DNA from: a candidate division Kazan bacterium RIFCSPHIGHO2_01_FULL_44_14
Lineage (GTDB): Bacteria > Patescibacteriota > Kazan-3B-28
Reading direction: 5' to 3'
Length of the DNA stretch: 56,217 nt
NCBI GenBank assembly: GCA_001771185.1
Contig: METB01000001.1
Span: 252,631-308,847, forward strand
In this document: positions 1 through 56,217 of the stretch, in pieces
How positions within the stretch are numbered: position 1 is the stretch's first letter
How the letters are laid out: the number at the start of each line of letters is the position of its first letter
The notes under the pieces: generated by a model
Told to the model about the DNA's origin: nothing
The model's database searches: none
Seen by the model: only the letters and a program-made list of their open reading frames with translations
Position numbers and translations under genes: made by a program

Positions 1-795
1 CGCTAGAGTGAAAATGCCAATCGAATCACTATCTACCCGAAACCATTCCACCCCGAATCGCAAGCCACTATATAGTATCAGATACCAGGCCAGGATACTG
101 CCTGCCCGCTTGGGATGTAGCGTCATCCGTAGCAATACTATTAAAAGTGCTATGTCTAAAATCGATTCATAAATAAAAGTCGGATGGAAATAACGCTCCT
201 GCAAGAGTTGGATTGGTCTTAAACTGGGAGCCACATACATTTTCCAAGGTAATTGAGTTGGTCCGCCGAAGGCCTCTTGATTGAAAAAGTTGCCAAATCG
301 ACCGATGGCCTGACCCAACGCCAAGCCCGGTACGCTCAAATCGGCTAGTTGCCAAAAATTTAGTTTGGCCTTTGAAGCGTACCACAGCAAACTTCCGATT
401 CCACCCAACAACGCCCCATGGATACTTAGACCGCCCTGATTAAATAACAGTATCTCTTCGGGATGCAAAGAATAAATCGGCCACTTTAACATGACAAACA
501 GCAACCTGGCCCCAATTAGCCCACCCACAATCATCCAAATCGATGCTTCTAAAATCTGTTCAACAGTTACTCGACCGCGGGACAATCGCATCGTCAGCCA
601 AAAACCAGACCCGGTCGCAATCGCTAAAATCACGCCGTACCAATGAATCGGGAAATTACCGATCTGAAGCATAATTGGCGAGATCGGTTTGATTCCCTGC
701 CAGTAGGGGGCCAGCCAAATTCCCAGCCCCAAAATAATAACCGCAACCAGAGCGCTTTTTAGCCACCACCTCGATAATGGGCTATTGTTTTTCAT
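1..795 (-). CDS. lgt: Prolipoprotein diacylglyceryl transferase (3' end runs off the window; absent from the ORF track)
   Basis: Manual translation from ATG 795: ...IHWYGVI...GARLLFV...GGLSIHGALLGG...LGQAIGRFGNFFNQEAFG...HPTFIYES...RFGVEWFRVD, the Lgt signature motifs. Confidence 0.93.
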   Translation of the reverse strand, partial: MKNNSPLSRWWLKSALVAVIILGLGIWLAPYWQGIKPISPIMLQIGNFPIHWYGVILAIATGSGFWLTMRLSRGRVTVEQILEASIWMIVGGLIGARLLFVMLKWPIYSLHPEEILLFNQGGLSIHGALLGGIGSLLWYASKAKLNFWQLADLSVPGLALGQAIGRFGNFFNQEAFGGPTQLPWKMYVAPSLRPIQLLQERYFHPTFIYESILDIALLIVLLRMTLHPKRAGSILAWYLILYSGLRFGVEWFRVDSDSIGIFTLA

Positions 796-923
796 CTGCT
801 CTCATCTTATCATAGGGCGTTAAGGGGAAATGGCGCTGGGGACCAGGGCTTAGCCAATTAATCCAGTTTGGAAATTCTTAGCACTCCCCTATATAATGAT
901 TATGAATTGGTAAGAAAATTTGT

Positions 924-3281
924 TTGATGATGGAAGAAACAATCTCGGCGGTTAAAACTGATAAACAATTAGTCACCCGAGTGGGCAAAGTATTGTCTCA
1001 TGATAAAGCCAAGGGCGGATTTTCGACTTGCTTAATGTATGAACCGGACGAAGAAGCCCAAAAGGCCCATGGCTCGTTGTATTTTGTGGTGGACATCGGC
1101 AGTCCTTCTCCCCTCACGCCCGACATCGCTTACAACTTGATCGACATTGTCAAAGAAGAATATTACAGCGACCTGGAACTTTCGGCTAGCGAAAGTTTTG
1201 AAAATGCGCTTAAAGCGGCCAACGAAGAATTGGCAGCAATCGCCAAAGAGGGCGAGAAAGATTGGATCGGCAAACTCAATGTGATTGTAGCGGCAGTAGC
1301 GGATCGGGAAATTCATTTGGTTCAGCGCGGGACAGCCGAAGCTCACCTATTGCGGGGCAACAATATGATAAACTTGTCCAAGGGGATGTATACCCCTGGC
1401 GAGAGTTACCGGCCAGAGGAAACTTTACTGAACTTGATTGAAGGCGAATTGGAAGTAAACGACAAACTGATTGTCAGTACTTCGGAGTTGTTCTACTACA
1501 TCTCAATCGAGAAACTTCGTCGGATGATGGAAGGACAGACCCCAGCCCAGGCCGCCAAGCGGTTAGCTTCGGTTTTAGAGCAGGAAGATGAAATCCATCG
1601 GACTAGTGTGATGGTGGTTGAATTTTCCACCCCCGAATTGTTAGCTCAAGAAGAAGAAACCGAACCGGCCGAGAATTGGGTGGGCGAACCGCAGGAAGAA
1701 GCCCCGCGCCGGGCCAAAAAATTAAGTTTCTTTAAAGGCGGAACCACTACGACTTTGCCAGTTGAAGATAAGACCAAAACCGTGGCGGAAGCCCTGGAGA
1801 GTATTCCTCAAGAACAAATTTCCGAACCACCTCGCCCGACTGTGGTTGAGTCCAGGTTCACTCCAACCCTACCAAGAGAAGAATTGGTAATTGATGAAAC
1901 CAACGAACCCAGTTCTCATCCTAGCAAAGTTATGCGACCAAGCTTGGGACAGATTAAACCGAGTATTAACATCAGTGACTACCAAAAGAAAATCAAACTG
2001 AATTCTAACCAACTTCGCAACGCTGGAACGATTTTGTGGAAAATCCTCAAAGTGGCTGGATTGATTATCTTGACTGGAGTGGATGCGGTCTTTACCATCG
2101 TCAGCAACGCCGTCAAGAATATTAAGAAACGGCCTGGCGGAGATCGAATTCTCTTGGGTGTCGTGGTGGTGTTAATAATCGCAATCGTTGGTTCTACCCT
2201 GGCGTTTGCTAGTGGTCAGAGCAATCGGATCGGTTCAAAGAAAGCCATCACGGCTTTAGCCGACGCCCAACAAAAACGGGATGCCGCTCAAGCGGCTCTA
2301 ATTTATGAGGATACTGCTAAAGCCCGCGAACTTTTGACCGAGGCGTATTTGGCCGCCGAATCAGCCACCCATAACAAACGGACTCAAACCGAGGCCACAG
2401 TATTATTAGTCGAACTGCAGAAACAAATTGACAATGTTAGTAATGTTACCCGCTTCGTTGATGTTCAGCCAGTGGCCGACTTTGGCACACTCCAATCACA
2501 ACTAGCGTCCAGTGGAAATGCATCAGCCCAAGTTAAATTAGGAAACTTAATCGTATTGGGTGGCAATGTTTACACCATCGATCCAGACAATAACAAGGTC
2601 TATAAATACAAAGCCAGCAGTGGCGAGGTAGCCATCATCAACTCGCTGGTTTCGACTGACAAAAAATTCAAACTCGGCGCAGTTTTAAGCGAGACCGACC
2701 TGATGTTTTATACCACTCCCCCGCAGGTTTATTCACTCAATTTAGACAGCAACAGTATGGCAGTGAAAGGTCTGGATGCCGGAAGTTGGAACAATGCCGA
2801 TTCCATCATCCCTTATACCGATCGGCTGTATTTCTTGGATAGCGCCAATAATCAAATCTGGAAATATAAAGCCATCCCCGAGGGCTACACTCAAATCGCC
2901 CCATATTTCGAGAATAATGTTGGGACTGATTTAAGTGGCGCTCTGGACTTCGGGATTGAAGGCAATGTCTTCGTCTTACTGCTAAACAATGTAATCAAGA
3001 AGTTTAGCGGTGGAGGCGAAGTTCAGTTTGGTATCAACGGACTTCCGGGAGTTTACCCAGCGGTTGGCAACATTACCAGTTTATACATCAGCAACGATAC
3101 GCCGCTCTATCTACTGGATGCAACTAATCATCGGGTACTGGCCTTTGATACCGAAGGGACTTATGTCGCCCAGTACATTTACGACAATATTGATAATCCG
3201 ACCGATATGACAGTGGACCAAGCTGGAGGGTTTATTTACTTGAGTGCTGGGACAAAGGTATACCGTCTTCCTCTTAAATAA
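924..3281 (+). CDS. Membrane protein: N-terminal PP2C/PPM-like domain (probably inactive), Pro/Glu-rich linker, TM helix, coiled coil, C-terminal beta-propeller (NHL-like)
   Basis: 785-aa ORF with PP2C-like topology (LYFVVD, ENALKAAN, GxAEAHLLRG, GELEVNDKLIVST), hydrophobic ILLGVVVVLIIAIVGSTLAFA, and repeated YxxD...IxKY blades. Confidence 0.7.
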   Translation: MMMEETISAVKTDKQLVTRVGKVLSHDKAKGGFSTCLMYEPDEEAQKAHGSLYFVVDIGSPSPLTPDIAYNLIDIVKEEYYSDLELSASESFENALKAANEELAAIAKEGEKDWIGKLNVIVAAVADREIHLVQRGTAEAHLLRGNNMINLSKGMYTPGESYRPEETLLNLIEGELEVNDKLIVSTSELFYYISIEKLRRMMEGQTPAQAAKRLASVLEQEDEIHRTSVMVVEFSTPELLAQEEETEPAENWVGEPQEEAPRRAKKLSFFKGGTTTTLPVEDKTKTVAEALESIPQEQISEPPRPTVVESRFTPTLPREELVIDETNEPSSHPSKVMRPSLGQIKPSINISDYQKKIKLNSNQLRNAGTILWKILKVAGLIILTGVDAVFTIVSNAVKNIKKRPGGDRILLGVVVVLIIAIVGSTLAFASGQSNRIGSKKAITALADAQQKRDAAQAALIYEDTAKARELLTEAYLAAESATHNKRTQTEATVLLVELQKQIDNVSNVTRFVDVQPVADFGTLQSQLASSGNASAQVKLGNLIVLGGNVYTIDPDNNKVYKYKASSGEVAIINSLVSTDKKFKLGAVLSETDLMFYTTPPQVYSLNLDSNSMAVKGLDAGSWNNADSIIPYTDRLYFLDSANNQIWKYKAIPEGYTQIAPYFENNVGTDLSGALDFGIEGNVFVLLLNNVIKKFSGGGEVQFGINGLPGVYPAVGNITSLYISNDTPLYLLDATNHRVLAFDTEGTYVAQYIYDNIDNPTDMTVDQAGGFIYLSAGTKVYRLPLK

Positions 3282-3297
3282 CCGCGAAATCGTTTTT

Positions 3298-3716
3298 CTG
3301 TCATTCTGATTTTGCTATCCAGCAGAAGAAGAATCTAGACCGTGAGGTCTTTTTTGTATGTTTTAATTTGTTTCCCCGAGGGACCGAGGGGTTACCTTAT
3401 TATTTTCTTTTTCGAGCGCATAACGGCGCTCGACCCATTCCCGCTTTGTCTTGGCAAAGCGGGGTAAACCGCTTCCGCAGTCGCCCTCTTTATTTATCTA
3501 ATGAAATCCCCTTACTGCTCTCGCCAAACTTGCCGTCCTAATTTTTTTGTCATTCTGAGCGAAGTCGAAGAATCTAAAAAATTAGGACGACTTCGAACAG
3601 CTGGCTTCACGACGGCAATGACTTGGATTCAGGACACTCGGGCTCCAATGCTCGGTGGAGATAAGACAAACAACTAATCCTCTTCAGTCATCCCCGCCTA
3701 CGAGTGGGAATCCAGA
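3298..3716. repeat. Intergenic cluster of GTCAT-type REP-like palindromes
   Basis: gtcattctga...gaagaatctag (~3300); gtcattctgagcgaagtcgaagaatct (~3550) inside the inverted repeat cgtcctaattttt/aaaaattaggacg; gtcatccccgcctacgagtgggaatcc (~3688). Confidence 0.75.
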
Positions 3717-3746
3717 CAATAAAACTAAATCTGCAATAATAGATTA

Positions 3747-4187
3747 GTGAGTATCCTCAACCGTCAGGCACATTTTAATTACACCATTCTCGATACCCTC
3801 GAGGCGGGTTTGGTGTTGACTGGCAGTGAAGTAAAATCTATCCGGGCCGGACAAGTCAGTTTACAAGAGGCCTTTGCTAAAATCCGTGGGGGCGAGGCCT
3901 GGCTAATAAATTGCCACATCGCCCCCTATAAACAGTCAGCCGACCAGGACTTGGAACCGACTCGCGCCCGCAAGTTGCTATTGTCCAAAAAGGAAATTAC
4001 TTCGCTCGACCACAAGCTTTCAACTGAAGGGTTGACATTGGTTCCATTAAAATTCTATTTCAAAAAGAATCGAGTCAAAGTTGAACTCGGGCTAGGTCGG
4101 GGCAAGAAAAAATTTGATAAACGGGAAACCATCAAACGCCGAGAAACAGAACGAGAGACCAGACGGAAGATTGGAAAAAAGATGTAA
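3747..4187 (+). CDS. smpB: SsrA-binding protein SmpB
   Basis: NRQAHFNYTILDTLEAGLVLTGSEVKSIR, RARKLLL, GLGRGKKKFDKRETIK; GTG start; near ssrA. Confidence 0.98.
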   Translation: MSILNRQAHFNYTILDTLEAGLVLTGSEVKSIRAGQVSLQEAFAKIRGGEAWLINCHIAPYKQSADQDLEPTRARKLLLSKKEITSLDHKLSTEGLTLVPLKFYFKKNRVKVELGLGRGKKKFDKRETIKRRETERETRRKIGKKM

Positions 4188-4191
4188 GAAA

Positions 4192-4221
4192 AAGCCGTTC
4201 TGCTGACCAGCAGAACGGCTT
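4192..4221. terminator. Hairpin between convergent genes (likely terminator)
   Basis: Perfect 14-bp stem aagccgttctgctg/cagcagaacggctt immediately after the smpB stop. Confidence 0.65.
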
Positions 4222-4224
4222 AAT

Positions 4225-4395
4225 TTAAAAAGTACGACTCTCCTCTAATTCTGGCATCCGAAAAGGCGTTGGCAGAATCGCGACGGTGGCACTTACTTGC
4301 AAATCGGCTAGTTTATCTGGCTCGATTTCTGATTTACCGTGTCCCAATACCAGTAGGATTCCGATGATAAACACAGAGAAAATTAATCCTCTCAT
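4225..4395 (-). CDS. Small (56 aa) secreted/membrane protein, below the ORF-track cutoff
   Basis: MRGLIFSVFIIGILLVLGHGKSEIEPDKLADLQVSATVAILPTPFRMPELEESRTF*; GGAGG RBS at 4401-4405; directly follows the 4405..4656 ORF. Confidence 0.6.
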   Translation of the reverse strand: MRGLIFSVFIIGILLVLGHGKSEIEPDKLADLQVSATVAILPTPFRMPELEESRTF

Positions 4396-4404
4396 CTCTA
4401 CCTC

Positions 4405-4656
4405 CTAAACGGCTTCACAGTACACAGCCCGGCCGTCTTGCAAAACCCCAAATGCTTGGCGGTGGGGATTGTAAATGTCATGCGGTCCGTCGCCAAAACT
4501 ATCCAAAAATGGTCCTTCGACAAACTGCTTGTCCGTGCAGAGTTGGTCGAATTCCGCTTTCGGTAATTCTATCTGTTCACGGATACCCTTATCCTTATCG
4601 CGGAAAAATTGGGCACAACCAAATCTGGGCTCGTTTTTCTCGTTTTCTTCACTCAC
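4405..4656 (-). CDS. Hypothetical protein (83 aa)
   Basis: GTG start with GGAGG RBS 7 nt upstream; protein-like composition; tandem with 4225..4395. Confidence 0.6.
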   Translation of the reverse strand: MSEENEKNEPRFGCAQFFRDKDKGIREQIELPKAEFDQLCTDKQFVEGPFLDSFGDGPHDIYNPHRQAFGVLQDGRAVYCEAV

Positions 4657-4813
4657 TCACATCCCTCCAATTTCAAAGAACTTCTTAGGTACTCCTAAGA
4701 CGAATTTACTTTACATCTAAACCCAAAAATCCGCAACTGGTGCTTATATTCTCGGTTAGTGGCAACGCCATGCTGTTCAACAGAATCTACGACTGGGGAA
4801 ATCCTTCCTGCGT

Positions 4814-5059
4814 TCAATCTCGAAACAGATGTTTATTGGCAAAGGCCTTGCCAGAATGTGATTTTAGGTATTGCTCAAATTCTTTAGCAGTATTCTGTTT
4901 CTCAAAAGCTGAATAAAAAATCAAATCCCAGGGTTTGTATTTGGCAGTATATTTCGACTGTCCTGTATTGTGAGCCTTTACTCTTTGCTTTAACTCATTG
5001 CTAAATCCAACATAAATCCTACCATCAACATGGCTTCTGATAGTATAAACGTAATACAT
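4814..5059 (-). CDS. Small GIY-YIG nuclease (SLX1/UPF0213-like), copy A
   Basis: MYYVYTIRSHVDGRIYVGFSNELKQRVKAHNTG...KPW...E; the likely start is ATG 5059, since the longer track ORF reads through a repeat leader. Confidence 0.9.
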   Translation of the reverse strand: MYYVYTIRSHVDGRIYVGFSNELKQRVKAHNTGQSKYTAKYKPWDLIFYSAFEKQNTAKEFEQYLKSHSGKAFANKHLFRD

Positions 5060-5243
5060 ATTTTGATTATATGCCCATGCTTCGTTCTGTGAACTACGCA
5101 GGGCAGGTTCGCTCCCTGGGTGCGACTCTACTGTTTCAATCAAAACGAAAACAGCCCGAAAGGGCTTTTCCGTTTTGGTGGTGCATTCTGGATGAAGTGG
5201 GAACTTGGTTGAGGGAAAATGGTCGGCAATTCGACCAGCTGTC

Positions 5244-6476
5244 TTACGATTTTTGTAGTAGAACCGCTGTTGTTTGAAGATCAGTTTTGTATTGTAAAGT
5301 CCTGGGGGTGGAATGTAGCCCTAACTGCCCAGCAAGACCAGACACTTCTTCCGGAGTAATTCCTTTTTGGAAAGTTTGCTTACCGGGGTGAGACCAATAG
5401 CCGTCGTTATGGGTCTGCCAATGTTTCTTCGCTACTTCCGACTCTATCGCTTTGAGAGAACGGGTTACAACCAGGAGTTTACCGGCTGGGTTGAGGTACT
5501 CGGCTGCTTGTTTAAGCACCTTCAACCTTTCTGCCATAGTGGGCAGAACATTCAATACGAATATGAGAGTTACTAAATCGTATTTGCTGTCTGGGAGCTT
5601 ACCCCAACCGAAAGGTATGTGAGGGTCAAACCCATCGGCAACTAAACCAGATTTGCGATAATGCTCTACATCTCTCCCGTAACCGCAACCATAGTCCAAA
5701 ATTGATTTGATGCCTTGTGTAGTCACTAATGTATCAGTTACCCAATGAGCAAATGGAGAAGCTATTTTGCGAGGGATTGCAGTTTTATAAGAAGCTACAC
5801 TCTTTTCTACAAAATTTAATACCTGGGCGGAATGATCAGTAAACCTATGCTCACCCTCCCTAACGGTATGGTCGTATTGAAAAGTTGTTTGCAGAATAAA
5901 TACGGGATCTACCAAGGTAAGGTCACATCGGAAACAAATCTCCTGATTGAGCCTATTTCGTTTTATAGTAAACCCCTTCCCGTGCCCAGCATCGCTATAA
6001 GCTCGGCTACTTATTAGTTCTTGGAACGAACCTCGATCCAACTCGGAATTAAAGTTACTAATGTTTGTACCCACAAGACCATCCTCAGGCAAGGGCGCCA
6101 GATTAAAGTCACCCATCAAAAAAGCTGGCTCGTTGTTCAGTCGCTTTAACTCTTGAAGCTGTTCTGCCCGTTTGGCGCAAGTGTAAGCATCAAGATAAAC
6201 ATTAAAAAGTGGTACCCCTTGAAATACAATTTTCTGTACATAGGGCAAATTCAGCTCAACCCTCCCATTGCTGCCAGAGTTCAACCATATTGCCAGATTG
6301 GTGTTGGAGACCAGTAGCGACATTCCTGGTATATGCAAAACTTCGTTGCTCGGTTGCTTGGATGGCTCTTGCACCAGGAGAACATCAGGATTGATACCGC
6401 CTAACCATTCCAGAAACTCGCTCTTGGCAACAGGATTGCCCATCCTCTTATTTAAATTGATTGAAACTACTCTCAT
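5244..6476 (-). CDS. Fusion of an EEP (DNase I/ExoIII-like) nuclease/phosphatase and a class I SAM methyltransferase
   Basis: EEP motifs SINLN, LVQEP, GDFN, RCD, TDH; MTase motifs ILDYGCGYGRD, GFDP, VLNVL...ER, TFQK. Confidence 0.85.
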   Translation of the reverse strand: MRVVSINLNKRMGNPVAKSEFLEWLGGINPDVLLVQEPSKQPSNEVLHIPGMSLLVSNTNLAIWLNSGSNGRVELNLPYVQKIVFQGVPLFNVYLDAYTCAKRAEQLQELKRLNNEPAFLMGDFNLAPLPEDGLVGTNISNFNSELDRGSFQELISSRAYSDAGHGKGFTIKRNRLNQEICFRCDLTLVDPVFILQTTFQYDHTVREGEHRFTDHSAQVLNFVEKSVASYKTAIPRKIASPFAHWVTDTLVTTQGIKSILDYGCGYGRDVEHYRKSGLVADGFDPHIPFGWGKLPDSKYDLVTLIFVLNVLPTMAERLKVLKQAAEYLNPAGKLLVVTRSLKAIESEVAKKHWQTHNDGYWSHPGKQTFQKGITPEEVSGLAGQLGLHSTPRTLQYKTDLQTTAVLLQKS

Positions 6477-6542
6477 ATATCAAGGATATCAGTTCCAATA
6501 ACACTTTGCTGTCATAAAATAAACTAATCCCACAAAGGAGAT

Positions 6543-6785
6543 TTAGAATAGGCGCTTGTTGGCAAAGGCTTTACCGGAACCAGCTTTCAAGTAGGTTTCG
6601 AATTTTTCAGCTTGAGTCTTGGTCTTGAAGGCGATATAGCAAACCACATCCCAAGGTTTGAATTTACTGGTGTGGGGAGATTGTCCGGCATTGTGAGATT
6701 TTAGTCGTGCTTTCAAATCGGAAGAACTGCCAATGTATGTTTGGGATTTATCTTTATGACTTTTGAGCAAATAAACATAATACAC
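6543..6785 (-). CDS. Small GIY-YIG nuclease, copy B
   Basis: MYYVYLLKSHKDKSQTYIGSSSDLKARLKSHNAG...KPW...SGKAFANKRLF; GTG start; clear paralogue of copy A. Confidence 0.9.
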   Translation of the reverse strand: MYYVYLLKSHKDKSQTYIGSSSDLKARLKSHNAGQSPHTSKFKPWDVVCYIAFKTKTQAEKFETYLKAGSGKAFANKRLF

Positions 6786-6923
6786 ACTTTTAGTATGCTC
6801 TACTACGTTCTGCTTTACAGCAGAACTTCGAAGGGCAACCTTCGCTATTTATCTCTACATAAAATCTGTGCCATCAGCACACCTTGAGCGGCGCAGCCAA
6901 CCGTAGCTCGATAGAGCGAAGGT

Positions 6924-7297
6924 TGGTGGAGCTGGGGGGATTCGCACCCCCGTCCAGCGAACGATATCTACTAGCTTCTACATACATAGTCGATTTGTTG
7001 GGTATCCATTGTTATCCTCAAACCGACAAAGCAATAACAACTTAAGCCACTATTATCTTAGTTCTACCCAATGGCCGAGTAGAAAGCGGCTCGAATAATA
7101 TAACACCGCTATTCCACCCATCCGAGCAGAGGTGGGAGCGATGGCACTAGCAATTAGGCCAGTGCTGGCGCGAAAGCAAAGCTTTCGCTAAATGCTTTGT
7201 TGGCATTTGTAGTTTGGTGTGATTTTGCGTTACGACACCACTAACGGTATGCGACCAAGTAGTTATCAAAGTCCACTGTCGAAAGCTATACAGCCCC
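6924..7297 (-). ncRNA. ssrA: tmRNA (one-piece, ~374 nt), predicted tag (A)ANKAFSESFAFAPALA
   Basis: 5' GGGGCTGTATAGCTTTCGAC; 3' GGACGGGGGTGCGAATCCCCCCAGCTCCACCA; acceptor GGGGCTG/CAGCTCC with G3.U70; tag frame 7204..7154. Confidence 0.95.
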
Positions 7298-7419
7298 ATA
7301 ATCTGCACGCGGACAGTGTAGTCCCCCCTTCCCTGCTGGTCAAGAGATGTGATTTGACACACAACCATATCAGGATTAGGATGGCGGCGGTTGTTAATTT
7401 GTTCCTTTTGGGAGGAATC

Positions 7420-7743
7420 ATGGCAATATACCAAGAGCCACTTTCGCTCACAACAATGATTTCACGGTTCGGCCTACTGATAACCGTCGAAATCGCTCAC
7501 TGCCGTGGCTGGTTGAAAAATGTATTACCAGAGTTGGCTCTCCTGGAACTCACACGGTTGTCTGGGCAGACAACCGGAGAGCTTCGATTGACCATCATAG
7601 CCGAGATAGAGCAACGCCAGAAAACTCGCGAGTTTTCGTCGCAATATCCTTCTCCGCCGATTCTTCCAGAGTCGACTGTTGTTAATCTAGAGCGAACTGC
7701 GCGAGTCCAAGAACTGGCTTACACGATCGAGCTCTATGTCTAG
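7420..7743 (+). CDS. Hypothetical protein (107 aa)
   Basis: GGAGG RBS then ATG 7420 (the longer track ORF overlaps tmRNA antisense); followed by a terminator. Confidence 0.55.
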   Translation: MAIYQEPLSLTTMISRFGLLITVEIAHCRGWLKNVLPELALLELTRLSGQTTGELRLTIIAEIEQRQKTREFSSQYPSPPILPESTVVNLERTARVQELAYTIELYV

Positions 7744-7752
7744 GTCTAGTGC

Positions 7753-7782
7753 GACGGGCTGATTATCAGCCCGTCTTTTTTT
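7753..7782 (+). terminator. Intrinsic terminator
   Basis: gacgggctgat-t-atcagcccgtc followed by a T run. Confidence 0.75.
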
Positions 7783-10129
7783 GTCTACGCTTACGGTCAA
7801 TTAGTATCGCTCCTCCACCCAATACCAATTGGGTGATTTGCAGTAAAATAAACCACCACAGCCAGTTGATGCGAGACGGATGGCCCAAGAATCCTGGCAC
7901 TGGTCCACCGAGGGGCGTGTACATTTCCACCACTTTTTCATCTAGCGGGGTCTGATTTTCGACCACACTCGGGCTTTTACCAAAAGCCATTGCCACTCGA
8001 CCATCATTCAACTGCACGACTTGTTGGAACCAATTGTAGCCAGTCAGATAAGAATTTGATGCGGGATAAACTTTATGATTCACGAAATCCAACACCTCGC
8101 CAAGTTCCGCAGAGGCCCCAGAGATACCAGATATTACAGGGCTGATGTAAACAGTATCGTTTGGCAGTAAAAATGTCTTAGACCGAACATGATAATCCGT
8201 CAACACCCCCTCAAAAAATTCTGACTGACCGGTCTTAATATCAAAGATTTCGTATGATGGTGACATATTTGGAGCCACATCCAAACCGTCATCCAGCGAA
8301 TTTTTCGATTCCCCTTTTACAAAACGGGCTTGTTCATCTCCGCCAACAATCAGAACTTTATTGTCTGAAAGTAAAATTGCTGATTGATAAGCCCGACCGA
8401 CTTTTAGTTGGCCGATTTCTTTGCTAGTCATCATCTTTGGGTCAAATATTTCGACACTCCGCGTCAGTCCTAAAATATGCCAACCAGCCGCATCCTCCGC
8501 ACTAGCATTATAGTTGCGCAGGTACCGCCCTTCTCCAAATTCTTCGTTAGCTGGTAATTTTTCAATAAAACTATGTCCGCCAATAATGAGTAGTTTCCCG
8601 TTAGGTAATTCCGTCACCGACTGACCGGCCAAGCGCGGAACCGCCAGCTGAACTAGGTTGGTATAGCCGGAGGTCTTTTTCTTGTCTTGCTGAACCAACT
8701 TCCATTGGCTGGTCTTGGTGTTCCACTGACTAATTGCACTCCGTATCATCACATTAGCAATCACGCTTTGAGCGGTATTAGGAACAAGTTCGGGACGAGG
8801 AGTAATTGCAACTCCGCCAGTCGAAAAACTCCAAGCTGTAGCAATCCCACCCGCTCCCTTGGCTAGAGGCAATTGGGTTGGATTATAAGTTTGAGGGATT
8901 GTGACACCGCCCTGTCCGCTCCGAATATATTTGGTAATATCGGGCCAATCATCCCCAAGTTTCAATGTCCCAGTTTTGGTCTTAGCTGTGTATCGCCCGT
9001 CCTCAATGGTTTGGGCAAAGACCTGTTTGTCATATAACCAACGACTCAACCAATAGTCCCTCACCACACTAACAGCGCCAGTATTGGGATTAAATATTTG
9101 ACCGTAAACTTTGTCGTCATTTCGACTCCACTTAAATAAAACTTTTCCATTATTCAATCGCACCGCTACTTCAACACCAGTTAAATGGCTTTGGGTTGCG
9201 GGATATTTCAATTGACCCCGATTTTGCCAGACCCCTTCATCCTGCCAGTTGGTGGCTAAACTTAGTGGCAGATTTTTGACATTGTCCTTGGCTCGTTGTT
9301 GATCTACCGAGAGCAAAGTAGGTGGTGTATAAATCGCCAGCGACGGAGCAGACGAGGCAACCGCCGACCCAAAAGCATCAGCTGTTAGCCCATTGGAACC
9401 AAAATAATAGAACGCTATTTTCCCATCCCCCAACAAGATGGCGTCACTGGCTGACAGATTTTTAGGTCTGGCTAGAGTTTCAGTCGGAGTATCTAAAATC
9501 GCCAAATCATACAAACTGTAATAAAGCGTCTTGAGATTCTTGCCAATTAAAAGCATCATCCCATCTCCCGCATAAACAAAGTCATAGCCAAATGGTGCTT
9601 GGAGATTAAAACTGCGCTTAACTGCCTTCGAATAGAGAGCAACTTGGTTGCTGACCCCCGCTTCGGTCATTAATAAAATCAGACCACTGGGAAGCGAAAT
9701 AGTTTTTTGGTAATACCTGGTTCGGCCGACAGAATCAATATAAGTTGGAGATCCGTTTTTTCCCCTGGCTAGTTCTTGGCCAACCTCAACATTCCCATCC
9801 AGATGAACTTCTTTTTGTTTGGCTTCGGCATATAAAGCGTATAAATCCGTGAACTGGTCATGTCGACCTTGGAGATAGGTCGGTGACCACTCTCCCGCAT
9901 TGGCCGTACCAGAAATAACTGGAGTAAATGGAATTACTGTTTCCTGACTTGGTCTAAACCACCACCATAGACCCAAAGCAATCAACGCAATTAGCAAAAC
10001 CAGCCACCACCAGCGATGGTGAGGTTTAGGCGCCGGAAGTAGTAACAGAGGACGAGATAGAGACGGCCGGGACTGAAGTCCAATCGACTTTGGAACAGAG
10101 TTTTTTTGAGTTGTTTGATTTCGCCCCAT
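7766..10129 (-). CDS. Membrane-anchored protein with C-terminal Kelch/galactose-oxidase-like repeats
   Basis: N- and C-terminal TM helices; RLAGQSVTELPNGKLLIIGG, GRAYQSAILLSDNKVLIVGG. Confidence 0.75.
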   Translation of the reverse strand: MGRNQTTQKNSVPKSIGLQSRPSLSRPLLLLPAPKPHHRWWWLVLLIALIALGLWWWFRPSQETVIPFTPVISGTANAGEWSPTYLQGRHDQFTDLYALYAEAKQKEVHLDGNVEVGQELARGKNGSPTYIDSVGRTRYYQKTISLPSGLILLMTEAGVSNQVALYSKAVKRSFNLQAPFGYDFVYAGDGMMLLIGKNLKTLYYSLYDLAILDTPTETLARPKNLSASDAILLGDGKIAFYYFGSNGLTADAFGSAVASSAPSLAIYTPPTLLSVDQQRAKDNVKNLPLSLATNWQDEGVWQNRGQLKYPATQSHLTGVEVAVRLNNGKVLFKWSRNDDKVYGQIFNPNTGAVSVVRDYWLSRWLYDKQVFAQTIEDGRYTAKTKTGTLKLGDDWPDITKYIRSGQGGVTIPQTYNPTQLPLAKGAGGIATAWSFSTGGVAITPRPELVPNTAQSVIANVMIRSAISQWNTKTSQWKLVQQDKKKTSGYTNLVQLAVPRLAGQSVTELPNGKLLIIGGHSFIEKLPANEEFGEGRYLRNYNASAEDAAGWHILGLTRSVEIFDPKMMTSKEIGQLKVGRAYQSAILLSDNKVLIVGGDEQARFVKGESKNSLDDGLDVAPNMSPSYEIFDIKTGQSEFFEGVLTDYHVRSKTFLLPNDTVYISPVISGISGASAELGEVLDFVNHKVYPASNSYLTGYNWFQQVVQLNDGRVAMAFGKSPSVVENQTPLDEKVVEMYTPLGGPVPGFLGHPSRINWLWWFILLQITQLVLGGGAILIDRKRRQKKTG

Positions 10130-10160
10130 ATGGGTTCATTGTACGCTAAAACCTCTGCTC

Positions 10161-10189
10161 TTGACAATTCTTGGAGTTTGTAGTATAAT
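10161..10189 (+). promoter_or_regulatory. Perfect sigma70 promoter for the giant surface protein gene
   Basis: TTGACA (10161-10166) - 17 nt - TATAAT (10184-10189). Confidence 0.8.
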
Positions 10190-10232
10190 AAAATAATACT
10201 CAAGAGATGGTTGCTATCTGGTAGAGACGCTC

Positions 10233-13200
10233 TTGAATAAAACAAAAATCAACCCCATGCCAAAAACTGTTCTGACGATAAAATCACGCCGGCTATTTGC
10301 CTTTATTACCGCCTTCACTTTGGTGTTCCAAAGTGTAATCCTGGGCGGTATTTTTGGTGGCTTCCCGGCTTATGCCTCAACTGCTACCTATAATTTCACT
10401 ACGCCGGCCGAATATACAGTCACGGACACCTTCGCTATCCACGGTGGCACGGCTCACTTTAAAATTGACTGGGCCGACGTGGCCTCCTCTATCCCATCTG
10501 TTGCTACCATTACTGACCTGATCAGTCCGGCCAGCGCGGGCTTGGTCTGGTCGGCAACCGGTGATGTAGATGGAGCTTATAAGTCAATCAACTACGGCGG
10601 TAACTGGAATAATATCAGCATCAACGCTGATTTTATCCCTGATGATTTTGAGGTTACCCTAGGCGACGCGGGTGCCAACGCGGTCAATCTATTTGTCGGT
10701 GGTTCCGACACGGTAGCCGGCGCCTACGCCTACTCCACCAACAACGGTACGAACTGGACCTACAACGACACCGCTCTGGTCGGTGCTCAAAACATCGTAT
10801 CGGTGGCCCACAAGAGCAGCGCCACCAGCTACACTTGGGTATTTCACCGAGACGGAGCGATCTCGCGGACCGAGGATATCGACGTCATCACTATTTGGGC
10901 ATTCGTGGCTACACCATTCGCCGACGCCCGCCAACTGCTCTGGGACGAAACGAACGGTCTATTAATCGCCTCCGGAGGTGATCTGGTCGACGGCAAGGTG
11001 TCCTTTTCTAATGACAACGGGGACAGTTGGACCTCGGCCACCCTGCCGGGGAGCCCGCCGGTCACCATTGATAAATTGGGTTACAGTAACGGTTACCTGT
11101 ATGTGGGCGGCTCTGGTTATGTAGCCGTGGGAGATGTCTCCGCTGGACTGAATAATGCCGGCTCTTGGACAGATGTATCGGCCAATATCAACAGTGGCAA
11201 CTTCACCGCTGTAACGGAATTTCTTAACGCTAACGAAGTCATGCTCGTGTCGGTAGATGCCACTACTGGTATTGATAACGGACAGGTCTATAGCACCCTA
11301 AACGATGGTACTAATTGGCTGACGCACGGTGTGGCCACCGCCGCCACAATGCCAGGCCCACTAACGCGCCTATATAGTAATGGACAGTTCCTGTGGGGAG
11401 TTGATGATGACGTCGGGTCTCCCTCGACTTACGTTGGAGATTTTGATACCGACAGCGCCTCGGTGGTTACGACAGTCGGTATCAGCGTCGCTACTTTGTC
11501 GGCCATCGATATTACTTATAACTCGGCGAGCGAGGAAGACAACGTCGGCGTGGCACTTGGGTTTGGCGTTGATCCGGCCGGCACTTGGTACTATCACGAC
11601 GGCGGTGCCTGGACTAGCGTGGTGGGTGGCGACTACACCAACGCCAACATCGAAGCCCAGCTCGACACCAATCTGGGTACTTTTGATGACGAGGTCGCCA
11701 TCACTGGCGATATCTATTTAAAAATTTACAGTAAGGGAACCGTTGAAGGCAGTGGAGCTTATATCCACGACCTATTCCTAATCGATAATATCGATGTAAC
11801 CTATACGGCTGGGACGCTAGCCGTAACTTCTCCTAATGGCGCAGAAACTTGGGTAGTCGGTAGTACCCATGATATTACCTGGACTAGCACCGGGTTTGGT
11901 GCTGGTAACATTATTGATATTGACTACTATTCTCCTAACAATGGCGGAGGATGGAACAGTATTATTGCTAACACCGCCAATGATGGAAGTTATACTTGGA
12001 CCCTTCCCAACGATCAGACTAATCAAGCGTTGGTTCGGGTTTCGAGTGGAAGTGTGACTGATTCTAGCGATGCGGTATTTACCATCTATATCCCAATTCG
12101 CAGTCCCGACGAAAATGACCCAGCATCCCAAGTTGACGCTCTGCCCCAATATAAAACTTCGTCATCTTTCAATGTCAGTGCAACAGCATCAGACAATGTT
12201 GGAGTTCAAACGGTTTCGCTTTACTACCGTTCCGACCAAAGCCCAACCATTCAATTGTGGGATACGGACAATAGTGCTCCGTTCGTGTTTAACTTCACCT
12301 CACCCCACGGAAATGGTCTTTATCAATTTTATTCTGGGGCCGTTGACTTCAGTGGTAATGACAACTGGCCAGAGAAACTAATCGCCGGACCGATAGTTGA
12401 GGCCTCCACGACTGTTGATACATTCGGGCCATACATTACCACCCAAGCCCCCTATCCCAACCAAACCGAGGTGGCAATTACCCAAGATATCATCGTGGAG
12501 TTTTCTGAACCAATGAATACTGGGACTTTTGGCTACCAATTGTACGAGCAAAATAATCCGACCAAACCAGTCACGATTATCAGTACTACTTGGAGTAACA
12601 GCGATACCAAGCTGACCGTCAAACATGCTAATTTTAGTTATAAAACTTGGTACACTTTCCATGCTGTGACCGCCACCGATAAGGCCGGTAATATTCTACT
12701 AGAAGGTACGCCGGGAGGCGGCTGGGGAATGGGAATTGAAGTGTACTATCCTGAAGGGACCTGGGATTTTGAGACCGCGCCCAAGCGCGACCCCGACTTA
12801 ACTTCCTCAACTATTGAGGTAAGCGACGGTACTCACGCCGGTAAATATCTACCCAGCGAAACCGCTCACTATACGATTACCCTACGCAATACCAGCGACT
12901 TACCGGCTAACAATGTCCAGGCCTCATTAACGGTATCCGAGGGAATCAAAATCGTGTCCGGCAGTATCACTAAAACCGGAGGGACAATCCAGATTCATTA
13001 TGCTGGTCTATTGATTACTGGTTTCACTTGGTCCGGAACGGTCATCAAAGGCACCAATGTAATTATTCGATTCAACGCTACCGTCAATACACCGGCTAAT
13101 ATTTTGGAAATCGAGCAAGGCATCGCAATCGATGACAATGTAAATGAGATGTTTCAACCGGCCCCGGCAGTGATTCACATTGCCAAGAATCCTGATTTTA

Positions 13201-15230
13201 CCGCTTCAACTAAGACAGTTGATAAACCCGAAGCAGTACCGGGGACCTTGCTCGAATATAACATTACCATCGTCCATCAGGGCAATACTGTAGTAGACGC
13301 TTTGACAATCGACAACATCCCGACTAACACTACTTATGTCAACGGCTCTTTGACTGGAGATACTGGTTGGCAGACCTTGCAATATAATCCGGTTAATAAT
13401 CAAATCCAGGCCCAGGCCCAAATGCTGTCGAATTTCCCGTCTGGTCGTCCTTGGGAAATGGGTGTCCCAGAAGATGACGAGGGGTGGATTCCTACCACTC
13501 TGCAATTTAGTTTTTGGGTCAGTATTAATAATGGCACCGAAGGTGAAATCAGTAATACCGCCACCGTGTCAGATCCGGATGTGCCGGGGAGTTCTTTTAC
13601 TACCGATCCACCGGCAGTCACTTTGGTCCCTGGCGATAGTACCGAGGAAAAATTTTCTCCGCAGATCGTCAACCAATCTCCTGACAATGGCAGTTTTAGC
13701 GCGCCATTAAAAGGCACCATTAACGCTCAATTCAGCAAATCGATTAAGACCGATACATTAACTTATAGTGTGAATCTTGACGGCTATCCAGTTGATACTA
13801 CTGGTTGGCAAGACAGTTGGAGCCAGGAAGATAAACTATGGACACTCACTCCAGCAGAAAGTTTAGAAGTTGGTGCCCCTTATGAAGTTGAAATTAGTTA
13901 TGCCGAGGATACCGATGGCAATGTGCTGGTTGATGGACCATTACCCAACCCCTGGAGTTTTACGACGGTTGACCCAGTAGTAACTATCACTTCACCTAGC
14001 GAACTTTTGGTAGAACTAGTTGCTGAACAAATCAGCCCAGTTTTTACTGTGACTTTAAAAGACGCCCTGTCGGGTCAGACCTATACTGCCGAAGAAAATA
14101 CTACGATTGGACTAGGGGCTTGGCTAGGCGGAACTCCGCGCACCGCTGGTGTATTCTTGCTCCAAGATGGGAGTAACTGGCGGTATGTGACATCGATTAC
14201 GCTTACAACTGGTCAGTCACAAGCCCAGTTTTATTATCGCGACAGTAATATTTCCGATCCTGACTACATTACCATCACCGCTTATGAAAATCCGTCACAG
14301 GGTTGGGGTGACGCTGAAAAGAACGCGATCGTCCGAGGTGACGCACCTCCGGCTGATCATTTAATCGTCAACATCGATACCACCCTATTCACCACTAGTC
14401 AATTTAGCCCACCAATGGCAGTCCAGGCCCAAGACCAAACCGGGAAATTCTTGCGATTGCCGGAGATCTTATATTTCTACACTTCTTCCGACACGGGTCG
14501 ATTCTATGATGCGAATCACAATGTCCTGCCCGAATGGCTAACCATCCAAGGATTTAATCCCACTACCAACCTACAGTACTCCCAGCCAGGGGCAACTGGC
14601 AGTGCAACTTTCTATTATTGGGATATCACTCCAGGCGCTTACTTGGTCACCATTGCCGACCAGGCCCCGCTGACTCCGGATACCGGCTTCCGCAATGTCA
14701 GCGCGGTGTTCAATGTCGCAAACCTATTAGAAGAGGAAGAACTGCTCGAAGAATTAGAAGAAGTCGAAGACGAAACTGGCCGAGTTTTAGCCGAAGTGAC
14801 AGTTGAACCGACCGAGACCACTTTACTTCCTGGTGAGAAACAAACCTTTACCGCCAAGGCCTACGACGAAGATGGCAAAGAAATAGAAAATGTAATCTTT
14901 AGATGGTATGTGTTGGCCGGGGGCGGTACAATATTAAAGACCGGTAGCAAAGATGGTTCTCATGGTTCCGTTTTCACTGCTGGTCAAAAGCCCGGCATCT
15001 ACTATGACACTATTCTGGTCGCCACCCTTTACAACGGCAAGATTAATTACGCCACAGCTGGTGTAACCGTAACTGACATCGTTGAATACGGTGGCCCAGC
15101 CCGACTCCCCACTACTGGTATCTCTGGTCTGCAATTGATTCTATTGGCCCTGACTTTGTTAGCCGCAGTGGCTCTGGCCTGGGTTGAACATTATGATAAG
15201 ACCCACTTCAGAGAAGAAAGTAATGAGTAA
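10233..15230 (+). CDS. Giant secreted surface protein (BNR-like repeats, Ser/Thr-rich Ig domain, SbsA-type Ig, DUF11-like, Big_2-like) with C-terminal LPxTG-like sorting signal
   Basis: 1665 aa; signal/TM segment; YSTNNGTNW, SFSNDNGDSW; VTSPNGAETWVVGSTHDITWTS; IIVEFSEPMN; LPTTG + hydrophobic stretch + charged tail. Start is TTG 10233 or ATG 10257. Confidence 0.85.
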   Translation: MNKTKINPMPKTVLTIKSRRLFAFITAFTLVFQSVILGGIFGGFPAYASTATYNFTTPAEYTVTDTFAIHGGTAHFKIDWADVASSIPSVATITDLISPASAGLVWSATGDVDGAYKSINYGGNWNNISINADFIPDDFEVTLGDAGANAVNLFVGGSDTVAGAYAYSTNNGTNWTYNDTALVGAQNIVSVAHKSSATSYTWVFHRDGAISRTEDIDVITIWAFVATPFADARQLLWDETNGLLIASGGDLVDGKVSFSNDNGDSWTSATLPGSPPVTIDKLGYSNGYLYVGGSGYVAVGDVSAGLNNAGSWTDVSANINSGNFTAVTEFLNANEVMLVSVDATTGIDNGQVYSTLNDGTNWLTHGVATAATMPGPLTRLYSNGQFLWGVDDDVGSPSTYVGDFDTDSASVVTTVGISVATLSAIDITYNSASEEDNVGVALGFGVDPAGTWYYHDGGAWTSVVGGDYTNANIEAQLDTNLGTFDDEVAITGDIYLKIYSKGTVEGSGAYIHDLFLIDNIDVTYTAGTLAVTSPNGAETWVVGSTHDITWTSTGFGAGNIIDIDYYSPNNGGGWNSIIANTANDGSYTWTLPNDQTNQALVRVSSGSVTDSSDAVFTIYIPIRSPDENDPASQVDALPQYKTSSSFNVSATASDNVGVQTVSLYYRSDQSPTIQLWDTDNSAPFVFNFTSPHGNGLYQFYSGAVDFSGNDNWPEKLIAGPIVEASTTVDTFGPYITTQAPYPNQTEVAITQDIIVEFSEPMNTGTFGYQLYEQNNPTKPVTIISTTWSNSDTKLTVKHANFSYKTWYTFHAVTATDKAGNILLEGTPGGGWGMGIEVYYPEGTWDFETAPKRDPDLTSSTIEVSDGTHAGKYLPSETAHYTITLRNTSDLPANNVQASLTVSEGIKIVSGSITKTGGTIQIHYAGLLITGFTWSGTVIKGTNVIIRFNATVNTPANILEIEQGIAIDDNVNEMFQPAPAVIHIAKNPDFTASTKTVDKPEAVPGTLLEYNITIVHQGNTVVDALTIDNIPTNTTYVNGSLTGDTGWQTLQYNPVNNQIQAQAQMLSNFPSGRPWEMGVPEDDEGWIPTTLQFSFWVSINNGTEGEISNTATVSDPDVPGSSFTTDPPAVTLVPGDSTEEKFSPQIVNQSPDNGSFSAPLKGTINAQFSKSIKTDTLTYSVNLDGYPVDTTGWQDSWSQEDKLWTLTPAESLEVGAPYEVEISYAEDTDGNVLVDGPLPNPWSFTTVDPVVTITSPSELLVELVAEQISPVFTVTLKDALSGQTYTAEENTTIGLGAWLGGTPRTAGVFLLQDGSNWRYVTSITLTTGQSQAQFYYRDSNISDPDYITITAYENPSQGWGDAEKNAIVRGDAPPADHLIVNIDTTLFTTSQFSPPMAVQAQDQTGKFLRLPEILYFYTSSDTGRFYDANHNVLPEWLTIQGFNPTTNLQYSQPGATGSATFYYWDITPGAYLVTIADQAPLTPDTGFRNVSAVFNVANLLEEEELLEELEEVEDETGRVLAEVTVEPTETTLLPGEKQTFTAKAYDEDGKEIENVIFRWYVLAGGGTILKTGSKDGSHGSVFTAGQKPGIYYDTILVATLYNGKINYATAGVTVTDIVEYGGPARLPTTGISGLQLILLALTLLAAVALAWVEHYDKTHFREESNE

Positions 15231-15443
15231 TGAGTCGCGAGTAATAAAAGATGAATATTGAGCCAAATTTTTATCCGTCATACTAGGGAGTTCAGCCCCG
15301 AGGGGCCCCCGTTGGGGCAGAATAACTCCAGTATCGTAAAGGGATTATTTTTTATAAGATTCTGGATGCTTCTGCCGTACGGCAGAATTACCAGAATGAC
15401 GAAATTTTCACAACTCATTACTCACAACTCGTAACTACTAACT
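15220..15443 (+). repeat. Composite repeat: heptad 5' arm, nested GTCAT REPs, heptad 3' arm abutting the next ATG
   Basis: GTAATGA GTAATGA GTCGCGA GTAAT (15220-15245) ... CAACTCATTACTCACAACTCGTAACTACTAACT-ATG(15444). Confidence 0.8.
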
Positions 15444-15953
15444 ATGAAACACATCCTCCATCATTTCCGCCGCAACCGCACCTATAGTTCTCATGAACGA
15501 TGGGGTGTGTTCGCGGTTTTGGGAGCGCTGACAATTTTGGTTTCCGCCAGTAGTTTCATCTTGTTTGGCGAACCAGTTGCTTCAGCATCCTCACTGGCAG
15601 TGTTTGAAATTAATCCAATTAATCAAACCTTGTCGGCCGATGGGTTGGCTCATGGCCAGACCACTATTACTGTGATTGACAAAAAGACCAGCCAAGCGGT
15701 AGTTGGGGTTTGGGTTGGTTTACAAGTGACCAATCCAACCTTGCGAAGTATGGAAAGTACTTATCTGGACTGGTACAGCCCCGAGCCAGGACGAGCATTC
15801 TACCAGACCGACGAACGAGGCCAAGTATCGTTCCTGATGATATCTAGTGTTCCTGGAGAAATTGAATATGCTATTTTTGCAGCTAACCCAGAACTAAAAA
15901 ACGACAACAAATACCAAGACCTCGAACAAAGATTCAAGGTTGTATTTGAATAA
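15444..15953 (+). CDS. Membrane-anchored Ig-like (Big_1/invasin-like) protein
   Basis: TM helix, then LSADGLAHGQTTITVID...YQTDERGQVSFLMISSVPGE. Confidence 0.7.
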   Translation: MKHILHHFRRNRTYSSHERWGVFAVLGALTILVSASSFILFGEPVASASSLAVFEINPINQTLSADGLAHGQTTITVIDKKTSQAVVGVWVGLQVTNPTLRSMESTYLDWYSPEPGRAFYQTDERGQVSFLMISSVPGEIEYAIFAANPELKNDNKYQDLEQRFKVVFE

Positions 15954-15954
15954 T

Positions 15955-16144
15955 CTAGTATCGAGTTGCGAGTTTTTCTTTTGTGTCATTCCGGATTTAG
16001 TCCGGAATCTAGACAATAAAATGAATATTTTTTTATGGATGGATCCTGAAACCCCTCGGTAAACTCGGGACATCGCCCCTCGGTAAGCTCGGGACATCGC
16101 AAGTTCAGGATGACAGAGGAGAATTATCACTTGCGACTCATCGT
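15955..16144. repeat. Composite repeat region (heptad arms plus GTCAT REPs with an internal tandem duplication)
   Basis: gtcattccggatttagtccggaatctag; ggatcctgaa...cccctcggtaa(a/g)ctcgggacatcg x2...ttcaggatgac; agtatcgagttgcgagt. Confidence 0.8.
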
Positions 16145-16552
16145 TCATCGCTGCCTCGCATCCAATACTTGATTAACCAGCTGGTCGGCTGGTTTATTTA
16201 ATTCCCGACGGACATGTTGGAAATTGACTTTGGTCAGTTTACCGATTAATTTCTGGACTTCGGCAAACAATGGTTGTAAGTGAGCATCCCGCACTCGATA
16301 CTCGCCACTAAGCTGCTTAACAATTAACTCACTATCTAATTTCACTACCAATTCGCTGGGTTTTAATTTGATAGCAACTTTTAACCCATCAATCAGGGCC
16401 AAGTACTCGGCTTGGTTGTTGGTAGCTTCACCTAAATAACGACTAGTCGTTTTAACCACTTTGCCTTTGGCATCAGTCGCAACCACGCCGGTAGCAGCTG
16501 GGCCAGGATTACCTCTGGCTCCCCCATCAGTGTTGAGATAAAGTTTTGTCAT
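16145..16552 (-). CDS. rnhA: Ribonuclease HI (archaeal/actinobacterial-like short type)
   Basis: DGGARGNPGPAA, TNNQAEY, LDSELIVKQLSGEYRV, HVRRELNKPADQLVN. Confidence 0.93.
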   Translation of the reverse strand: MTKLYLNTDGGARGNPGPAATGVVATDAKGKVVKTTSRYLGEATNNQAEYLALIDGLKVAIKLKPSELVVKLDSELIVKQLSGEYRVRDAHLQPLFAEVQKLIGKLTKVNFQHVRRELNKPADQLVNQVLDARQR

Positions 16553-16625
16553 ATTTCTAGTGTACCCTATCTGCCACCATGGTTGACTGGGATATACTGA
16601 AACTGTAATCTTACCTTTGGATTAA

Positions 16626-16700
16626 GCCGGAGTAACTCAGTGGTAGAGTAGCTGTTTCGTAAACAGCAAGTCGTGGGTTCAAATCCCACCTCCGGCTCCA
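16626..16700 (+). tRNA. tRNA-Thr(CGT)
   Basis: Cloverleaf GCCGGAG...GCTGT TTCGTAA ACAGC...GTGGG TTCAAAT CCCAC CTCCGGC TCCA. Confidence 0.96.
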
Positions 16701-16755
16701 TCATTGAGGTGGAGTACAGTAATATTGTGATTGGATATATTTTGGTCGTTATGGC

Positions 16756-16830
16756 CGGGGTGTGGCGCATCGGTAGCGCGCGCCGTTCGGGTCGGCGAGG
16801 CAGCAGGTTCAATTCCTGTCACCCCGACCA
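16756..16830 (+). tRNA. tRNA-Pro(CGG)
   Basis: CGGGGTG...CGCCG TTCGGGT CGGCG...GCAGG TTCAATT CCTGT CACCCCG ACCA. Confidence 0.95.
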
Positions 16831-16860
16831 AAACAGACCAAGATATGCGCGGTCTAACTA

Positions 16861-16887
16861 AAAGACCTGAAAATTGTTCAGGTCTTT
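16861..16887 (+). terminator. Hairpin after the tRNA pair
   Basis: aaagacctgaa/ttcaggtcttt 11-bp stem. Confidence 0.55.
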
Positions 16888-17356
16888 CGGCATATAGGGA
16901 ACATTAATGGGACCCATCGAAACAATTGCGTTAGCCGGTTAGAAAATCTCTCGCTTAGTTCAGCATGTTTGAGTCCCGGCAATCCGGGACGAGTTTGCGT
17001 TACCCGCCCGCAACGCTTTGCGTAGCAATGCGGGCGAGGAAACCAGAAAGAGCGATTTTCTATTTCGGCTAGCAATTGGTGAGTGGGCTCGCTTTTGGGC
17101 GCCACCCGTTTGGCGACGCAAATGGGTGGTAATTAATTGGGCGCAATTTCGCGCCCATTATAAAACACCACTAGTTTGCCGCCCTTATTTCTGGTTCTGT
17201 GGAGACCAGGTGGGTCCCCGCTCCGCATTCCCCCAGGAAAGCGGAATTAGGGGTCCCATAAAATTGGGTGTTGAGCCAAATATTGGTGGCAAATTAATGG
17301 TGCTAATTTAATTTTAGCACATATAATTTGGTGTCAATTTGATGGTTTGGGGATAA

Positions 17357-18040
17357 TTATCCAAACGGGATAGTACTGGAGCCAACAAACCAATGCATTA
17401 ATGTAACAATCGGGTCTAGCAGCCGAAAAAGTATGTTTACCCCTAGCAAACTATCGGCAAAAATCAAGAATAGCAGTAGAGTCGGACCGATTTGTTCTAG
17501 CCACATAATCCGCTCGTAACTGACGCCCAGATTATCAAGAATTAGATAGAGGATTTTTGAGCCATCTAGTGGCGGGATTGGAATCAAATTAAATGCCGCC
17601 AACCAAACATTGAGAGTGACTAGAGTTGCCAAAAAAATGTAAATCTGGTCAGTCGGCAGGGCCTGATAATTAATCCAGTAGATTCGTCCCGGTAAGGCCA
17701 AAACAAATGCTAATAACAAATTACTAATTGGACCGGCTAAGGCCACCAACATCTCTCCCCACCGACCACGCCGAACGAAGTTTGGATTATATGGCACCGG
17801 CTTGGCCCAACCAAAAATCGGAGCGTGAACAAAATACAAAGCCAGTGGCAGAGCAATCGTCCCGATTAAATCAATGTGAGCCAATGGATTCAGAGTCAAC
17901 CGACCAGCTGCCCGAGCAGTCGGATCGCCCAGAGCAGTCGCCGTCCAAGCATGAGCAAATTCATGTACAGTAATCGCCACCAGGATGGCTACTATTGAAA
18001 AGATAAGAGTGTCTAAACCCTGAAAAATCGCAAGCGACAT
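17357..18040 (-). CDS. Site-2 protease (M50 family)
   Basis: HEFAH, GRLTLNPLAHID, GWAKPVP, AGPISN, FNLIPIPPLDGSKI. Confidence 0.95.
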   Translation of the reverse strand: MSLAIFQGLDTLIFSIVAILVAITVHEFAHAWTATALGDPTARAAGRLTLNPLAHIDLIGTIALPLALYFVHAPIFGWAKPVPYNPNFVRRGRWGEMLVALAGPISNLLLAFVLALPGRIYWINYQALPTDQIYIFLATLVTLNVWLAAFNLIPIPPLDGSKILYLILDNLGVSYERIMWLEQIGPTLLLFLIFADSLLGVNILFRLLDPIVTLMHWFVGSSTIPFG

Positions 18041-18151
18041 AAAAACCTTGTCCTAAACTATATTTTTTGCTAACCTCATAAAGTCCCTATCTTATTCAGT
18101 TTATCAGTCATTCCGCCTCCCCGTCCACTTCTTAATTCTTAGCTACCTACC

Positions 18152-18182
18152 ATTTGGAATTTGTCATTTGTAATTTGTAATT
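18152..18182 (+). repeat. AT-rich heptad repeat immediately upstream of rpmB
   Basis: ATTTGGA ATTTGTC ATTTGTA ATTTGTA ATT. Confidence 0.7.
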
Positions 18183-18191
18183 TTTCTAAAG

Positions 18192-18389
18192 ATGTCTAAA
18201 ATCTGTTCTATCTGCAACAAACAAATCACGACTGGAAATAATGTCAGCCACTCAAAACGGCGCACTCGGCGGACTTGGTTGCCAAATTTAGGGACTGCTA
18301 AAATCACCGAGAACGGCCAGACCAAAACCATCACGGCCTGTACTCGGTGTTTAAAGACCCTGTCCAAAATTAAGCGAGGCAAGAAGTAA
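18192..18389 (+). CDS. rpmB: 50S ribosomal protein L28 (Zn-binding C+ type)
   Basis: [10 protein letters not shown]...[19 protein letters not shown]...CTRCLK. Confidence 0.97.
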
Positions 18390-18431
18390 ATTCTACCCCC
18401 ACTGACCACTAGCTACTAAATGTGCTAGATA

Positions 18432-19085
18432 CTAACTCGCTGGAGTTCCCAGCGCGGTTGGTTCCAAAATATATACCACCGGTCCTTCCTCTGGAAGGGT
18501 GGTTTTATTGATGGTCAGATTAGTCGCTCGATGGATGGTGGCACCTAGACGATGAAGAAATTGTTCGGCACCGACAACATCGATTTTGAGTCCGGTCACG
18601 GCGAAGTGCATTGGAATAACTAATTTTGGTTCTAATTGACGGACCAATTCAATGGCGGTCTCAATTGGCAAAGTATATTTCCCTCCAACTGGGACCATCA
18701 AAACATCAATGTCACCTAGTCCATCAATTAATTCGCTGTCGGGGATATGTCCCAAATCTCCACAATGTAAAATCCTTAAACCGTCAATTACGAATAGGAA
18801 CATCGTATTCCTCCCCCGCTCGGCTCCACCGGCCTCATCATGAAAAGTTCGGATCCCGTGAATCCGAGTGCCTCTGAATTCAAACTCACCGGGTGTGTCA
18901 AAAACTATTTTGGCATTTACTCCGGCGATATAATTGTGGTCGAAATGGTCATGGCTAATCGTCACCACATCAGCCATTAGTGATGGAAGCGCAAAACCAA
19001 TATCGGGGCTAAATGGATCGGTTACTACCACAACGTCACGGCCCTTCATTTGAAAACAGGAATGACCTATCCATGTGATATCCAT
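18432..19085 (-). CDS. MBL-fold metallo-hydrolase (Lactamase_B_3-like)
   Basis: MDITWIGHSCF, DPF, SHDHFDH, HCGDLG, PMH; GGAGG RBS before ATG 19085. Confidence 0.9.
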   Translation of the reverse strand: MDITWIGHSCFQMKGRDVVVVTDPFSPDIGFALPSLMADVVTISHDHFDHNYIAGVNAKIVFDTPGEFEFRGTRIHGIRTFHDEAGGAERGRNTMFLFVIDGLRILHCGDLGHIPDSELIDGLGDIDVLMVPVGGKYTLPIETAIELVRQLEPKLVIPMHFAVTGLKIDVVGAEQFLHRLGATIHRATNLTINKTTLPEEGPVVYILEPTALGTPAS

Positions 19086-19193
19086 ATGACCTCCTATTAT
19101 TCCCCCTGACCCTGGTTTCAGTGTATCATAAACCACGAAAGGGGTTCATGACGCCGCCATAGGTCATGTAAAGGGATGGGGATAAATTGACTT

Positions 19194-19250
19194 GCGGGTG
19201 TGGTTCAATGGCAGAACCTGCCTACCGGCAGGCAGGCACGTCCCGCCCCA
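19194..19250 (+). pseudogene. tRNA remnant whose anticodon and T arms are replaced by a REP palindrome
   Basis: GCGGGTG TG GTTC AATGGCA GAAC + CCTGCCTACCGGCAGGCAGG (19217-19236) + CACGT CCCGC CCCA. Confidence 0.6.
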
Positions 19251-19256
19251 GATCCA

Positions 19257-19330
19257 GTGGGATTAGTACAATGGTAGTATGCAACCTTCCCAAGGTTGAG
19301 ACGCGAGTTCGATTCTCGTATCCCACTCCA
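19257..19330 (+). tRNA. tRNA-Gly(CCC)
   Basis: GTGGGAT...CAACC TTCCCAA GGTTG...GCGAG TTCGATT CTCGT ATCCCAC TCCA. Confidence 0.95.
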
Positions 19331-19541
19331 ATCTAAAAACCTGGTTTACATAGATAAAACTGGGGACCCCGAAATGGTCTAGTTTCGACAAAAGAAGGAA
19401 CGAACATTTTGGGGAAGAGGAACAACGCCGAGTCCCAATAGGTCAGTGAGTTTACCGAACTGACCGTTAAGACGAGGCCGTTGCGACGAGACGGCGGGGC
19501 CCCACAGCAGTGGGGATACACTTCTCGTATCCCACTCCAAT
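19313..19541 (+). mobile_element. ~190-bp element bounded by a 20-bp duplication of the tRNA-Gly 3' end
   Basis: ttctcgtatcccactccaat at 19313-19332 and 19522-19541. Confidence 0.6.
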
Positions 19542-19598
19542 ACCCAAAGAAAAAAGCCACAAAAGATAAGTGGCTTTTTTGAAATGAGTTTGCCAGGT

Positions 19599-20015
19599 TT
19601 AGTCGTGAGCCGAGCAAGTTTTGCGGGCTTGCTGGACGAGATATGTCCTGAAAGTCGGCAGAAGATTAGCTTTCTTCACTGACTGCTCAAAACACTCAAC
19701 GAGGGTCGTGTTGTGATACAACTCTCTAAGACACTGATCAAAATCCCGCTTGGTTTGACTCAGAATCCATTCGAGCTGTTCTCTAACCCCTTCTCCAAAA
19801 AAGTCGTACTTTGCCTGGTCGATAACCTGTTGGATTGCCTCCCAGTCATTATGCAACTGTGCTCTTTTTACCTCTGGCGTTTCATCGCGACCACGAGTGA
19901 GGTCGCTTGACCGACGAAGAAAGGTCAGCGGTAAAACCGATTTAAACTTGGCAACTAATTCACTAAAGTGCATGCTACTCACACACATCACCTCCCAAAG
20001 ATGTTTGTGGGCCAT
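19599..20015 (-). CDS. Hypothetical helical protein
   Basis: GGAGG RBS before ATG 20015 (MAHK...); preceded by a REP-like hairpin at 20058-20128. Confidence 0.55.
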   Translation of the reverse strand: MAHKHLWEVMCVSSMHFSELVAKFKSVLPLTFLRRSSDLTRGRDETPEVKRAQLHNDWEAIQQVIDQAKYDFFGEGVREQLEWILSQTKRDFDQCLRELYHNTTLVECFEQSVKKANLLPTFRTYLVQQARKTCSAHD

Positions 20016-20168
20016 AAAGACCTCCCCCACCTTATCTGACGGCGGGAGATGTGTCAACCCGGTAGAGCAAATTTCATATATCCGTAGAGGATATCGGCAC
20101 AGAGCGCAATGAAATTTCTTCTACTGGGTAAACCCTAAAATAAAAATTGTTCTGATGGACAATTCTCA

Positions 20169-20368
20169 TTTTCTGGCGGGAGCGACGGGACTGTATCCCC
20201 AATAGGATTGGGCCCCGCCGTCGGACTGCATTAATGGGACTGTAGCACTGTATATTTTGGCAGTCCTCCTAGCAAACCCTTGCTTCGCACGGGTTCTCGC
20301 CCACGTCGCTCTAAACAAAAACATCCCTTATAGGATGTTTCCGTTTTTCTGGCGGGAGCGACGGGACT
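20169..20368 (-). mobile_element. ~150-bp element bounded by a 24-bp duplication of the tRNA-Asp 3' end
   Basis: ttttctggcgggagcgacgggact at 20169-20192 and 20345-20368. Confidence 0.6.
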
Positions 20369-20426
20369 CGAACCCGCGACCTCCTCCGTGACAGGGAGGC
20401 GCTCTAACCAACTGAGCTACGCCCCC
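20350..20426 (-). tRNA. tRNA-Asp(GTC)
   Basis: Reverse complement GGGGGCGTAGCTCAGTTGGTTAGAGCGCCTCCCTGTCACGGAGGAGGTCGCGGGTTCGAGTCCCGTCGCTCCCGCCA. Confidence 0.96.
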
Positions 20427-20448
20427 TCCCGCCCTAACTAGAACCCGC

Positions 20449-20985
20449 TTATTTTAGTATATCTACCCAGATAACGCCAGGGTCGTCTGGGTCGGTCTGT
20501 AGACGGTACAGAACGCCCTTAGTCAAATGAATAAAGATAACCGGCGACTGATCATTGGCTGTTTCTTGTTTGCTGATTTCTATATTTCTAATAGGTCCAC
20601 GGTTTATCTCTATAACGGATTGCCCATTGAAAACATTCTCCCCGGCATCATCTTGGCGACTAGTGTCGTACATCGTCAAGTATAATGCCTTAATGGGATC
20701 ATTGACTGGGCTTTGAACAGCTCTCACCGGTGGCGTGGCAATGTCTTCTAGCATGCTGGGTCGATTCATTTGAGTGATTATTTTTACCCGATAGACACTG
20801 TCTAATTCCTCCCATGCAATGTCTCGAAGCAGATGAAATCCGCCTGTCTGGCCTATCTCCTGCACATTGCCGGTAAAACCCTCTCGGGTGGCTCGTTGAA
20901 CAGACCAGCTAGTCGATATAACATACACCGAGACAAAAATACCCAACAGAACAATTACACCTACGATCCTTAGTAGAAGTTTCAT
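20449..20985 (-). CDS. Membrane-anchored hypothetical protein (AMIN-like beta domain possible)
   Basis: N-terminal TM; ends DPGVIWVDILK; ATGA overlap with the upstream gene. Confidence 0.7.
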   Translation of the reverse strand: MKLLLRIVGVIVLLGIFVSVYVISTSWSVQRATREGFTGNVQEIGQTGGFHLLRDIAWEELDSVYRVKIITQMNRPSMLEDIATPPVRAVQSPVNDPIKALYLTMYDTSRQDDAGENVFNGQSVIEINRGPIRNIEISKQETANDQSPVIFIHLTKGVLYRLQTDPDDPGVIWVDILK

Positions 20986-21605
20986 ACTCGATGGTCTTTA
21001 ATAAAATCTATTAATTCAGTCGCTGTTACTGATTTGTCAGCGGTGGCTTCCTTAACTAACCGAGTAATGTCTTCTTGAATTAAAGCCGGGTTTGATATCT
21101 GCTCCAACATCAAATCATTGGCTCCAGCGGACTGAACAATAACTGTTCCAAAATTAAACATAGTCGGTGATAGCCCTTTGATAATATGAGTGATATTTTG
21201 GATTTTATCTAGTTCGACTTCCGCTACCCGGCGATGGAGTAAGCTTCTCTGGTCAATGTTAATCAGTCGCTGGGTAGTGATAATAAATTGGTCGCGATAC
21301 CAATTGATATATTGGTAAACCATATAACCAACCCAAAACACCATCCAGAAATAGTAGAGTACAGTGGTAATACCGTAGGTAAAGATGAACTTGGCAAAAT
21401 TCAACCAAATCGGGATAGCAAATGACAGTAAAATGATGCTAATCGCTTTCAACATTGGTGCTACCACCACAAACCAATGTTTGAACATGATTGACACTAC
21501 TTCTTCATCTTCTCTCTGACCGAGGAACTCGGGGATAAATTTAGGTTGGTTGGTCAAATCAGTTCTATAGATTAACTCATATATAATGAAAGCAATGACC
21601 GGCAA
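20982..21605 (-). CDS. PH-domain (bPH_2-like) membrane protein
   Basis: Two TMs, then FIITTQRLINIDQRSLLHRRVAEVELDKIQNIT...FNFGTVIVQSAG. Confidence 0.85.
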   Translation of the reverse strand: MPVIAFIIYELIYRTDLTNQPKFIPEFLGQREDEEVVSIMFKHWFVVVAPMLKAISIILLSFAIPIWLNFAKFIFTYGITTVLYYFWMVFWVGYMVYQYINWYRDQFIITTQRLINIDQRSLLHRRVAEVELDKIQNITHIIKGLSPTMFNFGTVIVQSAGANDLMLEQISNPALIQEDITRLVKEATADKSVTATELIDFIKDHRV

Positions 21606-21698
21606 AAAACGAGATTGGAAACGGACTGTATGGGTAGTACTAACAATAATCCTTGCCGTCAGTTTGATTTTACCCTATACAATTAGTTTGTTCTATTA

Positions 21699-21773
21699 GC
21701 CCTCGTAGCTCAACGGATAGAGTAGCCCCGTCCTAAGGGGTTGATGGAGGTCCGATTCCTCCCGAGGGCGCCA
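21699..21773 (+). tRNA. tRNA-Arg(CCT), with non-canonical G32 and a TCCGATT T-loop
   Basis: GCCCTCG...GCCCC GTCCTAA GGGGT...GGAGG TCCGATT CCTCC CGAGGGC GCCA. Confidence 0.88.
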
Positions 21774-21786
21774 GAAAAATTGTCAT

Positions 21787-21861
21787 CGGGGTGTGGCCTA
21801 GTGGTAAGGCGCAAGGCTGGGGGTCTTGAGACCGCAGGTTCGAATCCTGTCACCCCGACCA
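21787..21861 (+). tRNA. tRNA-Pro(GGG)
   Basis: CGGGGTG...CAAGG CTGGGGG TCTTG...GCAGG TTCGAAT CCTGT CACCCCG ACCA. Confidence 0.95.
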
Positions 21862-21983
21862 ATTCATACACACGGAGCGCTCCGCAAGGAGCGCGTAGGG
21901 ATTAACCCAGTCCGATTTTGGTTGTGGGTATGTATAAAAATAGCCCCGGCAAGCCGGGACTATTTTTTAAGTGTCGTAATTAA

Positions 21984-22316
21984 TTACCGACGACCAAATC
22001 CGCCACTGCGACCACCCCGGTCGCCACCCCGGTCGCCACCACGCATAGGAGGACGCTCCGAGCGCTCACCCATGGGACGGGCTTCGTTGACCACAATAGC
22101 GCGTCCACCCATATCGTAACCGTTGTATTTCTCAACAGCTGCAAGGGCTTCTTCGTCATTTGGCATTTCAACAAAACCAAATCCGCGGCTCCGGCCGGTG
22201 AACTTATCAGTTAACACCGAGGCAGAGTCAACCGCGCCAGCCCCGGAAAAAATTTCCCGCAACTGGTCATCGGTCGTGTCGTACGGCAAATTGCCGACAT
22301 ACAGTTTCTTTGACAT
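21984..22316 (-). CDS. RRM (RNP-1) RNA-binding protein with Gly/Arg-rich tail
   Basis: KKLYVGNL, RSRGFGFVEM, VNEARP; terminator-like hairpin at ~21936-21968. Confidence 0.95.
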   Translation of the reverse strand: MSKKLYVGNLPYDTTDDQLREIFSGAGAVDSASVLTDKFTGRSRGFGFVEMPNDEEALAAVEKYNGYDMGGRAIVVNEARPMGERSERPPMRGGDRGGDRGGRSGGFGRR

Positions 22317-22536
22317 AAAACTTCTAATACTTATCCTCTATAACACTTCCTGTTTTACGACCAAAGAAATTTGCAACTTTTATGTTGTCGCTGTCGTCGG
22401 GCCGAGAAAAGATTGCTCCTTCTACTTACCAGACCGAAGGGACTATGAAGTCCCAGACCGCAAAAATCCAAACAGGTAACAAAGCCATCATACCCTGAAG
22501 GTCCTTACTGTCAAGTAGATTTATCCGGTTGGGTTC

Positions 22537-23175
22537 CTAGACCTTATCAGGCGGATTGACCGCCTCGGCATTGTGAAGTTCAATCTCTTGGCGGTACTCA
22601 TCAGCGGACTTAGTGTTTCCGGCTGCGTCATAGTAGTCCACTAGGGCTCTCAAGATCGAGATATCTCGGTTGGTGGATTTAAGCGCCTGTAATAGAATTG
22701 GTAAAATTTTAGGATGCCGGTCCCCCTTCTCGTCAGTTGGCCAGCGATTATAGAGGTTGGCTAAATTAAGATAAGAAGTGGGATTGGTCGGCTCCAGCAC
22801 GATGGCCTTTTGATAAGCCCGTTCCGCATCTTCTAACTGTAGAAGTTCACGGTAAGTATTGCCCAGGTTGTTCCAGGGCAAAGCATTTTCCGGCTGGGTC
22901 TCGGTGGCCTTTAAATAATATTTTTCGGCCTTGTTCAATTGGGATAAATTATAATAGCCGACCCCGGCCTGCATCATCGCCTCAAAATTGTCGGGACTGC
23001 GTTTCAGTTCAATTAGAGCTGCCAAAATCGAGTTGTAGGCCTTCAGGGACCGAGCATTAAATTCGCCTGGCCCCCAAAACCGATACCAAGTACCGGCACC
23101 CGCCAAGAGCACCAGCACTAAAATCAGCGGGGCAAATTTTCTCCAAAAAGTTTTAAGATGATACGGAAACGCCAT
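22537..23175 (-). CDS. Membrane-anchored TPR protein
   Basis: N-terminal TM; AEKYYLKA, PWNNLGNTY, AERAYQKAIVLEP. Confidence 0.85.
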   Translation of the reverse strand: MAFPYHLKTFWRKFAPLILVLVLLAGAGTWYRFWGPGEFNARSLKAYNSILAALIELKRSPDNFEAMMQAGVGYYNLSQLNKAEKYYLKATETQPENALPWNNLGNTYRELLQLEDAERAYQKAIVLEPTNPTSYLNLANLYNRWPTDEKGDRHPKILPILLQALKSTNRDISILRALVDYYDAAGNTKSADEYRQEIELHNAEAVNPPDKV

Positions 23176-23245
23176 AAGTCGATAAATACATTTTACTACA
23201 GTCGGGCTGATAAAATCTTTACGGTCTAATCGGATCGCCCCTCAA

Positions 23246-23279
23246 TACCGAAAACTGAACGGCCGTTCAGTTTTCGGTA
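23246..23279. repeat. Perfect 34-bp palindrome overlapping the stop of the PaaX-like gene
   Basis: taccgaaaactgaacggccgttcagttttcggta. Confidence 0.9.
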
Positions 23280-23743
23280 ACCAGATTCCCCACGATTAAA
23301 TTGACGTACTTGCCTAGCCCATGATATCTGACTACCAGATGTACTAAATCCTCGCAGGGCAGTGGCGATACCCAAACACTTTGTTGTCGCATCTTAAAGC
23401 CCAGCTCCACTAGATGACGACGGAAAAAATTACGACTGCGTTTCATTTTCTCTGGGATATCAAAAATAACTATCCGCAGTTTGCCATCTGACTTTCTTTG
23501 TTTGATAATCTCTTTCAGCAAATTAATCCTGGCTAAATCGGTGATTTGGAATCGACCATCTGCCAGTTCCGTAATATACCCCGAATTCTGTAGATATTTG
23601 AAGGTACGGTTTTCTTTGGACGCCTGGGCATTAAGAACACCTCGTCGCTGTTGTAACGATGCTCGCATCTGAAATGCGCCCCCGCCATCGACTAATCGGA
23701 ATAGTGCCTTCATCAATCGGTATGCCCCACGACTATTGTGCAT
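23267..23743 (-). CDS. PaaX-family-like regulator (wHTH plus Cas2/VapD-like domain)
   Basis: FKYLQNSGYI...FQITDLAR; DGKLRIVIFDIPEKMKRSRNFFRRHLVELGFKMRQQSVWVSP; likely start ATG 23743. Confidence 0.8.
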   Translation of the reverse strand: MHNSRGAYRLMKALFRLVDGGGAFQMRASLQQRRGVLNAQASKENRTFKYLQNSGYITELADGRFQITDLARINLLKEIIKQRKSDGKLRIVIFDIPEKMKRSRNFFRRHLVELGFKMRQQSVWVSPLPCEDLVHLVVRYHGLGKYVNLIVGNLVTEN

Positions 23744-23756
23744 ATTTTTATTATAA

Positions 23757-23786
23757 CCGAATATTGAACGGCCGTTCAATATTCGG
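23757..23786. repeat. Perfect 30-bp palindrome just upstream of the PaaX-like gene
   Basis: ccgaatattgaacggccgttcaatattcgg. Confidence 0.9.
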
Positions 23787-24020
23787 GAAGAGGCAGGGAG
23801 TAGTAGCGTCTTACAACTCGGAACTCGGAACTCGGAACTGACCAATAAATCCATCTCCTCTCTCGCGCTTAGGGACATGATATAATACGCTGTTGTCGGA
23901 ACTGGGTAGTATTTGCTTAAATTGTTTCCAATCATCCAGTCCACTGTTCTTTGACTAATTGAATTATCGCTATGGCAACCGCTATGGCAAACGCCATAAT
24001 AACTAACCTAGAATTAATTT

Positions 24021-24842
24021 ATGAAATCCCTGATTTATTGGGGAGGTCTTCTGTTGGGAGTCCTGTGTCTATTTGCTGGACCGCGCCTGATCGCGCCAAT
24101 GGCTTACGCCGAGGAGCAGGCACCGATTCTCGACAGTTGGTCGCCAACCCAAATCGATAGTAAAAGTTTTGGCGGAGCTACTATTGTTGTTACTGGTCAA
24201 CTATGGCCAAACAAACAATACGGTCTATCGGCATTTCTATTTGACAGACAGACCCTGACTCGGATTCCGCTAACCACCTTCAGTTACACTCCGTTGGATA
24301 ATCGGATGGTGGTGGAGATTCCCTTCCATATTGTCGTACCGGCAACTGGTCGGATGTATGACATTGGTCTAACAACCATTAACGGAACTCAAACTATCAC
24401 GGAGAACGCGATTTTGGTGGAGGTTCTACCAGAGTTAATCGCTACACCACCGAGTGGTGGCAATGACATCCCTGAAGTTACTCCCCCACTGATTACTCCT
24501 ACTCCAACTCCCGACATTGTCCGTGACACACCTAACGCACCTACAGTTTCTGGCTACACTCCTGACCGTATCGGATCGTCAGCATCGTCTGCCTCGATCG
24601 TCATCACCGGAGACAACTGGCCTGTGACTAATCACGGCTTGAGTGCCTACTTAGTCGATAGCACGACTGGTCAGCACATCAATCTTGAAACCATCAGTTA
24701 TGTGCCCGACGGTGGACGGCTAGTAGTCCAGACACCGGCTTACACCGTTGGCTCTCCCGCTAGTTTGTACGACTTGGTGATTATCACCATTAACGGCGAG
24801 AGAACCACGATTCATAACGCCATCGCCTATTCTGTCGTCTAA
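24021..24842 (+). CDS. Secreted protein with two duplicated IPT/TIG-like Ig domains
   Basis: Signal peptide; two ~100-aa repeats (SP..I.S...A.IV.TG..WP....GLSA.L.D..T...I.L.T.SY.P...R.VV..P) joined by a Pro/Thr linker. Confidence 0.75.
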   Translation: MKSLIYWGGLLLGVLCLFAGPRLIAPMAYAEEQAPILDSWSPTQIDSKSFGGATIVVTGQLWPNKQYGLSAFLFDRQTLTRIPLTTFSYTPLDNRMVVEIPFHIVVPATGRMYDIGLTTINGTQTITENAILVEVLPELIATPPSGGNDIPEVTPPLITPTPTPDIVRDTPNAPTVSGYTPDRIGSSASSASIVITGDNWPVTNHGLSAYLVDSTTGQHINLETISYVPDGGRLVVQTPAYTVGSPASLYDLVIITINGERTTIHNAIAYSVV

Positions 24843-24929
24843 AATTGTCGAATTTAAAACAGCCCTGTTTGTATAAACGGGGCTGTTTTTAGTATTAGTT
24901 GAGTTACCTTGAGAAATAAGAACCATCGC

Positions 24930-27158
24930 CTAAAAATCCGGAATCTTGTACTTTGGATCAATTTGGTTCAATACCTCAACCAGCGACTGGGCGGTTTGGT
25001 TGGTGGGATCAATCCGCAGAGCCATTATGATGTAATCGTAGGTTAAATCTGGTTGCCCCCGACGATAATAAAAACCAGCCAACCCGACATAACCGTTAAT
25101 CTCTTTTGGCAGCTTTTCAACAATTAGTCGCCGATATTTTTCGGCCAATTCCAAATGGCTCTGGTTCTCAAAAATACCGGCCAAGACATTTAAATTATCA
25201 AAAACAAAAATGTTATAGCCCAACTCCTTGGCTTTATTTAAATAACTTTCTGTATCCGCCGGATGGTCTAGGTAAGCAGCCACCAATGCCTTGTGAAAAT
25301 ACGGCTCTCCCCATGCTGGGTAGAGTGCAATGGCTTGATCGTAATAGTCATTGGCTTGAGCGTACTGACCGACCGTGGTGTAAAGATGTCCACCTGTCAA
25401 TCGACTACCTGGCCGATCGGGCGCCATATTAATTAAAACTTTCAGGGCATCTTCGGCCTTAGATAAATAAGACGCATCCCACAGCGCTAACTTGGCATAG
25501 AAACTAACTAGCCGATTGTAGTAAAAAGCCGAGTACGGCTCGTGAACGATAGTGTCTTTAACGAGTTCTGTTATCTGCGCCAGATAAGGTTCAACAGCGG
25601 TTTTTAGTTCGGCATCCGTTTGGACGTTATCGTAAGCCACCCCTCCCAGATCGATCAGTCGACTGCGGATACCGTTATCCAGCCAAGTTCCAGCGTCAAG
25701 CGCCTGGTCGATTTTTTTAAAGGCAACATCAAAATCTTGATGATAGTAATCTACAATCGCCCGACTGACTGTTTTATTTACTATCACTGGCTGAATAAAA
25801 CAAAAATAAGCGGACATTATCGCCAAGACGATAGTAGCCCAGCCCCAGAAAGCACCAGCCACTTTTGGGCGTGATGAATTGGCATGGGTTGCCGTTAACG
25901 CCAAGAGAAATCCGATGACCGGCAAAGTGGTGATGGTGTCAAAGGCAAATAAATTAAAAACAACCATCGCCGATAGCCCACCCAAAATGACAAATCCAAA
26001 AGCGGTCTGCCATTTTTCCCGACTACGATAAATCAGTTTCCAAGCAGTCCAAAGAGCCGTTAATAATAAGGCGAGATAAGCGGCAAGGCCAACCAGGCCC
26101 GTCATTACCAAAGTATCGATGACCCAGTTATGCCCTCGATCCACCCAGGTTTCTTGCATACTAATACTCTCTAATGCCGGTTGATAGTTGAGATTAAAAG
26201 CCACACCATAATTTTCTAACCCCCAACCTAGCCATGGCCGTTCTTGCCATGCCAGCCAACCACTCTGCCACGCCAACAACCGACCTTTGACGGTTTGGTC
26301 CGACAAAGTGATTTGGCTAATCCGTCGGAATAGAGTGACATTTTGTACTACTTCGCTATCGGCATATTGCTGGACTATTGTTCCCGTAAATAGAGCCAGA
26401 GCGATTACTGCAACGGATATCCAAATTAATCCTCGGCGCCGATAACGGATGCCCCAAGTAATCAATAAAATAATTGCCGTTACAACTACGGTTACCAACC
26501 CTCCACGGGACGCAGTTAGTAAAATAACAGCCAATTGCAACAAGGCGATAGTCCATAAACCCCGCTTAAGCCAAAGAGTTTCGGCCGTCAGCGCCGATAT
26601 GACCGTCATTGGCAACAAGATGGTCAAATATCCAGCCAAGAAAACGGCATTACCAATCAAACTATCTACCCGATAATTTTGAGCTTGAGCGATGAATGGA
26701 ATTGCTATGGCTTGTCCTAGTCCATAGAGCACTACGATTGCACTTCCTCCAATAATAACCCGTAGTAACGTCAACCACTCATGACGGTTCCGCAAAAAAC
26801 CAACCATTACATAAAAGAGTGCTCCTAAATGTAGCCAAGTTACCAGCCCGAATACGCGACCGGTTGACCCCCAGAAACTGACAAAAGGGTGAATGGCAAA
26901 GATTGTAGTTAACCCCAATATGGTCAGCCAGACAGTCATTGTCCAAGTCAGCCAATTAGCCGACGGCAAATCAGCTTCCCGTTTAATAATCAAATAGCCA
27001 TAGAGTACAACCGTCAGATCAACGGCAATAAAAAAGGCCATTGCTTTAATAAAACCTAGCCCCATAAACACATACCGAAAAGCCACCAGTGTACTCACCA
27101 AAGCGACAGCAATTAGCCAGAACAACACTGAATGTAGCCAGGTTTTTTGTTGGACCAT
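24930..27158 (-). CDS. O-antigen ligase (Wzy_C/WaaL-like) with C-terminal TPRs, copy 1
   Basis: Multiple TMs; GNAVFLAGYL, LTASRGG, RPWLGWGLENY, DRGHN; likely start ATG 27158. Confidence 0.9.
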   Translation of the reverse strand: MVQQKTWLHSVLFWLIAVALVSTLVAFRYVFMGLGFIKAMAFFIAVDLTVVLYGYLIIKREADLPSANWLTWTMTVWLTILGLTTIFAIHPFVSFWGSTGRVFGLVTWLHLGALFYVMVGFLRNRHEWLTLLRVIIGGSAIVVLYGLGQAIAIPFIAQAQNYRVDSLIGNAVFLAGYLTILLPMTVISALTAETLWLKRGLWTIALLQLAVILLTASRGGLVTVVVTAIILLITWGIRYRRRGLIWISVAVIALALFTGTIVQQYADSEVVQNVTLFRRISQITLSDQTVKGRLLAWQSGWLAWQERPWLGWGLENYGVAFNLNYQPALESISMQETWVDRGHNWVIDTLVMTGLVGLAAYLALLLTALWTAWKLIYRSREKWQTAFGFVILGGLSAMVVFNLFAFDTITTLPVIGFLLALTATHANSSRPKVAGAFWGWATIVLAIMSAYFCFIQPVIVNKTVSRAIVDYYHQDFDVAFKKIDQALDAGTWLDNGIRSRLIDLGGVAYDNVQTDAELKTAVEPYLAQITELVKDTIVHEPYSAFYYNRLVSFYAKLALWDASYLSKAEDALKVLINMAPDRPGSRLTGGHLYTTVGQYAQANDYYDQAIALYPAWGEPYFHKALVAAYLDHPADTESYLNKAKELGYNIFVFDNLNVLAGIFENQSHLELAEKYRRLIVEKLPKEINGYVGLAGFYYRRGQPDLTYDYIIMALRIDPTNQTAQSLVEVLNQIDPKYKIPDF

Positions 27159-27339
27159 ATCTTTAGTATCTAGCATTTAGTATTTAGTATCTAGAGGGAC
27201 AGGGCTGATTTGAGAATAGAGTATTTTTCAGGACATTGTCTCGTTCAGACAAGCAAAATGGTGGCTGAAAATAATCCGCTCCCAGATTTACAAAATCACC
27301 CATATCGGCTATACTCGGCGAGAGGATAAAGGGATAATT

Positions 27340-28740
27340 ATGACCGAACAAAATTCCCATCACCAAGCCAACGCCATCTACTACCAGGTGCTTTTGCTCC
27401 TGGGAGATATCTTACTACTCTACCTCGCCCTGTGGGGAGCACTTGCCCTTCGCTACCCCAGCGCTATTGATTGGACATTGTTTTTGCGTCACGCTCAACC
27501 ATTTACGGTAGTGTATGTCATCTGGTTGGTTTTGTTTTATACTAACAATTTTTACAACCTTACTCGAGTACGAGATCAATTTAATATTTACTTTGACCTT
27601 ACTCGGACGTTGTTGGTGGGAACAGTTATCGGAGTCCTTGTGTTCTACTTGCTCCCCGCCTATGACCTAACCCCGAAACGCTTACTTGTACTAGATGCTG
27701 GAATATTCGGGGTGGCTTTGGCCCTATGGCGAACTTGGTTTGTGGCGATATTTAGACAAGTTTTACCGATTAATCGAGTGGCCATTATTGGGATATCACC
27801 TGGTTCTCTAGAACTGGGCCGTGAAATTTTGGCCCGACCCGATAGTGGTTATCAACTGGCGATTTTGGTTGGCGATGGTGAGCAAACACTAACGGCCCCC
27901 TCCCTACCGGTTGGGGTGCGTCTGTTCAATAACCCCGAAGAGTTTATTACATCTATCCAGACACTAAACATCAATACAATCATCATCGCCGACCATCTTG
28001 CCAATACCAATGTACTTGGCGATTTATTCCGCCTATTGCCACTGCAATTTAAATTTTCCACTACAACCAGTTTCTACGAAGAACTCACCAGCCGAGTCCC
28101 AGTAACACAATTAACTCATGGTTGGTTCTTGAGCAATTTAGACGAAACCACAAAACATACATACGAACTCACGAAGCGCTTCTTGGATTTGATTGTGTCT
28201 GGATTCTTCTTGGTAGTTTTCGCTCCTATACTCTTCTTGATTGGTGTTTTAATTAAGTCGGACTCCCATGGACCAGTGTTTTATCGTCAAACCCGGCTAG
28301 GTCAACGGGGCAAAGTATTTTGGGTTTGGAAATTAAGAACTATGGTACAAAATGCTGAATCGGCTGGACCACAGTGGAGTCAATCGGGTGACCCAAGAAT
28401 CACTCGGATTGGACGGTTTTTGCGCAAGACCCGTCTAGATGAAATCCCTCAACTGATTAATGTAGTACGCGGTGAGATGAGTTTAGTTGGCCCTCGTCCT
28501 GAACGACCAGAGTTCATAGAAAAGTTAGCAATAGAGATTCCTTTCTATCAAACTCGTCATTTGATCGCTCCAGGAATGACTGGCTGGGCCCAGGTCAAAT
28601 TTACTTATGGTGCTTCAGTCGAAGACGCTCTAGCCAAGCTACAATATGACATCTACTATATAAAGCGTCGGTCGTTTTCGTTAGACATCAGCATCTGGAT
28701 TAGAACTATTCTGATCATGCTGGGACTAAGAGGCCGATGA
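27340..28740 (+). CDS. Undecaprenyl-phosphate sugar phosphotransferase (WcaJ/WsaP-like)
   Basis: KRFLDL, GPVFYRQTRLG, KLRTM, DPRITRIGRFLRKTRLDEIPQLINVVRGEMSLVGPRPERP. Confidence 0.95.
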   Translation: MTEQNSHHQANAIYYQVLLLLGDILLLYLALWGALALRYPSAIDWTLFLRHAQPFTVVYVIWLVLFYTNNFYNLTRVRDQFNIYFDLTRTLLVGTVIGVLVFYLLPAYDLTPKRLLVLDAGIFGVALALWRTWFVAIFRQVLPINRVAIIGISPGSLELGREILARPDSGYQLAILVGDGEQTLTAPSLPVGVRLFNNPEEFITSIQTLNINTIIIADHLANTNVLGDLFRLLPLQFKFSTTTSFYEELTSRVPVTQLTHGWFLSNLDETTKHTYELTKRFLDLIVSGFFLVVFAPILFLIGVLIKSDSHGPVFYRQTRLGQRGKVFWVWKLRTMVQNAESAGPQWSQSGDPRITRIGRFLRKTRLDEIPQLINVVRGEMSLVGPRPERPEFIEKLAIEIPFYQTRHLIAPGMTGWAQVKFTYGASVEDALAKLQYDIYYIKRRSFSLDISIWIRTILIMLGLRGR

Positions 28741-28755
28741 CTTCGTGCGCAAACT

Positions 28756-29649
28756 ATGCAAGTCATCATTGAACCACATCCAGAACGACATCTGACACCA
28801 GAACAGCGCGTGGCTCGCGCTGGCCTAGGGTTTGTTTATCACGAGTCCTCGCAACCCTTCTATAAATTGCGGGTGTTATTGCGCAATCTGGAAACCACCC
28901 CCGCATTGTATGTCAACGGGGTTAAAAAATGGATCTACCAAATCCCTCGATTGATTAGTTTTTTGCGTACCGTTGAAGATATTAACTTGCACCAGACCAT
29001 CAAACTTCATGGTGGAGCGGTAATAGACCCTCGTCACCGAGGGGTTGTCATCACTGGTTGGCATGATGTGGGCAAAACCACCGCCTGTATCCGGCTAATC
29101 CAATCCGGATATACTCTGTTGGGGGACGACCTAATCAAACTGCGTGAGAGCGGGACCATTGAGCGTCTCCAGTCCCGAGCCGGGATCTATCCCCATGCGG
29201 ATAATCTAAAAAATTTCACTTTGTCTCCAGTGGACAGGTGGAAAGCGTGGTTTAAATTGCGCTTCGCCCAACTGCCGGCCATAGGTAATTTTGTCCAACC
29301 AAACTTAATCGTGGACTACTCGCTTATCGGACCGACCGCCGGTGAAGCCAAGCTTCATCGGGTGTACTTTCTAGAGCGAGGGTTGCTAGGGGTAGATGCC
29401 ATTACCACTGAAACCGCGGTCATTAAAGCGATGGCGACCTCGGCTGACTTTGCTATGCCGGATGGTTTCCCGCGGCGATTATTTTACGCGTATTGCTACG
29501 CCAACCAAACATCCCCGACGCTAGTGGAAGACGCCCAAAGACACATTTTTTCTTCCGCGTTCGCCAACAAGGATTTGTGGGTAATCCGGGGTCGCACGCA
29601 CGATGAACTATACCGGCAACTGGTCGCTAATGAACAACGATACCATTAA
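28756..29649 (+). CDS. HPr kinase-related P-loop kinase
   Basis: LHGGAVI...GVVITGWHDVGKTT...GYTLLGDD. Confidence 0.7.
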   Translation: MQVIIEPHPERHLTPEQRVARAGLGFVYHESSQPFYKLRVLLRNLETTPALYVNGVKKWIYQIPRLISFLRTVEDINLHQTIKLHGGAVIDPRHRGVVITGWHDVGKTTACIRLIQSGYTLLGDDLIKLRESGTIERLQSRAGIYPHADNLKNFTLSPVDRWKAWFKLRFAQLPAIGNFVQPNLIVDYSLIGPTAGEAKLHRVYFLERGLLGVDAITTETAVIKAMATSADFAMPDGFPRRLFYAYCYANQTSPTLVEDAQRHIFSSAFANKDLWVIRGRTHDELYRQLVANEQRYH

Positions 29650-31528
29650 TACTATCGATAACGCGGTTCCAAGTCGTCTCGCCCAGCCGGTCCGAGATTT
29701 GTTGACCCGAGCGCTTAATCAACTCAAACAATTTCATTGGCCAATGACGGTGGTATTGGCTGGTGGCTGGCGACACAAAGAGATTGCTTATACCCCAGAA
29801 CATATCCTAAGCGATATCGATATGTTTATATTTTCCAACTGGCTGCCATGGTTTTGGCATCAATTGACACGGCAAGGACAGCAGTTGGCCGCCAGTGAAC
29901 AGTCAGTTCAGTTCGATTACCGTGGCGGATTACCGTGGCTACTACACCGCTCCCAGACCTTTTGGGCGTACAAGTTGAAACATGAGGGCATTATTCTGCG
30001 AGGCAACCCTCGCCTACTCCAGAGAATTCGTGCCCTGTCTTTCGGGATGGATGTGATAGAGAGCACCAGAATTCTGTTCCACAGCTTGCTCTTGTGGCTG
30101 TATCCCTTGAGTCGAAACAACAGTTCTAGTCCGTATTTAATATCTCGCCCCTATTTGTATATCGGCGAGGCATACCTATCTTTTGGAAAGCGGTTGGCAC
30201 CCACTTATGCTGAGCGGCGGGATAATTTTGCTCAATTAGCCGATGAATGGTCGTTGCCCGCTGATTTGCGTGAACGCGTGCTGGCGGCCTACGCGATCAA
30301 GACAGGTCAATTCGATCTATATCCATCGGTCCGCTTCGTTTGGGCCACCGCTCTCGAAGATACTAAGCGAGTGATCGATGACATTTTGCGCCGCTGGTCT
30401 GGTCACGACACAACAGTGGTCACATGGACGGCGCTCGATCAAATAACGGCGGTAGATTATTTGTTTAATGGTATTTTCTGGGCAAGATTACGCTATGGTA
30501 CAAAAACACTCAAACCTAAGCTATCCGTTCTTGTCCAGTTCAAGATAGTCGATCTCTACTACGCGGCCTGGTACCACATGAGAGGAGAGCTTACTCAACG
30601 CGATAAAATTTTACGTCGCTATTTTAGCTACCATCAATGGGATGAAGATACATTCACTCAACTGCTGCGCCTCTGGCCTGTACCGGTCTTGGTTTCAATT
30701 AAAAAATGCCGCGAGCGACCGCCAGCCGTCGTAACCATCACTGTTGACGGCGGCTATGCCGAAACCGTTCATCACTTTCTAACACAACCCGGAGCTATGC
30801 CTTTGCCACTGACTTGGTTTTTGGTGACAGACAGCATTGGCCGCCATCTGTCAGAGCGGCCGGTGGCCGATTGGGCAGTTTGGCGACAAGCACACGACTA
30901 CCGGTGGGAAGTCGGTGGGCATACCCACACCCATCCCCTGCTCCAGCTGAATCAGCGCGAACAGTCGAGACACTGGACCGAGCTACTATTGTCCGCGGCT
31001 AAGCGGTTTTGGCGTCAACCGATCAAATGGCTACGACTAGGTAGATTTATTACTGCCAACCTAGAGATTAATCGGAAAGCTGTCCCCGCCGACGCCTTTA
31101 TTGCCGAAGCTGCCCTATCAAAGCGGATACTTGAAGAAAAATTAGGCCAATCCGTGGCCAGTTTTGCCTACCCCGGCGGTCACGCGTCCCAAACCATTGC
31201 TAAAAACCTGCATCAACTTGGTTATCTATCGGCACGAACTACCTCTCCGGGAATCAACCGCTGGCTAACACTAAATCCGTATGCCCTCAAATCCATGGTC
31301 TGGACTAAAACCACTACCTTGGCAGAGGCCAACCGCTGGGCGGATCAAGTCCACCGCCAGGGTGGCTGGCTGATTGAAACCCTGCATCTGGTAACGGACA
31401 ACCGCTCGAGAACCCACTCCTATGCTTTCGCGACCAAGGGTGAATTGATAGATCAGCACTTGGACTATATCCGTCAACTGGGCATCCCCATCATCACTCA
31501 GTCGGACGCGATGGAGGAAAAGATATGA
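29630..31528 (+). CDS. Fusion: nucleotidyltransferase-like N-terminus plus NodB-type polysaccharide deacetylase
   Basis: VVLAGG...SDIDMF (G-G...DxD); TITVDGG, HTHTH, FAYPGG. Confidence 0.7.
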   Translation: MNNDTINTIDNAVPSRLAQPVRDLLTRALNQLKQFHWPMTVVLAGGWRHKEIAYTPEHILSDIDMFIFSNWLPWFWHQLTRQGQQLAASEQSVQFDYRGGLPWLLHRSQTFWAYKLKHEGIILRGNPRLLQRIRALSFGMDVIESTRILFHSLLLWLYPLSRNNSSSPYLISRPYLYIGEAYLSFGKRLAPTYAERRDNFAQLADEWSLPADLRERVLAAYAIKTGQFDLYPSVRFVWATALEDTKRVIDDILRRWSGHDTTVVTWTALDQITAVDYLFNGIFWARLRYGTKTLKPKLSVLVQFKIVDLYYAAWYHMRGELTQRDKILRRYFSYHQWDEDTFTQLLRLWPVPVLVSIKKCRERPPAVVTITVDGGYAETVHHFLTQPGAMPLPLTWFLVTDSIGRHLSERPVADWAVWRQAHDYRWEVGGHTHTHPLLQLNQREQSRHWTELLLSAAKRFWRQPIKWLRLGRFITANLEINRKAVPADAFIAEAALSKRILEEKLGQSVASFAYPGGHASQTIAKNLHQLGYLSARTTSPGINRWLTLNPYALKSMVWTKTTTLAEANRWADQVHRQGGWLIETLHLVTDNRSRTHSYAFATKGELIDQHLDYIRQLGIPIITQSDAMEEKI

Positions 31529-34140
31529 TCGGCAGATATCTACGAGTGGTACTACGCAAGTTCGGCCGACATATAATCGAACCTGCCGGCGCAATTGAAC
31601 AATTCTATGCTACTGCCGATCCGTGGGATTACGAAAAGACCCCCGACGACCAGACCCGCAAAGCTAAATTATTGCAAGTGATTGGACAGTATGTCCCGAC
31701 AGTGGCATCGGCCAGGGTGCTAGATGTAGGCTGTGGCGAGGGTTGGATTACCCAGGATCTGCCCGGGGGGGAGATAGTTGGCATTGATGTGTCCGCCATC
31801 GCAATTGAACGAGCCCGGCGAGCCAATCGGCGTGGCTATTACCGACGCTTTGATCTGAATCTGGATGATCCCAAAACTTTAGGCGGGTTTGACGTTGTCA
31901 TCATAACGGGAGTGTTATATAAAAACTATCTTACCCAGCCAGCCGCTATGAAACTGCTGACACTCCTCAAGCCGGGCGGTTATTTAGTAATGTCGCACAT
32001 TAGTGAATGGGACAGGTGGCACTTCGACTTGCCGATAATTTACGAAACTCGTTTCTCTTATCGAAAATATACGCAACATCTTCAAATCATGCACAAGCCA
32101 GCCCCCCAAGTAACAATTGGCATGCCGGTTCGGGGCGACGCGCCAATTATTGAATCCGCAATTGCTTCGGTGGGTCGGCAAACTTACCCCAATCTTGAAT
32201 TTATTTTAGTAGACGATGGGATGACAGACAGCACGAAACAGATGGCGTTAACCGCCCTAAATCAATTGCCGGCTCATATTCAGCGGCAGGTTGCACGTCA
32301 TCCGGAACCGCGGGGTGTGGCGGCCGCTCGCAACACCGTTGTTCAACGTGCTATGGGCGAGTTTGTGACTTTTTTGAGCGCCGACGATGTCCTGTATGAT
32401 GACAAAATCGAACGTCAAGTTGAACCCTTCGCCGCCGATATAGCTAATTTGACAGGAGCGGTATCGGTTCGGTCTGTTTTAGTTACGCCGGACGGGCATC
32501 GGTCAATTCAACCCGCGCATATCGCCCAAGGCAACATTTATCCTCAAATCTTGTCGCGCAACTTACTGACCTCACCAATGATCAGAAAAATTTGCTACCG
32601 ACAGGTCGGCGAATATGACACTGGTCTGCAATTTGGAGAGGACTGGGAGTTACATATCCGGCTGGCGCGACTATTCCAAACAAAATATATAGATACCCAG
32701 CTTATTCGAATTAATACCCATCGGGATCAGATTTCGTCCCGCGCGTCTCAACGAGCCAACGACTGCATAAAAATTTGGCGTAAGCATCAATCGGAGTATT
32801 CGGATTATCCTCGAGCGGCTTCCGACCTCTGGCGATTTATCGGTGTATCGCAAATTACGGCTGGGGAACCCGACTTGGGCCGACGAACGCTGGCCAGAGC
32901 GATCTGGGCATACCCCTTCAACAGCCGAGTCATCGGACAGTGGATTTTGTCACTGTTGCCGATAGCTTGGTTCACCAAAATCCGGACTGGGTATCATCAA
33001 TATTTCAAGGGGGTAAACCAACATCTGTCCCTCAAACCCAAGACGGACAGACCGACAGTCCTGTTTGTTATCAGTAGCGCCCATCTGGGTGGGGCACCCA
33101 TGCAGGCCTATCGGCTCATCAGCCGGCTACTAGACCGGATCAATCCGATAGTGGCCCTGCCAGATGATGGCCCATTCGTGAACCGCTTCCGCCAGCTGGG
33201 TGTAACTGTAATTACCGTCTCAATTCGCCGCATCAGCCCGGTAGCGCTGTGGCAAATCGTAAAGTTAATCCACAAGTATAAAGTAGATCTCGTCCACTCC
33301 CACGGCAAGGCCGCTGGGCTGTATGGCCGAATGACTGGTTGGATAACTAGGACTCCTATCATCCATACCTTCCACGGAATTCACTTTAAAAAGTATGGCC
33401 TGTTCTCCCCTGTTTATCTAGGGGTTGAAAAGATTTTAGGGAGAATGACTAACAAGTTCATCGCCGTGGCTAGGCATGAGAAAGAAACCGCTACCAAGTA
33501 TGGGTTTGCGACGGATAACCAGGTGAAAGTTATATACAATGGTGCCCCTACGGCAACTGGTCTTGAACATATACCTCACGCAGACCACTTTACAATCCTG
33601 TCGATAGGCCGATTTTTCTCTGGTAAAGGACAAGAATTCCTCATTTCAGCCATGCCCATCATCATCGCTACAATCCCCACAGTTCGATTAACGCTAGTCG
33701 GAGATGGGCCCCAATTAAACCAAGCCAAAAACCAAACCAACCGACTAGGGATAGAAAAATACATCAACTTTACGGGTAGTAGAACTAATATTAATGATTA
33801 CTTATATTCGTCAGATATTTATGTCTCGCCATCATTAGGCGAAGGACTACCGCTCACATTGCTGGAAGCAGGCCAGGCCGGTCTCCCAGTAGTGGCCACC
33901 GATGTTACTGGCAATAATGAAGTTATCCGAGATGGTCAATCCGGTCTGCTCGTACCACCAAACAACCCCGAGAAGTTGGCCCAAGCAATTGTCAATCTAT
34001 ACCAACAACCATTGATAGCGAAACGATATGCGTCAGCACTGCAAAAAGAAATCCAAGAAGAATTTGGTCTCCAGCGTATGCTTGATCAGACCCTTGAGTT
34101 ATACCATGAAGTTTTAACCAAAAATGATTGGGTTGTTTAA
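31525..34140 (+). CDS. Triple fusion: NodS-like SAM methyltransferase + GT2 + GT4 glycosyltransferase
   Basis: DPWDY, VLDVGCGEG; EFILVDDG, AARN, FLSADD, EDWE; EGLPLTLLEAGQAGLPVVATDVTG. Confidence 0.9.
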   Translation: MIGRYLRVVLRKFGRHIIEPAGAIEQFYATADPWDYEKTPDDQTRKAKLLQVIGQYVPTVASARVLDVGCGEGWITQDLPGGEIVGIDVSAIAIERARRANRRGYYRRFDLNLDDPKTLGGFDVVIITGVLYKNYLTQPAAMKLLTLLKPGGYLVMSHISEWDRWHFDLPIIYETRFSYRKYTQHLQIMHKPAPQVTIGMPVRGDAPIIESAIASVGRQTYPNLEFILVDDGMTDSTKQMALTALNQLPAHIQRQVARHPEPRGVAAARNTVVQRAMGEFVTFLSADDVLYDDKIERQVEPFAADIANLTGAVSVRSVLVTPDGHRSIQPAHIAQGNIYPQILSRNLLTSPMIRKICYRQVGEYDTGLQFGEDWELHIRLARLFQTKYIDTQLIRINTHRDQISSRASQRANDCIKIWRKHQSEYSDYPRAASDLWRFIGVSQITAGEPDLGRRTLARAIWAYPFNSRVIGQWILSLLPIAWFTKIRTGYHQYFKGVNQHLSLKPKTDRPTVLFVISSAHLGGAPMQAYRLISRLLDRINPIVALPDDGPFVNRFRQLGVTVITVSIRRISPVALWQIVKLIHKYKVDLVHSHGKAAGLYGRMTGWITRTPIIHTFHGIHFKKYGLFSPVYLGVEKILGRMTNKFIAVARHEKETATKYGFATDNQVKVIYNGAPTATGLEHIPHADHFTILSIGRFFSGKGQEFLISAMPIIIATIPTVRLTLVGDGPQLNQAKNQTNRLGIEKYINFTGSRTNINDYLYSSDIYVSPSLGEGLPLTLLEAGQAGLPVVATDVTGNNEVIRDGQSGLLVPPNNPEKLAQAIVNLYQQPLIAKRYASALQKEIQEEFGLQRMLDQTLELYHEVLTKNDWVV

Positions 34141-35224
34141 GCAAATCGATAAACTCCTTGGTACCCCCTTATGCTATCTTCTGGGCATTGTTAATCTGCT
34201 CAACCCCAAAACGAGCATATGCCCCGATCAAATTAAAAAAATCCTCATTGTCACATGGATTGGATTAGGTGATGTGATTTTGACCTTGCCTACAGTACTA
34301 GCAATTCGCAAGCGATATCCGGATGCAAAAATTGTTTATTTTACTACTCCTCGCGCTCAGATGCCACTCAAATACATCCCCGGAATTGATAACATCATCT
34401 CGTACGATATTACCGGAAAAGACAAGGGAATTGCTGGTTTGCTTCGAATAATAAAACAATTACGTCGTGAAAAATTTGACATAGCAGTTGAACTGGCTCA
34501 ACGGTACCGTTTGATTTCACTGATAACTTTTTGGGCCGGCATCCCACATCGGATTGGCTTTGGGGTTCCTGGGCAAGGTCGCGAATGGCTACTTAGCCAA
34601 ACGGTACCGTATGTATGGCCGATGCACGAAGCCGAGGTCTTCGGCAAAGTCAGTGAATTAATTGATGCTCCTATCTACCAACACTCCCTCCCTCCCCTTA
34701 CGCTCCCACCCACTCCAAGTATTTTAAATGAAAATACCAAAAGGCCGACTATTGTTATTCATATTGGCACCGGGCCAGCGCTTAAAACACGGCAATGGTC
34801 GGCCAATAAATTTTCTGAACTTATCGATAAATTGATGGATAGATATGGTGGGGCTATTATACTGACCGGTGCCAAAGAAGATTTGCTACTAGCGCAGACA
34901 ATCCAACAAAACTCGGGAAAACCCATTACTAATCTGGTCGGCAAAACCACCCTAGAGCATCTTTATAAGGTATTCGAAGAAGCTAATTTAGTCATTAGTA
35001 TGGATACGGGCCCAATGCATTTAGCTGCTATGACAGATACTCCGACACTTGGAATATTTTTAGTCAGCTTTCCTGAAAAGTGGCGACCATATGGCAACAA
35101 GCACCGCTACATTTACAATGGGCCGAGTATCGATCCAAATCATCCTAGACAACATCCACCCATTTCGGCCATTAAAGATATTGCAGTGAACGAAGTGATT
35201 GAGATGGTATCTCGAATGATCTAA
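34124..35224 (+). CDS. Glycosyltransferase family 9 (heptosyltransferase-like)
   Basis: GLGDVILTLP, RQWSANKF, DTGPMHLAA. Confidence 0.9.
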   Translation: MIGLFKQIDKLLGTPLCYLLGIVNLLNPKTSICPDQIKKILIVTWIGLGDVILTLPTVLAIRKRYPDAKIVYFTTPRAQMPLKYIPGIDNIISYDITGKDKGIAGLLRIIKQLRREKFDIAVELAQRYRLISLITFWAGIPHRIGFGVPGQGREWLLSQTVPYVWPMHEAEVFGKVSELIDAPIYQHSLPPLTLPPTPSILNENTKRPTIVIHIGTGPALKTRQWSANKFSELIDKLMDRYGGAIILTGAKEDLLLAQTIQQNSGKPITNLVGKTTLEHLYKVFEEANLVISMDTGPMHLAAMTDTPTLGIFLVSFPEKWRPYGNKHRYIYNGPSIDPNHPRQHPPISAIKDIAVNEVIEMVSRMI

Positions 35225-37474
35225 TTAGGGGTCTGGCGTAAGCGGAAGGGACCTAATAAACGTCTGTGCGTCATCTGAATAATCAGGAAATGATTTTATT
35301 ATCTCCTCGGCTAATTTTTTAGCTTTGATATACTGCCCATCATTGGCGTACAATACAGCCAAATTAGCCATGGCGTCAGGATTTTTCCCATTGTGTTTTA
35401 TACCCCAATCCCGATAATAAATAGCGTCTTGCCACTGCTTTTTTTCGACCAGAAGTTCAACTATCATATCTACTAATATCTGATTAAGTTGGACTCCTCC
35501 GGCCAATCTCTTTTCGGCAGCAATGTGGAACGACTCTGCCGCTTGGTTGTCATTAATATGAGTAATCGTATTAGCGATGCCCATCCACATATCAACTTCA
35601 GCCGTGGCACCGACCATAGTCCGTGCATGTTCAAGTTTACTAATAGCTTCCTCTGGTCGTCTGGCCGAGACCAGAATATCACCCCAAGTAAGGTACAAAA
35701 AGAACCGATTAGGATGGTCAGTGACCAGTTCTTCAAATAATTCCTGCCCTCGCATCACATCTTTGTCATAGGCAGTTAACACCACATTTAACGAAGCCAA
35801 GAAGGATTTAATCTGCAAATTCTCCGGTTCCCATTCCAAAAATTTCTCCTCAACTGCTATGCCATTAAGAAGTACCTGACGCGCAACCTCCTTTTTCCCT
35901 TTGGCATCATAAATGTTCGCATAGTTTTTTATGTGACTAGCATACCCATAAGCAACCATTTCATAAGTGAAAGGGGAATTGTACTGTAATGCTTTACTGT
36001 AATTAGTATCCGCAAGTTCCTCTGCACCTCTCCTATGTTGAGCCAAAGCCAACCCGGCCAATCCAGCACTACTGTAAGTAGGCCAATACCAGATGAAGAT
36101 TGGGACTAGGCATATTGCTCCAAGAATCATTCGGCCAAAATATAACCATCCTTTTTGTCGGATACGACTACGGACCCCTTCCTCTTGTTTGGAGACCAAA
36201 ACCACTACTAATACCAGCAAAATTCCGCCGTAAACAAAGTTGGTTATTACATCAAACGATGTCATCCCTTGAATAACATAGGCGGTTAATATACTAACAA
36301 ACATAATACTTATTATTTTGTCAGATCTATCATTGGCTGTTCGCAGAAACTTAAAAAGATAATAAAAAATAATCATCCCCAACATCAACAGGGAAATTAA
36401 TCCCAATACGCCACTGGTAGCCAATTGATCGATAAAGATGTTGTGGGCCCTATCAAAAAAAGTTTCACCATATCCAAAGGCGGAAAGCTCTGGATTATAG
36501 TTTCTGTCAAACGCAACATAAACATTATCAATCCCGTAACCCAAAAGTGGTCTATCTAACACTCCCTGGAGAACAGAATCATATGTCAATAACCGCTGTT
36601 TAATTGTCCCTTGGATTCTAAAATCAAATAGCCGTTCAATCCCCAACGGAGCTCTTAACACAAAAATCAACGCCAATAATAAAAGCCCAGAAAACACCAC
36701 CCAGGAAATGACTCGTTTGGTAGTGGGAGACCATTTAAAGATCTCCTTTAAATACAAGAATCCGAAAATGGCCAATCCAATGATCAGTCCCAGAAACGGG
36801 CCTCTCGATGCCGTAAGAAGCAGGGCAATAATCTGAATGACCAAGAAACTACCATGCAGGATTTTTGTTTTTAAATGAGTACTATTGAGTATCCAAAAAA
36901 GTGATATAAATATCGTTATCAGCAAAAAGGAGCCCAAAAAAAGTGGATTTCCAAAAGTTGCATCAACCCTTGACGAAGTACTCGCATATATAAAAGTGTT
37001 ATGTAAGAGTTCTGGTAACCCGATTTTTTGTCCAATGGCATATAATCCCGCCAATCCCCCGATAACCGACATTAGGGATAAAATTTTATATACCTGTAAA
37101 CGATTGACTTGGCTAACGATTATCAACACCATAATGAGCACCGCGGTAATGATGATAAAACCGCTTGCCCTCGAGATGTTCCCCCACCAACTTAACCACG
37201 GGTTTATTGAAAAAATAGTGCTTAGTAAAGTTACCCCCCAGAGCATACCGAGAGCCAAAATAAGCGGATGACGCACTCTTTGAATATTTAGCTTGTCCCC
37301 TCGAACAAAAACCCCAAATAACAGAATACTGATAGCAGATAAGAAGACAATTAATTTACTTGAGGTACCAGGAAACATTAAAGAGGGAATGTGGAAAAGA
37401 GGGGTAAACAAAATCAACCACATGGCAAAATCGGTAATCCAGTTCCCCTGATTGATTAATCTAAAAAACGGCAT
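35225..37474 (-). CDS. O-antigen ligase (Wzy_C/WaaL-like) with C-terminal TPRs, copy 2
   Basis: TFGNPLFLGSF, LTASRGP, RPLLGYG, DRAHN. Confidence 0.9.
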   Translation of the reverse strand: MPFFRLINQGNWITDFAMWLILFTPLFHIPSLMFPGTSSKLIVFLSAISILLFGVFVRGDKLNIQRVRHPLILALGMLWGVTLLSTIFSINPWLSWWGNISRASGFIIITAVLIMVLIIVSQVNRLQVYKILSLMSVIGGLAGLYAIGQKIGLPELLHNTFIYASTSSRVDATFGNPLFLGSFLLITIFISLFWILNSTHLKTKILHGSFLVIQIIALLLTASRGPFLGLIIGLAIFGFLYLKEIFKWSPTTKRVISWVVFSGLLLLALIFVLRAPLGIERLFDFRIQGTIKQRLLTYDSVLQGVLDRPLLGYGIDNVYVAFDRNYNPELSAFGYGETFFDRAHNIFIDQLATSGVLGLISLLMLGMIIFYYLFKFLRTANDRSDKIISIMFVSILTAYVIQGMTSFDVITNFVYGGILLVLVVVLVSKQEEGVRSRIRQKGWLYFGRMILGAICLVPIFIWYWPTYSSAGLAGLALAQHRRGAEELADTNYSKALQYNSPFTYEMVAYGYASHIKNYANIYDAKGKKEVARQVLLNGIAVEEKFLEWEPENLQIKSFLASLNVVLTAYDKDVMRGQELFEELVTDHPNRFFLYLTWGDILVSARRPEEAISKLEHARTMVGATAEVDMWMGIANTITHINDNQAAESFHIAAEKRLAGGVQLNQILVDMIVELLVEKKQWQDAIYYRDWGIKHNGKNPDAMANLAVLYANDGQYIKAKKLAEEIIKSFPDYSDDAQTFIRSLPLTPDP

Positions 37475-37479
37475 AAGTT

Positions 37480-37809
37480 TTATGGGAGTTCGGCCAGGAG
37501 CTCGTTAACGGCTTGGGTAGCGCTCGCATCCTTGACCCTGACTGACTCATATTGAGCCCTAGCTTCTTCATAACGGCCCAGTTTGGCCAAGACCTGGCCA
37601 TGGATTATACCTAAGTTAGTATCGTAGCGCCCCGCTTGTTTGGCCTTGGAAAGCGCAGTCAAGGCCTCTTCAAATTTTCCATCATAGTACATTCCAACAA
37701 TGCTCGAAGTATACTTCTCCAAACTTTTGTTCGAAAAGGTATATAGGGTAGCTACAACTAACATAATGGCAACTACTCCCCCAACGATGTACAGAATAGG
37801 TTTTTTCAT
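37480..37809 (-). CDS. Small membrane-anchored TPR protein
   Basis: TM helix, then GKFEEAL...GQVLAKLGRYEEARAQYE. Confidence 0.75.
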   Translation of the reverse strand: MKKPILYIVGGVVAIMLVVATLYTFSNKSLEKYTSSIVGMYYDGKFEEALTALSKAKQAGRYDTNLGIIHGQVLAKLGRYEEARAQYESVRVKDASATQAVNELLAELP

Positions 37810-37862
37810 AATATGTATATAATGAGTTATCTGATACTTTCTATCATAATCTATCTATTGCT

Positions 37863-38540
37863 ATGAGTGTGGTATGGCCAATTGGGAACCGAGAATCTGA
37901 CAAGCTTGAGCGACAAGTGATTCTAAAACGACTCAAAAAAATCAGGGCTCAAAAAATGTTAGATGCTGGTTCTGGACAGTGTGTATTTACCAAACAAATG
38001 GCCAGTATAATTGGAGCCAATGAGGTCCACGCCATTGATATCCAAGCTTATAGCAATGAATGCGCCGAGGCAAATATCCATTTTGTGACCGGTGATTTGA
38101 ATAAGTCGTTCCCCTACCCGAATGGTTATTTTGATATTATCACCTCAATCCATACCATCGAACATCTGACAGATACCGACAGTTATTTGGATGAGATTTT
38201 TAGAACTCTCAAACCGGGTGGGTTGTTATTGTTAGATACTGTCAATCTAGCAGCGCTACATTATCGAGTGATGTTGTTGTTTGGTTACTACCCGATGTGT
38301 ATGGCCCCGTCCCGCTACAAGATTAGCCCGGCGAAAGGCGAACATCCTCCGTATCCGCACAAGTCCGTTTTTACCTATAGAGCATTAATCGAGGTGGCTA
38401 GAAAGCATGGTTTTGGATTAGTAGAAGGCCTCTCCCATACCATCTATCCCCTACCCACATTCCTGGGAAATATCATTTGTAAAATTTGGCCGAATATTGG
38501 TTTGTACACATCACTACTTTTCCAAAAACCAATTAGTTAA
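37863..38540 (+). CDS. Class I SAM-dependent methyltransferase
   Basis: MLDAGSG, DLNKSFPYPNGYFDII, IEHL, RTLKPGG. Confidence 0.9.
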   Translation: MSVVWPIGNRESDKLERQVILKRLKKIRAQKMLDAGSGQCVFTKQMASIIGANEVHAIDIQAYSNECAEANIHFVTGDLNKSFPYPNGYFDIITSIHTIEHLTDTDSYLDEIFRTLKPGGLLLLDTVNLAALHYRVMLLFGYYPMCMAPSRYKISPAKGEHPPYPHKSVFTYRALIEVARKHGFGLVEGLSHTIYPLPTFLGNIICKIWPNIGLYTSLLFQKPIS

Positions 38541-39771
38541 CCTGAAGTTGCCAGAAGATACCCTCTGGACCAAACCATTCGACATATTCTGCAACCGGCC
38601 TAAAGTATTCGCGGTAAGTCCCATTGGCTGTTCCACTTGGAATGGTAAGTGCAAAATTAAAGGTGACCTCCGCACCTGTGGGGACAACTTTAGATAGAGT
38701 CATAACTCGATTATCAGTCAACCAACTATTGGATTTGAAGTTGCTTATCCGATCTTGCTCGTGCCAAGTTCCGAGCTTCACTTCGTGAGCATTATCTGGC
38801 GATTCAAAGTACCACCAAGATGAACCAGTGTTTTTAAGTGTTAGCTCCAAGATGACTGTTCCGCCAACCGAAGTCGAAATGACATGAGCCGTCTTGGCAT
38901 CATTCAAGACACCATTTTGAGAAACCCAGGTAGCTTGGTAATCAAATATGACAGGATCTGGCAGAACCGTAGGGATAATTGGATTACTATCGGCTGGCGA
39001 TTGGGTAGCCCCATTAGTGGGTGGGGCAACTGGAGCCGACAATGTTGTGGCCGACACAATCACCGAATCGCCTAGGTTCCCCTTAGTATCTTCGGTAACC
39101 AGACGATAATAGTAGATTGTATCGGGTTTGAGATTGTTATCCATGTATTCCTTTACGGTACTTGGAAACGCAACCAGACGGCTTACTAAGTTATTTCCAT
39201 CCGCCAACACATTGCTTTCGGTCGAGCGATAAACTGAAGTACGGAAAAAATCATCATCGCCCGGATTAGTCCAATGAATTGTCAGCGAATTTTGTTTTAG
39301 GTCACTGACGGACACTAAACTGACTGAAACCGGTGATGTAACATCAACACTCGTACCTAATCTTCGTTTCAAAGTAGTCGTTGCTATACTCTCATTCCCC
39401 TTGTTATCTACTGCTGTTAAATAAATATAATACCAAGTAGAAAGTTGCAGGTTGGATACTACCGCACTTGACACTTCGTTTGCTCGAACATTAGTTTGAG
39501 TTGCCAGAATCCCAAAGGTTTCAAGGGGAAGAGTTGAAAGATAAACATTCACATGGTTGATATCAACACTATCGGGGTTCACCCACCAAATTCTTAAATC
39601 ATCTTGCTCGTCACCACTTTCAACTACTACTGCTCGTGGCGAATCAATGGCAGCGTGAGCGATATCTCCCCATCCCAGGGCTATTGGATTAAAAACCAAA
39701 TTTATCCCTAAAACTAAATTGACAATTGTCTTATACATATATTTATTATACCTGTTTTTAGATTCTCTCAA
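38533..39771 (-). CDS. Secreted protein with two FN3-like domains and a C-terminal NBR1-type Ig-like domain
   Basis: LRIWWVNP...YYIYLTAVDNKGNES; LTIHWTNP...YYYRLVTEDTKGN; YQATWVSQ...LTLKNTG...GTYREYF. Confidence 0.75.
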   Translation of the reverse strand: MRESKNRYNKYMYKTIVNLVLGINLVFNPIALGWGDIAHAAIDSPRAVVVESGDEQDDLRIWWVNPDSVDINHVNVYLSTLPLETFGILATQTNVRANEVSSAVVSNLQLSTWYYIYLTAVDNKGNESIATTTLKRRLGTSVDVTSPVSVSLVSVSDLKQNSLTIHWTNPGDDDFFRTSVYRSTESNVLADGNNLVSRLVAFPSTVKEYMDNNLKPDTIYYYRLVTEDTKGNLGDSVIVSATTLSAPVAPPTNGATQSPADSNPIIPTVLPDPVIFDYQATWVSQNGVLNDAKTAHVISTSVGGTVILELTLKNTGSSWWYFESPDNAHEVKLGTWHEQDRISNFKSNSWLTDNRVMTLSKVVPTGAEVTFNFALTIPSGTANGTYREYFRPVAEYVEWFGPEGIFWQLQVN

Positions 39772-39878
39772 AATGCTAGTGAATTAATTATTCTTTATGG
39801 AAGCCAACATTTTGGAGTTCCAGACATAAAATGCTTAAATAGACCTAACCGGTTATTTTGTCACCATTAACCCATAGT

Positions 39879-39908
39879 GAAAGCCCCGACCAGATGGTCG
39901 GGGCTTTC
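39879..39908. terminator. Terminator hairpin downstream of the S-layer-like gene
   Basis: gaaagccccgacca-ga-tggtcggggctttc. Confidence 0.7.
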
Positions 39909-39958
39909 TGATGCAGTTTTTGATTAAGTGCCACTGCTAAACATGTGAGCCAGAGTGG

Positions 39959-42900
39959 TTAGAAGTTCAAACCGCGTGACAGAGGAGTTGGCGAATCTAC
40001 CCAGTCAATAGACGAGGCATATTCGTTATCGTTCCACATTACATCACCTGCAGTAATGTCACCATCTGAATTGGACGAACCCAAATCGACAGTCATGGTC
40101 AAATCCTCGCTGGCAGCGTTCATCAACACGGTTGTGTCCACTAGAACAGTGAGAACATCTCCACCTGCAGGGATGGCCCATTCCGTGTTTGGAATCATGG
40201 TTATCTTAGCCGTACTTGTCGAAAGCCCAGCCGTCCCGGTACCGCTAACATAGCCAGTAGCAACTGTTGTCCCAGAAGAGTCCTTGAAAGTAACCGCTGG
40301 GTTCGTAGAAGCACCAGTAGTGTTGAACAAACCACCGTCCGATGACAAATCGATATTAAGCATATCATCGTAGAACTGGATGTTGTCGATGTAGATACCA
40401 GCAGAGTCATCTGGGTTGGCTTTCACCACAACACCGTAGTAGCGTGAATCAGAAGTGAGACCAGACAGAGCAAAGTCCATCCTCTGCCAAGAACCAATAG
40501 CTATGGCCGGGATATCTTCGTCGAACTCAGGCGAACCAGTCGAGATCATGTCGGCAGTTTCTGAAGAAATTACGAATTCCAGATCCCCAGCTGCGACAGC
40601 CGCACTGCTGTAGAGCCAGAAGCTAACCCGCTCATAGGCACTCAAGTCATTAGCCAGAGCATCATCATAGTAGAATCCATCATCTACAGCTGATGTGCCA
40701 GAAGCGGTGAACTTAAGTGATGTCCCATCGATGTCATAGGTCGTGTTCGTCTCCACCGCTGCTAGGTAAGCATCTCCGGTAGTTGCCCAGCTAGTAATCG
40801 CACTAACCGCATTGGCGCTAGCTGCTCTAAACCTCGCATCAGTTCCTCCTGATGTGTTAGTCATGTTTACTATGAAGATGGGATGACCTGGATGACGGGT
40901 AGCTAAACCTGATGGTGAGCCACTGTTCATTTCCATCCCCAGTTTGGCCTTAACCACAAAGGTGGCATTGCCTTTCAAGACCGCAGCGATAGTGCCCTCG
41001 GAGTAGAGCTTGGCGTTTGAGGACACACCAGTTGCTCTGACATTGTAATCATCAGCATAGTTAGAATCCCAAAGACCGGTTTGAACATTATAGTCCAAGC
41101 CAATATAAGGGGTATCAGCACTATCAGCACCATTAGTATCGGAGTTCATCTCGGCCGTCAATGTCAGATACTTAACCCCGTCTTTCGGAATAGTTATTGG
41201 GGTAGTAAAGACAATATCAGCAGCTGCATCATCACTAGTTACGGGAATGAGAGAACCAGAGCCAACCTGTACTCCACCAGTCAGAACATTATTTACTATC
41301 GTCCCACCTTCCCAGACATAGACCGTTCCGGCGAAGTTATCGTCTGTTGCAGCAGCTCCTTGGTTACCGTCAAAGAGTTTGGCCCGAATAGCATCAACGA
41401 TAATGTCTTCGGATGTTCCCTCCAACTTTATCTTAAAGAAGGTTGGAGTAACCGGAGCGCTAACATTCCAAGTACTGGTTACCTGCTGAACCGCTGGCTT
41501 GTTAGTAGCGGCCGTAATGGTAATAGTACCGCCCGCCGACAGAGTCATTGCGCCAGATTTCCAGATCTGGTTATATGCCTGGTTGGGAGAAGCCTGATAG
41601 TCGTAGATAGTGGCGCTAGTGCCCGAACTCAAACCAGCACCAACTGTGTTGGCGGCGGTTGTGGTCATACCAACATAGGCAGTGCCTGCGGCGATAACAT
41701 CACCGCGAATTTCCACTACCAAACTACCACCGGCTGGAATAATCCACTCGTTTGGCTCCTTGAAGTCACTACCCGCGAAGATAATGAAATCAGGACTGCC
41801 TGTTGCCCAGTTATCGGGATTAGTTGCTCTCCATGTCCCACCGTCATTAAACCGGAGGTAGACAGTATTTGTCAGAAGATCGGCAGCCGAAGCGCCGTCC
41901 ATCGTACCGTCAATGTCGGTGTAAATCTTTAAAGTGCTGACCTTGATGTCTTCAACATCATTAGCACTCAAGAAGAATTTACCAAGTAACTCATTATCAC
42001 CATTAACAATCAGCGTGCTATCTCCCGGAACGGTTGAAGCATTTACGGTAATGATTGGAGCAACAACGGTATGCAACAAACCGATTGCACTACCGGTTTC
42101 GGTAATGTCGGCAGCTGACGAAACACCTGTGGAGGTGATATCATCGGCAATCCCATAGTCGATTATGTTGGCGTGCAGGGAAGCGGCAGCTGTGCCAGTT
42201 GGAATATCACCAACCACCTTGAAGGTGCTAGTAGTATTCTTCGGCACGGTGTAATCAAAACTGAACGATGCTACGCCAGTAGTTGGATTAGATACAGTTG
42301 AACCCAATTGAGTCCAAGCGGTACCATTCCAAACCAAGAGTTTAACATTGTTCACATCGCCAGTAGCGGAAGCAGTACCGGTCCCAGCACCAACAAAGAA
42401 TCGGCTGGCTACAGCGGTTACCCGCATGGCTTCACTAGTAGCTTGAGCACGGAACTGAGTAAATTCGTAGTTGGTAACACCCTTGGCTACATTAGCAGCG
42501 GCAGGAGTATTTGGACCAACCGAGATTACAAGTGTACCGTTGGCAGCGATTGTGTGAATAGCCGCATCAGTGTCTGCACAAGTCGTCAGAGTGATATGGC
42601 TGGTATCTTGAGGAATCTTCTCCCCAGAGGTCGAACCATAACCCGTAACATAACTATAGTCATCGTTAGCATTACCTACACCAAACTGCAGGGTGTCGAT
42701 AGCTGCCGCAGAACTACTAATGTCTAACTTAATAGTGATGATTGTGTTACCACTTGCCGGGATAGTGAACAAACCATTTCCCTCTTCGAAAGTGGTGGTT
42801 GTACCACTCACTGAACCGGCGGTAGAGATAGGAGTGGCTGAATCACCTACATAAATACGAACATTCTGATAGTCCGTAGATACGGCATCACCGTTTTCTT

Positions 42901-44584
42901 CGAGCTTGAGCTTGGTGATTTTAACACCTTCAGTTGAAGCCGAAGAGAACTTAAACTTCGCCACTTCAATTTGCTCGTCACCAATGATGTATGCCTGAGC
43001 CGTAAGAGTAGTCGCATCTTCGGCGACAGTAATGGTACCCTGAATAATCGTAAAAGTACCAGCGGCAGACAAAGTCGAGAAAGCAGTACCAGTGGTAGTT
43101 GAGGTGATGGTCACGACTCCGTTTGAATTTTGACCATAGGCCACCACACTAGTGGTTTCTTCAACTTGCCAGATGATTGTGCGCTGTGAAGTGATACCAG
43201 ATGCGACATCGGCAGCGACATAGACAACCTTGTTCTGACCAGCAGCCACGCTAAATAGTGGGCTGCCAGTGAAGGTCACTTTACCACCGCTTAGGGAAGC
43301 AACTGTCGAACCGATTTGAACACCGTTAACCTTTAACTTCATGTTCTTAACATCAGAATCAACTGACGTACCAACTTCGGTCAAAGTAAGAGAGTTAACA
43401 TCGAATCCTTCAGTGGCACTAGTTGCAAACTTGAAGGAACCCAAGTCCTGATCGGTGGTCCCAGAGACAACGTTGGCAGAAGCTGGGCTGGTAGGCGCAG
43501 TTACGGCCAAGTATCCCACAGATACTCCACCAACAGTAACATTATTTCCTGTTGCCGGGAAAGTTCCAGCCACTGTTCCGCCACCCGAGAGGACAACGTC
43601 AGAAGCTGAATCGATTCCCATGGTAACAATCTTTCCAACATCGGCAGTACTTGGGATAGTAATTTTTACAGTTAAGATCTTGGTAGTTCCCGCAGGAATT
43701 AGCCAAGATAAACCTGTAAATGTAGCTTTATGAGTGGTGGTGTTCAAACCTTGGGTTGAACCAAGTTTCGTATCACCGTCATAAATTTTAATGTCTGATG
43801 CATCGTCGTCAGCCGATAAACCGTCGCGACGAATAGCAATACTAGAAACTAATGCATTGTCACTAGCACTGGCTGCAAAGTTAATCTTTGTGACAACAAC
43901 ATCAGTAGCCAAAACGGCTACATTTAAAGCAGCTGGTGTTGTACCAGCAATACCGACATTCAGATTGCCGCCACCAGTCACGGTGCCGCCAATCAAGAAT
44001 CGCCAGAAGATGTCGCCAGAAGCGATGGCTTTGCCACCGGCAGTTACCTGCTGGGCCCAGCCGTCGAATTCACGGACAACTTCGGTGTAAAGATCGTAGG
44101 TGCCATTGGTGGCAGTGCTCTTAATCTTTACTGTCCAAGTCAAGGTCAAATCTTGACCTGGGTTGACTGCTGCACCGTCATAGTAGGTAAACCGATTACC
44201 ATTGATGGTGAAGCTTGATGCATCAAGCCAAGCCGGAACATTGTCCCGGGGATGCGAGGTACCGACACCCACCGCGTGAGCGTTGGGATAGGAAGGACCC
44301 TCGCTAAGCAGAGCACTCTTACCATACATGGTAAGGGCTTGTGAACTGGTAGACCGGTTACGAATGGTCAAGGACATACTCACGGTGTCGCCAGGATTGG
44401 TGGCAATTTCATGAGCTTTGCCATCGGCCGAAATCGTACCGCTCTGCGCAATCCACTGGTACTTGAAAGTACCGAGATTCTCAAAAGCCAGCGCTTGAGG
44501 CGCGGCGAAAGCCACAGCCATTGATGTTGCCATCAACCAGGCGAGGGCCTTTGAGGTGTTGCGTAAAACTGTATTATTCATCAA
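39959..44584 (-). CDS. S-layer-like / major surface protein (1541 aa) with an N-terminal NBR1-type Ig-like domain and tandem beta-rich repeats
   Basis: Signal peptide; Thr/Ser/Ala/Gly-rich; repeated module (TP.A.NV..G..D.....F.F.A...E...V.SL.....G....D..NVKLY.G.TQ.G). Confidence 0.8.
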   Translation of the reverse strand: MMNNTVLRNTSKALAWLMATSMAVAFAAPQALAFENLGTFKYQWIAQSGTISADGKAHEIATNPGDTVSMSLTIRNRSTSSQALTMYGKSALLSEGPSYPNAHAVGVGTSHPRDNVPAWLDASSFTINGNRFTYYDGAAVNPGQDLTLTWTVKIKSTATNGTYDLYTEVVREFDGWAQQVTAGGKAIASGDIFWRFLIGGTVTGGGNLNVGIAGTTPAALNVAVLATDVVVTKINFAASASDNALVSSIAIRRDGLSADDDASDIKIYDGDTKLGSTQGLNTTTHKATFTGLSWLIPAGTTKILTVKITIPSTADVGKIVTMGIDSASDVVLSGGGTVAGTFPATGNNVTVGGVSVGYLAVTAPTSPASANVVSGTTDQDLGSFKFATSATEGFDVNSLTLTEVGTSVDSDVKNMKLKVNGVQIGSTVASLSGGKVTFTGSPLFSVAAGQNKVVYVAADVASGITSQRTIIWQVEETTSVVAYGQNSNGVVTITSTTTGTAFSTLSAAGTFTIIQGTITVAEDATTLTAQAYIIGDEQIEVAKFKFSSASTEGVKITKLKLEENGDAVSTDYQNVRIYVGDSATPISTAGSVSGTTTTFEEGNGLFTIPASGNTIITIKLDISSSAAAIDTLQFGVGNANDDYSYVTGYGSTSGEKIPQDTSHITLTTCADTDAAIHTIAANGTLVISVGPNTPAAANVAKGVTNYEFTQFRAQATSEAMRVTAVASRFFVGAGTGTASATGDVNNVKLLVWNGTAWTQLGSTVSNPTTGVASFSFDYTVPKNTTSTFKVVGDIPTGTAAASLHANIIDYGIADDITSTGVSSAADITETGSAIGLLHTVVAPIITVNASTVPGDSTLIVNGDNELLGKFFLSANDVEDIKVSTLKIYTDIDGTMDGASAADLLTNTVYLRFNDGGTWRATNPDNWATGSPDFIIFAGSDFKEPNEWIIPAGGSLVVEIRGDVIAAGTAYVGMTTTAANTVGAGLSSGTSATIYDYQASPNQAYNQIWKSGAMTLSAGGTITITAATNKPAVQQVTSTWNVSAPVTPTFFKIKLEGTSEDIIVDAIRAKLFDGNQGAAATDDNFAGTVYVWEGGTIVNNVLTGGVQVGSGSLIPVTSDDAAADIVFTTPITIPKDGVKYLTLTAEMNSDTNGADSADTPYIGLDYNVQTGLWDSNYADDYNVRATGVSSNAKLYSEGTIAAVLKGNATFVVKAKLGMEMNSGSPSGLATRHPGHPIFIVNMTNTSGGTDARFRAASANAVSAITSWATTGDAYLAAVETNTTYDIDGTSLKFTASGTSAVDDGFYYDDALANDLSAYERVSFWLYSSAAVAAGDLEFVISSETADMISTGSPEFDEDIPAIAIGSWQRMDFALSGLTSDSRYYGVVVKANPDDSAGIYIDNIQFYDDMLNIDLSSDGGLFNTTGASTNPAVTFKDSSGTTVATGYVSGTGTAGLSTSTAKITMIPNTEWAIPAGGDVLTVLVDTTVLMNAASEDLTMTVDLGSSNSDGDITAGDVMWNDNEYASSIDWVDSPTPLSRGLNF

Positions 44585-44622
44585 ATTATAGTTTTCTATT
44601 AGTTCTATGGTTATTTGTTTTT

Positions 44623-45681
44623 CTAATTGGAAATTTGCTCAAACGATTGATTTTGATCGCCTTCGACCCGAGGCAAATTGTTATCATTCTTACCGGGTGT
44701 TTCCCCAATAAGCGGACTATTAATAATATTGGTATCCCAAATTACTTGGCCACCAATCAGAAGTTTTGAAAGTTGGATAGTGTCACCTTCTAAGACCCCA
44801 AAGACAGTCGCGTTAGTGCTACCCATATATGGAATCAAATTCACGGCACTACCGACTAAGAAATAACGGGTGCTACCTATCATCAGAGTTGGCTTGGCAG
44901 TGTAAGTGCCAATATTGCCGACTAACATAACACTGCCATCAGTGACGACCTTCGGAGTGGCTGGAGTAGTGTCCCCCGTTGCTGGAGTGGCTGACACGGC
45001 AGGAATTAATTTTTCCAAATCGTCACGCATGGCTAAAATACTTTGACGAACATCATCTTTGCCAATATTGCCATCGATAATGGTTTTCAAAACCCCGCGT
45101 TGAGCGTCAACAAATGATTTTAATTTATTTACCAAATCAGCGGAGGTAGTGGCGTCACCACTGCTATTCTGAAGGGCTGTAACAGCGCTTCTAGCGTTCT
45201 CAAGTGCCAATTGCGACTCTCTGACTACATCGCTTAGTTGTGCCTGGTCAGAAGAGCCCAGGGCCTTCAACCGATCATCGGCAATTGCTAACCGCAAAGT
45301 TGCCCGACGAGCGGGATCAGTAGTTAGTGCAATTTCAACATTTTCAAAGGCCTTGCGGACACCGAACAATGGTTGGCCGGGCTGGGCATCATTGGCAATT
45401 GCGCCGGTCGTAAAAGTAGCCACGAAGACGGTTGCTAGAAGTCCGACTGTGGCCGGCAGACCCAGCATGATCTTCTGGGGCCGGAAGATGTTGGCTAGTT
45501 TGTTAACTGGCATAACCAAATCAGCCGTTTCTACCTTGGTCTGCATGGCGTCAATCAGGTCCAACTGTCCGATTTGCTTAAATAACCGGTCACGAATTTT
45601 CTGCCGTTGAGACAACGACAAATGAGCGTCTTTACCTAAGACGCCAAGTTCTTGTACTAAATTGTCGTGAATGCGAGGCAT
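44623..45681 (-). CDS. DUF5667-domain membrane protein (putative anti-sigma), copy A
   Basis: TM, then AQPGQPLFGVRKAFENVEIALT...LRLAIADDRL. Confidence 0.75.
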   Translation of the reverse strand: MPRIHDNLVQELGVLGKDAHLSLSQRQKIRDRLFKQIGQLDLIDAMQTKVETADLVMPVNKLANIFRPQKIMLGLPATVGLLATVFVATFTTGAIANDAQPGQPLFGVRKAFENVEIALTTDPARRATLRLAIADDRLKALGSSDQAQLSDVVRESQLALENARSAVTALQNSSGDATTSADLVNKLKSFVDAQRGVLKTIIDGNIGKDDVRQSILAMRDDLEKLIPAVSATPATGDTTPATPKVVTDGSVMLVGNIGTYTAKPTLMIGSTRYFLVGSAVNLIPYMGSTNATVFGVLEGDTIQLSKLLIGGQVIWDTNIINSPLIGETPGKNDNNLPRVEGDQNQSFEQISN

Positions 45682-45890
45682 AGTTGTGAGTTACGAGTAT
45701 CGAGTCGCGAGTTATTAGTATTGAGTCGCGAGTATCGAGTTGTGAGGAGAGATGAGTCGCGAGTGTGAGAGAAGAAAAGAGTTATTAGTTATAAAAAATT
45801 CCGCAAATACTTTTAAGAAAATAGAGATGTTCCCCATTTTCCCAAAAGTTCTTGCGGAACCCTTAGAAAGCGAGTGACGAGTTACGAGTC
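45682..45890 (-). repeat. Heptad repeat 3' arms (ACTCGxx) between the four-helix-bundle gene and the DUF5667 start
   Basis: Plus-strand runs of gagt-nnn at 45682-45768 and 45870-45890. Confidence 0.85.
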
Positions 45891-45907
45891 GCTCGTTGCG
45901 AGAGTCG

Positions 45908-46294
45908 TTAATCGTTCACTGTAATCTGGTTTGAAATGTTGTTTTTTTGACTTTTAATGAGACCAGCCAACATCCGATTAATTTCTTCCGATTGCCGTAT
46001 AATATCTGTTACCTGTTCTGATGTGAGGTACTGGAGGTCGGATGCAATATGTGTTTGGGTCTCTAGCTCGGCTAAAGATCCCCTTGCAATTCTAATGAAT
46101 CGAATAAAATCTTTTGCCGATGAGCGACCACACCCTTCAGCGATATTGGAAGCTATTGAAACAGCACTGCGTCGAATTTGCGACTGAAGACCAAACCGTT
46201 CATCGATAGGAAAGTGCTGGGTATGCCTGTAAATCGACGTCGCCAGAATACGAGCTTTTTGCCAAACAGACAGTTGTGCGTATCCCCCATTCAT
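45908..46294 (-). CDS. Four-helix-bundle protein (23S rRNA IVP-like, TIGR02436-type)
   Basis: YAQLSVWQKA...FPIDERFGLQSQIRRSAVSIASNIAEG...FIRIARGSLAELETQ; start is ATG 46294 or GTG 46330 inside the repeat arm. Confidence 0.92.
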   Translation of the reverse strand: MNGGYAQLSVWQKARILATSIYRHTQHFPIDERFGLQSQIRRSAVSIASNIAEGCGRSSAKDFIRFIRIARGSLAELETQTHIASDLQYLTSEQVTDIIRQSEEINRMLAGLIKSQKNNISNQITVND

Positions 46295-46316
46295 GTAATT
46301 GCTCGTTACTCGCGAC

Positions 46317-46877
46317 TCACGACTCGTCACTTAACATGTCTCTTAACTTTGCCAGAGCCCGTACCGTGATAGCCCGCACATTTGCTTCTTTTTTCTTGAT
46401 GGCTTGCGCCACCCGAGCAATTGGCAGTTCTTCAACAAACCGTAATCGCAAGACCTTTTGATATTCTTCCGGTAACCGCTGTAAGGCGTTTTCCAGAACC
46501 GAGGCCTCGTGGTAGGGCTCATCCCCTTCAAGATCAGCAATTTCTGGCAGATTCTCGAAAGAAATTTCTCCCCGACGATTAATTCGGTAGTAATCGATGA
46601 CCGAATTGCGCGCGACAGTGTAAAGCCAAGTTGAAAACTTAGCATCCGCTTGCGGTTTGTATTGATGGATTTTCTGCCAGACCTTGAGGAAGACCTCCGA
46701 GGTAAGATCCTCGGCTACCGGGACACTTCTGACTTTGAGATGGACGAATCGGTAAACCTTGCCGGCCCAAATCTCGTAGAGTTCGCCGAAGGCCTGCTCA
46801 TCGCCCCCTTGGGAGCGTTGAATCAGGTCGGTTTCTCGCTGTTTGGCATAATCCGCTTTAAGCTGCAAAATGGCCAT
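46317..46877 (-). CDS. ECF RNA polymerase sigma factor, copy A
   Basis: AFGELYE, AEDLTSEVFLKVW, FSTWLYTVARNSVIDYYR, LQRLPEEYQKVLRLRF. Confidence 0.95.
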   Translation of the reverse strand: MAILQLKADYAKQRETDLIQRSQGGDEQAFGELYEIWAGKVYRFVHLKVRSVPVAEDLTSEVFLKVWQKIHQYKPQADAKFSTWLYTVARNSVIDYYRINRRGEISFENLPEIADLEGDEPYHEASVLENALQRLPEEYQKVLRLRFVEELPIARVAQAIKKKEANVRAITVRALAKLRDMLSDES

Positions 46878-46894
46878 ACGGCTCTTCCCTATTT

Positions 46895-46923
46895 ATAACG
46901 AAAATCTCCCTGTCTGTGTGACA
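46895..46923 (-). promoter_or_regulatory. Putative ECF-type autoregulatory promoter
   Basis: Minus strand TGTCAC - 17 nt - CGTTAT, ~18 nt before the sigma start; ECF promoters typically have a CGT -10 core (inference). Confidence 0.4.
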
Positions 46924-47057
46924 GGTGGAGGCAATAATACAGTCCAGGAGCGGACAATGCATAGTTAACTTATTTGACAAGAAACTATAAATTAAGACCC
47001 TGGTTAACGAGAGAAATTATACCTATATACCCCTGAAAAAGCAAGGGGTGGGATAAG

Positions 47058-47540
47058 TAGTGAGTTACGAGTATCGAGTCGCGAGTGGAGGAATGTCAGA
47101 GAGAGTCACGAGTATCGGGAAACTGCTCGCAATGACAAGATAAGGGGGAAACAAGGGAGTTGGTGAATAGTGAGTTACGAGTATCGAGTCGCGAGTGGAA
47201 GAATGTCGGAGAGAGTTACGAGTAGGTTTGCTTTCATCCTAGTAAGTCCATCGTCATTCCGGACTTACCTGCCCGTTCCGAAGCCACAGGCATAGGCGGG
47301 ACCCGGAATCCAGAAAGAAAAATAAAAGATTTTCTGTTTAGGTCTGGATTCCCGTCTTCCTGCCCGAATCGCTACGCCCGCCAGAAACGTTGTATCTACT
47401 ACGGGCTGGCGAATCGTTGCGGGCGGGCGCGGGAATGACAGGGGGGCGGGAATGACAGGAAAAGCGACCTAGACGGAAACAACCGACAAGAGTGCTTGTC
47501 GGTTGTTCAATACTCATTTCTCACTACTCAATACTTCCTC
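47058..47540. repeat. Composite repeat region (heptad arms, 57-bp direct repeat, nested GTCAT and GCCCG REPs)
   Basis: Direct repeat 47058-47114 / 47168-47224 (3 mismatches); gtcattccggac...ccggaatcc; ggattcccg...gggaatgac. Confidence 0.85.
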
Positions 47541-48509
47541 TTACATCAGATGCGGTGGCCAGTTTGGTTCGACTTCTGGCACGACTGGTTTGGACGAGTC
47601 CTTGGAAATCACCTGGTCGAAATAGTCCTGAATCGCCTGTCCCACCAAAGCAATTTGCTGTTTGATTTCGGCTACCTGATTAAGATTCTGTTGAACATCT
47701 TCGTCGGTTCCCAGCGAATCGTCCGGGACAGGCAACTTGGCATCTTCAGTGGCATCTATTTCATCTTCGGTCTCACCCAACTTTTTCAGAGTTTCCCGAC
47801 GAAGTTCATTCATTTCTTGAACTGATTCTTTCCGCCATTCCCGTAACCGAGCCCGAAGCGGAATTTGGTTCATGACACTCCCCTCAATCTCATTCATCCG
47901 CTCTTCGCGCTTATCCATCACCTCACCCAGATGTTCAATGATATTTTGAAAAACCTCTTTTTGAGCGTCGGTCGTAGCACCAGCCAATTTCTCTTCAAAT
48001 TTGGTCTGGACGGTGTTAACCCGTTCGATGCTTTGGGCTACTCGCTCAACTGCATTTTGTTTGCGTTGTTCGAATCTGGCCTTCATTTCATCTGACCATT
48101 GGCTTGGGTCAATCGTCTGCATGGCTTTGAGTTCAGCCAATCGTTCCTCACTAAACTTAGCCAATAAACCGGCCTTGGATTCTGGGGTCCGAGTAATTTT
48201 TTCCTGAATTCGCTCCACCCATTGATCAATGGGGTAAAGCGTGTCACCCGGCTTGGCTGTATTAGCCCAAGCGGCAGTTCCACCACCTAGGGCAATGATG
48301 GTGGCAATAATTAATGGGATAAGTGGCATAGCAAATCTCCTTTGGTTAAATGTATTACTTGCCTGACGAGTACCAGTCCGCTCTGGAAGCATATTTATTA
48401 CACTCATCAGGTTATTTTTGATTTCCGACTTATCTGAAGAGGATAACTGAACCCGACTCCCTGCTTGGCGGATTAGTTCTTCTAGCTGTTTGTCGGTGTG
48501 GTTAGACAT
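47541..48509 (-). CDS. DUF5667-domain membrane protein (putative anti-sigma), copy B
   Basis: TM, then AKPGDTLYPIDQWVERIQ...AKFSEERLAEL. Confidence 0.8.
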   Translation of the reverse strand: MSNHTDKQLEELIRQAGSRVQLSSSDKSEIKNNLMSVINMLPERTGTRQASNTFNQRRFAMPLIPLIIATIIALGGGTAAWANTAKPGDTLYPIDQWVERIQEKITRTPESKAGLLAKFSEERLAELKAMQTIDPSQWSDEMKARFEQRKQNAVERVAQSIERVNTVQTKFEEKLAGATTDAQKEVFQNIIEHLGEVMDKREERMNEIEGSVMNQIPLRARLREWRKESVQEMNELRRETLKKLGETEDEIDATEDAKLPVPDDSLGTDEDVQQNLNQVAEIKQQIALVGQAIQDYFDQVISKDSSKPVVPEVEPNWPPHLM

Positions 48510-48842
48510 AGGGGCCAGTTAATAGTTAAAAGTGAATGGTGAATAGTTATAGAAAGGATTGGAGATGGGGGTCAGTTAAAGGTGAATGGTCCTCCTCCGT
48601 TCTGCTGTCCGCCAGCTGGCGGAAGCAGAACTACGGAAGGATCTGCGATGAATAGTTGGGTAAAAAGAGTTCGTCATGCTGAATTTAGTTCAGCATCCCT
48701 GCCTACCGGCAGGCAGGTAGATCCTGAAACAAGTTCAGGATGACGAGCGGGGAGAGATCCTTCGGCTCCGCTCAGGATGACAAGGGATGGGCTTGGGATG
48801 ACAGATATAGGTGGGCAAAAACGATAGACACATCTGTCATTT
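48510..48842. repeat. Composite repeat region between sigma B and DUF5667 B
   Basis: gttaata/gtgaatg heptads; CCTCCT-hairpin-CTACGGAAGG element (48591-48652); cctgcctaccggcaggcagg (48698-48717) nested in a GTCAT REP. Confidence 0.85.
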
Positions 48843-49379
48843 TTAATTTTTAATTTGTAATTGCTGTTTTAGCTTATCTAATCCCCTTTTAACGATAACT
48901 CGAAGGTGATTTTCGGTTTTGCCGGTAATTTGAGCGATTTCAGAATAATCTAGTTCTTCGACAAATTTCAGCTTGAGAACGGTCTGATAAAGTTCGGGGA
49001 GTTGATCGATATTATCGATTACTCGAGTCACCTCATCATTCGTTTCCACCTCTGCCTCTACATCCGTGCCACCAGAGCGATTTATTACAGCGTCTAAGGA
49101 GACGGTCGGGCGATGGCGCCGGTAGTGGTCAATCAGGTTATATCTGGCAATCGCAAATATCCAGGTCTTGAATGGTCGATTGGGGTCATACCGATGCAAA
49201 CTTTGCCAGGCCTCCAACCAGACCTGACTTAAAATATCCTTAGCCGAGTCGTTATCGCGTAACCGAAAGGCCAAAAACCGATAGATGCTATCTGATAATT
49301 CATCAAATAATTGACCGAATGCACCGCTATCGCCTTCTTTGGCCGCCAAAGCTAATTGATTAATTTCTTGATTTGTCAT
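48843..49379 (-). CDS. ECF RNA polymerase sigma factor, copy B
   Basis: AFGQLFD, FKTWIFAIARYNLIDHYR, LPELYQTVLKLKF; the likely start is ATG 49379 (the track extension reads through repeats). Confidence 0.93.
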   Translation of the reverse strand: MTNQEINQLALAAKEGDSGAFGQLFDELSDSIYRFLAFRLRDNDSAKDILSQVWLEAWQSLHRYDPNRPFKTWIFAIARYNLIDHYRRHRPTVSLDAVINRSGGTDVEAEVETNDEVTRVIDNIDQLPELYQTVLKLKFVEELDYSEIAQITGKTENHLRVIVKRGLDKLKQQLQIKN

Positions 49380-49399
49380 CCCGTTAAAAATAAGAGTTT

Positions 49400-49637
49400 T
49401 GATGAGTAACGAGTATTGAGTTGCGAGTAGCGAGTGTATTGAGTCGAAGGACCATCTGTCATCCTGGTAATTCTGCCGTACGGCAGAAGCATCCAGAATC
49501 TTATATACGATTCTGGGCACCTGCCCGAAGATGCTACATCATTGCAGGCGGGAGCCAGAATGACGACGGATATGGTGGGTTAAGCCAGAACACGACTCCG
49601 TTTTAATTGGTTAGATTGGTGAGATTGAATAGATTGG
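49400..49637. repeat. Composite repeat region between mnmA and sigma B
   Basis: Heptad arm at 49400-49443; GTCAT REP at ~49460-49502, a near-identical inverted copy of ~15357-15399; gattggtt repeats. Confidence 0.8.
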
Positions 49638-51011
49638 TTAGATTATCTTTTTTATTATTCCCCCTCCGAGACAGACAGAACCATCATACAGTACCAGGGA
49701 TTGGCCTGGAGTCAAGGCACGAACTGGAGCATCGAAGATGAAGGAGTAGCGAGTCGCGAGTAACGAGTTGTGAGTGACGAGTTGCGAGTGATGAGTTGCG
49801 AGTGATGAGTTGCGAGAGGGAGATTGTTTCGGTGTGTTTTTTTGTCTGGATCCCGGCTCGGAGGCCGGAATGACGATAGTTTCACCGTTCGCAACTCGCG
49901 ACTCGTTACTCGCGACTTCTTCTATTACCAGCTGACCCGAATAAACTTCGGGGCCATAACGGGGCTTGGCGGTAAGTAAGTAACGAGTTACGAGTGACGA
50001 GTGACGAGTTGAATGCTTTTCACCCGCAACTCGCGACTCGCGACTCGCGACCTTCTCTATTAGGTGTAGGTTCTTCAAAACCACCCCTTGACCGTAAGTA
50101 GCAGAATCCGGACCGACCACGACCAGATTTTTCTTAATATCAGTCGATATCACATAAAGCGGGTCGGTTTGCCCTGATAAACCAGCCACCCGCCTCTGGC
50201 CGATAGTATAAAACCAGGCCCCTTCATGTTCACCAACCACTTTACCCTCTAGGTTGACAATTTTGCCTTTTTTCTGTGTAATAACGGTTTTTAAGAACTT
50301 TTTAACATCAATTGGTCCGATAAAACAAATTCCCTGACTGTCTTTTTTGGTGGCAGTCGGTAATTTAAACTGTTTAGCCAACGCCCTAACCCGCTTTTTT
50401 GGGTATTGGCCAATCGGGAATAGGGTTTTAGACAACTGGGCTTGGGTCAAATTGTAAAGAAAATAGGTCTGGTCTTTGATGGGGTCTGCTCCTTTTAGGA
50501 GCAAATGACGAGTGACGAGTGACGAGTGACGAGTAAGGGAAGAGTTAGTTTTTCCACTCGCGACTCGCGACTCATGACTCGCAACTCGTTGCGCATAATG
50601 TCCGGTGGCAATAAAGTCGGCTCCTAGAGCCATGGCTCGTTTTAAAAACAGACCAAATTTAATTTCTTTGTTGCACATCACATCTGGATTGGGCGTTCGA
50701 CCGGCTTTGTATTCAGCAAAAAAGTAATCCAGTACCTGCTTTTTGTATTCCTTTTCGAAATTAAAGGTGTAATAAGGGATATCAAGTTGCTGACAAACCG
50801 CTCGCATATCGGCAAAGTCCTGTTCGACAGAGCAATATTCTGTCCTAGTGTAGATAAGATCGCTCCAGCCCGCAGAGCTACGCTCAGCGTTGCTGGCGGG
50901 CCAGTTCTTCATAAAGACCCCAACCACTTTAAAACCCTGCTGTTTCAGCAGAGCGGCAGCCACAGAGGAGTCGACTCCCCCACTCATAGCGACAAAGACA
51001 GTTGGCGTCAT
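49638..51011 (-). CDS. mnmA: tRNA 2-thiouridylase MnmA carrying four in-frame repeat-derived insertions
   Basis: SGGVDS, PNPDVMCN, ATGHYA, KDQTYFL, KKDSQGICF, FYTIGQR and TPGQ are all intact. Confidence 0.96.
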   Translation of the reverse strand: MTPTVFVAMSGGVDSSVAAALLKQQGFKVVGVFMKNWPASNAERSSAGWSDLIYTRTEYCSVEQDFADMRAVCQQLDIPYYTFNFEKEYKKQVLDYFFAEYKAGRTPNPDVMCNKEIKFGLFLKRAMALGADFIATGHYAQRVASHESRVASGKTNSSLTRHSSLVTRHLLLKGADPIKDQTYFLYNLTQAQLSKTLFPIGQYPKKRVRALAKQFKLPTATKKDSQGICFIGPIDVKKFLKTVITQKKGKIVNLEGKVVGEHEGAWFYTIGQRRVAGLSGQTDPLYVISTDIKKNLVVVGPDSATYGQGVVLKNLHLIEKVASRESRVAGEKHSTRHSSLVTRYLLTAKPRYGPEVYSGQLVIEEVASNESRVANGETIVIPASEPGSRQKNTPKQSPSRNSSLATHHSQLVTHNSLLATRYSFIFDAPVRALTPGQSLVLYDGSVCLGGGIIKKII

Positions 51012-51260
51012 AACGAATTAAAAATTAAAAATTGATAAATTAAAAATGGAGAATGGGACTGTAAAATAGAGAAGTTAATAGTTAAAAGTGATAAGTCCTC
51101 CTCCGTCCCGGTTCGCCGGGACTACGGAAGGATCCTCGATGAAAAGTTATAGTTGTCATTCCGAGTGACACCGAGTGTAGCCGAGGGGAATCGAGGAATC
51201 TAGCTCGTCAGCTAACGGACGGCTATGCCTAGATCCTTCGACTCCGCTCAGGATGACAGG
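51012..51260. repeat. Composite repeat region upstream of mnmA
   Basis: aaattaa heptads; 83-bp segment 51121-51203 matches 53447-53529 (3 mismatches). Confidence 0.8.
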
Positions 51261-51595
51261 ATAAGGGGAAAGCCGAACGAGGACAGCGGGGAAGAAAAAG
51301 GGTGGCCGGGAAATCCCAAGCCACCCCGTGTAAATCAATCGTCTCCAATACCAACAGTCATAAAGCGTTCTCCTTGAAGGCGGGATTGAGCAAAAAAGTA
51401 CAAACAGCCGGAAACGCGGCTAGATACTGGATCACCTCCTTTGAGCCATATTGACTCTAAAAAGAATACGATGATCTGGCACCACGCCACCTCCTTTGTA
51501 AAACATCACGGTTTTATTATAGCAGGACAAAAAACGAGAGCTCCATTCTGGGGAACCCCCTGCTTTTACAGCTAACCATCACTTCTTCTTAAAAA

Positions 51596-52120
51596 TCAGA
51601 ATTTCCACCAAGATTTCTTCTTGGGTTGGCTAGGTGGAAACAGCAGTAAAGTTAGGTGGTCAATTTCGCGTTTGAGTGTCCCCTTCAGGTCTTCGCGCAT
51701 CTCTCTCCTTAAGGAGTGGATTTCTGAACCTAAGGAGTTGAGCGCCATCAGCAGCCGCTCTTTGTATTCCTCGTCCATAGGAGAAACAACCTGTTGGATT
51801 GGAGTCGCAGTCCCCTCTTGCTGAACAGTAGCAACAGAGGTGGACGAAGTGGCAGAAAAGCCCTTATTACTTAACATGTGTTTAATGCCGGATTGGGTAA
51901 AAAGCCGGGACTCCATTAATCCCTTAACTCGTTCCATCACCTGGACATCCTCTACCGTGAAAGTCCGATGGTTGTATCTATTCCGGTAGTTAGAAAGAAA
52001 TTCCGAGAATCCCCTCTCCCAATTACGAACCGTCCCCTCACTGACATTCAAATATTTAGAGACCTCGGACAAAGAGTAAGTTTGTTGCGTTTCAGTTTGT
52101 AAGTTATCCACAGCTTCCAT
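51596..52120 (-). CDS. MerR-like HTH / coiled-coil protein (RacA-like architecture) with a C-terminal KKKSWWKF motif
   Basis: YSLSEVSKYLNVSEGTVRNWE...RNRYNHRTFTVEDVQVMERVK; coiled coil LNSLGSEIHSLRREMRE. Confidence 0.85.
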   Translation of the reverse strand: MEAVDNLQTETQQTYSLSEVSKYLNVSEGTVRNWERGFSEFLSNYRNRYNHRTFTVEDVQVMERVKGLMESRLFTQSGIKHMLSNKGFSATSSTSVATVQQEGTATPIQQVVSPMDEEYKERLLMALNSLGSEIHSLRREMREDLKGTLKREIDHLTLLLFPPSQPKKKSWWKF

Positions 52121-52172
52121 CGATTTTTGACTAAATTTTATGGTGTAATAATAAATGGGGATAAGTCCCGGG

Positions 52173-52681
52173 ACCTACAACATAGTTGTAGGTATGAAGT
52201 TAGTTGTGAGAGCGAGTAATCGCTCCGCGCCTACAACGGTCTTTCAACCGAAGCAAAGAAAAAGATCACGATGGCTAAAATTGTTGCGAGGGTTAACATA
52301 GTGTTGTAGGGTACCTACAACACTATTGTAGGCGACCTACAACATAGTTGCAACCCCCAACATTTTTGGTTGCAACATAGTTGTGCTGTTTATTCGCATA
52401 TGTATAGTTATATAATATAGTAAAGCATTTTTTAGAGGCACAACCCTACAACACCCTTGTAGGCATTTTCCCATAGACCTACAACGCCATGTAAAGTGAC
52501 CTACAACACTCTGCAAAGTCGTCTTCATTGACTTACCACCTTGTTTTGTGGTGTAATATTTTTACACCTATGGAGGCATATTGGGGATAACTTATATTTC
52601 AAGCCACCTACAACACTGTTGTAGGTATGAAGTTAGTTGTGAGAGCATAAAAATCGTTCGCGCCTACAACACTGTTGTAGG
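52173..52681. repeat. Array of CCTACAAC-N3-GTTGTAGG palindromes and half-sites
   Basis: 9 CCTACAAC and 4 GTTGTAGG exact copies plus 2 one-mismatch half-sites in ~510 bp. Confidence 0.9.
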
Positions 52682-52779
52682 TTGTCGCAACGTTGTAACA
52701 AGTGATTACAAATATTTTAATACTATTTGTCAATGTTTGGTAAAAACTTGTCAAGGGCACTTATCCCCAATTTTTCAAT

Positions 52780-52810
52780 AAAAAAATACCCTGCCGAGAA
52801 GCGGCAGGGT
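52780..52810 (-). terminator. Intrinsic terminator (minus strand)
   Basis: Minus strand ACCCTGCCG-CTTCT-CGGCAGGGT-ATTTTTT. Confidence 0.65.
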
Positions 52811-53389
52811 GTGGCTAAAAAGGAAGCACTACAAAGAGCAAAAAAGTGGGGGAGTCAGAGAAGCGGGGTTTAAATTAAAGAGAGGTGTTGATGTCAATAG
52901 CAATTTCCCCAATAAAACAAACCTCAACTCCCCCTTTACAATGTGGCCATAACCCAAACGGGTGCCACGGACGAACGCTATCAATCCCGACTCTCCCGAC
53001 AGGGAGGGCCGAAGATTGTCAAGAGAAAGTGCCCCTCGATCCTGCTGGACAGCAGGACTCGGGGTAACACAGAGAAAAGGGGACCGGGCAAGAAATCCTA
53101 GGTCGGAGGAACGCATAACCACTTGCCCAGGTCCCGGAGGGGAGAAACCTCCAATAGGATTGGGAATCTTGCTTTCCGAGAGGTTACTTCGGAAAACATC
53201 CAAAAGATGAGGAAGAGACGAAAATGCCCCCCAAAAGTGTCATTTCGTCTCAACAAGGAAGTATTTGGTCGTCACTCTACAGGATGTAGAACGACTTATT
53301 GATCTAATTTTTAATGGACAGGGGAGTAAATGGGCTCCACACAGTTAGTGTAATAGAGGCAGGGGAGAGTGTCTAGAGGGGGATGGGGA

Positions 53390-53945
53390 AAGTTAATAGT
53401 TAAAAGTCCTCCTTCGTTCTGCTGTCCGCCAGCTGGCGGAAGCAGAACTACGGAAGGATCTGCGATGAAAAGTTATAGTTGTCATTCCGAGTGACCCCGA
53501 GTGTAGCCGAGGGGAATCGAGGAATCTAGTCCCGGCTAGCCGGGACGGCTCCGCCTAGATCCTTCGACTCGCTTCGCTCACTCAGGATGACAAAAAGAAG
53601 GGCTGGATCAGGATGACAAAAAGGAGGACTTACTTAAGATGACAGAATAAAAGAATACCAATGGAGATTAAAGTCACAACCAACAATTTATCTGCCACCC
53701 AAACGCTGGGGGAGACCTCCTTTGTTCTGCTGTCCGCCAGCTGGCGGAAGCAGAATTACGAAAGGATCTGCGATGAAAAGTTGGGGGTTGGGAATTGGGG
53801 ATGGTCAGTGAACAGTTAAAGGTTAAAAGCCACTTAAAAGAGTTCCGTCATGCTGAATTTACGATGTCCCGAGTTTACCGAGGGGATTCAGCATCTATCT
53901 TACTTATCGAGCCATGGATTCTGAAACGAGTTCAGGATGACCAGA
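53390..53945. repeat. Large REP cluster
   Basis: Two CCTCCT-hairpin-CTACGG elements (53408-53469, 53716-53777) and several GTCAT/ATGAC palindromes. Confidence 0.85.
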
Positions 53946-54050
53946 CAAGGAGGGGACCTGAACAATCATGAATCCTGAAATCCTTTGGTAAACTCGAGAC
54001 ATCATTTCCAGGTAGGAAATACTGAGAACCAGAATTGTTATACTGTCAGT

Positions 54051-54551
54051 ATGGATACCGAACAAAGCCAATACCTTCACGAAGTAGTAATCACTGCCAT
54101 TGTGGCAAAAGATGGCAAGTATCTAATTACCAGAAGAGCCCCCACTAAACGAAGATTTCCTGGTATGTGGACTGTACCGGGTGGCCGGTTAGAAACCGGG
54201 GATTATTTGGTTATGCCAAAAGAGACCGAGTTTTATTGGTATAATGTGCTCGAACGAGCTTTAAAACGCGAGGTTAAAGAAGAAGTCGGGATTGATATAG
54301 ATCACATCGAGTATGTAACGAGTTTAGCAACAGTCCATGCTGATGGTTCGCCATCTCTGGTTATCTCCTGTGTTGCTGATTACGCCAGTGGTGAAGTCAG
54401 GTTACAGGAAGGGGAGACCGACCAATTTACTTGGGTATCACTCGAGGAAGCCAAAAACTACCAACTGATTGATGGTATTTACGATGAACTAGCCATGGCT
54501 GAACATCACCGCCAAGGAATTCGAACAGAGTGGCAGAGAAGTGCGGTTTAA
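54051..54551 (+). CDS. NUDIX hydrolase
   Basis: PGGRLE...LERALKREVKEEVGI (Nudix box with an insertion); likely start ATG 54051. Confidence 0.9.
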   Translation: MDTEQSQYLHEVVITAIVAKDGKYLITRRAPTKRRFPGMWTVPGGRLETGDYLVMPKETEFYWYNVLERALKREVKEEVGIDIDHIEYVTSLATVHADGSPSLVISCVADYASGEVRLQEGETDQFTWVSLEEAKNYQLIDGIYDELAMAEHHRQGIRTEWQRSAV

Positions 54552-55093
54552 CTACTGGCTAATTCTGGAAACCAGAGTGCAATTTCTCGTTCGGCCTCAA
54601 CGACTGATTCGGAGGCATGAATGAGATTTTCCAATGCCCGACCTTCACCGTTAGCTTTAGCGTAAGAGTCGATGCCATGATCGCCCCGGATAGTCCCTCT
54701 TTCGGCGTATTCAGGACTAGTAGCCCCGACTATGTCTCTAATTTTCTGGATGGTTCCCTCCGGTCCTTCGATAATCATCGCGATTACTGGACCAGACACC
54801 AGGAAAATCGCCATCCATTGTCTAATCTGTTTGCCAACCACTACTGGGTCATTAGATCCAAAGACCTTATTTATGTCTAGTCCTTGCTTTTGATAACTGG
54901 CAACTGTCTTACTACCAACGCTGGCATACCACTCATCAGAGTCGGCATAATGCTTTAACGCCAGATCTCTATCCACTTGCATTTCTTTTTTGGCGGTAAT
55001 ATTCAGCCCAGCATCAATAAAATATTGAATGACCCGATTGGCCACTCCACGCTTAAGCCCGTCCGGTTTAATCATTACAAAGGATCTTTCCAT
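54548..55093 (-). CDS. ndk: Nucleoside-diphosphate kinase (long form)
   Basis: ERSFVMIKPDG, GTIRGD, NLIHASES. Confidence 0.95.
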   Translation of the reverse strand: MERSFVMIKPDGLKRGVANRVIQYFIDAGLNITAKKEMQVDRDLALKHYADSDEWYASVGSKTVASYQKQGLDINKVFGSNDPVVVGKQIRQWMAIFLVSGPVIAMIIEGPEGTIQKIRDIVGATSPEYAERGTIRGDHGIDSYAKANGEGRALENLIHASESVVEAEREIALWFPELASS

Positions 55094-55115
55094 AGCATCT
55101 CCTTCTGTCGACAGT

Positions 55116-55272
55116 TATAAGTTATAAGCTAAAAGTGATAAGTTATGGTATCCCGGCAAGTAATTTTTAATGATGAATTTTGAATTTTGAGTGAATGACC
55201 TAATATCTTAATTTTGAAACATTCAGTCACTCAGATTTGATTCGAAATTCGAAATTAGAAATTAGAAATTGG
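55116..55272 (-). repeat. AT-rich heptad repeats between the M16 peptidase gene and ndk
   Basis: Minus strand AATTTCT AATTTCT AATTTCG AATTTCG; AAAATTC AAAATTC; CTTATAA CTTATAA. Confidence 0.75.
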
Positions 55273-55334
55273 GTGGTTAGCGACTCTTCTCTGGTGACCA
55301 TTGGCTAGCAGTCATCCCTCTAACCCCTAAAATA

Positions 55335-56217
55335 CTAAAGTTTGTAAAACTTCTTCACCTGCTTAGCATCCTTGTACGGACCAATTACCGCCAGAACCAG
55401 ACGGTTATCAGTAAACAGGCGCCGAGCTAGACGTTGCACCTGTTCAGAAGTGACGGCACGGACTTTACGCTTGGTGGTTTCAACGGTTTCTAGTTTGTCC
55501 TGCAAAAGTTCCTCCAGACCAAAGGTGTAAGCAATTTCATCAGAGTGTTCTAACCCTAATACCAAGCCCCCAATCAAGTATTCTTTGGCTTTTTCCAGTT
55601 CCGGTTCCGGCACCCGACCACGAGTGATTTCTCTGAACTCATCCAAAATCGTCTTAATCGCTAAATCGATTCGATTCACATCAACTCCCGCACTAGTCAC
55701 CAAATAACCGGTGTCGGTATAGTGTTGGGCTTGAGCCCGTACATAATAGGCCAGTCCGTGACGCTCTCTAACGCTCGTAAATAGCCGAGAACTCATTCCA
55801 CCGCCTAAGACAGCGGCTAAGACCTTGGCGGTGTATTTATCGGGATGTGAAGTGCCAAACGAGGGCACTCCTAATACCAAATGGGCTTGTTCGGTCTTTT
55901 TGTAGAGAACTTCGGATCGTTTGGCCGGTTTATGTTCGCGGTAGGGAATGGGCTGATTTTTCTTAATTGACTTTTTGTAGGGCAAATATTCCTCGACTAA
56001 CCGTTTAGCTTGAGTTGGGGTAATGTTGCCGGCGACTGACACGACTATATTGGGCGCCGAATAGAGCCGACTGCGGTAATTAACAAAGTCATCTCGCTTA
56101 ACGGATTTGATGACTGACCTAAGACCGATGGTAGACCAACCTAACGGATGATCACCAAACATCAACGATTCAAACGCATCCCAAACCCGCCGGGTAGGGG
56201 TATCTTCGTAGAGATTA
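55335..56217 (-). CDS. M16 family (pitrilysin-like) peptidase, 5' end outside the window
   Basis: FGDHPLG, EQAHLVLG, LGGGMSSRLFTSVRERHGLAYYV; the frame stays open to the window edge. Confidence 0.93.
   Translation of the reverse strand, partial: NLYEDTPTRRVWDAFESLMFGDHPLGWSTIGLRSVIKSVKRDDFVNYRSRLYSAPNIVVSVAGNITPTQAKRLVEEYLPYKKSIKKNQPIPYREHKPAKRSEVLYKKTEQAHLVLGVPSFGTSHPDKYTAKVLAAVLGGGMSSRLFTSVRERHGLAYYVRAQAQHYTDTGYLVTSAGVDVNRIDLAIKTILDEFREITRGRVPEPELEKAKEYLIGGLVLGLEHSDEIAYTFGLEELLQDKLETVETTKRKVRAVTSEQVQRLARRLFTDNRLVLAVIGPYKDAKQVKKFYKL

Follow-up and report, generated by a model that had tools for sequence, protein, structure and literature searches.

Candidate mini-cassettes of a small GIY-YIG nuclease gene and a folded leader at tRNA and tmRNA gene ends in a candidate division Kazan genome

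Genomic context

We analyzed a window of 56,217 nucleotides (the whole stretch of DNA studied, to which all coordinates refer) from the 700-kb genome of a candidate division Kazan bacterium, a member of the CPR. Behind the tmRNA gene lie two genes on the same strand, 1.7 kb apart, that code for small GIY-YIG proteins with 56% identity to each other, here called A and B (Table 1). The terminal CCA of the tmRNA gene (6924-6926) is the docking point of the unit that we call cassette B, which begins at the very next base and consists of a 138-nucleotide leader and the coding sequence. The GIY-YIG domain identified by Pfam spans residues 1 to 71, and no separate DNA-binding domain is present in either protein. 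In eight paralogues, residues Y5, Y17, G19, R27, H31, and E63 are invariant; A and B keep the catalytic residues of the superfamily, and by their sequence they are members of it. The best solved relative in profile searches against PDB was the UPF0213 protein BH0048 (8e-14), followed by SLX1. The nucleotide comparison of B with paralogue C, described below, gave a pN of 0.089 and a pS of 0.85, indicating purifying selection on the protein.

The two cassettes are separated by a gene in which an endonuclease/exonuclease/phosphatase domain is fused to a SAM methyltransferase domain. The idea that it is cargo of the cassette was rejected, since it is missing from all the related loci, and we regard it as a neighbor. 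The right flank of cassette B is a terminator-plus-promoter module that, in relatives, is found directly after the CCA or after other cassettes; the flank (TAA followed by ATCTCCTTTGTGGGA) comes immediately after the CCA in locus L065 and after a duplicated CCA in L057. That this module is the native terminator of the tmRNA gene is only partly tenable, since it also follows the tRNA-Ala cassette in L074.

Upstream of A there is a second CCACCA (5176-5181), to which a previous sequence-only reading had given significance. Together with a terminator hairpin and TCGCACCCAGGGA, it can be aligned to the end of the tmRNA gene and the DNA that follows it in three relatives (L061, L055, and L058); on this alignment it is a relic tmRNA end, which bears that reading out. 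The leader sequences quoted there were all found at the minus-strand positions given for them. Their spacing, put at about 10 nucleotides before paralogous 80-amino-acid genes and about 115 to 140 nucleotides after a CCACCA, is also right (11 nucleotides from the hairpin end to the GTG start of B and 13 to the ATG of A; 138 and 116 nucleotides from CCA to start codon, A being counted from the relic), with the small correction that protein A has 81 residues.

Table 1. Features of the tmRNA locus and REP-like hairpins in the window
Feature	Position	Strand	Evidence or remark
GIY-YIG A, 81 aa	4814..5059	-	Pfam PF01541, E 8.5e-18
Promoter-like site, TTCACA-16-TATAAT	5066..5093	-	11/12 matches; best match in 4600-7500
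R hairpin of A, GCCC-TG-CGTAG-TTC-ACA-GAA-CGAAG-CAT-GGGC	5073..5104	-	Minimum-energy fold
S3-like segment of A, GCGAACCTG	5104..5112	-	Pairing partner missing
Relic tmRNA 3' end GCACCACCA and terminator hairpin AAAACGGAAAAGCCCTTTCGGGCTGTTTTCGTTTT	5142..5184	-	Alignment to relatives; terminator scan
EEP and SAM methyltransferase fusion, 410 aa	5244..6476	-	Pfam PF03372, PF13489; NCBIfam TIGR04096
Right flank of cassette B, ATCTCCTTTGTGGGATTAG..ATGACAGCAAAG..TGATAT	6486..6542	-	Terminator-plus-promoter module
GIY-YIG B, 80 aa	6543..6785	-	Pfam PF01541, E 4.8e-17
-10-like box CATACT	6792..6797	-	6 nt before the GTG start of B
R hairpin of B, GCCC-TT-CGAAG-(nested palindrome)-CGTAG-TA-GAGC	6797..6836	-	G.A and A.G mismatches
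Nested 18-bp palindromic mini-repeat TTCTGCYGTNCRGCAGAA	6807..6826	-	About 30 genome copies
S3, GCGAAGGTTG	6836..6845	-	Long-range helix P1, covarying
Terminator-like hairpin TGTGCTGATGGCACA, then GATTTTAT	6859..6881	-	Terminator scan
H2 small hairpin GGC-TGC-GCC (TGGC-loop-GCCA module)	6890..6898	-	85% of cells paired
H1 hairpin, CCA-ACC-TTCG-CTCTATCGAG-CTAC-GGT-TGG	6897..6926	-	Covariation across 14 leaders
tmRNA gene, tag ANKAFSESFAFAPALA	6924..7297	-	ARAGORN; Rfam RF00023, 143.5 bits
REP-like hairpin, CTCCG-hairpin-CTACG, GTCC..GGATC flanks	48595..48643	+	
REP-like hairpin, same GTCC..GGATC flanks, inner stem TCCCGG/CCGGGA	51101..51134	+	
REP-like hairpin, CTTCG..CTACG	53412..53460	+	
REP-like hairpin, degenerate copy, CTTTG..TTACG	53720..53768	+	

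Leader structure

The leader of B opens with hairpin H1, whose outer stem pairs the CCA of the tmRNA gene with a TGG; its T.C and C.T mismatches are conserved, which makes H1 the motif of hairpin R read on the opposite strand. After the small hairpin H2 comes a terminator-like stem (TGTGCTGATGGCACA) that is likely a replacement terminator for the tmRNA transcript; a terminator-like stem of different sequence occupies the same place in L052. Segment S3 is the perfect reverse complement of CAACCTTCGC, i.e., the last two bases of the CCA plus the first eight nucleotides of the leader, and their pairing gives a long-range helix, P1, that abuts hairpin R. The inner stem of R in B (GTTCTGCTGTAAAGCAGAAC) is a separate mini-repeat nested there and missing from the leader of paralogue C. 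The six-nucleotide spacing between a -10 box and the start codon is common to A, C, and D, as well as to loci L017, L049, L052, L054, L059, L062, and L074, and the mRNA of B is, judging by this arrangement, possibly leaderless. A small open reading frame in the conserved central part of the leader (MAQIL..) was discarded, as it is not conserved among B, C, and L059.

Leader A has lost H1 and H2. In its promoter-like site, the -35 hexamer lies inside the loop of R and the -10 hexamer ends 6 nucleotides before the ATG. The claim that A and B carry the same leader is thus correct for the 3' part of about 45 nucleotides (S3 plus R), while B has H1, H2, and a terminator-like hairpin in addition.

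All four leader helices are supported by covariation. The paired fraction of the leader helix cells was 90% and 88%, compared to 23 to 46% in slid controls, with 9 and 11 pairs changed on both sides and a covariation score that was reached by none of the 500 shuffles; in H2, two pairs had changed on both sides. P1 also covaries, its X/X' pairs being GC, CG, and AU, and the mismatches are fixed, T.C plus C.T in H1 and G.A plus A.G in R. Folded as single-stranded DNA, the leaders are more stable than their shuffled versions (z of -2.8 to -4.3), and the minimum-energy fold contains P1 abutting R. A wobble asymmetry test of RNA versus DNA found 11 G.T and 14 A.C mismatches, equally frequent, a balance that neither favors nor rules against function as a single strand. 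When positions 3000 to 9000 were scanned with Rfam 15 (E up to 1), the tmRNA alone passed, the leader matching no curated covariance model; a subthreshold match to the permuted tmRNA overlaps the tmRNA end.

Insertion sites and distribution

The closest paralogue of B, gene C, is located 22 kb away behind tRNA-Ala(cgc). B and C have a common junction, in which TCCACCA is joined to ACCTTCGC, and beyond the stop codon they are no longer homologous. The two leaders are 96% identical over 95 nucleotides while the synonymous sites of the genes are saturated, which shows that retention or exchange of the leader module does not depend on the gene.

Genomes of the same genus differ at these sites. The tmRNA site is empty in G002, and in G001 the tmRNA gene has no more than H1 and H2 behind it. 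The tRNA-Ala(cgc) gene of G002 is 100% identical to that of the Kazan genome, yet there, too, only H1 and H2 come after it. A GIY-YIG gene lies directly downstream in 6 of the 22 tmRNA loci of relatives. A single site is therefore occupied in one genome and vacant in a close relative, as in genes of the Seg type, and the aligned sites show a precise insertion between the CCA and the flanking terminator/promoter DNA. Gene-less copies of the leader are present behind at least four other tRNA genes of the genome (tRNA-Ile, Gly(tcc), Leu(caa), and Phe), so that at least 8 of its 46 tRNA and tmRNA genes carry such a module at the 3' end. Target site duplications accompany the insertion at some loci (D and L057) and are absent at B; hence, one mechanism may not fit all copies.

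Homologous loci, 37 in total, were found in CPR, Alphaproteobacteria, Kiritimatiellae, Acidobacteriota, Opitutales, WOR-3, and other groups. A complete tRNA or tmRNA gene is located 34 to 289 nucleotides upstream in 23 of the 33 that could be assessed. The sequence-only reading had proposed a repeatable cassette of leader and nuclease at tRNA-like 3' ends, and that it would fail if homologues lacked both the leader and the tRNA linkage; the same junction at the tmRNA and tRNA-Ala(cgc) genes and the linkage at these 23 loci uphold it. Most of the loci follow the same leader plan (a hairpin pairing with the CCA, a TGGC..GCCA hairpin, a stretch that complements the CCA junction, and a mismatched hairpin), and 16 have the inverted motif (Y, as in H1) at approximately -100 to -190 and R at approximately -15 to -65. 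The class of leader cosegregates with the clade of the nuclease, class I going with A/B/C-like proteins and class II with D-like ones, which does not prove recognition, since the two are physically linked. Besides CGNAG, the hairpin types include GAACC in class II and a palindrome of 36 nucleotides in the 5'-end clade. A search of the published literature returned no description of GIY-YIG cassettes at tRNA ends; this kind of cassette is widespread and apparently undescribed.

Dispersed hairpins

The pattern CGNAG-hairpin-CGNAG (stem of at least 3 bp) occurs 35 times in the genome, compared to 5 to 12 times in Markov controls, with 17 and 18 copies on the two strands. The leader core had been equated with four dispersed elements of the window (Table 1); the mismatched core is indeed common to them and the leaders, but the GTCC..GGATC flanks are peculiar to the dispersed elements and come closer to the published motif of the Ssn nucleases (see below) than the leaders do. 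Among 31 relatives, the number of dispersed hairpins correlates with the number of GIY-YIG cassette genes (rho, 0.75), although almost as well with that of Ssn-like GIY-YIG paralogues (rho, 0.70; partial correlations of 0.53 for the cassette genes and 0.39 for the Ssn-like ones), and therefore the correlation fails as a proof of specificity. A profile search of the 700-kb genome for the Y1/RAYT transposase (PF01797) found no match; the same search was positive in 6 of 14 control reference genomes. The suggestion that the nuclease mobilizes this REP family is a conjecture: the missing RAYT and the copy number relationship speak for it, and the nearly equal correlation with the Ssn-like paralogues and the Ssn-resembling flanks of the dispersed copies speak against it.

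Relation to known systems

The closest relatives in organization are the Ssn nucleases (the cd10448 clade of single-domain GIY-YIG proteins), which cut single-stranded DNA (ssDNA) next to a cognate NTS/SRM hairpin; one of them, SsnA of Neisseria meningitidis, controls incoming or replicating ssDNA (Chenal et al. 2025, PMC11893778). Like them, the cassette proteins consist of a single GIY-YIG domain of about 80 to 95 residues with a hairpin beside their own gene and related hairpins dispersed in the genome, and recognition of structure plus sequence is likely in both cases. However, A, B, and C fall outside the Ssn-like cluster of their own genome (415994 and 204310), to which they are only 33 to 42% identical, and do not have its KxWxRxxK..NPxWxDL C-terminal tail. 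Their hairpin is CGNAG-stem-CGNAG with purine-purine mismatches instead of GTCAT..ATC, and it occurs as an inverted pair on the upstream side of the gene only. The published SRM pattern (HGTCWY..hairpin..RNCYNB) had no match in the 300-nucleotide flanks of any of the 13 small GIY-YIG genes and seven matches in the whole genome, so that the leaders were rejected as SRMs. Finally, neither the attachment to a tRNA or tmRNA CCA end nor the complementary leader segment appears in the Ssn paper, where tRNA is never mentioned (0 occurrences; PMC11893778).

The Seg family comprises free-standing GIY-YIG homing endonuclease genes of T-even phages, among them SegB in the tRNA gene cluster of T4 (PMC2330249). 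As in that family, an intron-less nuclease gene is associated with tRNA genes and is present or absent between close relatives, and flanking DNA may be coconverted, given the same 3' module behind the tRNA-Ala cassette in L074. Seg proteins, in contrast, have about 200 residues or more and include a DNA-binding domain, and their genes have neither a conserved folded leader nor gene-less derivatives; they are phage genes, whereas the cassettes are chromosomal and span phyla.

The hairpins also recall the GTAG-tagged REPs (Di Nocera et al. 2013, PMC3733652) and the REPIN/RAYT systems, which have short (C)GTAG-tagged palindromes in inverted pairs, as are H1 and R in each leader, and a single-copy enzyme gene beside its hairpins with which their copy number keeps pace. 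The sequence-only reading had drawn this analogy with a GIY-YIG enzyme in place of RAYT. The genome indeed has no HUH/Y1 transposase and the adjacent enzyme is a GIY-YIG nuclease, but the cassette pair is upstream only and anchored to a tRNA end, and the Ssn nucleases with their hairpin repeats are the closer analogue (PMC11893778). A last resemblance, of layout only, is to the single-strand transposons of the IS200/IS605 family, in which subterminal imperfect hairpins are accompanied by a segment at the hairpin foot that pairs with the cleavage or target site (IS608 TnpA), comparable to S3 beside R; their enzyme is of the HUH type, though, and the complementary segment has 4 nucleotides in IS608 and 10 to 18 here.

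Proposed mechanism and alternatives

We consider it probable, with moderate confidence, that A and B represent two copies of a selfish mini-cassette whose docking site is the 3' end of tRNA and tmRNA genes, a conclusion drawn from comparative sequence data. Such a cassette consists of a bare 80-amino-acid nuclease of the Slx1/UPF0213-like branch behind a folded leader of 100 to 230 nucleotides. From the base after the encoded CCA, the order is H1 (CCA/TGG outer stem and two fixed pyrimidine-pyrimidine mismatches), H2 (TGGC-loop-GCCA, sometimes followed by a terminator hairpin that would replace that of the host), S3 (perfect complement of the CA-plus-leader junction, forming P1), and R, which abuts P1 directly and repeats the H1 motif inverted (C-G, G.A, N-N, A.G, G-C); CPR genomes add the -10 box 6 nucleotides before the start codon. 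Slx1 cuts branched DNA, and on this precedent and that of ssDNA cleavage by Ssn enzymes beside their cognate hairpin, the nuclease may recognize the mismatched hairpins in folded ssDNA or in extruded form. It would next nick the branch made by P1 and R beside the tRNA end, after which a copy of the cassette, or of a leader lacking the gene, would be placed at a vacant CCA end through repair or strand transfer. Dispersed hairpins sharing the core may serve as additional nonautonomous targets. The lack of a separate DNA-binding domain in a protein of 80 residues counts against this model. Host recombination could also have moved the cassettes without the nuclease, and part of the conservation of the leader may serve expression, since H1, H2, and the T-run resemble a terminator and R overlaps a promoter-like site.

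A bolder version, which we regard as speculative and rather unlikely, makes the leader a DNA-guided targeting device: the pairing of S3 with the CCA junction (10 to 18 bp, covarying) would build a branch that the structure-specific nuclease cuts exactly at the tRNA end, and the gene-less leaders and dispersed CGNAG hairpins would be nonautonomous, REPIN-like riders in a genome without RAYT. If so, this unit of 0.38 kb would rank as an autonomous mobile element, and its enzyme would be the smallest known.

Among the alternatives to a selfish cassette, the one that fares best is a host function of the Ssn type, in which a site-specific ssDNA nuclease would have its cognate hairpins marking the genome, and tRNA ends would be permissive, recombination-prone sites without any spread driven by the nuclease. 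The published organization of Ssn (PMC11893778), the number of hairpins that tracks that of GIY-YIG genes across relatives, and the strong purifying selection on the protein all agree with it. Nevertheless, we find it doubtful, considering the absence of the SRM motif from the flanks of A, B, and C, their low identity to the Ssn-like paralogues, whose C-terminal extension they lack, and the exact CCA junction and complementary leader segment that recur in many phyla, neither of which is predicted by passive accumulation.

Less probable still is a system acting at the RNA level, with the leader serving both as 3' trailer of a tRNA or tmRNA precursor and as the 5' part of the mRNA for the nuclease, its hairpins as a terminator, processing site, or translational control, and a protein that acts on that RNA (for example, cutting after the CCA) or merely profits from the strong promoter of the RNA gene. 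H1 does begin right at the mature 3' end and includes the CCA in its pairing, H1 and H2 with a T-run stand alone, terminator-like, behind the tmRNA gene of G001, leader B includes a terminator-like hairpin, and an internal loop of 3 by 3 nucleotides that contains G.A and A.G is plausible as a motif of RNA. However, the sense strand has no excess of G.U-compatible over A.C mismatches, the motif is found both ways round in a single leader, its dispersed copies lie on both strands, and a CPR -10 box 6 nucleotides before the start codon would leave the hairpins upstream of the mRNA. Furthermore, there is no Rfam match, RNA is not a substrate of the single-domain relatives that have been characterized (Ssn; PMC11893778), and the pattern of gain and loss and the duplicated tRNA ends are left unexplained.

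A local accident, that is, a segmental duplication beside the tmRNA gene with a chance resemblance to the dispersed hairpins, would suit two copies so near each other on one strand but is scarcely credible, being already contradicted by the same junction at tRNA-Ala 22 kb away in the closest paralogue of B, by the excess of motif copies and by the same architecture at dozens of loci in other phyla, to which the limited identity of A and B can be added.

Implications

Among the orphan genes annotated in bacteria as "nuclease family protein," small stand-alone GIY-YIG genes rank with the most common. With the selfish cassette that we favor, one clade of these orphans gains a testable role: its genes sit where tRNA and tmRNA genes end in CCA, preceded by a covarying leader whose pairing involves this end. 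Even CPR genomes of 0.7 Mb would then carry active-looking selfish DNA. Should the nuclease read both the folded hairpin and a base-paired junction, it would be, after the Ssn enzymes, a minimal DNA nuclease directed by both structure and sequence. The annotation of tRNA 3' flanks, terminators, and "REP" elements should allow for these leaders.

Insertion of GIY-YIG cassettes behind tRNA and tmRNA genes

The genome consists of a single contig of 699,981 bp (45.6% G+C, rated 99.7% complete), of which bases 252631-308847 form the window. A protein match of 100% leads to a MAG of candidate division Kazan (CPR/Patescibacteria). The genome codes for 13 small GIY-YIG genes plus UvrC. Two of them, A and B (56% protein identity), lie behind the tmRNA gene in the minus-strand order tmRNA, B, a 410-aa fusion gene, A. 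smpB, encoding the protein partner of tmRNA, is found less than 3 kb from the tmRNA gene, with both cassettes (folded leader plus GIY-YIG gene) between the two. The fusion protein joins an endonuclease/exonuclease/phosphatase domain (PF03372) to a SAM methyltransferase domain similar to dnd-associated methyltransferases (TIGR04096, E 6e-18); a promoter-like ATGACA-17-TGATAT precedes its gene, which none of the related tmRNA loci contains.

Positions of the cassettes and associated elements, with the helices of the leader (window coordinates unless marked genome)
Feature	Position	Strand	Details
tmRNA	6924-7297	minus	ARAGORN; Rfam 143.5 bits
Terminator-like hairpin	6859-6881		in leader B
GIY-YIG B	6543-6785	minus	PF01541, 80 aa
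EEP + methyltransferase fusion	5244-6476	minus	between B and A
Similarity to tmRNA 3' ends of relatives	5113-5184
Promoter-like site	5093-5066		TTCACA-16-TATAAT
GIY-YIG A	4814-5059	minus	PF01541, 81 aa
smpB	3747-4187	plus	opposite to tmRNA
R-like hairpin past tRNA-Pro(ggg)	21873-21898	plus	CGGAG-CGCTCC-GCAA-GGAGCG-CGTAG
Mini-repeat TTCTGCYGTNCRGCAGAA	6807-6826, 48600-48630, 49471-49488, 53417-53447, 53725-53755
NTS/SRM-style repeat arrays	48680-48790, 51150-51260, 53470-53600
Heptamer repeats	49720-50600		GACGAGT/GAGTGAC facing ACTCGCG
Half-palindrome array	52160-52720		CCTACAACA(C/T)..TGTAGG
R hairpins with CTC..GAG apex	genome 538102-538121, 43030-43049		examples
R-type hairpin in loop of GTCAT-type repeat	genome 556671, 559069, 464445
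tRNA-Leu(cag), tRNA-Leu(tag) palindromic elements	genome 182093 and 552278		outside window
Helix H1			CCA-X-CTTCG..CTWCG-X'-TGG
Helix H2			TGGC..GCCA
Helix P1			CA-X-CTTCGC paired with GCGAAG-X'-TG
Helix R			mismatched hairpin

The closest paralogue of B, C (84% identical), immediately follows tRNA-Ala(cgc), and homology between the two loci runs from the TCCACCA/ACCTTCGC junction to the stop codon. Leader bases 1-95 are 96% identical, while synonymous sites in the coding regions are saturated (pS 0.85) and pN is low (0.089); hence, the leader module has been kept or exchanged independently of the gene. The B/C nuclease gene is under purifying selection. Past the stop codon of B there is a module, ATCTCCTTTGTGGGATT..ATGACAGCAAAG, found in relatives directly after the tmRNA CCA (L065), after a duplicated CCAGCTCCACCA (L057), or after other cassettes (L059 and, behind tRNA-Ala, L074). 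This placement indicates that cassette B (138-nt leader and 240-nt CDS) is an insertion between the CCA and the module. Upstream of A, GCACCACCA, a terminator hairpin and TCGCACCCAGGGA can be aligned to the tmRNA 3' ends, and the DNA beyond them, of three relatives (L061, L055 and L058); judging from this alignment, the second CCACCA is the relic of a tmRNA end. Of the leader, cassette A behind this relic has kept only S3 (the part forming P1) and R.

Relatives carry a GIY-YIG gene directly downstream at 6 of 22 tmRNA loci. Among same-genus genomes, the tmRNA CCA is followed by an ordinary terminator in G002, and by the first two hairpins and a T-run only in G001. The tRNA-Ala(cgc) gene of G002, 100% identical to that in the source genome, has just H1 and H2 behind it. 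Complete class I leaders lacking a gene were found behind tRNA-Ile, tRNA-Gly(tcc) and tRNA-Leu(caa), and partial leaders behind tRNA-Ser(cga) and tRNA-Arg(tct). Paralogue D, behind tRNA-Ala(ggc), has a leader of a second class (CGAACC../TAAACC..) and duplicated tRNA ends on both flanks; this class also occurs, again lacking a gene, after tRNA-Phe. Here as in relatives, A/B/C-like proteins have class I leaders and D-like proteins class II leaders. Behind two tRNA-Leu genes there is a palindromic element of ~36 nt, AACGCTTTGCG(C)GTAGCAATGCGGGCTGG, with a duplicated GCCCACCA.

A homologue scan (pattern and tblastn, one genome per species) recovered 37 loci from CPR groups, Alphaproteobacteria, Kiritimatiellae, Acidobacteriota, Opitutales, WOR-3, Bdellovibrionales and Rickettsiales. 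At 22 loci, the GIY-YIG gene follows a complete tRNA or tmRNA gene of the same strand at a distance of 34-289 nt; with one tRNA cut by a contig end, and four loci not assessable, 23/33 are linked. The tRNAs are most often Ala, but also Ser, Asp, Glu, His, Thr, Gln, Asn and Pro, and several loci without such a gene have a tRNA-end-like tag (CTCTCCGCCA, CCTCCACCA) immediately before the leader. Sixteen loci have the inverted motif at about -100 to -190 and R at about -15 to -65; copies downstream of the gene are rare. The proposal of the sequence-only reading that the cassette targets tRNA-like 3' ends is thus well supported by comparative evidence; its mode of insertion we infer.

Leader structure

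Fourteen leaders from several phyla were aligned and four helices (H1, H2, P1 and R) tested. Paired cells reached 90% (H1+R) and 88% (P1+H2+R) versus 23-46% with slid partners, with 9 and 11 pairs, respectively, changed on both sides; none of 500 shuffles matched the covariation score. CCA:TGG pairing occurs in 13/14 leaders and CA:TG in 14/14. The shared 5' arm of H1 and P1 makes them alternative folds. R starts at the end of P1, which gives a branched structure in which the tRNA gene forms one arm (minimum-energy fold, tRNA-Ile copy). The fixed mismatches are T.C and C.T in H1 and G.A and A.G in R; therefore, H1 is R on the other strand. G.T mismatches are about as common as A.C ones (11 vs 14), which does not point to a constraint acting purely at the RNA level in these leaders.

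The hairpin preceding A and B has an invariant core (C-G, G.A, N-N, A.G, G-C), reading CGTAG..CGAAG in A and CGAAG..CGTAG in B on the gene strand, both enclosed by a GCCC/GGGC stem. CGNAG-hairpin-CGNAG is over-represented in the genome (35 copies vs 5-12 in Markov controls). The leader sequences first quoted were correct, the four dispersed elements named with them have the same core, and the observation as a whole was confirmed.

The B hairpin has as its inner stem a distinct 18-bp palindromic mini-repeat, of which ~30 copies occur genome-wide inside many different outer hairpins. This repeat always tips another hairpin (REP-like, GTCAT-type or terminator), so that hairpins are nested in hairpins. 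In R hairpins with a CTC..GAG apex, the GTAGCTC-loop-GAGCG core exactly matches positions 7-13 and 22-26 of the consensus tRNA D-arm; such hairpins may originate from the 5' part of a tRNA gene or imitate it. An R-like hairpin also occurs 12 nt past tRNA-Pro(ggg).

Dispersed hairpins and known systems

Across 31 related genomes, there are 100 occurrences of TCCGTAG..CGRAGGA versus 10 of the reversed control. Uncorrected for phylogeny, the count of this pattern correlates with that of tRNA-linked GIY-YIG genes (Spearman 0.75), but not specifically, since Ssn-like paralogues give 0.70 (partial correlations, 0.53 and 0.39, respectively). The GTCC..GGATC flanks of the dispersed copies recall the published Ssn motif. 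Possible mobilization of the REP family by the cassette, as first suggested, has only weak and non-specific support. No Y1/RAYT transposase was found in the genome.

CTTCG..CTACG elements cluster in intergenic arrays with GTCAT..hairpin..GGATGAC/GAATC repeats in NTS/SRM style (the hairpin repeats of Ssn nucleases), and at several genome positions an R-type hairpin sits within the loop of a GTCAT-type repeat. Heptamer tandem repeats facing their reverse complements form long imperfect palindromes that interrupt or flank coding sequence. A 550-bp non-coding stretch holds at least 8 copies of a half-palindrome, resembling iteron or operator arrays, and a small regulator-like gene adjoins it.

The nearest published kind is the Ssn nucleases, single-domain GIY-YIG enzymes that cut ssDNA beside a hairpin repeat flanking their own gene (PMC11893778). 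However, A, B and C lack the Ssn motif and cluster apart from the genome's own Ssn-like genes, and tRNA is nowhere mentioned in that paper (PMC11893778). Among solved structures, A, B and C are closest to UPF0213 proteins and SLX1. Seg homing endonucleases resemble the cassettes in gain-and-loss behavior and tRNA neighborhood but are larger and have DNA-binding domains, while GTAG-tagged REPs/RAYTs (PMC3733652) share the hairpin form but use a different enzyme. No description of tRNA-end GIY-YIG cassettes was found in the literature searched.

Expression signals

CPR copies have a -10-like box exactly 6 nt ahead of the start codon, and the best promoter-like site of the region has its -35 inside the R loop. 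From these signals and the terminator-like hairpin of leader B, the element seems to replace the terminator of the RNA gene and to carry its own promoter, probably a leaderless one.

Follow-up and report, generated by a model that had tools for sequence, protein, structure and literature searches.

What could a protein that joins an EEP phosphodiesterase and a SAM-dependent methyltransferase in one polypeptide be doing in candidate division Kazan bacterium RIFCSPHIGHO2_01_FULL_44_14, where it is encoded as a solitary gene beside the tmRNA gene? The gene lies in a 56,217-nucleotide stretch of contig METB01000001.1 (assembly GCA_001771185.1, positions 252,631 to 308,847 of the forward strand), which is called the window here and to which all coordinates refer. 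The original prediction, made from this DNA alone, saw in it a single-gene nuclease-modification defence system or a nucleic-acid end-repair enzyme carried by a tmRNA island. The features on which the following argument depends are:

5244..6476, minus strand: complete EEP-methyltransferase fusion ORF of 410 aa, with its stop codon at 5244-5246
5811..6476, minus strand: EEP phosphodiesterase domain of the Xth/APE1/LINE-1-EN type, residues 1-222 (PF03372, Foldseek, motifs)
5247..5804, minus strand: class-I SAM methyltransferase domain of the TIGR04096 N-domain clade, residues 225-410, 186 aa (PF13489, TIGR04096 match)
5153..5237, minus strand: two terminator-like hairpins (5237-5220 and 5166-5153), pattern matches from a consensus scan
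6924..7297, minus strand: tmRNA gene (ARAGORN; Rfam RF00023, 143.5 bits), upstream of the fusion gene on the same strand
4188..6923, no strand assigned: variable interval from the smpB stop to the tmRNA 3' end, with ORF83, GIY-YIG-2, the fusion gene and GIY-YIG-1

The fusion ORF is uninterrupted, and its homologues match down to an E-value of 1.8e-104 at 100% coverage. The public annotation begins at M12 and gives a protein of 399 aa. We prefer the start at 6476, as originally chosen, since initiation at M12 would cut off the strand with the family-invariant S-x-N-L-N-K-R signature; the sole other entry in the 90% cluster of the protein is the identical polypeptide called from a later start. 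The AF2 model of the whole protein has a mean pLDDT of 94.4. The position of the two hairpins directly past the stop codon suggests that the transcript of the fusion gene would end there. Between 3500 and 7800, Rfam detects the tmRNA alone, and thus no riboswitch or leader RNA near the gene.

The N-terminal domain is a compact metal-dependent phosphodiesterase of the ExoIII/APE1/LINE-1-EN type, and its active site is complete. Residues 6-191 match the Pfam profile PF03372 (Exo_endo_phos) with an E-value of 4.5e-8 and 33.5 bits, above the gathering score of 24.5. The catalytic set comprises N7 and N9 (NLNKR), E37 (QE), Y94, D123 and N125 (GDFN), D185 (RCDL) and D214 and H215 (TDHS), and these motifs are invariant or nearly so across an alignment of 100 homologues. 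Both the profile assignment and the full motif set claimed at the outset have thus held up. The AF2 model displays the four-layer alpha/beta sandwich of solved EEP nucleases. Its best Foldseek matches in the PDB are the LINE-1 EN, archaeal and bacterial AP endonucleases, NExo, ExoIII, TRAS1 EN and Tdp2 (E-values of 1e-13 to 1e-10; TM-scores on the target of 0.66-0.79), and the top 50 comprise only structures of the Xth/APE1/L1-EN/Tdp2 type. Likewise, the family profile run against the PDB matches only Xth/APE1/L1-EN-type sequences (L1-EN at 9.9e-10; NExo and ExoIII at about 1e-6). With the Xth/ExoIII-APE1 enzymes and the LINE-1 and TRAS1 endonucleases the domain shares the fold, the full catalytic set and the Xth-type motifs GDFN, S-F-N-x-E-x-D-R and R-C-D-L. 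However, it is smaller than ExoIII and APE1 (about 222 aa), is fused to a methyltransferase, and falls far under the cut-off of the xth equivalog model TIGR00633, with a partial match only (18.4 bits against 99.05; E 0.0012). The domain is thus Xth-like without being an Xth orthologue. A housekeeping AP endonuclease is also ruled out: Nfo, which this genome shares with 10 of 12 relatives, is conserved across the lineage and so already covers that role, whereas the fusion protein is the sole EEP protein of this genome and is found in no family-level relative.

The C-terminal domain matches PF13489 (Methyltransf_23) over residues 257-354 (E 2.3e-11; 44.1 bits against a cut-off of 27). All the methyltransferase motifs quoted in the original prediction could be located in the sequence (LDYGCGYGRD, DGFDP, FVLNVLP and TFQKG), and both the glycine-rich motif I, LDYGCGYGRD, and the acidic motif II residue, D284, are conserved. 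The domain is modelled as a Rossmann-like fold with a pLDDT of 89.1, and its nearest solved folds are the small-molecule and natural-product enzymes CcbJ, DnrK/RdmB, ToxA and CypM, with peptide and tRNA methyltransferases also among the close ones; no DNA methyltransferase appears in the top 50 fold matches. Hence, the call of a methyltransferase stands, but the domain groups by fold with the small-molecule enzymes, an outcome that the prediction itself had named as counting against it. Direct reading of the 410-aa sequence finds neither a (D/N/S)PP(Y/F/W) motif nor a target-recognition domain, and the NCBIfam model of Hen1 (TIGR04074) gives no match at E <= 0.1. Three arginines (R236, R317 and R339) vary little or not at all both in this clade and in the related one considered below, and an anionic methyltransferase substrate would accordingly fit.

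The gene therefore encodes an intact two-domain enzyme with a small, SAM-dependent methyltransferase that lacks a target-recognition domain. The single-chain restriction-modification enzymes of Type IIG/IIL (e.g. MmeI-like) likewise place a nuclease and a SAM methyltransferase in one polypeptide. In contrast to the fusion protein, they do so with a PD-(D/E)xK nuclease, a gamma-class N6-adenine methyltransferase that has an NPPY motif, and a target-recognition domain, none of which is present in its sequence.

The methyltransferase had been compared to TIGR04096, the 'DNA phosphorothioation-associated putative methyltransferase', a name given by association. The resemblance is real but is confined to the N-terminal methyltransferase domain of that family, about 140 residues long: residues 228-377 align with positions 3-141 of the 478 in the NCBIfam model (E 6.4e-18), and the score of 64.8 bits lies under the family cut-off of 150 bits. 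The methyltransferase domain is shared over its full length, including the HKTA..R helix and the DG..(T/S)....TFQK hairpin, at 30-38% identity to the N-domains of dnd-linked proteins of about 480 aa, and the HKTA..R, DYGCGRG.D and TFQK motifs are invariant across 70 sequences of both clades. A profile-profile match of A3 to A4 was set aside as circular, because A3 already includes the TIGR04096 N-domains. Beyond this domain the two groups part: TIGR04096 proteins have a conserved C-terminal domain of about 340 aa, which has no match in Pfam and no sequence match in the PDB, and no N-terminal EEP domain, whereas the reverse is true of the fusion protein. Moreover, they adjoin dndBCDE or ssp-like genes, unlike the window protein. 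The reported lack of dnd genes in the window is correct and extends to the whole genome of 699,981 bp, in which tblastn searches with DndB/C/D/E-like and Ssp-neighbourhood proteins detect neither dnd nor ssp genes. The fusion protein as a whole therefore falls outside TIGR04096, and its methyltransferase domain is a homologue of that family's N-terminal domain.

As to its genomic setting, the tmRNA gene maps to 6924-7297 on the minus strand, and the fusion ORF therefore lies 3' of it. That part of the tmRNA-island proposal is sound, as is the variability of the interval, given that relatives hold 0.5-1.3 kb of differing cargo between smpB and the tmRNA gene. What fails is the integrative character of the island, which we ruled out: the interval contains neither an integrase nor a repeat of the tmRNA 3' end, the best downstream alignment of that end being no better than with shuffled sequence. 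A 21-nt repeat (4196-4216 and 6806-6826) is a palindromic, terminator-like hairpin pair. The flanking GIY-YIG genes belong to a family with at least nine copies in the genome and so are no specific partners of the fusion gene, and its adjacency to tmRNA is conserved in no homologue.

The fusion itself is far from rare. We recovered 262 full-length homologues, which form 105 clusters at 50% identity (E <= 1e-30) and span the Actinomycetota, Acidobacteriota, Bacteroidota-like lineages and small-genome bacteria. The window protein is 36-46% identical to them along its full length, shares their motifs and is an orthologue-level member of the family. In the tree it is placed inside the family, in a clade with P0003 and P0004 (support 98/96), and its branch is long, at 1.4 substitutions per site where the median is 0.44. 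None of 40 close relatives has the gene, and 2 of the 401 genomes sampled from the phylum do, the second copy likewise being solo; it is a strain-specific, horizontally acquired solo copy. The architecture had initially been flagged as one not recognised from earlier descriptions. Our literature search indeed found no paper describing it, nor one on TIGR04096 or on the cassette gene combination described below, and BFVD holds no structure that matches both domains, yet with its 105 clusters it is a common family in the databases. The EEP-methyltransferase fusion is unnamed but widespread, and both of its halves are familiar enzyme types.

Elsewhere, the gene usually belongs to a multi-gene cassette, next to genes for nucleotide and sulfur handling, rather than standing alone. 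In this cassette, a LysR-like gene and the EEP-methyltransferase gene are divergent from an operon of a DCD-like gene, a HIT-like gene and a gene for a protein of about 300 aa. Across 40 comparison loci, these occur in 28 (LysR-like), 28 (DCD-like), 27 (HIT-like) and 26 (the ~300-aa gene) cases, and the LysR-like gene is directly upstream of the fusion gene in about 70% of the loci examined. The cassette may further include a DndA-like cysteine desulfurase, a PEP-utilising enzyme or a ThyA-like gene; a MazG-like gene is often present as well. The HIT-like protein matches solved HIT proteins with an E-value of 3e-8, while the ~300-aa protein has no sequence match in the PDB. The window copy belongs to the same fusion-protein family as the cassette-borne members, yet every other cassette gene is absent: tblastn finds no homologue of any partner in the 0.70-Mb genome. 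The available flanks in the clade of the window protein, P0003 and P0004 also show no cassette.

This raises the question of whether the copy is a functionless orphan, namely the remnant of an acquired cassette that lost its partners and is now drifting. The absent partner genes, the long terminal branch and the missing variable inter-domain linker would agree with such a fate. However, the 410-codon frame is intact, the structure model is very confident, and 91 of the 97 positions conserved in at least 85% of the family are kept; every catalytic and SAM-binding residue is among them, so that the six changes spare the active-site and SAM motifs. Further, solo copies occur in at least four separate lineages (those of the window, L001, L100 and L124), which argues that the protein can work without partners. 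We therefore regard decay of function as highly improbable. That tiny genomes carry solo copies suggests that the fusion protein works on its own, and this would make it a convenient model for the whole family.

A second possibility is single-gene anti-phage defence, in which the EEP domain would nick invading DNA and the methyltransferase would mark self or license the nuclease, with the gene as cargo of a tmRNA hot-spot. Consistent with this, the gene is accessory and strain-specific, and the interval that holds it 3' of tmRNA is variable. Its homologues are found on mobile DNA that also carries integrase, resolvase or TrwB-like genes, near AIPR, Z1 and Dcm genes and near a SLFN-like helicase. 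Paralogues of the methyltransferase domain adjoin dnd/ssp-type defence-modification loci, including dndBCDE. Nevertheless, we consider such a role unlikely. PADLOC-DB 2.0.0 gives no significant match for the fusion protein, the only hit being to mad2 (E 0.0052; 13.7 bits), and the cassette partners are also unmatched in it, save for a generic DndA/SspA match of the cysteine desulfurase; PADLOC thus lends no support to a known defence system for either the protein or the cassette. The interval offers no integrase or att repeat, nor a specific partner in the GIY-YIG genes. Finally, sequence-specific self-marking is hard to picture for a methyltransferase of 186 aa that has no target-recognition domain and a small-molecule-like fold.

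The same cassettes bear on a third possibility, that the protein is a nucleotide or small-molecule enzyme, its EEP domain acting on a free, perhaps modified, nucleotide and its methyltransferase on the product, as a step in a modified-nucleoside pathway. The DCD, HIT and MazG partners act on free nucleotides, so that the substrate could be a nucleotide rather than a polymer; the ThyA-like, PEP-utilising kinase-like and cysteine desulfurase partners, the coupled LysR-type regulator, which is typical of metabolic operons, and the natural-product and small-molecule methyltransferases that are the fold neighbours of the methyltransferase also speak for it. Against it, the EEP domain belongs specifically to the nuclease (Xth/L1-EN) type, this genome lacks the remainder of such a pathway, and other associations of the family point to polymers: homologues are fused to a DNA_pol_A_exo1 3'-5' exonuclease or to an HNH_4 nuclease domain, and one directly follows AddAB-like genes. 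On balance, we hold this to be rather unlikely.

Some of the same fusions are instead suggestive of RNA. Under a Pnkp/Hen1-like scheme of end-healing and protection of sealing, the EEP domain would remove a 3'-phosphate or 2',3'-cyclic phosphate, and the terminal ribose would be methylated against re-cleavage. Some EEP enzymes, those of the CCR4 and ANGEL families, do work on RNA 3' ends. One homologue is fused to an RNase D-type DEDD 3'-5' exonuclease, which possibly acts on RNA, and another protein joins a homologous methyltransferase domain (44% identity over 165 aa) to Pfam HAD_SAK_2, described as the HAD domain of predicted 'Swiss Army Knife' (SAK) RNA-repair proteins. Burroughs and Aravind are said to have defined the SAK proteins in 2016. 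The location of the gene between tmRNA and smpB would also fit. The concept of an end-healing phosphoesterase combined with a methyltransferase is indeed common to Pnkp/Hen1, the SAK proteins and the fusion protein, but in the latter an EEP domain, and not a calcineurin-like or HAD domain, would serve as the phosphoesterase, and there is no kinase, ligase or Hen1 match. Moreover, the EEP domain matches the DNA-acting Xth/APE1/L1-EN branch and not CCR4 or ANGEL, the associations are mostly with DNA or deoxynucleotide genes, and no homologue repeats the tmRNA adjacency. RNA end-healing is thus quite unlikely in our estimate.

Because the gene stands alone here, its function has to be inferred from the protein and its relatives. 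The reading that we prefer, and to which we give about an even chance, is an accessory enzyme that would process the DNA backbone or its ends and transfer a methyl group. The EEP domain would cut or trim DNA at an abasic, modified or 3'-blocked position, like its structural relatives, and the tethered methyltransferase would methylate a phosphate-bearing substrate, a nucleotide or nucleic-acid end, at or near the same site. Together, the two would form an accessory module for processing and then marking DNA or other nucleic-acid ends, drawn from a mobile toolkit of nucleotide and DNA modification. We infer that the protein is neither a classical sequence-specific restriction-modification enzyme nor a Dnd component nor a housekeeping AP endonuclease. 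In favour of the preferred reading are the complete active site and the DNA-type fold of the EEP domain, the near-invariant arginines of the methyltransferase and the DNA-centred settings of homologues: the exonuclease and HNH_4 fusions, the AddAB-like neighbours, one locus with an EndoIII-like glycosylase, Dcm, AIPR and Z1, the cassettes with DCD-like, HIT-like, MazG-like, ThyA-like and DndA-like genes, and the paralogous methyltransferase domains next to dndBCDE. So are the strain-specific, solo occurrence of the gene, the presence of Nfo as housekeeping enzyme and the recurrence of solo copies. The original alternative, a nucleic-acid end-repair enzyme, is a possible reading to which the domain fusions lend some support. 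Several observations sit uneasily with the preferred reading: the cassette partners, most of which act on free nucleotides; the small-molecule-like fold of the methyltransferase and the top 50 matches free of DNA methyltransferases; the missing (D/N/S)PP(Y/F/W) motif and target-recognition domain, together with the long branch; and the HAD_SAK_2 fusion, with its predicted RNA-repair context. Additionally, a stand-alone EEP protein of the same clade has no methyltransferase nearby (one locus), so that split-gene adjacency lends no support to a coupling of both activities on one substrate.

A bolder version, quite improbable at present, envisages a 'cut-and-cap' enzyme that is self-sufficient and of a new chemical kind. 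At a lesion, modified site or end, the DNA backbone would be opened by its Xth-like domain, and its methyltransferase would methylate a backbone or terminal phosphate (or phosphorothioate) rather than a base, leaving the site non-ligatable or marked. Solo copies would then serve as a minimal defence or repair module, whereas in cassettes the enzyme would supply the activity on DNA within an undescribed system based on sulfur-containing or otherwise modified nucleotides.

The methyltransferase domain is the same as that accompanying DNA phosphorothioation loci. The substrate of this small solo protein, if determined, would be an experimentally simple route to what the dnd-associated methyltransferases do. 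It would also inform the purpose of the LysR/DCD/HIT/~300-aa/desulfurase cassette and bear on whether bacteria methylate nucleic-acid ends or backbones. Finally, relatives of the protein are encoded on 4 of 2.9 million viral contigs, a rarity that counts neither for nor against a role in defence.

The gene under study lies between tmRNA and smpB, in a minus-strand order of tmRNA, GIY-YIG-1, the fusion gene, two terminator-like hairpins, GIY-YIG-2, ORF83 and a convergent smpB:

6924-7297, minus strand, tmRNA (Rfam, 143.5 bits)
6543-6785, minus strand, GIY-YIG-1
5244-6476, minus strand, fusion gene, open frame of 410 codons
3747-4187, plus strand, smpB

The original prediction described an EEP-methyltransferase fusion 3' of tmRNA, and this description is borne out: the frame is open, the quoted motif strings occur in the protein, and both domains exceed their Pfam cut-offs (Exo_endo_phos, residues 6-191, 33.5 bits against 24.5; Methyltransf_23, residues 257-354, 44.1 bits against 27). 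The start that it placed at 6476 is also correct, since all homologues begin there with a shared M-R-x-x-S-(I/V/L)-N-L-N-K-R. In the public annotation the protein begins at M12 and has 399 aa; this start (dropping window 6444-6476, minus strand) removes the catalytic, family-invariant S-x-N-L-N-K-R strand of the EEP domain.

An AF2 model of the fusion protein built from 100 homologues (mean pLDDT 94.4, pTM 0.78) gave as best PDB fold matches of the EEP domain the LINE-1 and TRAS1 endonuclease domains, archaeal and bacterial AP endonucleases, Neisseria NExo, E. coli ExoIII, Mth212, APE1 and Tdp2 (E 1e-13 to 1e-10; TM-score on target up to 0.79). The family profile likewise recovered an L1-EN variant (9.9e-10) and NExo/ExoIII (about 1e-6) among PDB sequences, and no EEP branch outside the Xth/L1-EN-type group. 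The catalytic residues N7/N9, E37, Y94, D123/N125, D185 and D214/H215 are invariant or nearly so in the family, and the Xth-type motifs S-F-N-x-E-x-D-R and R-C-D-L are present. The domain is Xth-like without being an Xth orthologue; orthology is ruled out by an xth equivalog score (NCBIfam) of 18.4, far below the 99-bit cut-off. The Xth/L1-EN identity favors action on DNA. RNA end repair is decidedly unlikely given this identity.

The methyltransferase domain (residues 225-410; pLDDT 89.1 when modeled alone) has as its nearest solved structures CcbJ, DnrK/RdmB, ToxA, CypM, Trm9 and glycine-sarcosine N-methyltransferase. Its top 50 fold matches include no DNA methyltransferase, and it lacks both the (D/N/S)PP(Y/F/W) motif and a target-recognition domain. 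The predicted resemblance to TIGR04096, the dnd-associated putative methyltransferase family, stands in part: this is the top NCBIfam match (E 6.4e-18), with its 64.8 bits falling below the 150-bit cut-off and covering only model positions 3-141 of 478. Over about 150 residues the domain is 30-38% identical to the N-domains of TIGR04096-like proteins of ~480 aa, with which it shares, among other features, a clade-specific HKTA..R helix, a T-F-Q hairpin and the invariant R236, R317 and D358-G359.

A word-indexed search yielded 262 full-length homologues with the EEP-methyltransferase architecture, from sources including Streptomyces, Micromonospora, Saccharothrix, Nonomuraea, Pseudonocardiaceae, Acidobacteriota and Melioribacteraceae, all annotated solely as 'methyltransferase domain-containing protein'; when 1.84 billion representatives were searched exhaustively, 1521 matched at E <= 1e-3, 492 of them at <= 1e-10 and 105 at <= 1e-30. 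The best non-self homologues are only 44-45% identical to the window protein (BLASTP). Either half also occurs alone, as a methyltransferase of about 190 aa, 53% identical (P0162), or an EEP protein of about 235 aa (P0194), and the pair is further joined to a DNA_pol_A_exo1 3'-5' exonuclease (P0159) or to HNH_4 (P0160); in P0254 HAD_SAK_2 is joined to a family-type methyltransferase. Our literature search turned up no publication that treats what TIGR04096 does or the present combination of genes.

Genes accompanying the full-length fusion gene at 40 homologue loci, some of them redundant or truncated
LysR-like gene that overlaps the fusion gene or stops 10-30 nt short of it: 28 of 40
DCD-like (dCTP-deaminase fold): 28 of 40
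HIT-like: 27 of 40
Conserved ~300-aa protein: 26 of 40
MazG-like: 24 of 40
IscS/DndA-like cysteine desulfurase: 22 of 40
PPDK_N/PEP-utilising enzyme: 6 of 40
ThyA-like gene plus Dcm: 1 of 40

The HIT-like protein bears an HxHxH motif and resembles HIT proteins of solved structure (E 3e-8); the ~300-aa protein matches no Pfam family or PDB sequence. At five loci (L002, L004, L102, L105, L110) the LysR-like, EEP-methyltransferase, DCD-like, HIT-like and ~300-aa genes are constant, with an exchangeable module of a DndA/IscS-like desulfurase, a PPDK_N/PEP-utilising enzyme, or a ThyA-like protein plus C5 DNA methylase. This core, found in Actinomycetota, Acidobacteriota, one Melioribacteraceae MAG and unassigned metagenome contigs, often adjoins an integrase, a resolvase/TrwB-like gene or a primase-like gene. 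Elsewhere the fusion lies directly 3' of AddAB-like genes, or adjoins EndoIII-like, Dcm, AIPR, DUF4420 and Z1 genes. A further 43 loci matching the methyltransferase domain only are TIGR04096-like genes, many with DndA/B/C/D/E-like genes, or other sets of genes seen repeatedly, alongside. At several Rhodobacterales-like loci and one Bryobacterales locus (L037, L040, L059, L070) the TIGR04096-like gene follows genes for ~1800-aa and ~625-aa proteins in place of dnd genes, so the TIGR04096-type clade is not confined to classical dnd neighborhoods.

We propose an accessory processing-and-marking module in which the EEP domain would act on DNA, at its ends or along the backbone, and the methyltransferase joined to it would act on a substrate that carries a phosphate, either a nucleotide or a nucleic acid; we hold this proposal to be evenly balanced. 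The DNA reading is further favored by the HNH and DEDD fusions, by links to AddAB-like, EndoIII-like, Dcm and dnd genes and by the cassette's deoxynucleotide enzymes; it is weakened by the small-molecule-like methyltransferase fold, by cassette partners that act on free nucleotides and by the HAD_SAK_2 fusion. The first two of these points would also suit a nucleotide or small-molecule enzyme, a role that is quite unlikely beside the nuclease-type EEP identity. The first interpretation finds partial support; single-gene defence, which it suggested, is unlikely, and the cassette proteins gave only a generic DndA/SspA match in PADLOC 2.0.0. The solo protein, encoded without cassette partners, offers a tractable route to the role of the phosphorothioation-associated methyltransferase clade.

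The genome, a single contig of 699,981 bp (99.7% complete), comes from what we infer to be a small-genome lineage of Patescibacteria type (all sampled relatives, 0.4-1.2 Mb). The fusion gene is absent from the 40 nearest relatives, and among 400 genomes spread over the phylum only G048 has a real homologue, also solo and amid housekeeping genes. By tblastn the whole genome has no LysR-like, DCD-like, HIT-like, ~300-aa or MazG-like partner, the only partner-like gene being an IscS-like desulfurase about 91 kb away; nor does it contain dnd- or ssp-like genes, so the absence of dnd noted for the window extends genome-wide. The fusion is the only EEP protein of the genome and Nfo is kept across the lineage; it is therefore an extra gene, solo and accessory, and a housekeeping AP endonuclease role is rejected on the conservation of Nfo. 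In the tree the window protein forms a group (support 98/96) with P0003 and P0004, lying among clades linked to the cassette; the 8 kb to each side of P0004 are free of a cassette, and P0003 has none downstream, its upstream flank ending at the contig end. The gene is a new solo form of an unnamed, widespread family made of two known enzyme kinds. Its isolation and long branch might suggest a decaying orphan, which is very improbable: the protein keeps 91 of 97 family positions whose conservation is 85% or more, none of the six altered ones is a catalytic or SAM-motif residue, and the fusion is intact and predicted to be active.

The tmRNA-smpB interval is a variable cargo spot. In G009 it holds one small ORF, in G008 a near-identical GIY-YIG gene plus a 162-aa ORF, and in G002, of the same genus, an inverted tmRNA followed by a 197-aa membrane protein. 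The 'tmRNA island' of the original prediction survives to this extent; neither an integrase nor a tmRNA-derived repeat was found in the interval, and an integrative island is accordingly not demonstrable. In G002 (L096, G002:C1:406500-412000, compared with window 3747-7297) the tmRNA has flipped with respect to smpB and a conserved ~787-aa surface-protein gene, which indicates local rearrangement. The GIY-YIG family has at least nine copies in the 0.70-Mb genome, each small (~80 aa), and the flanking copies are not specific partners of the fusion. GIY-YIG-1 has an 84%-identical paralogue (C1:236546-236902), the 96 nt leading into this paralogue match window 6829-6923 at 96% identity, and G008, of a different genus, carries its near-identical gene 3' of tmRNA; mobility of the family is possible, as is targeting of tRNA/tmRNA 3' flanks. 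For GIY-YIG-2, the 109-aa ORF that starts at a TTG (4814-5143, minus strand) is probably over-extended: an 11/12 sigma-70-like promoter match (5093-5066) lies inside it and an internal ATG at 5059 (giving 4814-5059, minus strand) yields MYYVYTI..., parallel to the MYYVYLL... of GIY-YIG-1. Between the fusion gene and GIY-YIG-2, a 41-nt element (5176-5216), 93% identical to L096 4073-4113, lies in both genomes downstream of tmRNA, in the same direction, at the distal end of a cargo gene that differs between them; it occurs once in the window's genome, bears no relation to the tmRNA 3' end and may delimit the exchangeable segment. Similar palindromic GC-rich hairpins with core GTTCTGCTG...CAGCAGAAC, which we read as terminators, bracket the whole interval after smpB (4192-4221) and after tmRNA (6806-6826). 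Three very large predicted surface/repeat proteins are encoded around the locus, at 10233-15230 (plus strand, 1665 aa), 7766-10129 (minus strand, 787 aa) and 924-3281 (plus strand, 785 aa), the latter two kept in relatives, and six tRNA genes (Thr, Pro, Gly, Asp, Arg, Pro) lie within about 5 kb at 16626-21861.

Follow-up and report, generated by a model that had tools for sequence, protein, structure and literature searches.

Handed heptad repeat arrays at stop and start codons in a candidate division Kazan genome

Introduction

Short tandemly repeated repetitive (STRR) heptamers are reportedly a feature of heterocystous cyanobacteria, and they are said to occur inside the RNase P RNA. Like the arrays of the present study, they are dispersed intergenic tandem heptamers of several families, in which two complementary arms can lengthen a helix. 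The earlier note on this DNA implied such a cyanobacterial setting, but the host belongs to the Patescibacteria: its genome has 699,981 bp (0.70 Mb) at 99.7% completeness, the genomes of its relatives span 0.4-1.2 Mb, and the nearest match to its MnmA comes from a Patescibacteria MAG. The commonest units of this genome (AAATTAG, AAAATTC, AAAAGTG and GAGTnnn) are not among the known STRR1-3 consensus units, and we know of no polarity rule at gene ends for STRR. Rickettsia palindromic elements (RPE) are 100-150-bp palindromes of unique sequence, located in frame within conserved genes. Hairpin repeats inside a conserved gene without a break of the frame are also found here, in mnmA (about 107 extra residues), but RPEs are not heptad arrays, whereas the Kazan arms are heptads, and RPEs are not known to have a gene-end polarity rule. 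In Nostoc, small dispersed repeats are said to be nested in heptamer arrays; these, the REP/REPIN elements and the Kazan elements are all short multi-copy intergenic palindromes. REP/REPIN elements come with RAYT transposases (Bertels and Rainey 2011, PMC3116915) and have a fixed palindrome, whereas the Kazan arms are periodic heptads and no Y1/RAYT transposase was found in this genome or in the two genomes compared with it.

TAACTGA heptamer direct repeats have been described in marine Beggiatoaceae and in some Cyanobacteria and Bacteroidetes, where 147 of 170 are directed at a start codon, the commonest end point being 1 nt upstream of it (MacGregor 2015, PMC4679880). They repeat a heptamer in tandem, with ACT at its core (TAACTGA reads ..ACTGATA..), as do the start-side arrays of the Kazan genome, and they are likewise overwhelmingly intergenic, forward-oriented a few nt before starts and usually without a ribosome-binding site, lie in ribosomal-protein operons, hold all-frame stops in one orientation and have no known mobility mechanism (PMC4679880). 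However, they have one dominant unit and hosts in other phyla, whereas about 85 unit families occur in the Patescibacteria studied here; a mirrored stop-side purine arm and arm-loop-arm modules, both present here, are not described for them (PMC4679880), and for the Kazan arrays a congener reveals insertion between stop and start codons that are both conserved. The G-rich heptamers GGGAATC and GGGGAYT of Xanthomonas and Nostoc are 89-93% intergenic, lie near the upstream ORF end (mean 28 nt), occur as 70-75 pairs, convergent without exception (plus strand first, then minus), and are not conserved among related species (Rehm et al. 2015, PMC4692102). The Xanthomonas GGGAATC pairs share the purine-first handedness of the Kazan pairs, but these units have G-tracts and are quadruplex-capable, whereas the Kazan arrays are A/T-rich with few G runs, and neither a start-side G-free arm nor junction-exact insertion is reported for them (PMC4692102), unlike in the Kazan genome.

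Materials and Methods

The window is the whole analysed stretch of 56,217 nucleotides from candidate division Kazan bacterium RIFCSPHIGHO2_01_FULL_44_14 (GCA_001771185.1 METB01000001.1:252631-308847), and coordinates are counted from its first letter. Genome-wide counts were made in this genome, in a congener and in a genome of another genus, and pooled counts cover all three. Gene models came from a crude, heuristic in-house caller based on ORFs and codon score; several of the start and stop positions were corroborated by the congener alignment. Robustness was examined with three gene-calling by three array thresholds.

Results and Discussion

In the present study, the array detector counted 170 arrays of period 7 in the Kazan genome, whereas periods 5, 6 and 8-11 gave 12-50, and period 7 accounted for 185 of 468 TRF rows. 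As many as 152 of the 170 arrays were intergenic, although coding sequence makes up 79% of the genome. The earlier note had proposed that purine-rich heptads stand at stops and pyrimidine-rich ones before starts, and the genome-wide scan bore this out: on the coding strand, purine-rich arrays prevailed by 26:10 at up to 60 nt from a stop and pyrimidine-rich ones by 28:7 at up to 60 nt from a start (Mann-Whitney p=4e-6; p=7e-5 to 7e-6 over the threshold variations). The rule was replicated in the congener (purine 9:4 after stops, pyrimidine 13:4 before starts, p=6.5e-4) and in the other genus (46:6 and 44:9, p=6e-13). In the three genomes pooled, arrays within 10 nt of the codon were purine-rich at stops by 68:10 and pyrimidine-rich at starts by 69:15; the polarity is confined to about 10 nt around the codon and is lost farther out. 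General purine skew does not explain the bias, since non-array flanks show a mild skew in the opposite direction (purine fraction 0.52 ahead of starts and 0.487 past stops). That polarity rather than sequence is conserved was also supported: when each heptad family is counted once, 38 of 42 purine-asymmetric families follow the rule and 4 oppose it. In the Kazan genome alone, the NNNNAGT/ACTNNNN class carries most of the effect (14:3 and 3:25), and units outside this class gave 20:16 and 17:20.

The rule had been tied to the coding strand and to a transcription-linked mechanism. This part did not hold, because the rule is mirror-symmetric: read outward from any gene end, the same counts make arrays purine-rich at stops (26:10) and at starts (28:7), and it is also present at convergent (9:2) and divergent (2:8) junctions. 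The proposed pairing of arms was upheld, as 26 junctions have arrays at both ends against about 5 expected, 15 of them with the purine arm first and the pyrimidine arm second and none in the reverse order, and AGT runs stand ahead of ACT runs by 14:3. However, a strongly complementary partner no more than 700 nt away exists for only 22 of 169 arrays of the Kazan genome, and the arms at many both-end junctions are non-complementary. Unpaired arrays follow the polarity rule as well (p=0.0015). Complementary pairs more than 12 nt from gene ends had no bias (purine then pyrimidine 1:4), in small numbers; some of these pairs probably lie on either side of small genes that the caller missed.

Comparison with the congener identifies the arrays as insertions specific to a lineage, set between stop and start codons that are themselves conserved. 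Of the 303 neighbouring gene pairs shared by the Kazan genome and its congener, arrays were present in the former only at 50, in the latter only at 8 and in both at 18; the median length of the 50 junctions was 184 nt, compared with 36 nt in the congener. In the aligned junctions the stop and start are conserved, and the congener has 2-5 nt or an ATGA overlap where the Kazan genome has an arm-loop-arm of 30-280 nt. Such insertions lie at the ribosomal-protein junctions S19|L22, L22|S3, S8|L6, S13|S11 and L13|S9.

In the window, a purine-rich arm (15219..15245, plus strand; AGTAATG AGTAATG AGTCGCG AGTAATA) holds in its second unit the stop TAA (15228-15230) of a 1657-aa ORF. It is followed by a loop of nested GC-rich hairpin repeats (15246..15407, plus), which recur elsewhere in the genome and in relatives, and by a pyrimidine-rich arm (15408..15443, plus; TCACA ACTCATT ACTCACA ACTCGTA ACTACTA ACT) ending directly at the ATG at 15444. 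This junction measures 276 nt; that of the congener has 65 nt by gene calls and about 12 nt between genes by BLAST. The two ends of one convergent junction are formed by an AGT-type arm (15954..15975, plus; AGTATCG AGTTGCG AGT), 3 nt past the stop TAA at 15951-15953 of the plus-strand gene, and a short purine-rich arm (16125..16147, minus; TGAGTCGCAAGTGATAA), which begins inside the stop codon of the ORF 16145-16552 (minus). TAG-containing heptads (18410..18434, minus; TAGTATC TAGCACA .. TAGTAGC TAGTGGT) begin at the stop of the ORF 18432-19049 (minus), and an ACT-type array (27162..27194, minus; CTAGATACTAAATACTAAATGCTAGATACTA) lies at the start of a Wzy-like gene (24930-27176, minus) in a divergent junction. 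Twelve of the 13 arrays listed in the earlier note fit the rule. The remaining one, 18152-18182, had been taken for a pyrimidine start-side arm by reading the wrong strand; on the coding (minus) strand it is an A-rich array of AAATTAC type (18152..18183), 111 nt upstream of the start at 18040, and adjoins no codon.

Farther along, all on the minus strand, a long ACTC-type pyrimidine arm (45682..45756) stands at distance 0 from the ATG (45681) of a DUF5667 gene, and a GAGT-type purine arm (46299..46331; GTGACGAGTCGTGAGTCGCGAGTAACGAGC) overlaps the stop TGA (46317-46319) of an ECF sigma gene. The loop between them holds a cargo gene (45908..46294) for a four-helix-bundle protein (PF05635, 23S_rRNA_IVP / Avd-like), the sole copy in this genome, with an ACTC-type arm (45871..45907) directly after its stop, in polarity opposite to the host-gene rule. 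Two ACTC-type arrays (47062-47086 and 47163-47196, together 47062..47196) lie in the middle of a 663-nt junction, remote from codons. A second DUF5667 gene (47541-48509) has a purine arm (47507..47535; AGTATTG AGTAGTG AGAAATG AGTATTG) 5 nt past its stop and a pyrimidine arm (48517..48547; ACTATTC ACCATTC ACTTTTA ACTATTA ACT) 7 nt ahead of its start at 48509. The ECF sigma gene at 48843-49379 is similarly framed by an A-rich arm (48831..48862; AATTACA AATTAAA AATTAAA AATGACA), which overlaps its stop, and an ACTC-type arm (49404..49435), 24 nt ahead of its start at 49379. Within mnmA (49638-51011) there are three in-frame GAGTnnn..nnnACTC hairpins (49744-49917, 49979-50051 and 50506-50588), every one with purine arm then pyrimidine arm; with one more insert near the N-terminus they make up the extra residues relative to orthologues. 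A T-rich arm of ATTTTTA type (51016..51056) lies 4 nt ahead of the mnmA start at 51011. The composite dispersed element compA (55100..55290) reads (AATTTCT)n - small hairpin - (AAAATTC)n - ACTTGCCGGGATACCATA - (ACTTATN)n and has about 20 copies or fragments genome-wide; its three heptad arrays are the repeats given by TRF and the earlier note at 55113-55270. The handedness measured by purine content differs in some families, among them (CTAAATC)n..(GATTTAG)n and also the arms internal to compA.

The composition of the arrays differs between the two kinds of gene end. At stops, the sense orientation of the arrays closes more reading frames than the antisense (45:10), and the purine bias is still 22:7 among arrays whose two orientations tie in the number of frames closed. 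The stop codon of 43 genes is followed in phase by further stops at +7/+14/+21, whereas other periods give about 20. At starts, NTG is rarer in the sense orientation of the arrays (58:21); of these start-side arrays, 62 of 99 are free of NTG and 36 of 99 have no G at all. The G content before starts (5.7%), compared with a C content of 11.9% after stops, is a strand-specific excess over pure symmetry. Cargo genes between complementary arms were five four-helix-bundle genes and one GIY-YIG gene, each copy flanked by its own, different heptad family; four of the five four-helix-bundle copies are reversed, with the purine arm before the start and the pyrimidine arm after the stop. The four-helix-bundle gene is missing from the congener, yet the congener keeps arrays, and GIY-YIG ORFs showed no association with arrays.

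On the best reading, which we consider about as likely as not, these arrays are the arms of small palindromic insertion modules with a fixed handedness, or arrays that expand in the same manner. A module would consist of a 5' arm, a loop or cargo and a 3' arm, and such modules would have spread into the stop/start junctions of this Patescibacteria lineage, which are very short, and in frame into some of its ORFs. The apparent strand rule would then be the handedness of the module as viewed from the genes that lie outside it: because an inverted repeat is identical on either strand, the left-hand gene end is always met by the 5' arm and the right-hand one by the 3' arm, irrespective of which way the genes run. 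Made of A/G-rich NNNNAGT units, the 5' arm is an array of TRR stops, as a purine-rich unit with a single T contains a TRR triplet (TAA, TAG or TGA, with only TGG a non-stop); since 7 is coprime to 3, such units tend to stop each 7 nt and to close all three frames within 21 nt. The 3' arm, of U/C-rich ACTNNNN units with about 6% G, is mostly without ATG, GTG or TTG. A ribosome arriving from either side would be halted at once, and the downstream leader would be weakly structured and devoid of false starts and of runs resembling a Shine-Dalgarno sequence. Judging from the pattern, purifying selection at gene boundaries probably maintains the handedness, and the narrow reach of the polarity and the obedience of unpaired arrays argue for a boundary effect. 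For single arrays a palindromic-module origin has to be assumed, given the few complementary partners and the many non-complementary arms.

Rather unlikely, in our judgement, is that the arrays are functional translation signals and not passengers, the G-free ACTNNNN array being a leader independent of Shine-Dalgarno sequences (serving as an unstructured standby site, or bound by S1, a cold-shock protein or a CsrA-like protein, as proposed for TAACTGA repeats) and the purine array a three-frame fail-safe terminator or insulator. Arrays ending 0-10 nt ahead of starts replace the usual ribosome-binding region, are poor in G and NTG, with G depletion beyond the prediction of strand symmetry, and lie within essential ribosomal-protein operons; single arrays follow the rule, and TAACTGA repeats share the placement, the orientation, the lack of a ribosome-binding site and the ribosomal-protein operons (PMC4679880). 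However, turnover is high and the congener's orthologues work with spacers of 2-5 nt, the 85 different units give no single binding motif, the cargo genes in loops show the opposite polarity, and the same arrays stand in frame within mnmA.

An intrinsic DNA-level mechanism without selection, in which a fold-back, a staggered cut or a recombinase builds the purine array 5' in the palindrome and targets stop/start junctions, is clearly improbable. It would suit the absence of pyrimidine-first order among the 26 both-end junctions, the like handedness of the Xanthomonas pairs and a period conserved over about 85 unit families, and the arms around paralogous cargo are complementary yet differ per copy, as though one had been the template for its partner. 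But the polarity is lost beyond about 10 nt from codons, the few pairs away from gene ends are unbiased, the start-side G depletion breaks the predicted strand symmetry, and no candidate enzyme was found, with Y1/RAYT transposases absent from the three genomes, GIY-YIG ORFs unassociated with arrays and the four-helix-bundle gene missing from the array-bearing congener.

The earlier note had put forward an RNA model, with paired arms that loop out the spacer and bring the stop beside the next start; this would preserve termination-reinitiation coupling or an upstream Shine-Dalgarno sequence. The insertion sites, with 2-5 nt spacers or ATGA overlaps in the congener, are typical of coupled junctions, and one outer helix closes the minimum-energy fold in 65% of both-end junctions, with medians of 5.5 and 12 nt unpaired. 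At 15216-15449 the arms do pair and the fold is significant (sense z -6.0), but the antisense folds equally (z -6.9), nested GC hairpins supply the energy, and the last 20 nt or so ahead of the AUG remain unpaired. At 45682-46331 the 'spacer' holds a whole gene, the loop being a 550-nt gene-bearing segment. Both-end junctions are the least structured class (-0.125 against -0.247 kcal/mol/nt without arrays), the antisense folds better than the sense in 23 of 29, and ribosomal-protein junctions made of pure arms do not exceed shuffles (sense z -0.65, -0.37 and -0.05). With sense folds no better than shuffles and below antisense, hairpin-mediated coupling is not supported. Since convergent and divergent junctions, where coupling is impossible, obey the rule too, as do single and non-complementary arms, we consider the model highly improbable, and the arms do not look like a selected mRNA hairpin.

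Scarcely credible, and already refuted by the controls, is an artefact of purine or GC skew or of ORF calling (an ORF ends at the first stop it meets, and stop codons are rich in purines): TRR stops give a purine look to any ORF-ending array, a stop is in array phase in 43 genes and the contig has an excess of G over C, but the non-array flanks are of opposite skew, ORF 3' ends hide no pyrimidine-rich arrays (genic arrays are purine-rich by 31:8 on the coding strand), stop-defined ORF ends cannot produce a start-side bias, the stop-side bias stays at equal frame closure, the same strand and regions carry both orientations, which excludes replication skew, and the rule is robust to thresholds and recurs in three genomes.

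Apart from the handed arms, a ~35-nt insert was found nested inside ACTTTTN arrays, a likeness to the nested repeats of Nostoc and to REP elements.

Results

The study genome is a single contig of 699,981 bp with 45.6% GC, of which the window covers positions 252,631-308,847, and its completeness score is 99.7% at 0.70 Mb, in a range of 0.4-1.2 Mb for its relatives. The closest MnmA was found in a 'Patescibacteria group bacterium' MAG (50% identity), followed by Firmicutes at about 40%. The earlier note had pointed to the cyanobacterial STRR heptamers, a frame that does not fit here, as the genome very likely belongs to the Patescibacteria (candidate phyla radiation, CPR). In the window, 45 tandem repeats were found by TRF, about half of them with period 7. 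Over the whole genome, our own period detector (match +1, mismatch -1, score of at least 10) gave 170 arrays of period 7 and 12-50 for periods 5, 6 and 8-11. The coding share of the genome is 79%, and 152 of these 170 arrays are intergenic. They comprise 79 different consensus units; the commonest units are A/T-rich (AAATTAG, AAAATTC, AAAAGTG, AAAAATT and AAATTAC), and the GAGTnnn/nnnACTC class predominates in the right half of the window. Heptad runs phased on AGT are patchy in Patescibacteria, being abundant in some genomes and zero in many others; AGTN4AGTN4AGTN4AGT has 71 matches in the study genome, 136 in G008 (another genus), and 92, 36 and 43 in the further genomes G011, G033 and G058. 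An Rfam scan of the window placed no family on the heptad arrays or on compA, a composite dispersed repeat; its sole matches were the tmRNA (6924-7297, minus strand) and six tRNA genes (16626-16827, 19257-19327, 20353-20426 and 21699-21858). Two ECF-sigma/DUF5667 gene pairs are also present in the window.

The orientation of the arrays was determined against genes called by our own simple caller, in which long ORFs were scored by codon log-odds and picked greedily. In the study genome, arrays within 60 nt of a stop were purine-rich rather than pyrimidine-rich on the coding strand by 26:10, and those within 60 nt of a start were pyrimidine-rich by 28:7 (Mann-Whitney p=4e-6); this polarity was stable across gene-calling and array thresholds. 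The same was observed in two relatives with complete genomes, in the congener G002 (603 kb, 51.8% GC, 49 arrays), with 9:4 at stops and 13:4 at starts (p=6.5e-4), and in G008 (715 kb, 191 arrays), with 46:6 and 44:9 (p=6e-13). The genome-wide period-7 scan with its orientation test has therefore borne out in three genomes what was first read from the window, namely purine-rich heptads after stops and pyrimidine-rich heptads before starts. When the three genomes were pooled, the purine-to-pyrimidine ratio within 10 nt of the codon was 68:10 at stops and 15:69 at starts, and the polarity was absent at 11-100 nt. The AGT/ACT class alone gave 30:7 versus 3:34 in G008 (Fisher p=1.4e-10), its start-side counts being 3:25 in the study genome and 3:34 in G008. 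With one vote for each heptad family, 38 purine-asymmetric families obeyed the rule and 4 were against it, which upholds the claim that period and polarity are kept rather than sequence, but in the study genome alone the effect is borne mainly by NNNNAGT/ACTNNNN units. Arrays without a complementary partner also obeyed (p=0.0015), as did non-complementary arm pairs. Twelve of the 13 arrays on which the rule had been founded fit it; in the exception, 18152-18182, the coding strand is rich in A and the distance to the start is 111 nt. The polarity is not explained by a general purine or GC skew, because flanks without arrays show an opposite mild skew, with a purine fraction of 0.52 upstream of starts and 0.487 downstream of stops.

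The rule of purine-rich arrays after stops and pyrimidine-rich arrays before starts amounts arithmetically to a simpler one, by which every array is purine-rich in the 5' to 3' direction leading outward from a gene end or, in equivalent wording, the left array is purine-rich and the right array pyrimidine-rich on either strand. This outward bias was equal at stops (26:10) and starts (28:7), and the rule was valid at convergent (9:2) and divergent (2:8) junctions. Thus, the polarity is the handedness of an inverted arrangement and has no dependence on the transcribed strand. The mirror symmetry, including convergent and divergent junctions, also speaks against the transcription-linked insertion that had been offered as one origin of the arms.

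By reciprocal best hits, 429 genes are shared with the congener, at a mean amino-acid identity of 74%, and 303 pairs of neighbouring genes are conserved. At these conserved junctions arrays were present only in the study genome in 50 cases, only in the congener in 8, and in both in 18; junctions with an array only in the study genome had a median length of 184 nt versus 36 nt in the congener. In the aligned junctions the C-termini, stops, starts and N-termini are conserved, and congener spacers of 2-5 nt or ATGA overlaps correspond to junctions of 30-280 nt with the order array, loop, array. For example, taaACCatg in the congener corresponds in the study genome to tag AAGC AGTATCG AGTAACG AGAATTG AGTAGTG .. 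ACTCATA ACTCGCA ACTAATA ACTCATT ACTTATT atg. These alignments show the arrays to be recent insertions at junctions, exactly between the stop and start codons. The idea that the unit was seeded locally by the sequence of the empty site was rejected, as the congener spacers, compared by eye, were unlike the units and the families recur at many loci. In the ribosomal-protein cluster, arrays were found at the Pfam-confirmed junctions S19|L22, L22|S3, S8|L6, S13|S11, S11|S4 and L13|S9; if this cluster forms a common transcript, as it does in other bacteria, the polycistronic mRNAs of essential genes would contain the arrays.

At 26 junctions an array abutted each of the two ends, versus about 5 expected under independence; 15 of the 26 had the purine-rich array first and the pyrimidine-rich array second, none had the reverse order, and AGT runs preceded ACT runs by 14:3. 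The loops between the arms are filled by GTCATTC..GAATGAC-type and GC-rich hairpin repeats (e.g. gttctgc..gcagaac), seen at 47425-47459 and at many junctions such as 15340-15400, and these loop repeats also have matches in other genera of the family (G008, G016 and G025). In the window, complementary GAGT/ACTC arms flank a gene for an Avd-like four-helix-bundle protein (PF05635; 45908-46294, minus strand). In G008 there are four such genes (C2:173500-173847, C2:165340-165687, C1:83899-84222 and C1:477042-477356), each flanked by complementary arms whose heptad family differs from copy to copy. Every copy in the two genomes lies in the loop of a hairpin with heptad arms, and one G008 copy occupies the junction orthologous to 15231-15443 of the window.

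Three GAGT..ACTC hairpins lie in frame inside mnmA (49744-50588, minus strand) and coincide with protein inserts. MnmA (49638-51011, minus strand) has 457 amino acids, its orthologues about 350, and the arrangement is RPE-like, that is, an in-frame repeat inside a conserved gene which is absent from the orthologues. Four in-frame translated inserts were seen in MnmA, at least three of them heptad hairpins; they yield SRVAS../..SSLVTRH-like peptides, and one insert carries a further nested element. In the nucleoside diphosphate kinase ORF (54548-55093, minus strand) the Pfam NDK match falls in two stretches, residues 94-177 corresponding to profile positions 60-132, which suggests an insertion or an N-terminal extension. 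Some arrays belong to larger dispersed composites. One of these, compA (55100-55290, minus strand), is about 170 nt long and includes a small hairpin that is conserved and, internally, three heptad arrays; it has about 20 copies or fragments in the genome, 13 of them sense and 3 antisense to flanking co-directional genes. At several loci an insert of about 35 nt (..catcgcagatccttccgtagctttaggcggaggagg..) is nested in ACTTTTN arrays, for example at genome positions 42973-43703, 110020-110525 and 619904-620297, outside the window, and in the region 48510-48842 of the window. The heptamer repeats of Nostoc contain nested small dispersed repeats, which this insert resembles.

Discussion

In the present study, the explanation that we favour, with roughly even confidence, is that palindromic heptad-arm modules, or arrays expanding likewise, would have been inserted at the stop/start junctions of a very compact genome. 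The handedness would be fixed, the stop-array arm (NNNNAGT) coming first and the G-poor arm (ACTNNNN) second, and would suit expression of the flanking genes on both strands; selection at gene boundaries probably keeps it. At stops, the sense orientation of the arrays closed more frames than the antisense orientation by 45:10. Any purine-rich unit in which T occurs once includes a TRR triplet, and all such triplets but TGG are stop codons; at period 7, one stop per unit is then enough for every frame to meet a stop within 21 nt. The stop codon of the gene itself was in phase with further stops at +7/+14/+21 in 43 genes, compared with about 20 at other periods. The stop-side bias is not due to stop codons alone, because a bias of 22:7 persisted where both orientations close equal frames. 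At starts, NTG triplets were scarcer in the sense orientation than in the antisense by 58:21, and G was absent from 36 of 99 arrays. The sense composition was A43 C12 G18 T27 (%) after stops and A28 C23 G5.7 T43 before starts; the depletion of G before starts exceeds the mirror-image depletion of C after stops, which indicates a true strand-specific component.

The main rival, which we regard as unlikely, is that the arms themselves are functional translation signals, as MacGregor proposed for the TAACTGA repeats, which lie in forward orientation 1 nt upstream of starts with no ribosome-binding site, in ribosomal-protein operons (MacGregor 2015). The start-side half of our rule was thereby already described for this single unit. 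Similarly, our start-side arrays lie within 10 nt of the start, are pyrimidine-rich (ACT-type) by 69:15, contain 5.7% G with no canonical ribosome-binding site, and occur inside ribosomal-protein operons; they differ in having 85 unit families, in which ACTTTTA/ACTTTTC/ACTATTC and ACTCGCG types are dominant and of which the top ones do not include TAACTGA. The cargo genes bear on this rival. In four of the five four-helix-bundle copies the polarity towards the cargo is reversed, with a purine-rich arm before the start and a pyrimidine-rich arm after the stop, as would follow if the polarity were a property of the module rather than of translation signals as such; the fifth copy, with AATATCC/GGATATT arms, goes weakly the other way by purines.

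That an intrinsic DNA mechanism sets the handedness, in place of the selection that we favour, appears improbable. Orientation by replication strand can be rejected, because both orientations occur on one strand and are set by the left or right place in the junction. A selected RNA coupling hairpin between the arms, which had been proposed to fold out the spacer and bring the stop next to the following start, seems very improbable. Co-directional junctions with arms at both ends were the least structured class (-0.125 versus -0.247 kcal/mol/nt for array-free junctions), and for 23 of 29 of them the antisense RNA was the more stable, in contrast to array-free junctions, at which sense folding is favoured by 307:190. 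The pure-arm ribosomal-protein junctions folded in sense no better than dinucleotide shuffles (z -0.65, -0.37 and -0.05). At 15216-15449, one of the sites on which the proposal was built, the arms do pair in the predicted fold (z -6.0 in sense), but the antisense folds equally (z -6.9), nested GC hairpins supply the energy, and some 20 nt upstream of the AUG are left single-stranded. Hence, a selected mRNA helix joining stop to start is not supported by these predictions. Finally, an artefact of ORF calling is scarcely credible, as the 3' ends of ORFs hold no pool of pyrimidine-rich arrays (31:8 in favour of purine-rich) and the polarity is robust to changed thresholds.

A driver of mobility was also sought for the modules. 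No match to the Y1 (RAYT/IS200-like) transposase PF01797 was found in the study genome, the congener or G008, with positive controls, and this transposase was rejected as driver in these three genomes. Small GIY-YIG nuclease ORFs are frequent (13, 3 and 7 copies, respectively), but heptad arms flank only one of the 13 in the study genome; the two in the window (4814-5143 and 6543-6785, minus strand), on either side of ORF 5244-6476 (minus strand) and upstream of the tmRNA gene, are not flanked by heptad arrays. The Avd-like four-helix-bundle gene has one copy in the study genome and none in the congener despite its 49 arrays; it was rejected as driver and looks like cargo.

In cyanobacteria, heptamer arrays have been on record for 35 years; Xanthomonas and Beggiatoaceae were added later, and to our knowledge the arrays have no accepted function or origin there. 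The arrays described here share with STRR repeats the tandem 7-nt units and the dispersed, mostly intergenic location (152/170); they differ in their host, which is not a heterocystous cyanobacterium, and in their top units, which are unlike the STRR1-3 consensus units CCCCAGT, TTGGTCA and CAACAGT, only AACAGTT-type units being near. In Xanthomonas, GGGAATC arrays lie near the upstream ORF and form 70-75 pairs that are always convergent, and the Nostoc GGGGAYT repeat has an orientation bias of 18% versus 34% (Rehm et al. 2015). The convergent pairs have the same handedness as the arms here. In contrast to such G-quadruplex types, our arrays have 6-18% G and lack a run of at least three G in each unit, apart from a few arms of the GGGATTT type. 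Our literature search found no paper joining heptamer repeats to the CPR. New here are a host in the CPR, a mirror rule that covers many unit families, insertions placed exactly at junctions by the congener comparison, loops that carry cargo genes, and in-frame copies.

A bolder extension, which we put forward as speculative and think rather unlikely as a whole, is that a hitherto undescribed class of 'expression-neutral' heptad insertion modules with a stop-array 5' arm and a G-free leader 3' arm occurs throughout the Patescibacteria and is able to split coupled genes, bear cargo and enter ORFs in frame. With a period coprime to 3, the 5' arm may bring stops into all three frames of both strands, and the G-free 3' arm may be a Shine-Dalgarno-independent leader. 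The modules may split tightly coupled genes even inside ribosomal-protein operons, carry Avd-like four-helix-bundle or GIY-YIG genes as loop cargo, and enter ORFs in frame. If this holds across the phylum, many genes would be translated from G-free repeat leaders by a non-canonical route of initiation.

The findings matter in several respects. Heptamer arrays are abundant even in the ultra-small genomes of the CPR, which leave minimal space between genes. A single polarity rule applies to dozens of unrelated units in three genomes, and its mirror symmetry makes it a rule of handedness instead of strand. As the congener comparison shows, the arrays were inserted exactly between the stops and starts of coupled genes, ribosomal-protein genes among them, and the closing of all three frames by one stop per unit offers a testable rationale for period 7. 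How Patescibacteria genes are translated behind G-free, Shine-Dalgarno-free repeat leaders is a question raised by these arrays. For annotation, the arrays determine where ORFs end, conceal small cargo genes and make conserved proteins longer, MnmA by a third. In addition, a strong excess of G over C (169,893 versus 149,166) was observed on the plus strand of the whole contig, with genes balanced between the strands (301 plus and 288 minus).

Follow-up and report, generated by a model that had tools for sequence, protein, structure and literature searches.

The DNA analysed here (the window) is a stretch of 56,217 nucleotides from the genome of a groundwater bacterium of the candidate division Kazan (CPR); it contains a tRNA-Gly(CCC) gene on the plus strand and a tRNA-Asp(GTC) gene on the minus strand, each followed by a second copy of its own 3' end (the stub) and, directly before that copy, by all or part of a conserved folded unit (the module, with helices SL-0, SL-I and SL-II). 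The features of the two loci are:

19257-19330, plus strand: intact tRNA-Gly(CCC) (ARAGORN; Rfam RF00005, 65.4 bits); the duplicated part is nt 59-76 (19313-19330)
19331-19360, plus strand: tRNA-Gly trailer; by eye, its first 14 bases resemble the flank of an element-free tRNA-Gly(CCC) in G011, a genome of the same genus
19361-19489, plus strand: nested copy of a separate, structured repeat of ~125 nt (the 'E' family, GGGGACCCCGAAATGG...GACGA), from blastn
19490-19521, plus strand: 3' terminus of the Gly module, comprising GACGGCGGGG, SL-II and ATACAC (54.9 bits with covariance model R1; SL-II 6/6 paired)
19500-19505 and 19510-19515, plus strand: the two strands of SL-II in the Gly copy, CCCCAC and GTGGGG, around the loop AGCA, read from the sequence
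19522-19541, plus strand: Gly stub, in which 19522-19539 repeat nt 59-76 of tRNA-Gly(CCC) exactly and the flank AT follows (repeat search; 16/16 over nt 61-76)
19556-19580, both strands: bidirectional terminator-like hairpin, GCCAC-9 nt-GTGGC followed by T6, read from the sequence
19599-20015, minus strand: ORF of 138 aa directly downstream of the Asp stub (ORF listing; no match in Pfam)
20169-20192, minus strand: Asp stub, in which 20192-20174 repeat nt 58-76 of tRNA-Asp(GTC) exactly and the flank GAAAA follows (repeat search; 16/16)
20193-20229, minus strand: 3' terminus of the Asp module, comprising GCAGTCC (the 3' strand of SL-I), GACGGCGGGG, SL-II (CCCAAT-CCT-ATTGGG) and GATAC (R1 43.6 bits; fold)
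20230-20305, minus strand: 5' part of the Asp module, with SL-0, the 5' strand of SL-I and the 30-nt AT-rich loop of SL-I (family alignment; three hairpins in the MFE fold)
20296-20275, minus strand: SL-0 of the Asp copy, GAACCC-GTGC-GAA-GCA-A-GGGTT (sequence, fold)
20266-20260, minus strand: 5' strand of SL-I in the Asp copy, GGACTGC (sequence, fold)
20306-20349, minus strand: tRNA-Asp trailer with a terminator-like hairpin (20319-20340; terminator scan)
20350-20426, minus strand: intact tRNA-Asp(GTC) (ARAGORN; Rfam, 71.7 bits)

Both tRNA genes thus have an exact copy of nt 59-76 about 180-210 bp downstream, within exact direct repeats of 20 bp (19313-19332 and 19522-19541, TTCTCGTATCCCACTCCAAT) and 24 bp (20169-20192 and 20345-20368). 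Before each stub stands the same motif of 30-31 nt, GACGGCGGGGCC-hairpin-GGGGATAC (19490-19520 on the plus strand, 20192-20222 on the minus strand). In the window there are exactly two occurrences of the 12-mer GACGGCGGGGCC, against 0.23 near-matches expected, and in the 700-kb genome only two of the full motif; the coincidence of tRNA-end copies and shared motif at both loci is confirmed to lie far beyond chance. The same genome holds three further, more diverged copies, behind tRNA-Ala(GGC), tRNA-Tyr and tRNA-Ala(UGC). An initial annotation of this DNA had pointed out the shared motif and the compensatory changes in its stem (CCCCAC/GTGGGG against CCCAAT/ATTGGG), and both are borne out; its copies of 20 and 24 bp, described as running from the T loop to CCA, are indeed exact repeats, but their tRNA part is nt 59-76 and the remainder is flank (two bases for Gly, five for Asp). 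The segments of 150-190 bp that it treated as one unit have to be divided: what is conserved is a three-helix module of ~100-125 nt, and the Gly interval harbours a nested repeat of ~125 nt.

This E repeat takes the place of the 5' two thirds of the module in the Gly copy (SL-0 and most of SL-I), which on comparison with the R2 alignment begins to match the module only at ACGGCGGGG. By blastn, the repeat is 93% identical to genome positions 331030-331154 and 341368-341496, and about eight weaker copies precede tRNAs, rpmA and another gene. In the Asp copy, a decayed antisense copy of the tRNA-Asp T-arm and acceptor (GAGCGACG...GAACCC) lies directly upstream of SL-0. The hairpin at 19556-19580 closes the Gly cassette on the plus strand and the 138-aa ORF on the minus strand; it was missed by the consensus terminator scan because its loop is 9 nt long. 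The 138-aa ORF may be cassette cargo or an ordinary orphan gene. Neither window element has an ORF between tRNA and stub; there is no GIY-YIG ORF in 19331-19541 or 20169-20349, the nearest ORF being that of 138 aa, without a Pfam match. The promoter scan gave no sigma-70-type promoter in 19100-20550. Over the whole window, Rfam at gathering thresholds reports six tRNAs and the tmRNA alone, and the modules match no family.

The three helices of the module covary throughout the family. SL-0 has the form GAACCC..GCGAAGCA..GGGTTCG; SL-I consists of two covarying stems, separated by an internal loop with GA on both strands and capped by an AT-rich loop with a conserved TATAAA; SL-II is a hairpin of 6 bp, for which 10 different, perfectly complementary stems are found. 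The module ends in GGGRAWWYA. Of the helix cells in the alignment, 94.9% are paired, and double changes are seen in 41 cells, against 11.5±4.1 in shuffles (0/500); for four copies, MFE z-scores lie between -0.7 and -3.1. The left end (trailer or GGTTCG) is not an inverted copy of the right end (GGGGAWACA); terminal inverted repeats are lacking, and the module is therefore not a classical MITE.

A search of the 26 genomes of the order with R1 yields 36 sites in nine genomes, of which 23 fall in G002 (9), G005 (7) and G006 (7); among 401 genomes sampled across the phylum, R2 finds sites in 11, all within this order. A tRNA gene lies on the same strand, 108-922 nt upstream, at 28 of 30 loci, and the module always has the orientation of that tRNA; 17 tRNA species are involved. 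At 22 of the 30 loci the stub copies the 3' end of the upstream tRNA, 17 stubs matching it in at least 13 of 16 positions over nt 61-76 (13 of them in all 16) and five being truncated, against a mean of 9.2/16 for non-cognate tRNAs. Truncated or decayed stubs make up 8 of ~27, and the modules there are intact. In five places (both Asp flanks, the Gly flank, an Arg copy in G004 and the tmRNA copy in G006) identity runs 2-9 nt past CCA, so that the right-hand boundary is not always exactly nt 76. Since all tRNA genes here encode CCA, no CCA stubs behind tRNA genes lacking it were seen. On the left of many copies stands the 3' half of a tRNA in antisense. A literature search found no published description of such elements.

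The sites are gained and lost. In G005, four copies, at a Gly, an Ile and two Glu tRNAs, hardly differ over the ~90-100 nt that start with GGTTCG and reach the stub, although left flanks and stubs are different, suggesting recent spread; the pairing between module and stub is not conserved, as near-identical modules carry different stubs. Two more copies in this genome, behind Asn and Ser tRNAs, are more diverged. The tRNA-Gly(TCC) locus, compared in three congeners, bears a module and stub in G005 and is empty at the orthologous position in G007. In G006 it has a cassette without ORF, whose GIY-type leader begins directly behind CCA and is identical over 23 nt to the leader of a GIY-YIG cassette of the same genome; this cassette ends in a degenerate module terminus and a 13-nt stub. 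Relative to the empty G007 site, the insertion equals cassette plus one stub, as in a target duplication. For the window's own loci, G011, of the same genus, lacks the module behind both tRNA-Gly(CCC) and tRNA-Asp, and in G012 the module is truncated; a search for closer relatives with empty sites, via the neighbouring MBL-fold gene, returned only metagenome contigs at ≤45% identity. Modules also occur in arrays and with ORFs: contig C47 of G002 has the order tRNA-Glu, module, stub, ORF134, module, stub, with the same CCA>CCC change in both stubs, and in G010 an ORF of 243 aa lies between the tRNA and its module and stub.

The terminus of the module recurs at the end of cassettes that encode small GIY-YIG nucleases. 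In G006, the tmRNA is followed by a leader (..GCGAAGCACGGGCATATAAT..), an 80-aa GIY-YIG ORF, CTGCAGTCAGCAGGGAAAATC and then ATCCCCCCAGCTCCACCA, which is the last 18 nt of that tmRNA; here the GIY-YIG cassette is intact, and a module-type terminus is joined at nt 59 to an 18-nt stub. A hairpin with GGGAAATC or GGGGAAACA likewise ends GIY-YIG ORFs in G000 (at 444.8 kb, where the cassette has a tRNA-Ala stub, 662.3 kb and 196.8 kb) and in contig C56 of G002. Modules and GIY-YIG cassettes have in common the hairpin, the following GGGRAAWY and the junction to an 18-nt stub. On the 5' side they share short motifs alone (GCGAAGCA..GGG and a TATAAT-like box), together with the one hybrid ORF-less cassette; nothing in ORF-bearing copies corresponds to the SL-I stems, and TTTGTTGGGTTTA in the SL-I loop is an 11-nt exact match to the YVGF codons of a GIY-YIG ORF. 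The module terminus is present at only two of the order's 30 best GIY-YIG loci, and R1 gives one weak match in this set. Across the genomes modules do not lie near GIY-YIG genes, nor is there a nuclease gene in or next to the two window elements; GIY-YIG genes are also abundant in sister-family genomes that have no modules. The link to GIY-YIG nucleases is based on common termini and not on adjacency.

The window elements are ORF-less members of a lineage-specific cassette family and, on balance, probably non-autonomous or decayed relatives of GIY-YIG cassettes with an 18-bp target duplication; they are read as such derivatives because their 3' terminus and nt-59 junction match those of intact GIY-YIG cassettes. 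The cassettes would enter tRNA (and tmRNA) genes at their 3' end, duplicating the last 17-18 nt (nt 59/60-76) and leaving the gene intact, which would give the layout of intact tRNA, variable trailer with terminator, module, stub and original flank. The modules would be moved, or would once have been moved, in trans by the ~80-aa GIY-YIG nucleases. Formally, the simplest chemistry would be a staggered opening, with the top strand cut between nt 58 and 59 (in the T loop) and the bottom strand opposite the 76/77 junction; insertion and fill-in would then produce the 18-bp target duplication, and recombination between the two 18-nt repeats could lead to loss or to cassette exchange. The fold may act in DNA or in RNA. 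We know of no precedent for an 18-nt staggered cut among GIY-YIG enzymes. Counting against this explanation are also the lack of a nuclease gene at the window elements, the distance between modules and GIY-YIG genes, the abundance of such genes in module-free sister-family genomes, the presence of the terminus at only two of the 30 best GIY-YIG loci and the identity past CCA in five places. The module, moreover, is no simple internal deletion of a known full-length cassette, and a plain 18-bp duplication around the whole interval misfits the most recent spread, since identity among the G005 copies starts at GGTTCG and not at the tRNA CCA. Spread of the ~90-nt core, or gene conversion between cores, is a possible alternative.

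Non-autonomous tRNA-targeting mini-elements with a conserved terminal signal were one of the alternatives offered by the initial annotation, and the one that the evidence favours: of the checks it had named, the search for further instances gave many, in 9-11 related genomes, the instances proved to be tRNA-associated, with a same-strand tRNA upstream at 28 of 30 loci, and an empty site in a relative is provided by the orthologous tRNA-Gly(TCC) of the congener G007. Its other alternative, that of a tRNA-like RNA whose T loop is replaced by a hairpin, is weak, as there is no 5' acceptor strand, module-stub pairing is not conserved and stubs are often truncated. A tRNA-like fold of module and stub was rejected on the lack of conserved acceptor pairing; in the search for a cloverleaf or an acceptor/T-arm minihelix, ARAGORN and Rfam report only the two genuine tRNAs at the loci, and the acceptor strand of the stub has no conserved complement. 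More broadly, module and stub could form a small RNA gene or a cis-acting 3'-trailer element, duplicated behind various tRNAs, with the stub kept alike by gene conversion; an example would be a mimic of the tRNA 3' end in which a G-run and a C-run imitate the T-stem and an NCCA tail is left free. The covariation of the three helices, with both switches between G-C and A-U, the strand bias of wobble pairs (17 G-T against 5 A-C on the tRNA-sense strand), the constant orientation, the TATAAA box in the SL-I loop, the potential of the G-run before SL-II to pair with the C-rich 3' strand of the T-stem in the stub, and the terminator after the Gly copy are all consistent with such an RNA. We nevertheless consider it unlikely, as the near-identical G005 modules carry different stubs without conserved module-stub pairing, 8 of ~27 stubs are truncated or decayed beside intact modules, a terminator usually lies between tRNA and module, the tRNAs that bear the element differ in every species and orthologous sites can be empty, other repeats are inserted in the element (palindromes in SL-I and SL-II loops and, in the Gly copy, the E repeat), and neither Rfam nor the scan for sigma-70-like promoters gives a match.

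Because an 18-bp repeat of the tRNA 3' terminus is the classic footprint of tRNA-targeting integrases, as in ICEclc, the elements might instead be minimal integrative elements or att remnants of a tyrosine integrase or of one of the large serine recombinases that are common in CPR and target tRNA ends, the stub being attR and the module a P arm. Longer inserts with cargo genes between the tRNA and its module and stub would fit this, as would the antisense tRNA 3' half to the left of many copies and the three large serine recombinases of G000, one of which lies antisense over the 3' exon of tRNA-Asn. However, the recombinase elements of G000 lack the module, and PF07508 is absent from the module-rich G005 (7), G002 (9) and G006 (7), G005 being a 96%-complete single contig; one near-identical module sits at many tRNAs per genome, where an integrase lineage normally has one target; and since identity sets in just 2 nt inside the T loop, a 7-bp overlap region in this loop is not shared. 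Large serine recombinases (PF07508) were rejected as the agent, showing no correlation with module number besides their module-free elements in G000. With one module serving 17 tRNA species, no tracking of PF07508 and a GIY-YIG terminus, the integrase probably is the wrong enzyme class, and the att analogy drawn in the initial annotation is quite unlikely to hold. Very improbable is a reverse-transcriptase origin, with the stub copied, by tRNA priming or template switching, from mature tRNA or from an 18-nt 3' fragment of it and then fixed beside the tRNA gene. Methylated position 58 of tRNA is a stop for reverse transcriptases, and both boundaries of the stub are at landmarks of the RNA, nt 59 just after it and the CCA end, where identity stops in most pairs; DGR-type reverse transcriptases are present in 18 of 26 genomes, including G000, G005 and G004. 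Yet they also occur in sister-family genomes without modules, and G002 and G006 yielded none; in several pairs the match continues for 2-9 nt beyond CCA, the two array stubs in G002 share each other's CCC mutation and not the CCA of the tRNA, there is no poly-A or other hallmark of retro-insertion, and the stub is oriented relative to the module opposite to what simple tRNA priming predicts. As an agent, reverse transcriptases (PF00078) were rejected, being widespread, DGR-like in size and uncorrelated with modules.

Returning to the GIY-YIG-related cassettes, a more far-reaching version, speculative and in our view unlikely, would make module and stub the targeting device of an undescribed class of mobile elements. 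SL-I, with its GA-rich internal loop, and SL-II would form a terminus that recruits the ~80-aa GIY-YIG enzyme as a structure-specific nuclease; the stub would be an exchangeable homing arm, whose swap could retarget the cassette to any tRNA or tmRNA; and insertion would open 18 staggered nt between T-loop position 58/59 and the CCA end. Arrays of cargo, module and stub would then amount to an integron-like platform for gene capture in minimal CPR genomes.

Similar known systems include the free-standing GIY-YIG homing cassettes of T-even phages (Seg/Mob type, such as SegB in the T4 tRNA cluster), which are also small selfish cassettes tied to tRNA genes; the intact relatives here encode only a ~80-aa nuclease and share the 3' terminus and nt-59 junction with the modules. 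The window elements differ in being ORF-less, and the 80-aa domain, standing alone, is without the DNA-binding domains found in classical homing enzymes; to our knowledge, phage Seg genes have neither a target duplication nor a structured terminal module. With MITEs and similar elements (Correia/NEMIS, the PATEs of IS200/IS605), the modules share being short, gene-less and strongly folded, with several near-identical copies per genome, presence/absence polymorphism, nesting and one end in common with an ORF-bearing relative. Unlike MITEs, they lack terminal inverted repeats and have a single fixed orientation to the target gene; their target is a gene feature (T loop to CCA) and not a short sequence word, and their duplication of 17-18 nt is functionally meaningful because it restores the tRNA. 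The P4-like integrase islands and ICEclc (with an 18-bp tRNA-Gly repeat) have the same succession of intact tRNA, element and copy of about the last 18 nt, and gene-less att-flanked mini-versions of such elements exist (CIMEs); the window elements, in contrast, have no integrase, measure 180-220 bp and belong to a family with one module at 17 tRNAs, this conserved part being made up of three helices and directly adjoining the stub. According to the statements on them in PMC10714607, which cites Fujishima et al. (2010), the transposable tRNA introns of Thermoproteales are short, similar sequences that share their structural position, among others the T loop, across many tRNA genes, as does the family described here; as presented there, they lie inside archaeal tRNAs and are spliced via bulge-helix-bulge motifs, whereas here, in a bacterium, the tRNA is uninterrupted and the element stands behind it.

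Although their genomes measure ~0.6-0.7 Mb, Kazan-group CPR bacteria accommodate several families of very small selfish cassettes around single-copy tRNA genes. The present family illustrates how residence at an essential gene can be harmless, with the last 18 nt of the tRNA rebuilt and the old copy pushed downstream, and it offers a natural series for the study of mechanism: empty site, ORF-less module, ORF-less hybrid cassette, nuclease-bearing cassette and cargo arrays. If the nuclease link is true, site-specific insertion at tRNA ends would here be unusually small and possibly structure-guided, and would provide a route for gene exchange in minimal genomes. For annotation, stubs and modules account for many unlabelled 'tRNA fragments' and conserved intergenic hairpins. 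When uninterrupted 'scaffold' stubs were sought, a single suggestive case emerged, at ~183.85 kb of the genome behind tRNA-Val(UAC).

Two tRNA genes of the window are each followed by an exact copy of their own 3' end, and a small ORF lies between the two resulting cassettes:

19257-19330, + strand: tRNA-Gly(CCC) (ARAGORN, Rfam)
19313-19332 and 19522-19541: exact direct repeat of 20 bp at tRNA-Gly (repeat search)
19599-20015, - strand: 138-aa ORF, downstream of the Asp stub
20169-20192 and 20345-20368: exact direct repeat of 24 bp at tRNA-Asp (repeat search)
20350-20426, - strand: tRNA-Asp(GTC) (ARAGORN, Rfam)

In tRNA numbering, the duplicated part (the stub) comprises nt 59-76 for Gly and 58-76 for Asp, running from the final bases of the T-loop through the CCA; the repeat runs beyond the tRNA by 2 flank bases in the Gly copy and by 5 in the Asp copy. 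Directly 5' of both stubs stands GACGGCGGGG, followed by a 6-bp hairpin and G/ATAC, with compensatory changes between the Gly and Asp hairpins. The exact 12-mer GACGGCGGGGCC is found in the window at these two places only, and the single-contig genome of 699,981 bp has just two instances of the full motif; the shared motif and tRNA-end copies reported by the initial annotation at both tRNAs are thus confirmed. The Asp copy has all three hairpins of the conserved folded module (SL-0, SL-I and SL-II), in diverged form; in the Gly copy, the sequence 5' of ACGGCGGGG is replaced by a repeat of another family, about 125 nt long (19361-19489, +), whose GACGA end adjoins GACGGCGGGG.

This structured repeat (GGGGACCCCGAAATGGTCTA...GACGA) has further copies at genome positions 331030-331154, 341368-341496 and about 8 others, and stands immediately 5' of Ser and Lys tRNAs, of rpmA and of a site-2-protease-like gene. 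The 138-aa ORF has no Pfam match; the corresponding place behind tRNA-Gly(CCC) in G011, a genome of the same genus, holds a small ORF unrelated to it. Upstream of tRNA-Gly(CCC), at a distance of 6 nt, there is a 57-nt tRNA-like remnant (19194-19250, +): after a GCGGGTG acceptor start and a D arm, the anticodon and T arms are replaced by the palindrome CTGCCTACCGGCAGGCAG, and the end is GTCCCGC-C-CCA. Similar CCTGCC..GGCAGG palindromes occur at ~537.26 kb of the genome, behind tRNA-Ala(UGC), and, in genome G002 (C42), in front of a GIY-YIG gene.

Following a pattern search, a 41-position covariance model of the terminal part of the module (R1) detects 36 sites, spread over 9 of the order's 26 genomes. 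R2, a model that covers the whole module with 113 positions, has matches in 11 genomes of a 401-genome sample of the phylum; every one of them belongs to this order, and nearly all are of the same family as the window. The window's genome has three further, more diverged copies, behind tRNA-Ala(GGC), tRNA-Tyr(GUA) and tRNA-Ala(UGC), of which the Tyr copy has a 13-nt stub and abuts tRNA-Thr. Linkage to tRNAs is strong: 28 of the 30 loci examined have a same-strand tRNA 108-922 nt upstream of the motif, seventeen of them at 108-152 nt, and seventeen tRNA species have family members. In 17 of the 30 loci the stub matches nt 61-76 of the upstream tRNA at 13 or more of 16 positions (16/16 in 13 of these), with an average of 9.2/16 for non-cognate tRNAs of the same loci as control; five further loci have 3'-truncated stubs of 6-11 nt, and the remaining stubs are decayed. 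The motif is therefore neither scattered genome-wide without tRNAs (28/30 loci are linked) nor confined to two chance instances (36 R1 sites, three extra copies in the same genome), the two outcomes that the initial annotation had named as speaking against it.

The module, aligned from 32 distinct copies, is about 100-125 nt long and has four parts. SL-0 consists of GAACCC, a variable inner stem of 3-5 bp around a GAA triloop (compensated variants TGCC/GGCA, ATGC/GCAT, ATGT/ACAT and TTGGC/GCCAA), and GGGTTCG. SL-I has a stem a of CRY/RYG form (CGC/GCG, CAC/GTG, CGT/ACG, CAT/ATG) and a stem b of CYGC/GCRG form (also CCAC/GTGG), which enclose an AT-rich loop of ~28 nt, where TATAAA TTTGTTG is conserved; between the two stems is an asymmetric internal loop that has GA on each strand. 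The 6-bp hairpin SL-II occurs in ten different versions, each perfectly complementary, and the module terminates in GGGGAWACA (subtype A, including the window) or GGGAAAWTC (subtype B). RNAalifold, run on a plain MAFFT alignment, predicted the pairs, which were then counted on the model-fitted alignment, where 94.9% of cells pair and 41 show double changes, against 11.5±4.1 in shuffles (0/500); sliding the partners lowers pairing to 35-56%. The excess of G-T over A-C pairs on the tRNA-sense strand (17 vs 5) hints that this is the strand that folds, as RNA or as single-stranded DNA. Small palindromes of 15-45 nt are inserted exactly in the SL-I or SL-II loops of several modules (L021, L132, L122, L128, L130, L033, L023 and L028, in G005, G006, G010 and G002), hairpin loops being a preferred nesting place of small elements here; one is a 36-nt palindrome of CCAGCCCGC..GCGGGC type, which also accompanies a GIY-YIG cassette at tRNA-Lys(UUU).

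Orthologous loci differ in what follows the tRNA. At tRNA-Gly(TCC) of genus g4, G007 is empty, the tRNA directly joining the flank found after the stub in G005; G005 has a trailer, a module and a 17-nt stub; and G006 has a different ORF-less cassette, which begins flush after CCA with GTCTTCGC, shares 23 nt of identity with the leader of a GIY-YIG cassette in the same genome, and ends in a degenerate CCCCATAG..AATAGAGAAACATG and a 13-nt stub. The module is absent from G011, of the window's genus, at tRNA-Gly(CCC) and tRNA-Asp, and truncated behind the tRNA-Gly(CCC) terminator in G012. At tRNA-Glu(UUC), G005 has a module and G004 instead an unrelated repeat, likewise ending in an 18-nt stub; G002 has an array of module, stub, 134-aa ORF, module and stub, in which both stubs share a CCA>CCC change, so that one was copied from the other and not from the tRNA. 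In G010, a 243-aa ORF stands between tRNA-Ala and a module with stub. From these empty and filled states, arrays, cargo ORFs and alternative repeats, the interval from tRNA 3' end to stub appears to behave as an exchangeable cassette slot.

Another repeat family (..GTGATATCTATATCAC..GATGAGATTGAACG..) ends directly in a copy of a tRNA 3' end, behind tRNA-Leu(CAG) in the window's genome (181800-182092, -) and behind tRNA-Glu(UUC) in G004 (L004, 2094-2312), so that the slot is not used by one element family alone. In the former it is followed by tandem 38-nt units, each with a GCCCACCA end. A possible stub-bearing scaffold that lacks the ~90-nt core is the tRNA-like fragment at genome 183820-183880 (-), 23 nt behind tRNA-Val(UAC): its T arm is uninterrupted and its end reads GAGTCCACCA, preceded by GCCAGCTGGCGAAGTCGCA.

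Every one of the 26 genomes has small GIY-YIG genes (1-17 hits per genome, of which one may be UvrC), but these do not lie next to modules; the link between the two is architectural. In G006, the tmRNA is followed by a leader, GTCTTCGC...GCGAAGCACGGGCATATAAT-N7-ATG, an 80-aa GIY-YIG ORF, TAA-CTGCAGTCAGCAGGGAAAATC, and ATCCCCCCAGCTCCACCA, the last 18 nt of the tmRNA; subtype-B modules share both the hairpin-GGGAAAATC terminus and the junction position. In the window's genome, the GIY-YIG cassette behind tRNA-Ala(GGC) directly follows a module with stub and ends in ..CAGCAGGGAAATC and a tRNA-Ala stub; the GIY-YIG gene at 662 kb terminates in hairpin-GGGGAAACAATT and that at 196 kb in hairpin-GGGAAATTT, and a gene of the 662-kb type in G002 shares its ends. 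In the window itself, two cassettes are stacked behind the tmRNA and separated by an EEP-nuclease/methyltransferase gene:

4790-5060, - strand: GIY-YIG cassette
6540-6925, - strand: GIY-YIG cassette

The distal one contains in its leader CGAAGCATGGG-CATATAAT, a motif also found in the module, and ends in GCAGGAAGGATT and a truncated tmRNA stub, TCCCCAG. The module retains the leader motif GCGAAGCA..GGG with a TATAAT-like box, and subtype A also TTTGTTGGGTTTA, an 11-nt exact match to the YVGF codons of the ORF. Of the 30 best GIY-YIG loci, only 2 have the terminus, and nothing in the ORF-bearing copies corresponds to the SL-I stems. The shared termini, junction, leader motif and TTTGTTGGGTTTA match suggest that the modules are ORF-less relatives of the GIY-YIG cassettes. 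NNCTTCGC.., the start of the GIY-YIG leader (GTCTTCGC..) of G006 and G012, stands directly after CCA at many tRNAs of the window's genome (for example Ile-GAU, Gly-UCC, Ser-CGA, Arg-UCU and Ala-CGC) and at the tmRNA; remnants of such cassettes may be very common.

The order of parts is intact tRNA, insert, duplicated nt 59/60-76 and original flank; in ORF-bearing and hybrid cassettes the left junction lies exactly after CCA and the right one exactly at nt 59. In the simplest formal description, nicks in the top strand at 58|59 and in the bottom strand opposite 76|77 would yield an 18-bp target duplication, fill-in would rebuild the tRNA, and recombination between the repeats would lead to cassette loss or exchange. 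Two features complicate this model. Many copies have a decayed antisense tRNA 3' half on the left, and in G005 the recently shared sequence starts at GGTTCG (tRNA nt 52-57), not at CCA: four copies (at a Gly, an Ile and two Glu tRNAs) show almost no differences from there through to the stub, although their stubs and left flanks (trailer, terminator and interior of SL-0) are not alike; two others, behind Asn and Ser tRNAs, are more diverged. This start point suggests that the ~90-nt core may spread, or be homogenised, between pre-existing stub-bearing scaffolds.

A lineage-restricted family of ORF-less tRNA-3'-end cassettes with a conserved, covarying terminal module is real, and a full-text literature search found no published description of such elements. 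By their defining tests they belong to none of the four kinds compared: the closest are free-standing GIY-YIG homing cassettes, from which they differ in having no ORF, non-autonomous derivatives of MITE type, from which they differ in lacking terminal inverted repeats, and tRNA-targeting islands that carry a 3' repeat of 18 bp and a single-target integrase, the latter missing here; the transposable tRNA introns of Thermoproteales (PMC10714607) are a more distant likeness, the present elements not being intragenic. Kinship with the tiny GIY-YIG cassettes, as a non-autonomous or decayed relative, is the likeliest reading, held with slightly better than even confidence. As agents, reverse transcriptases are widespread and uncorrelated with modules, and large serine recombinases are rejected because G005, G002 and G006, which hold 23 of the 36 modules, have none. 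The window's genome encodes one of 521 aa (473202-474767, -), whose last ~30 codons are antisense to the 3' exon of an intron-containing tRNA-Asn, with a methyltransferase gene behind it.
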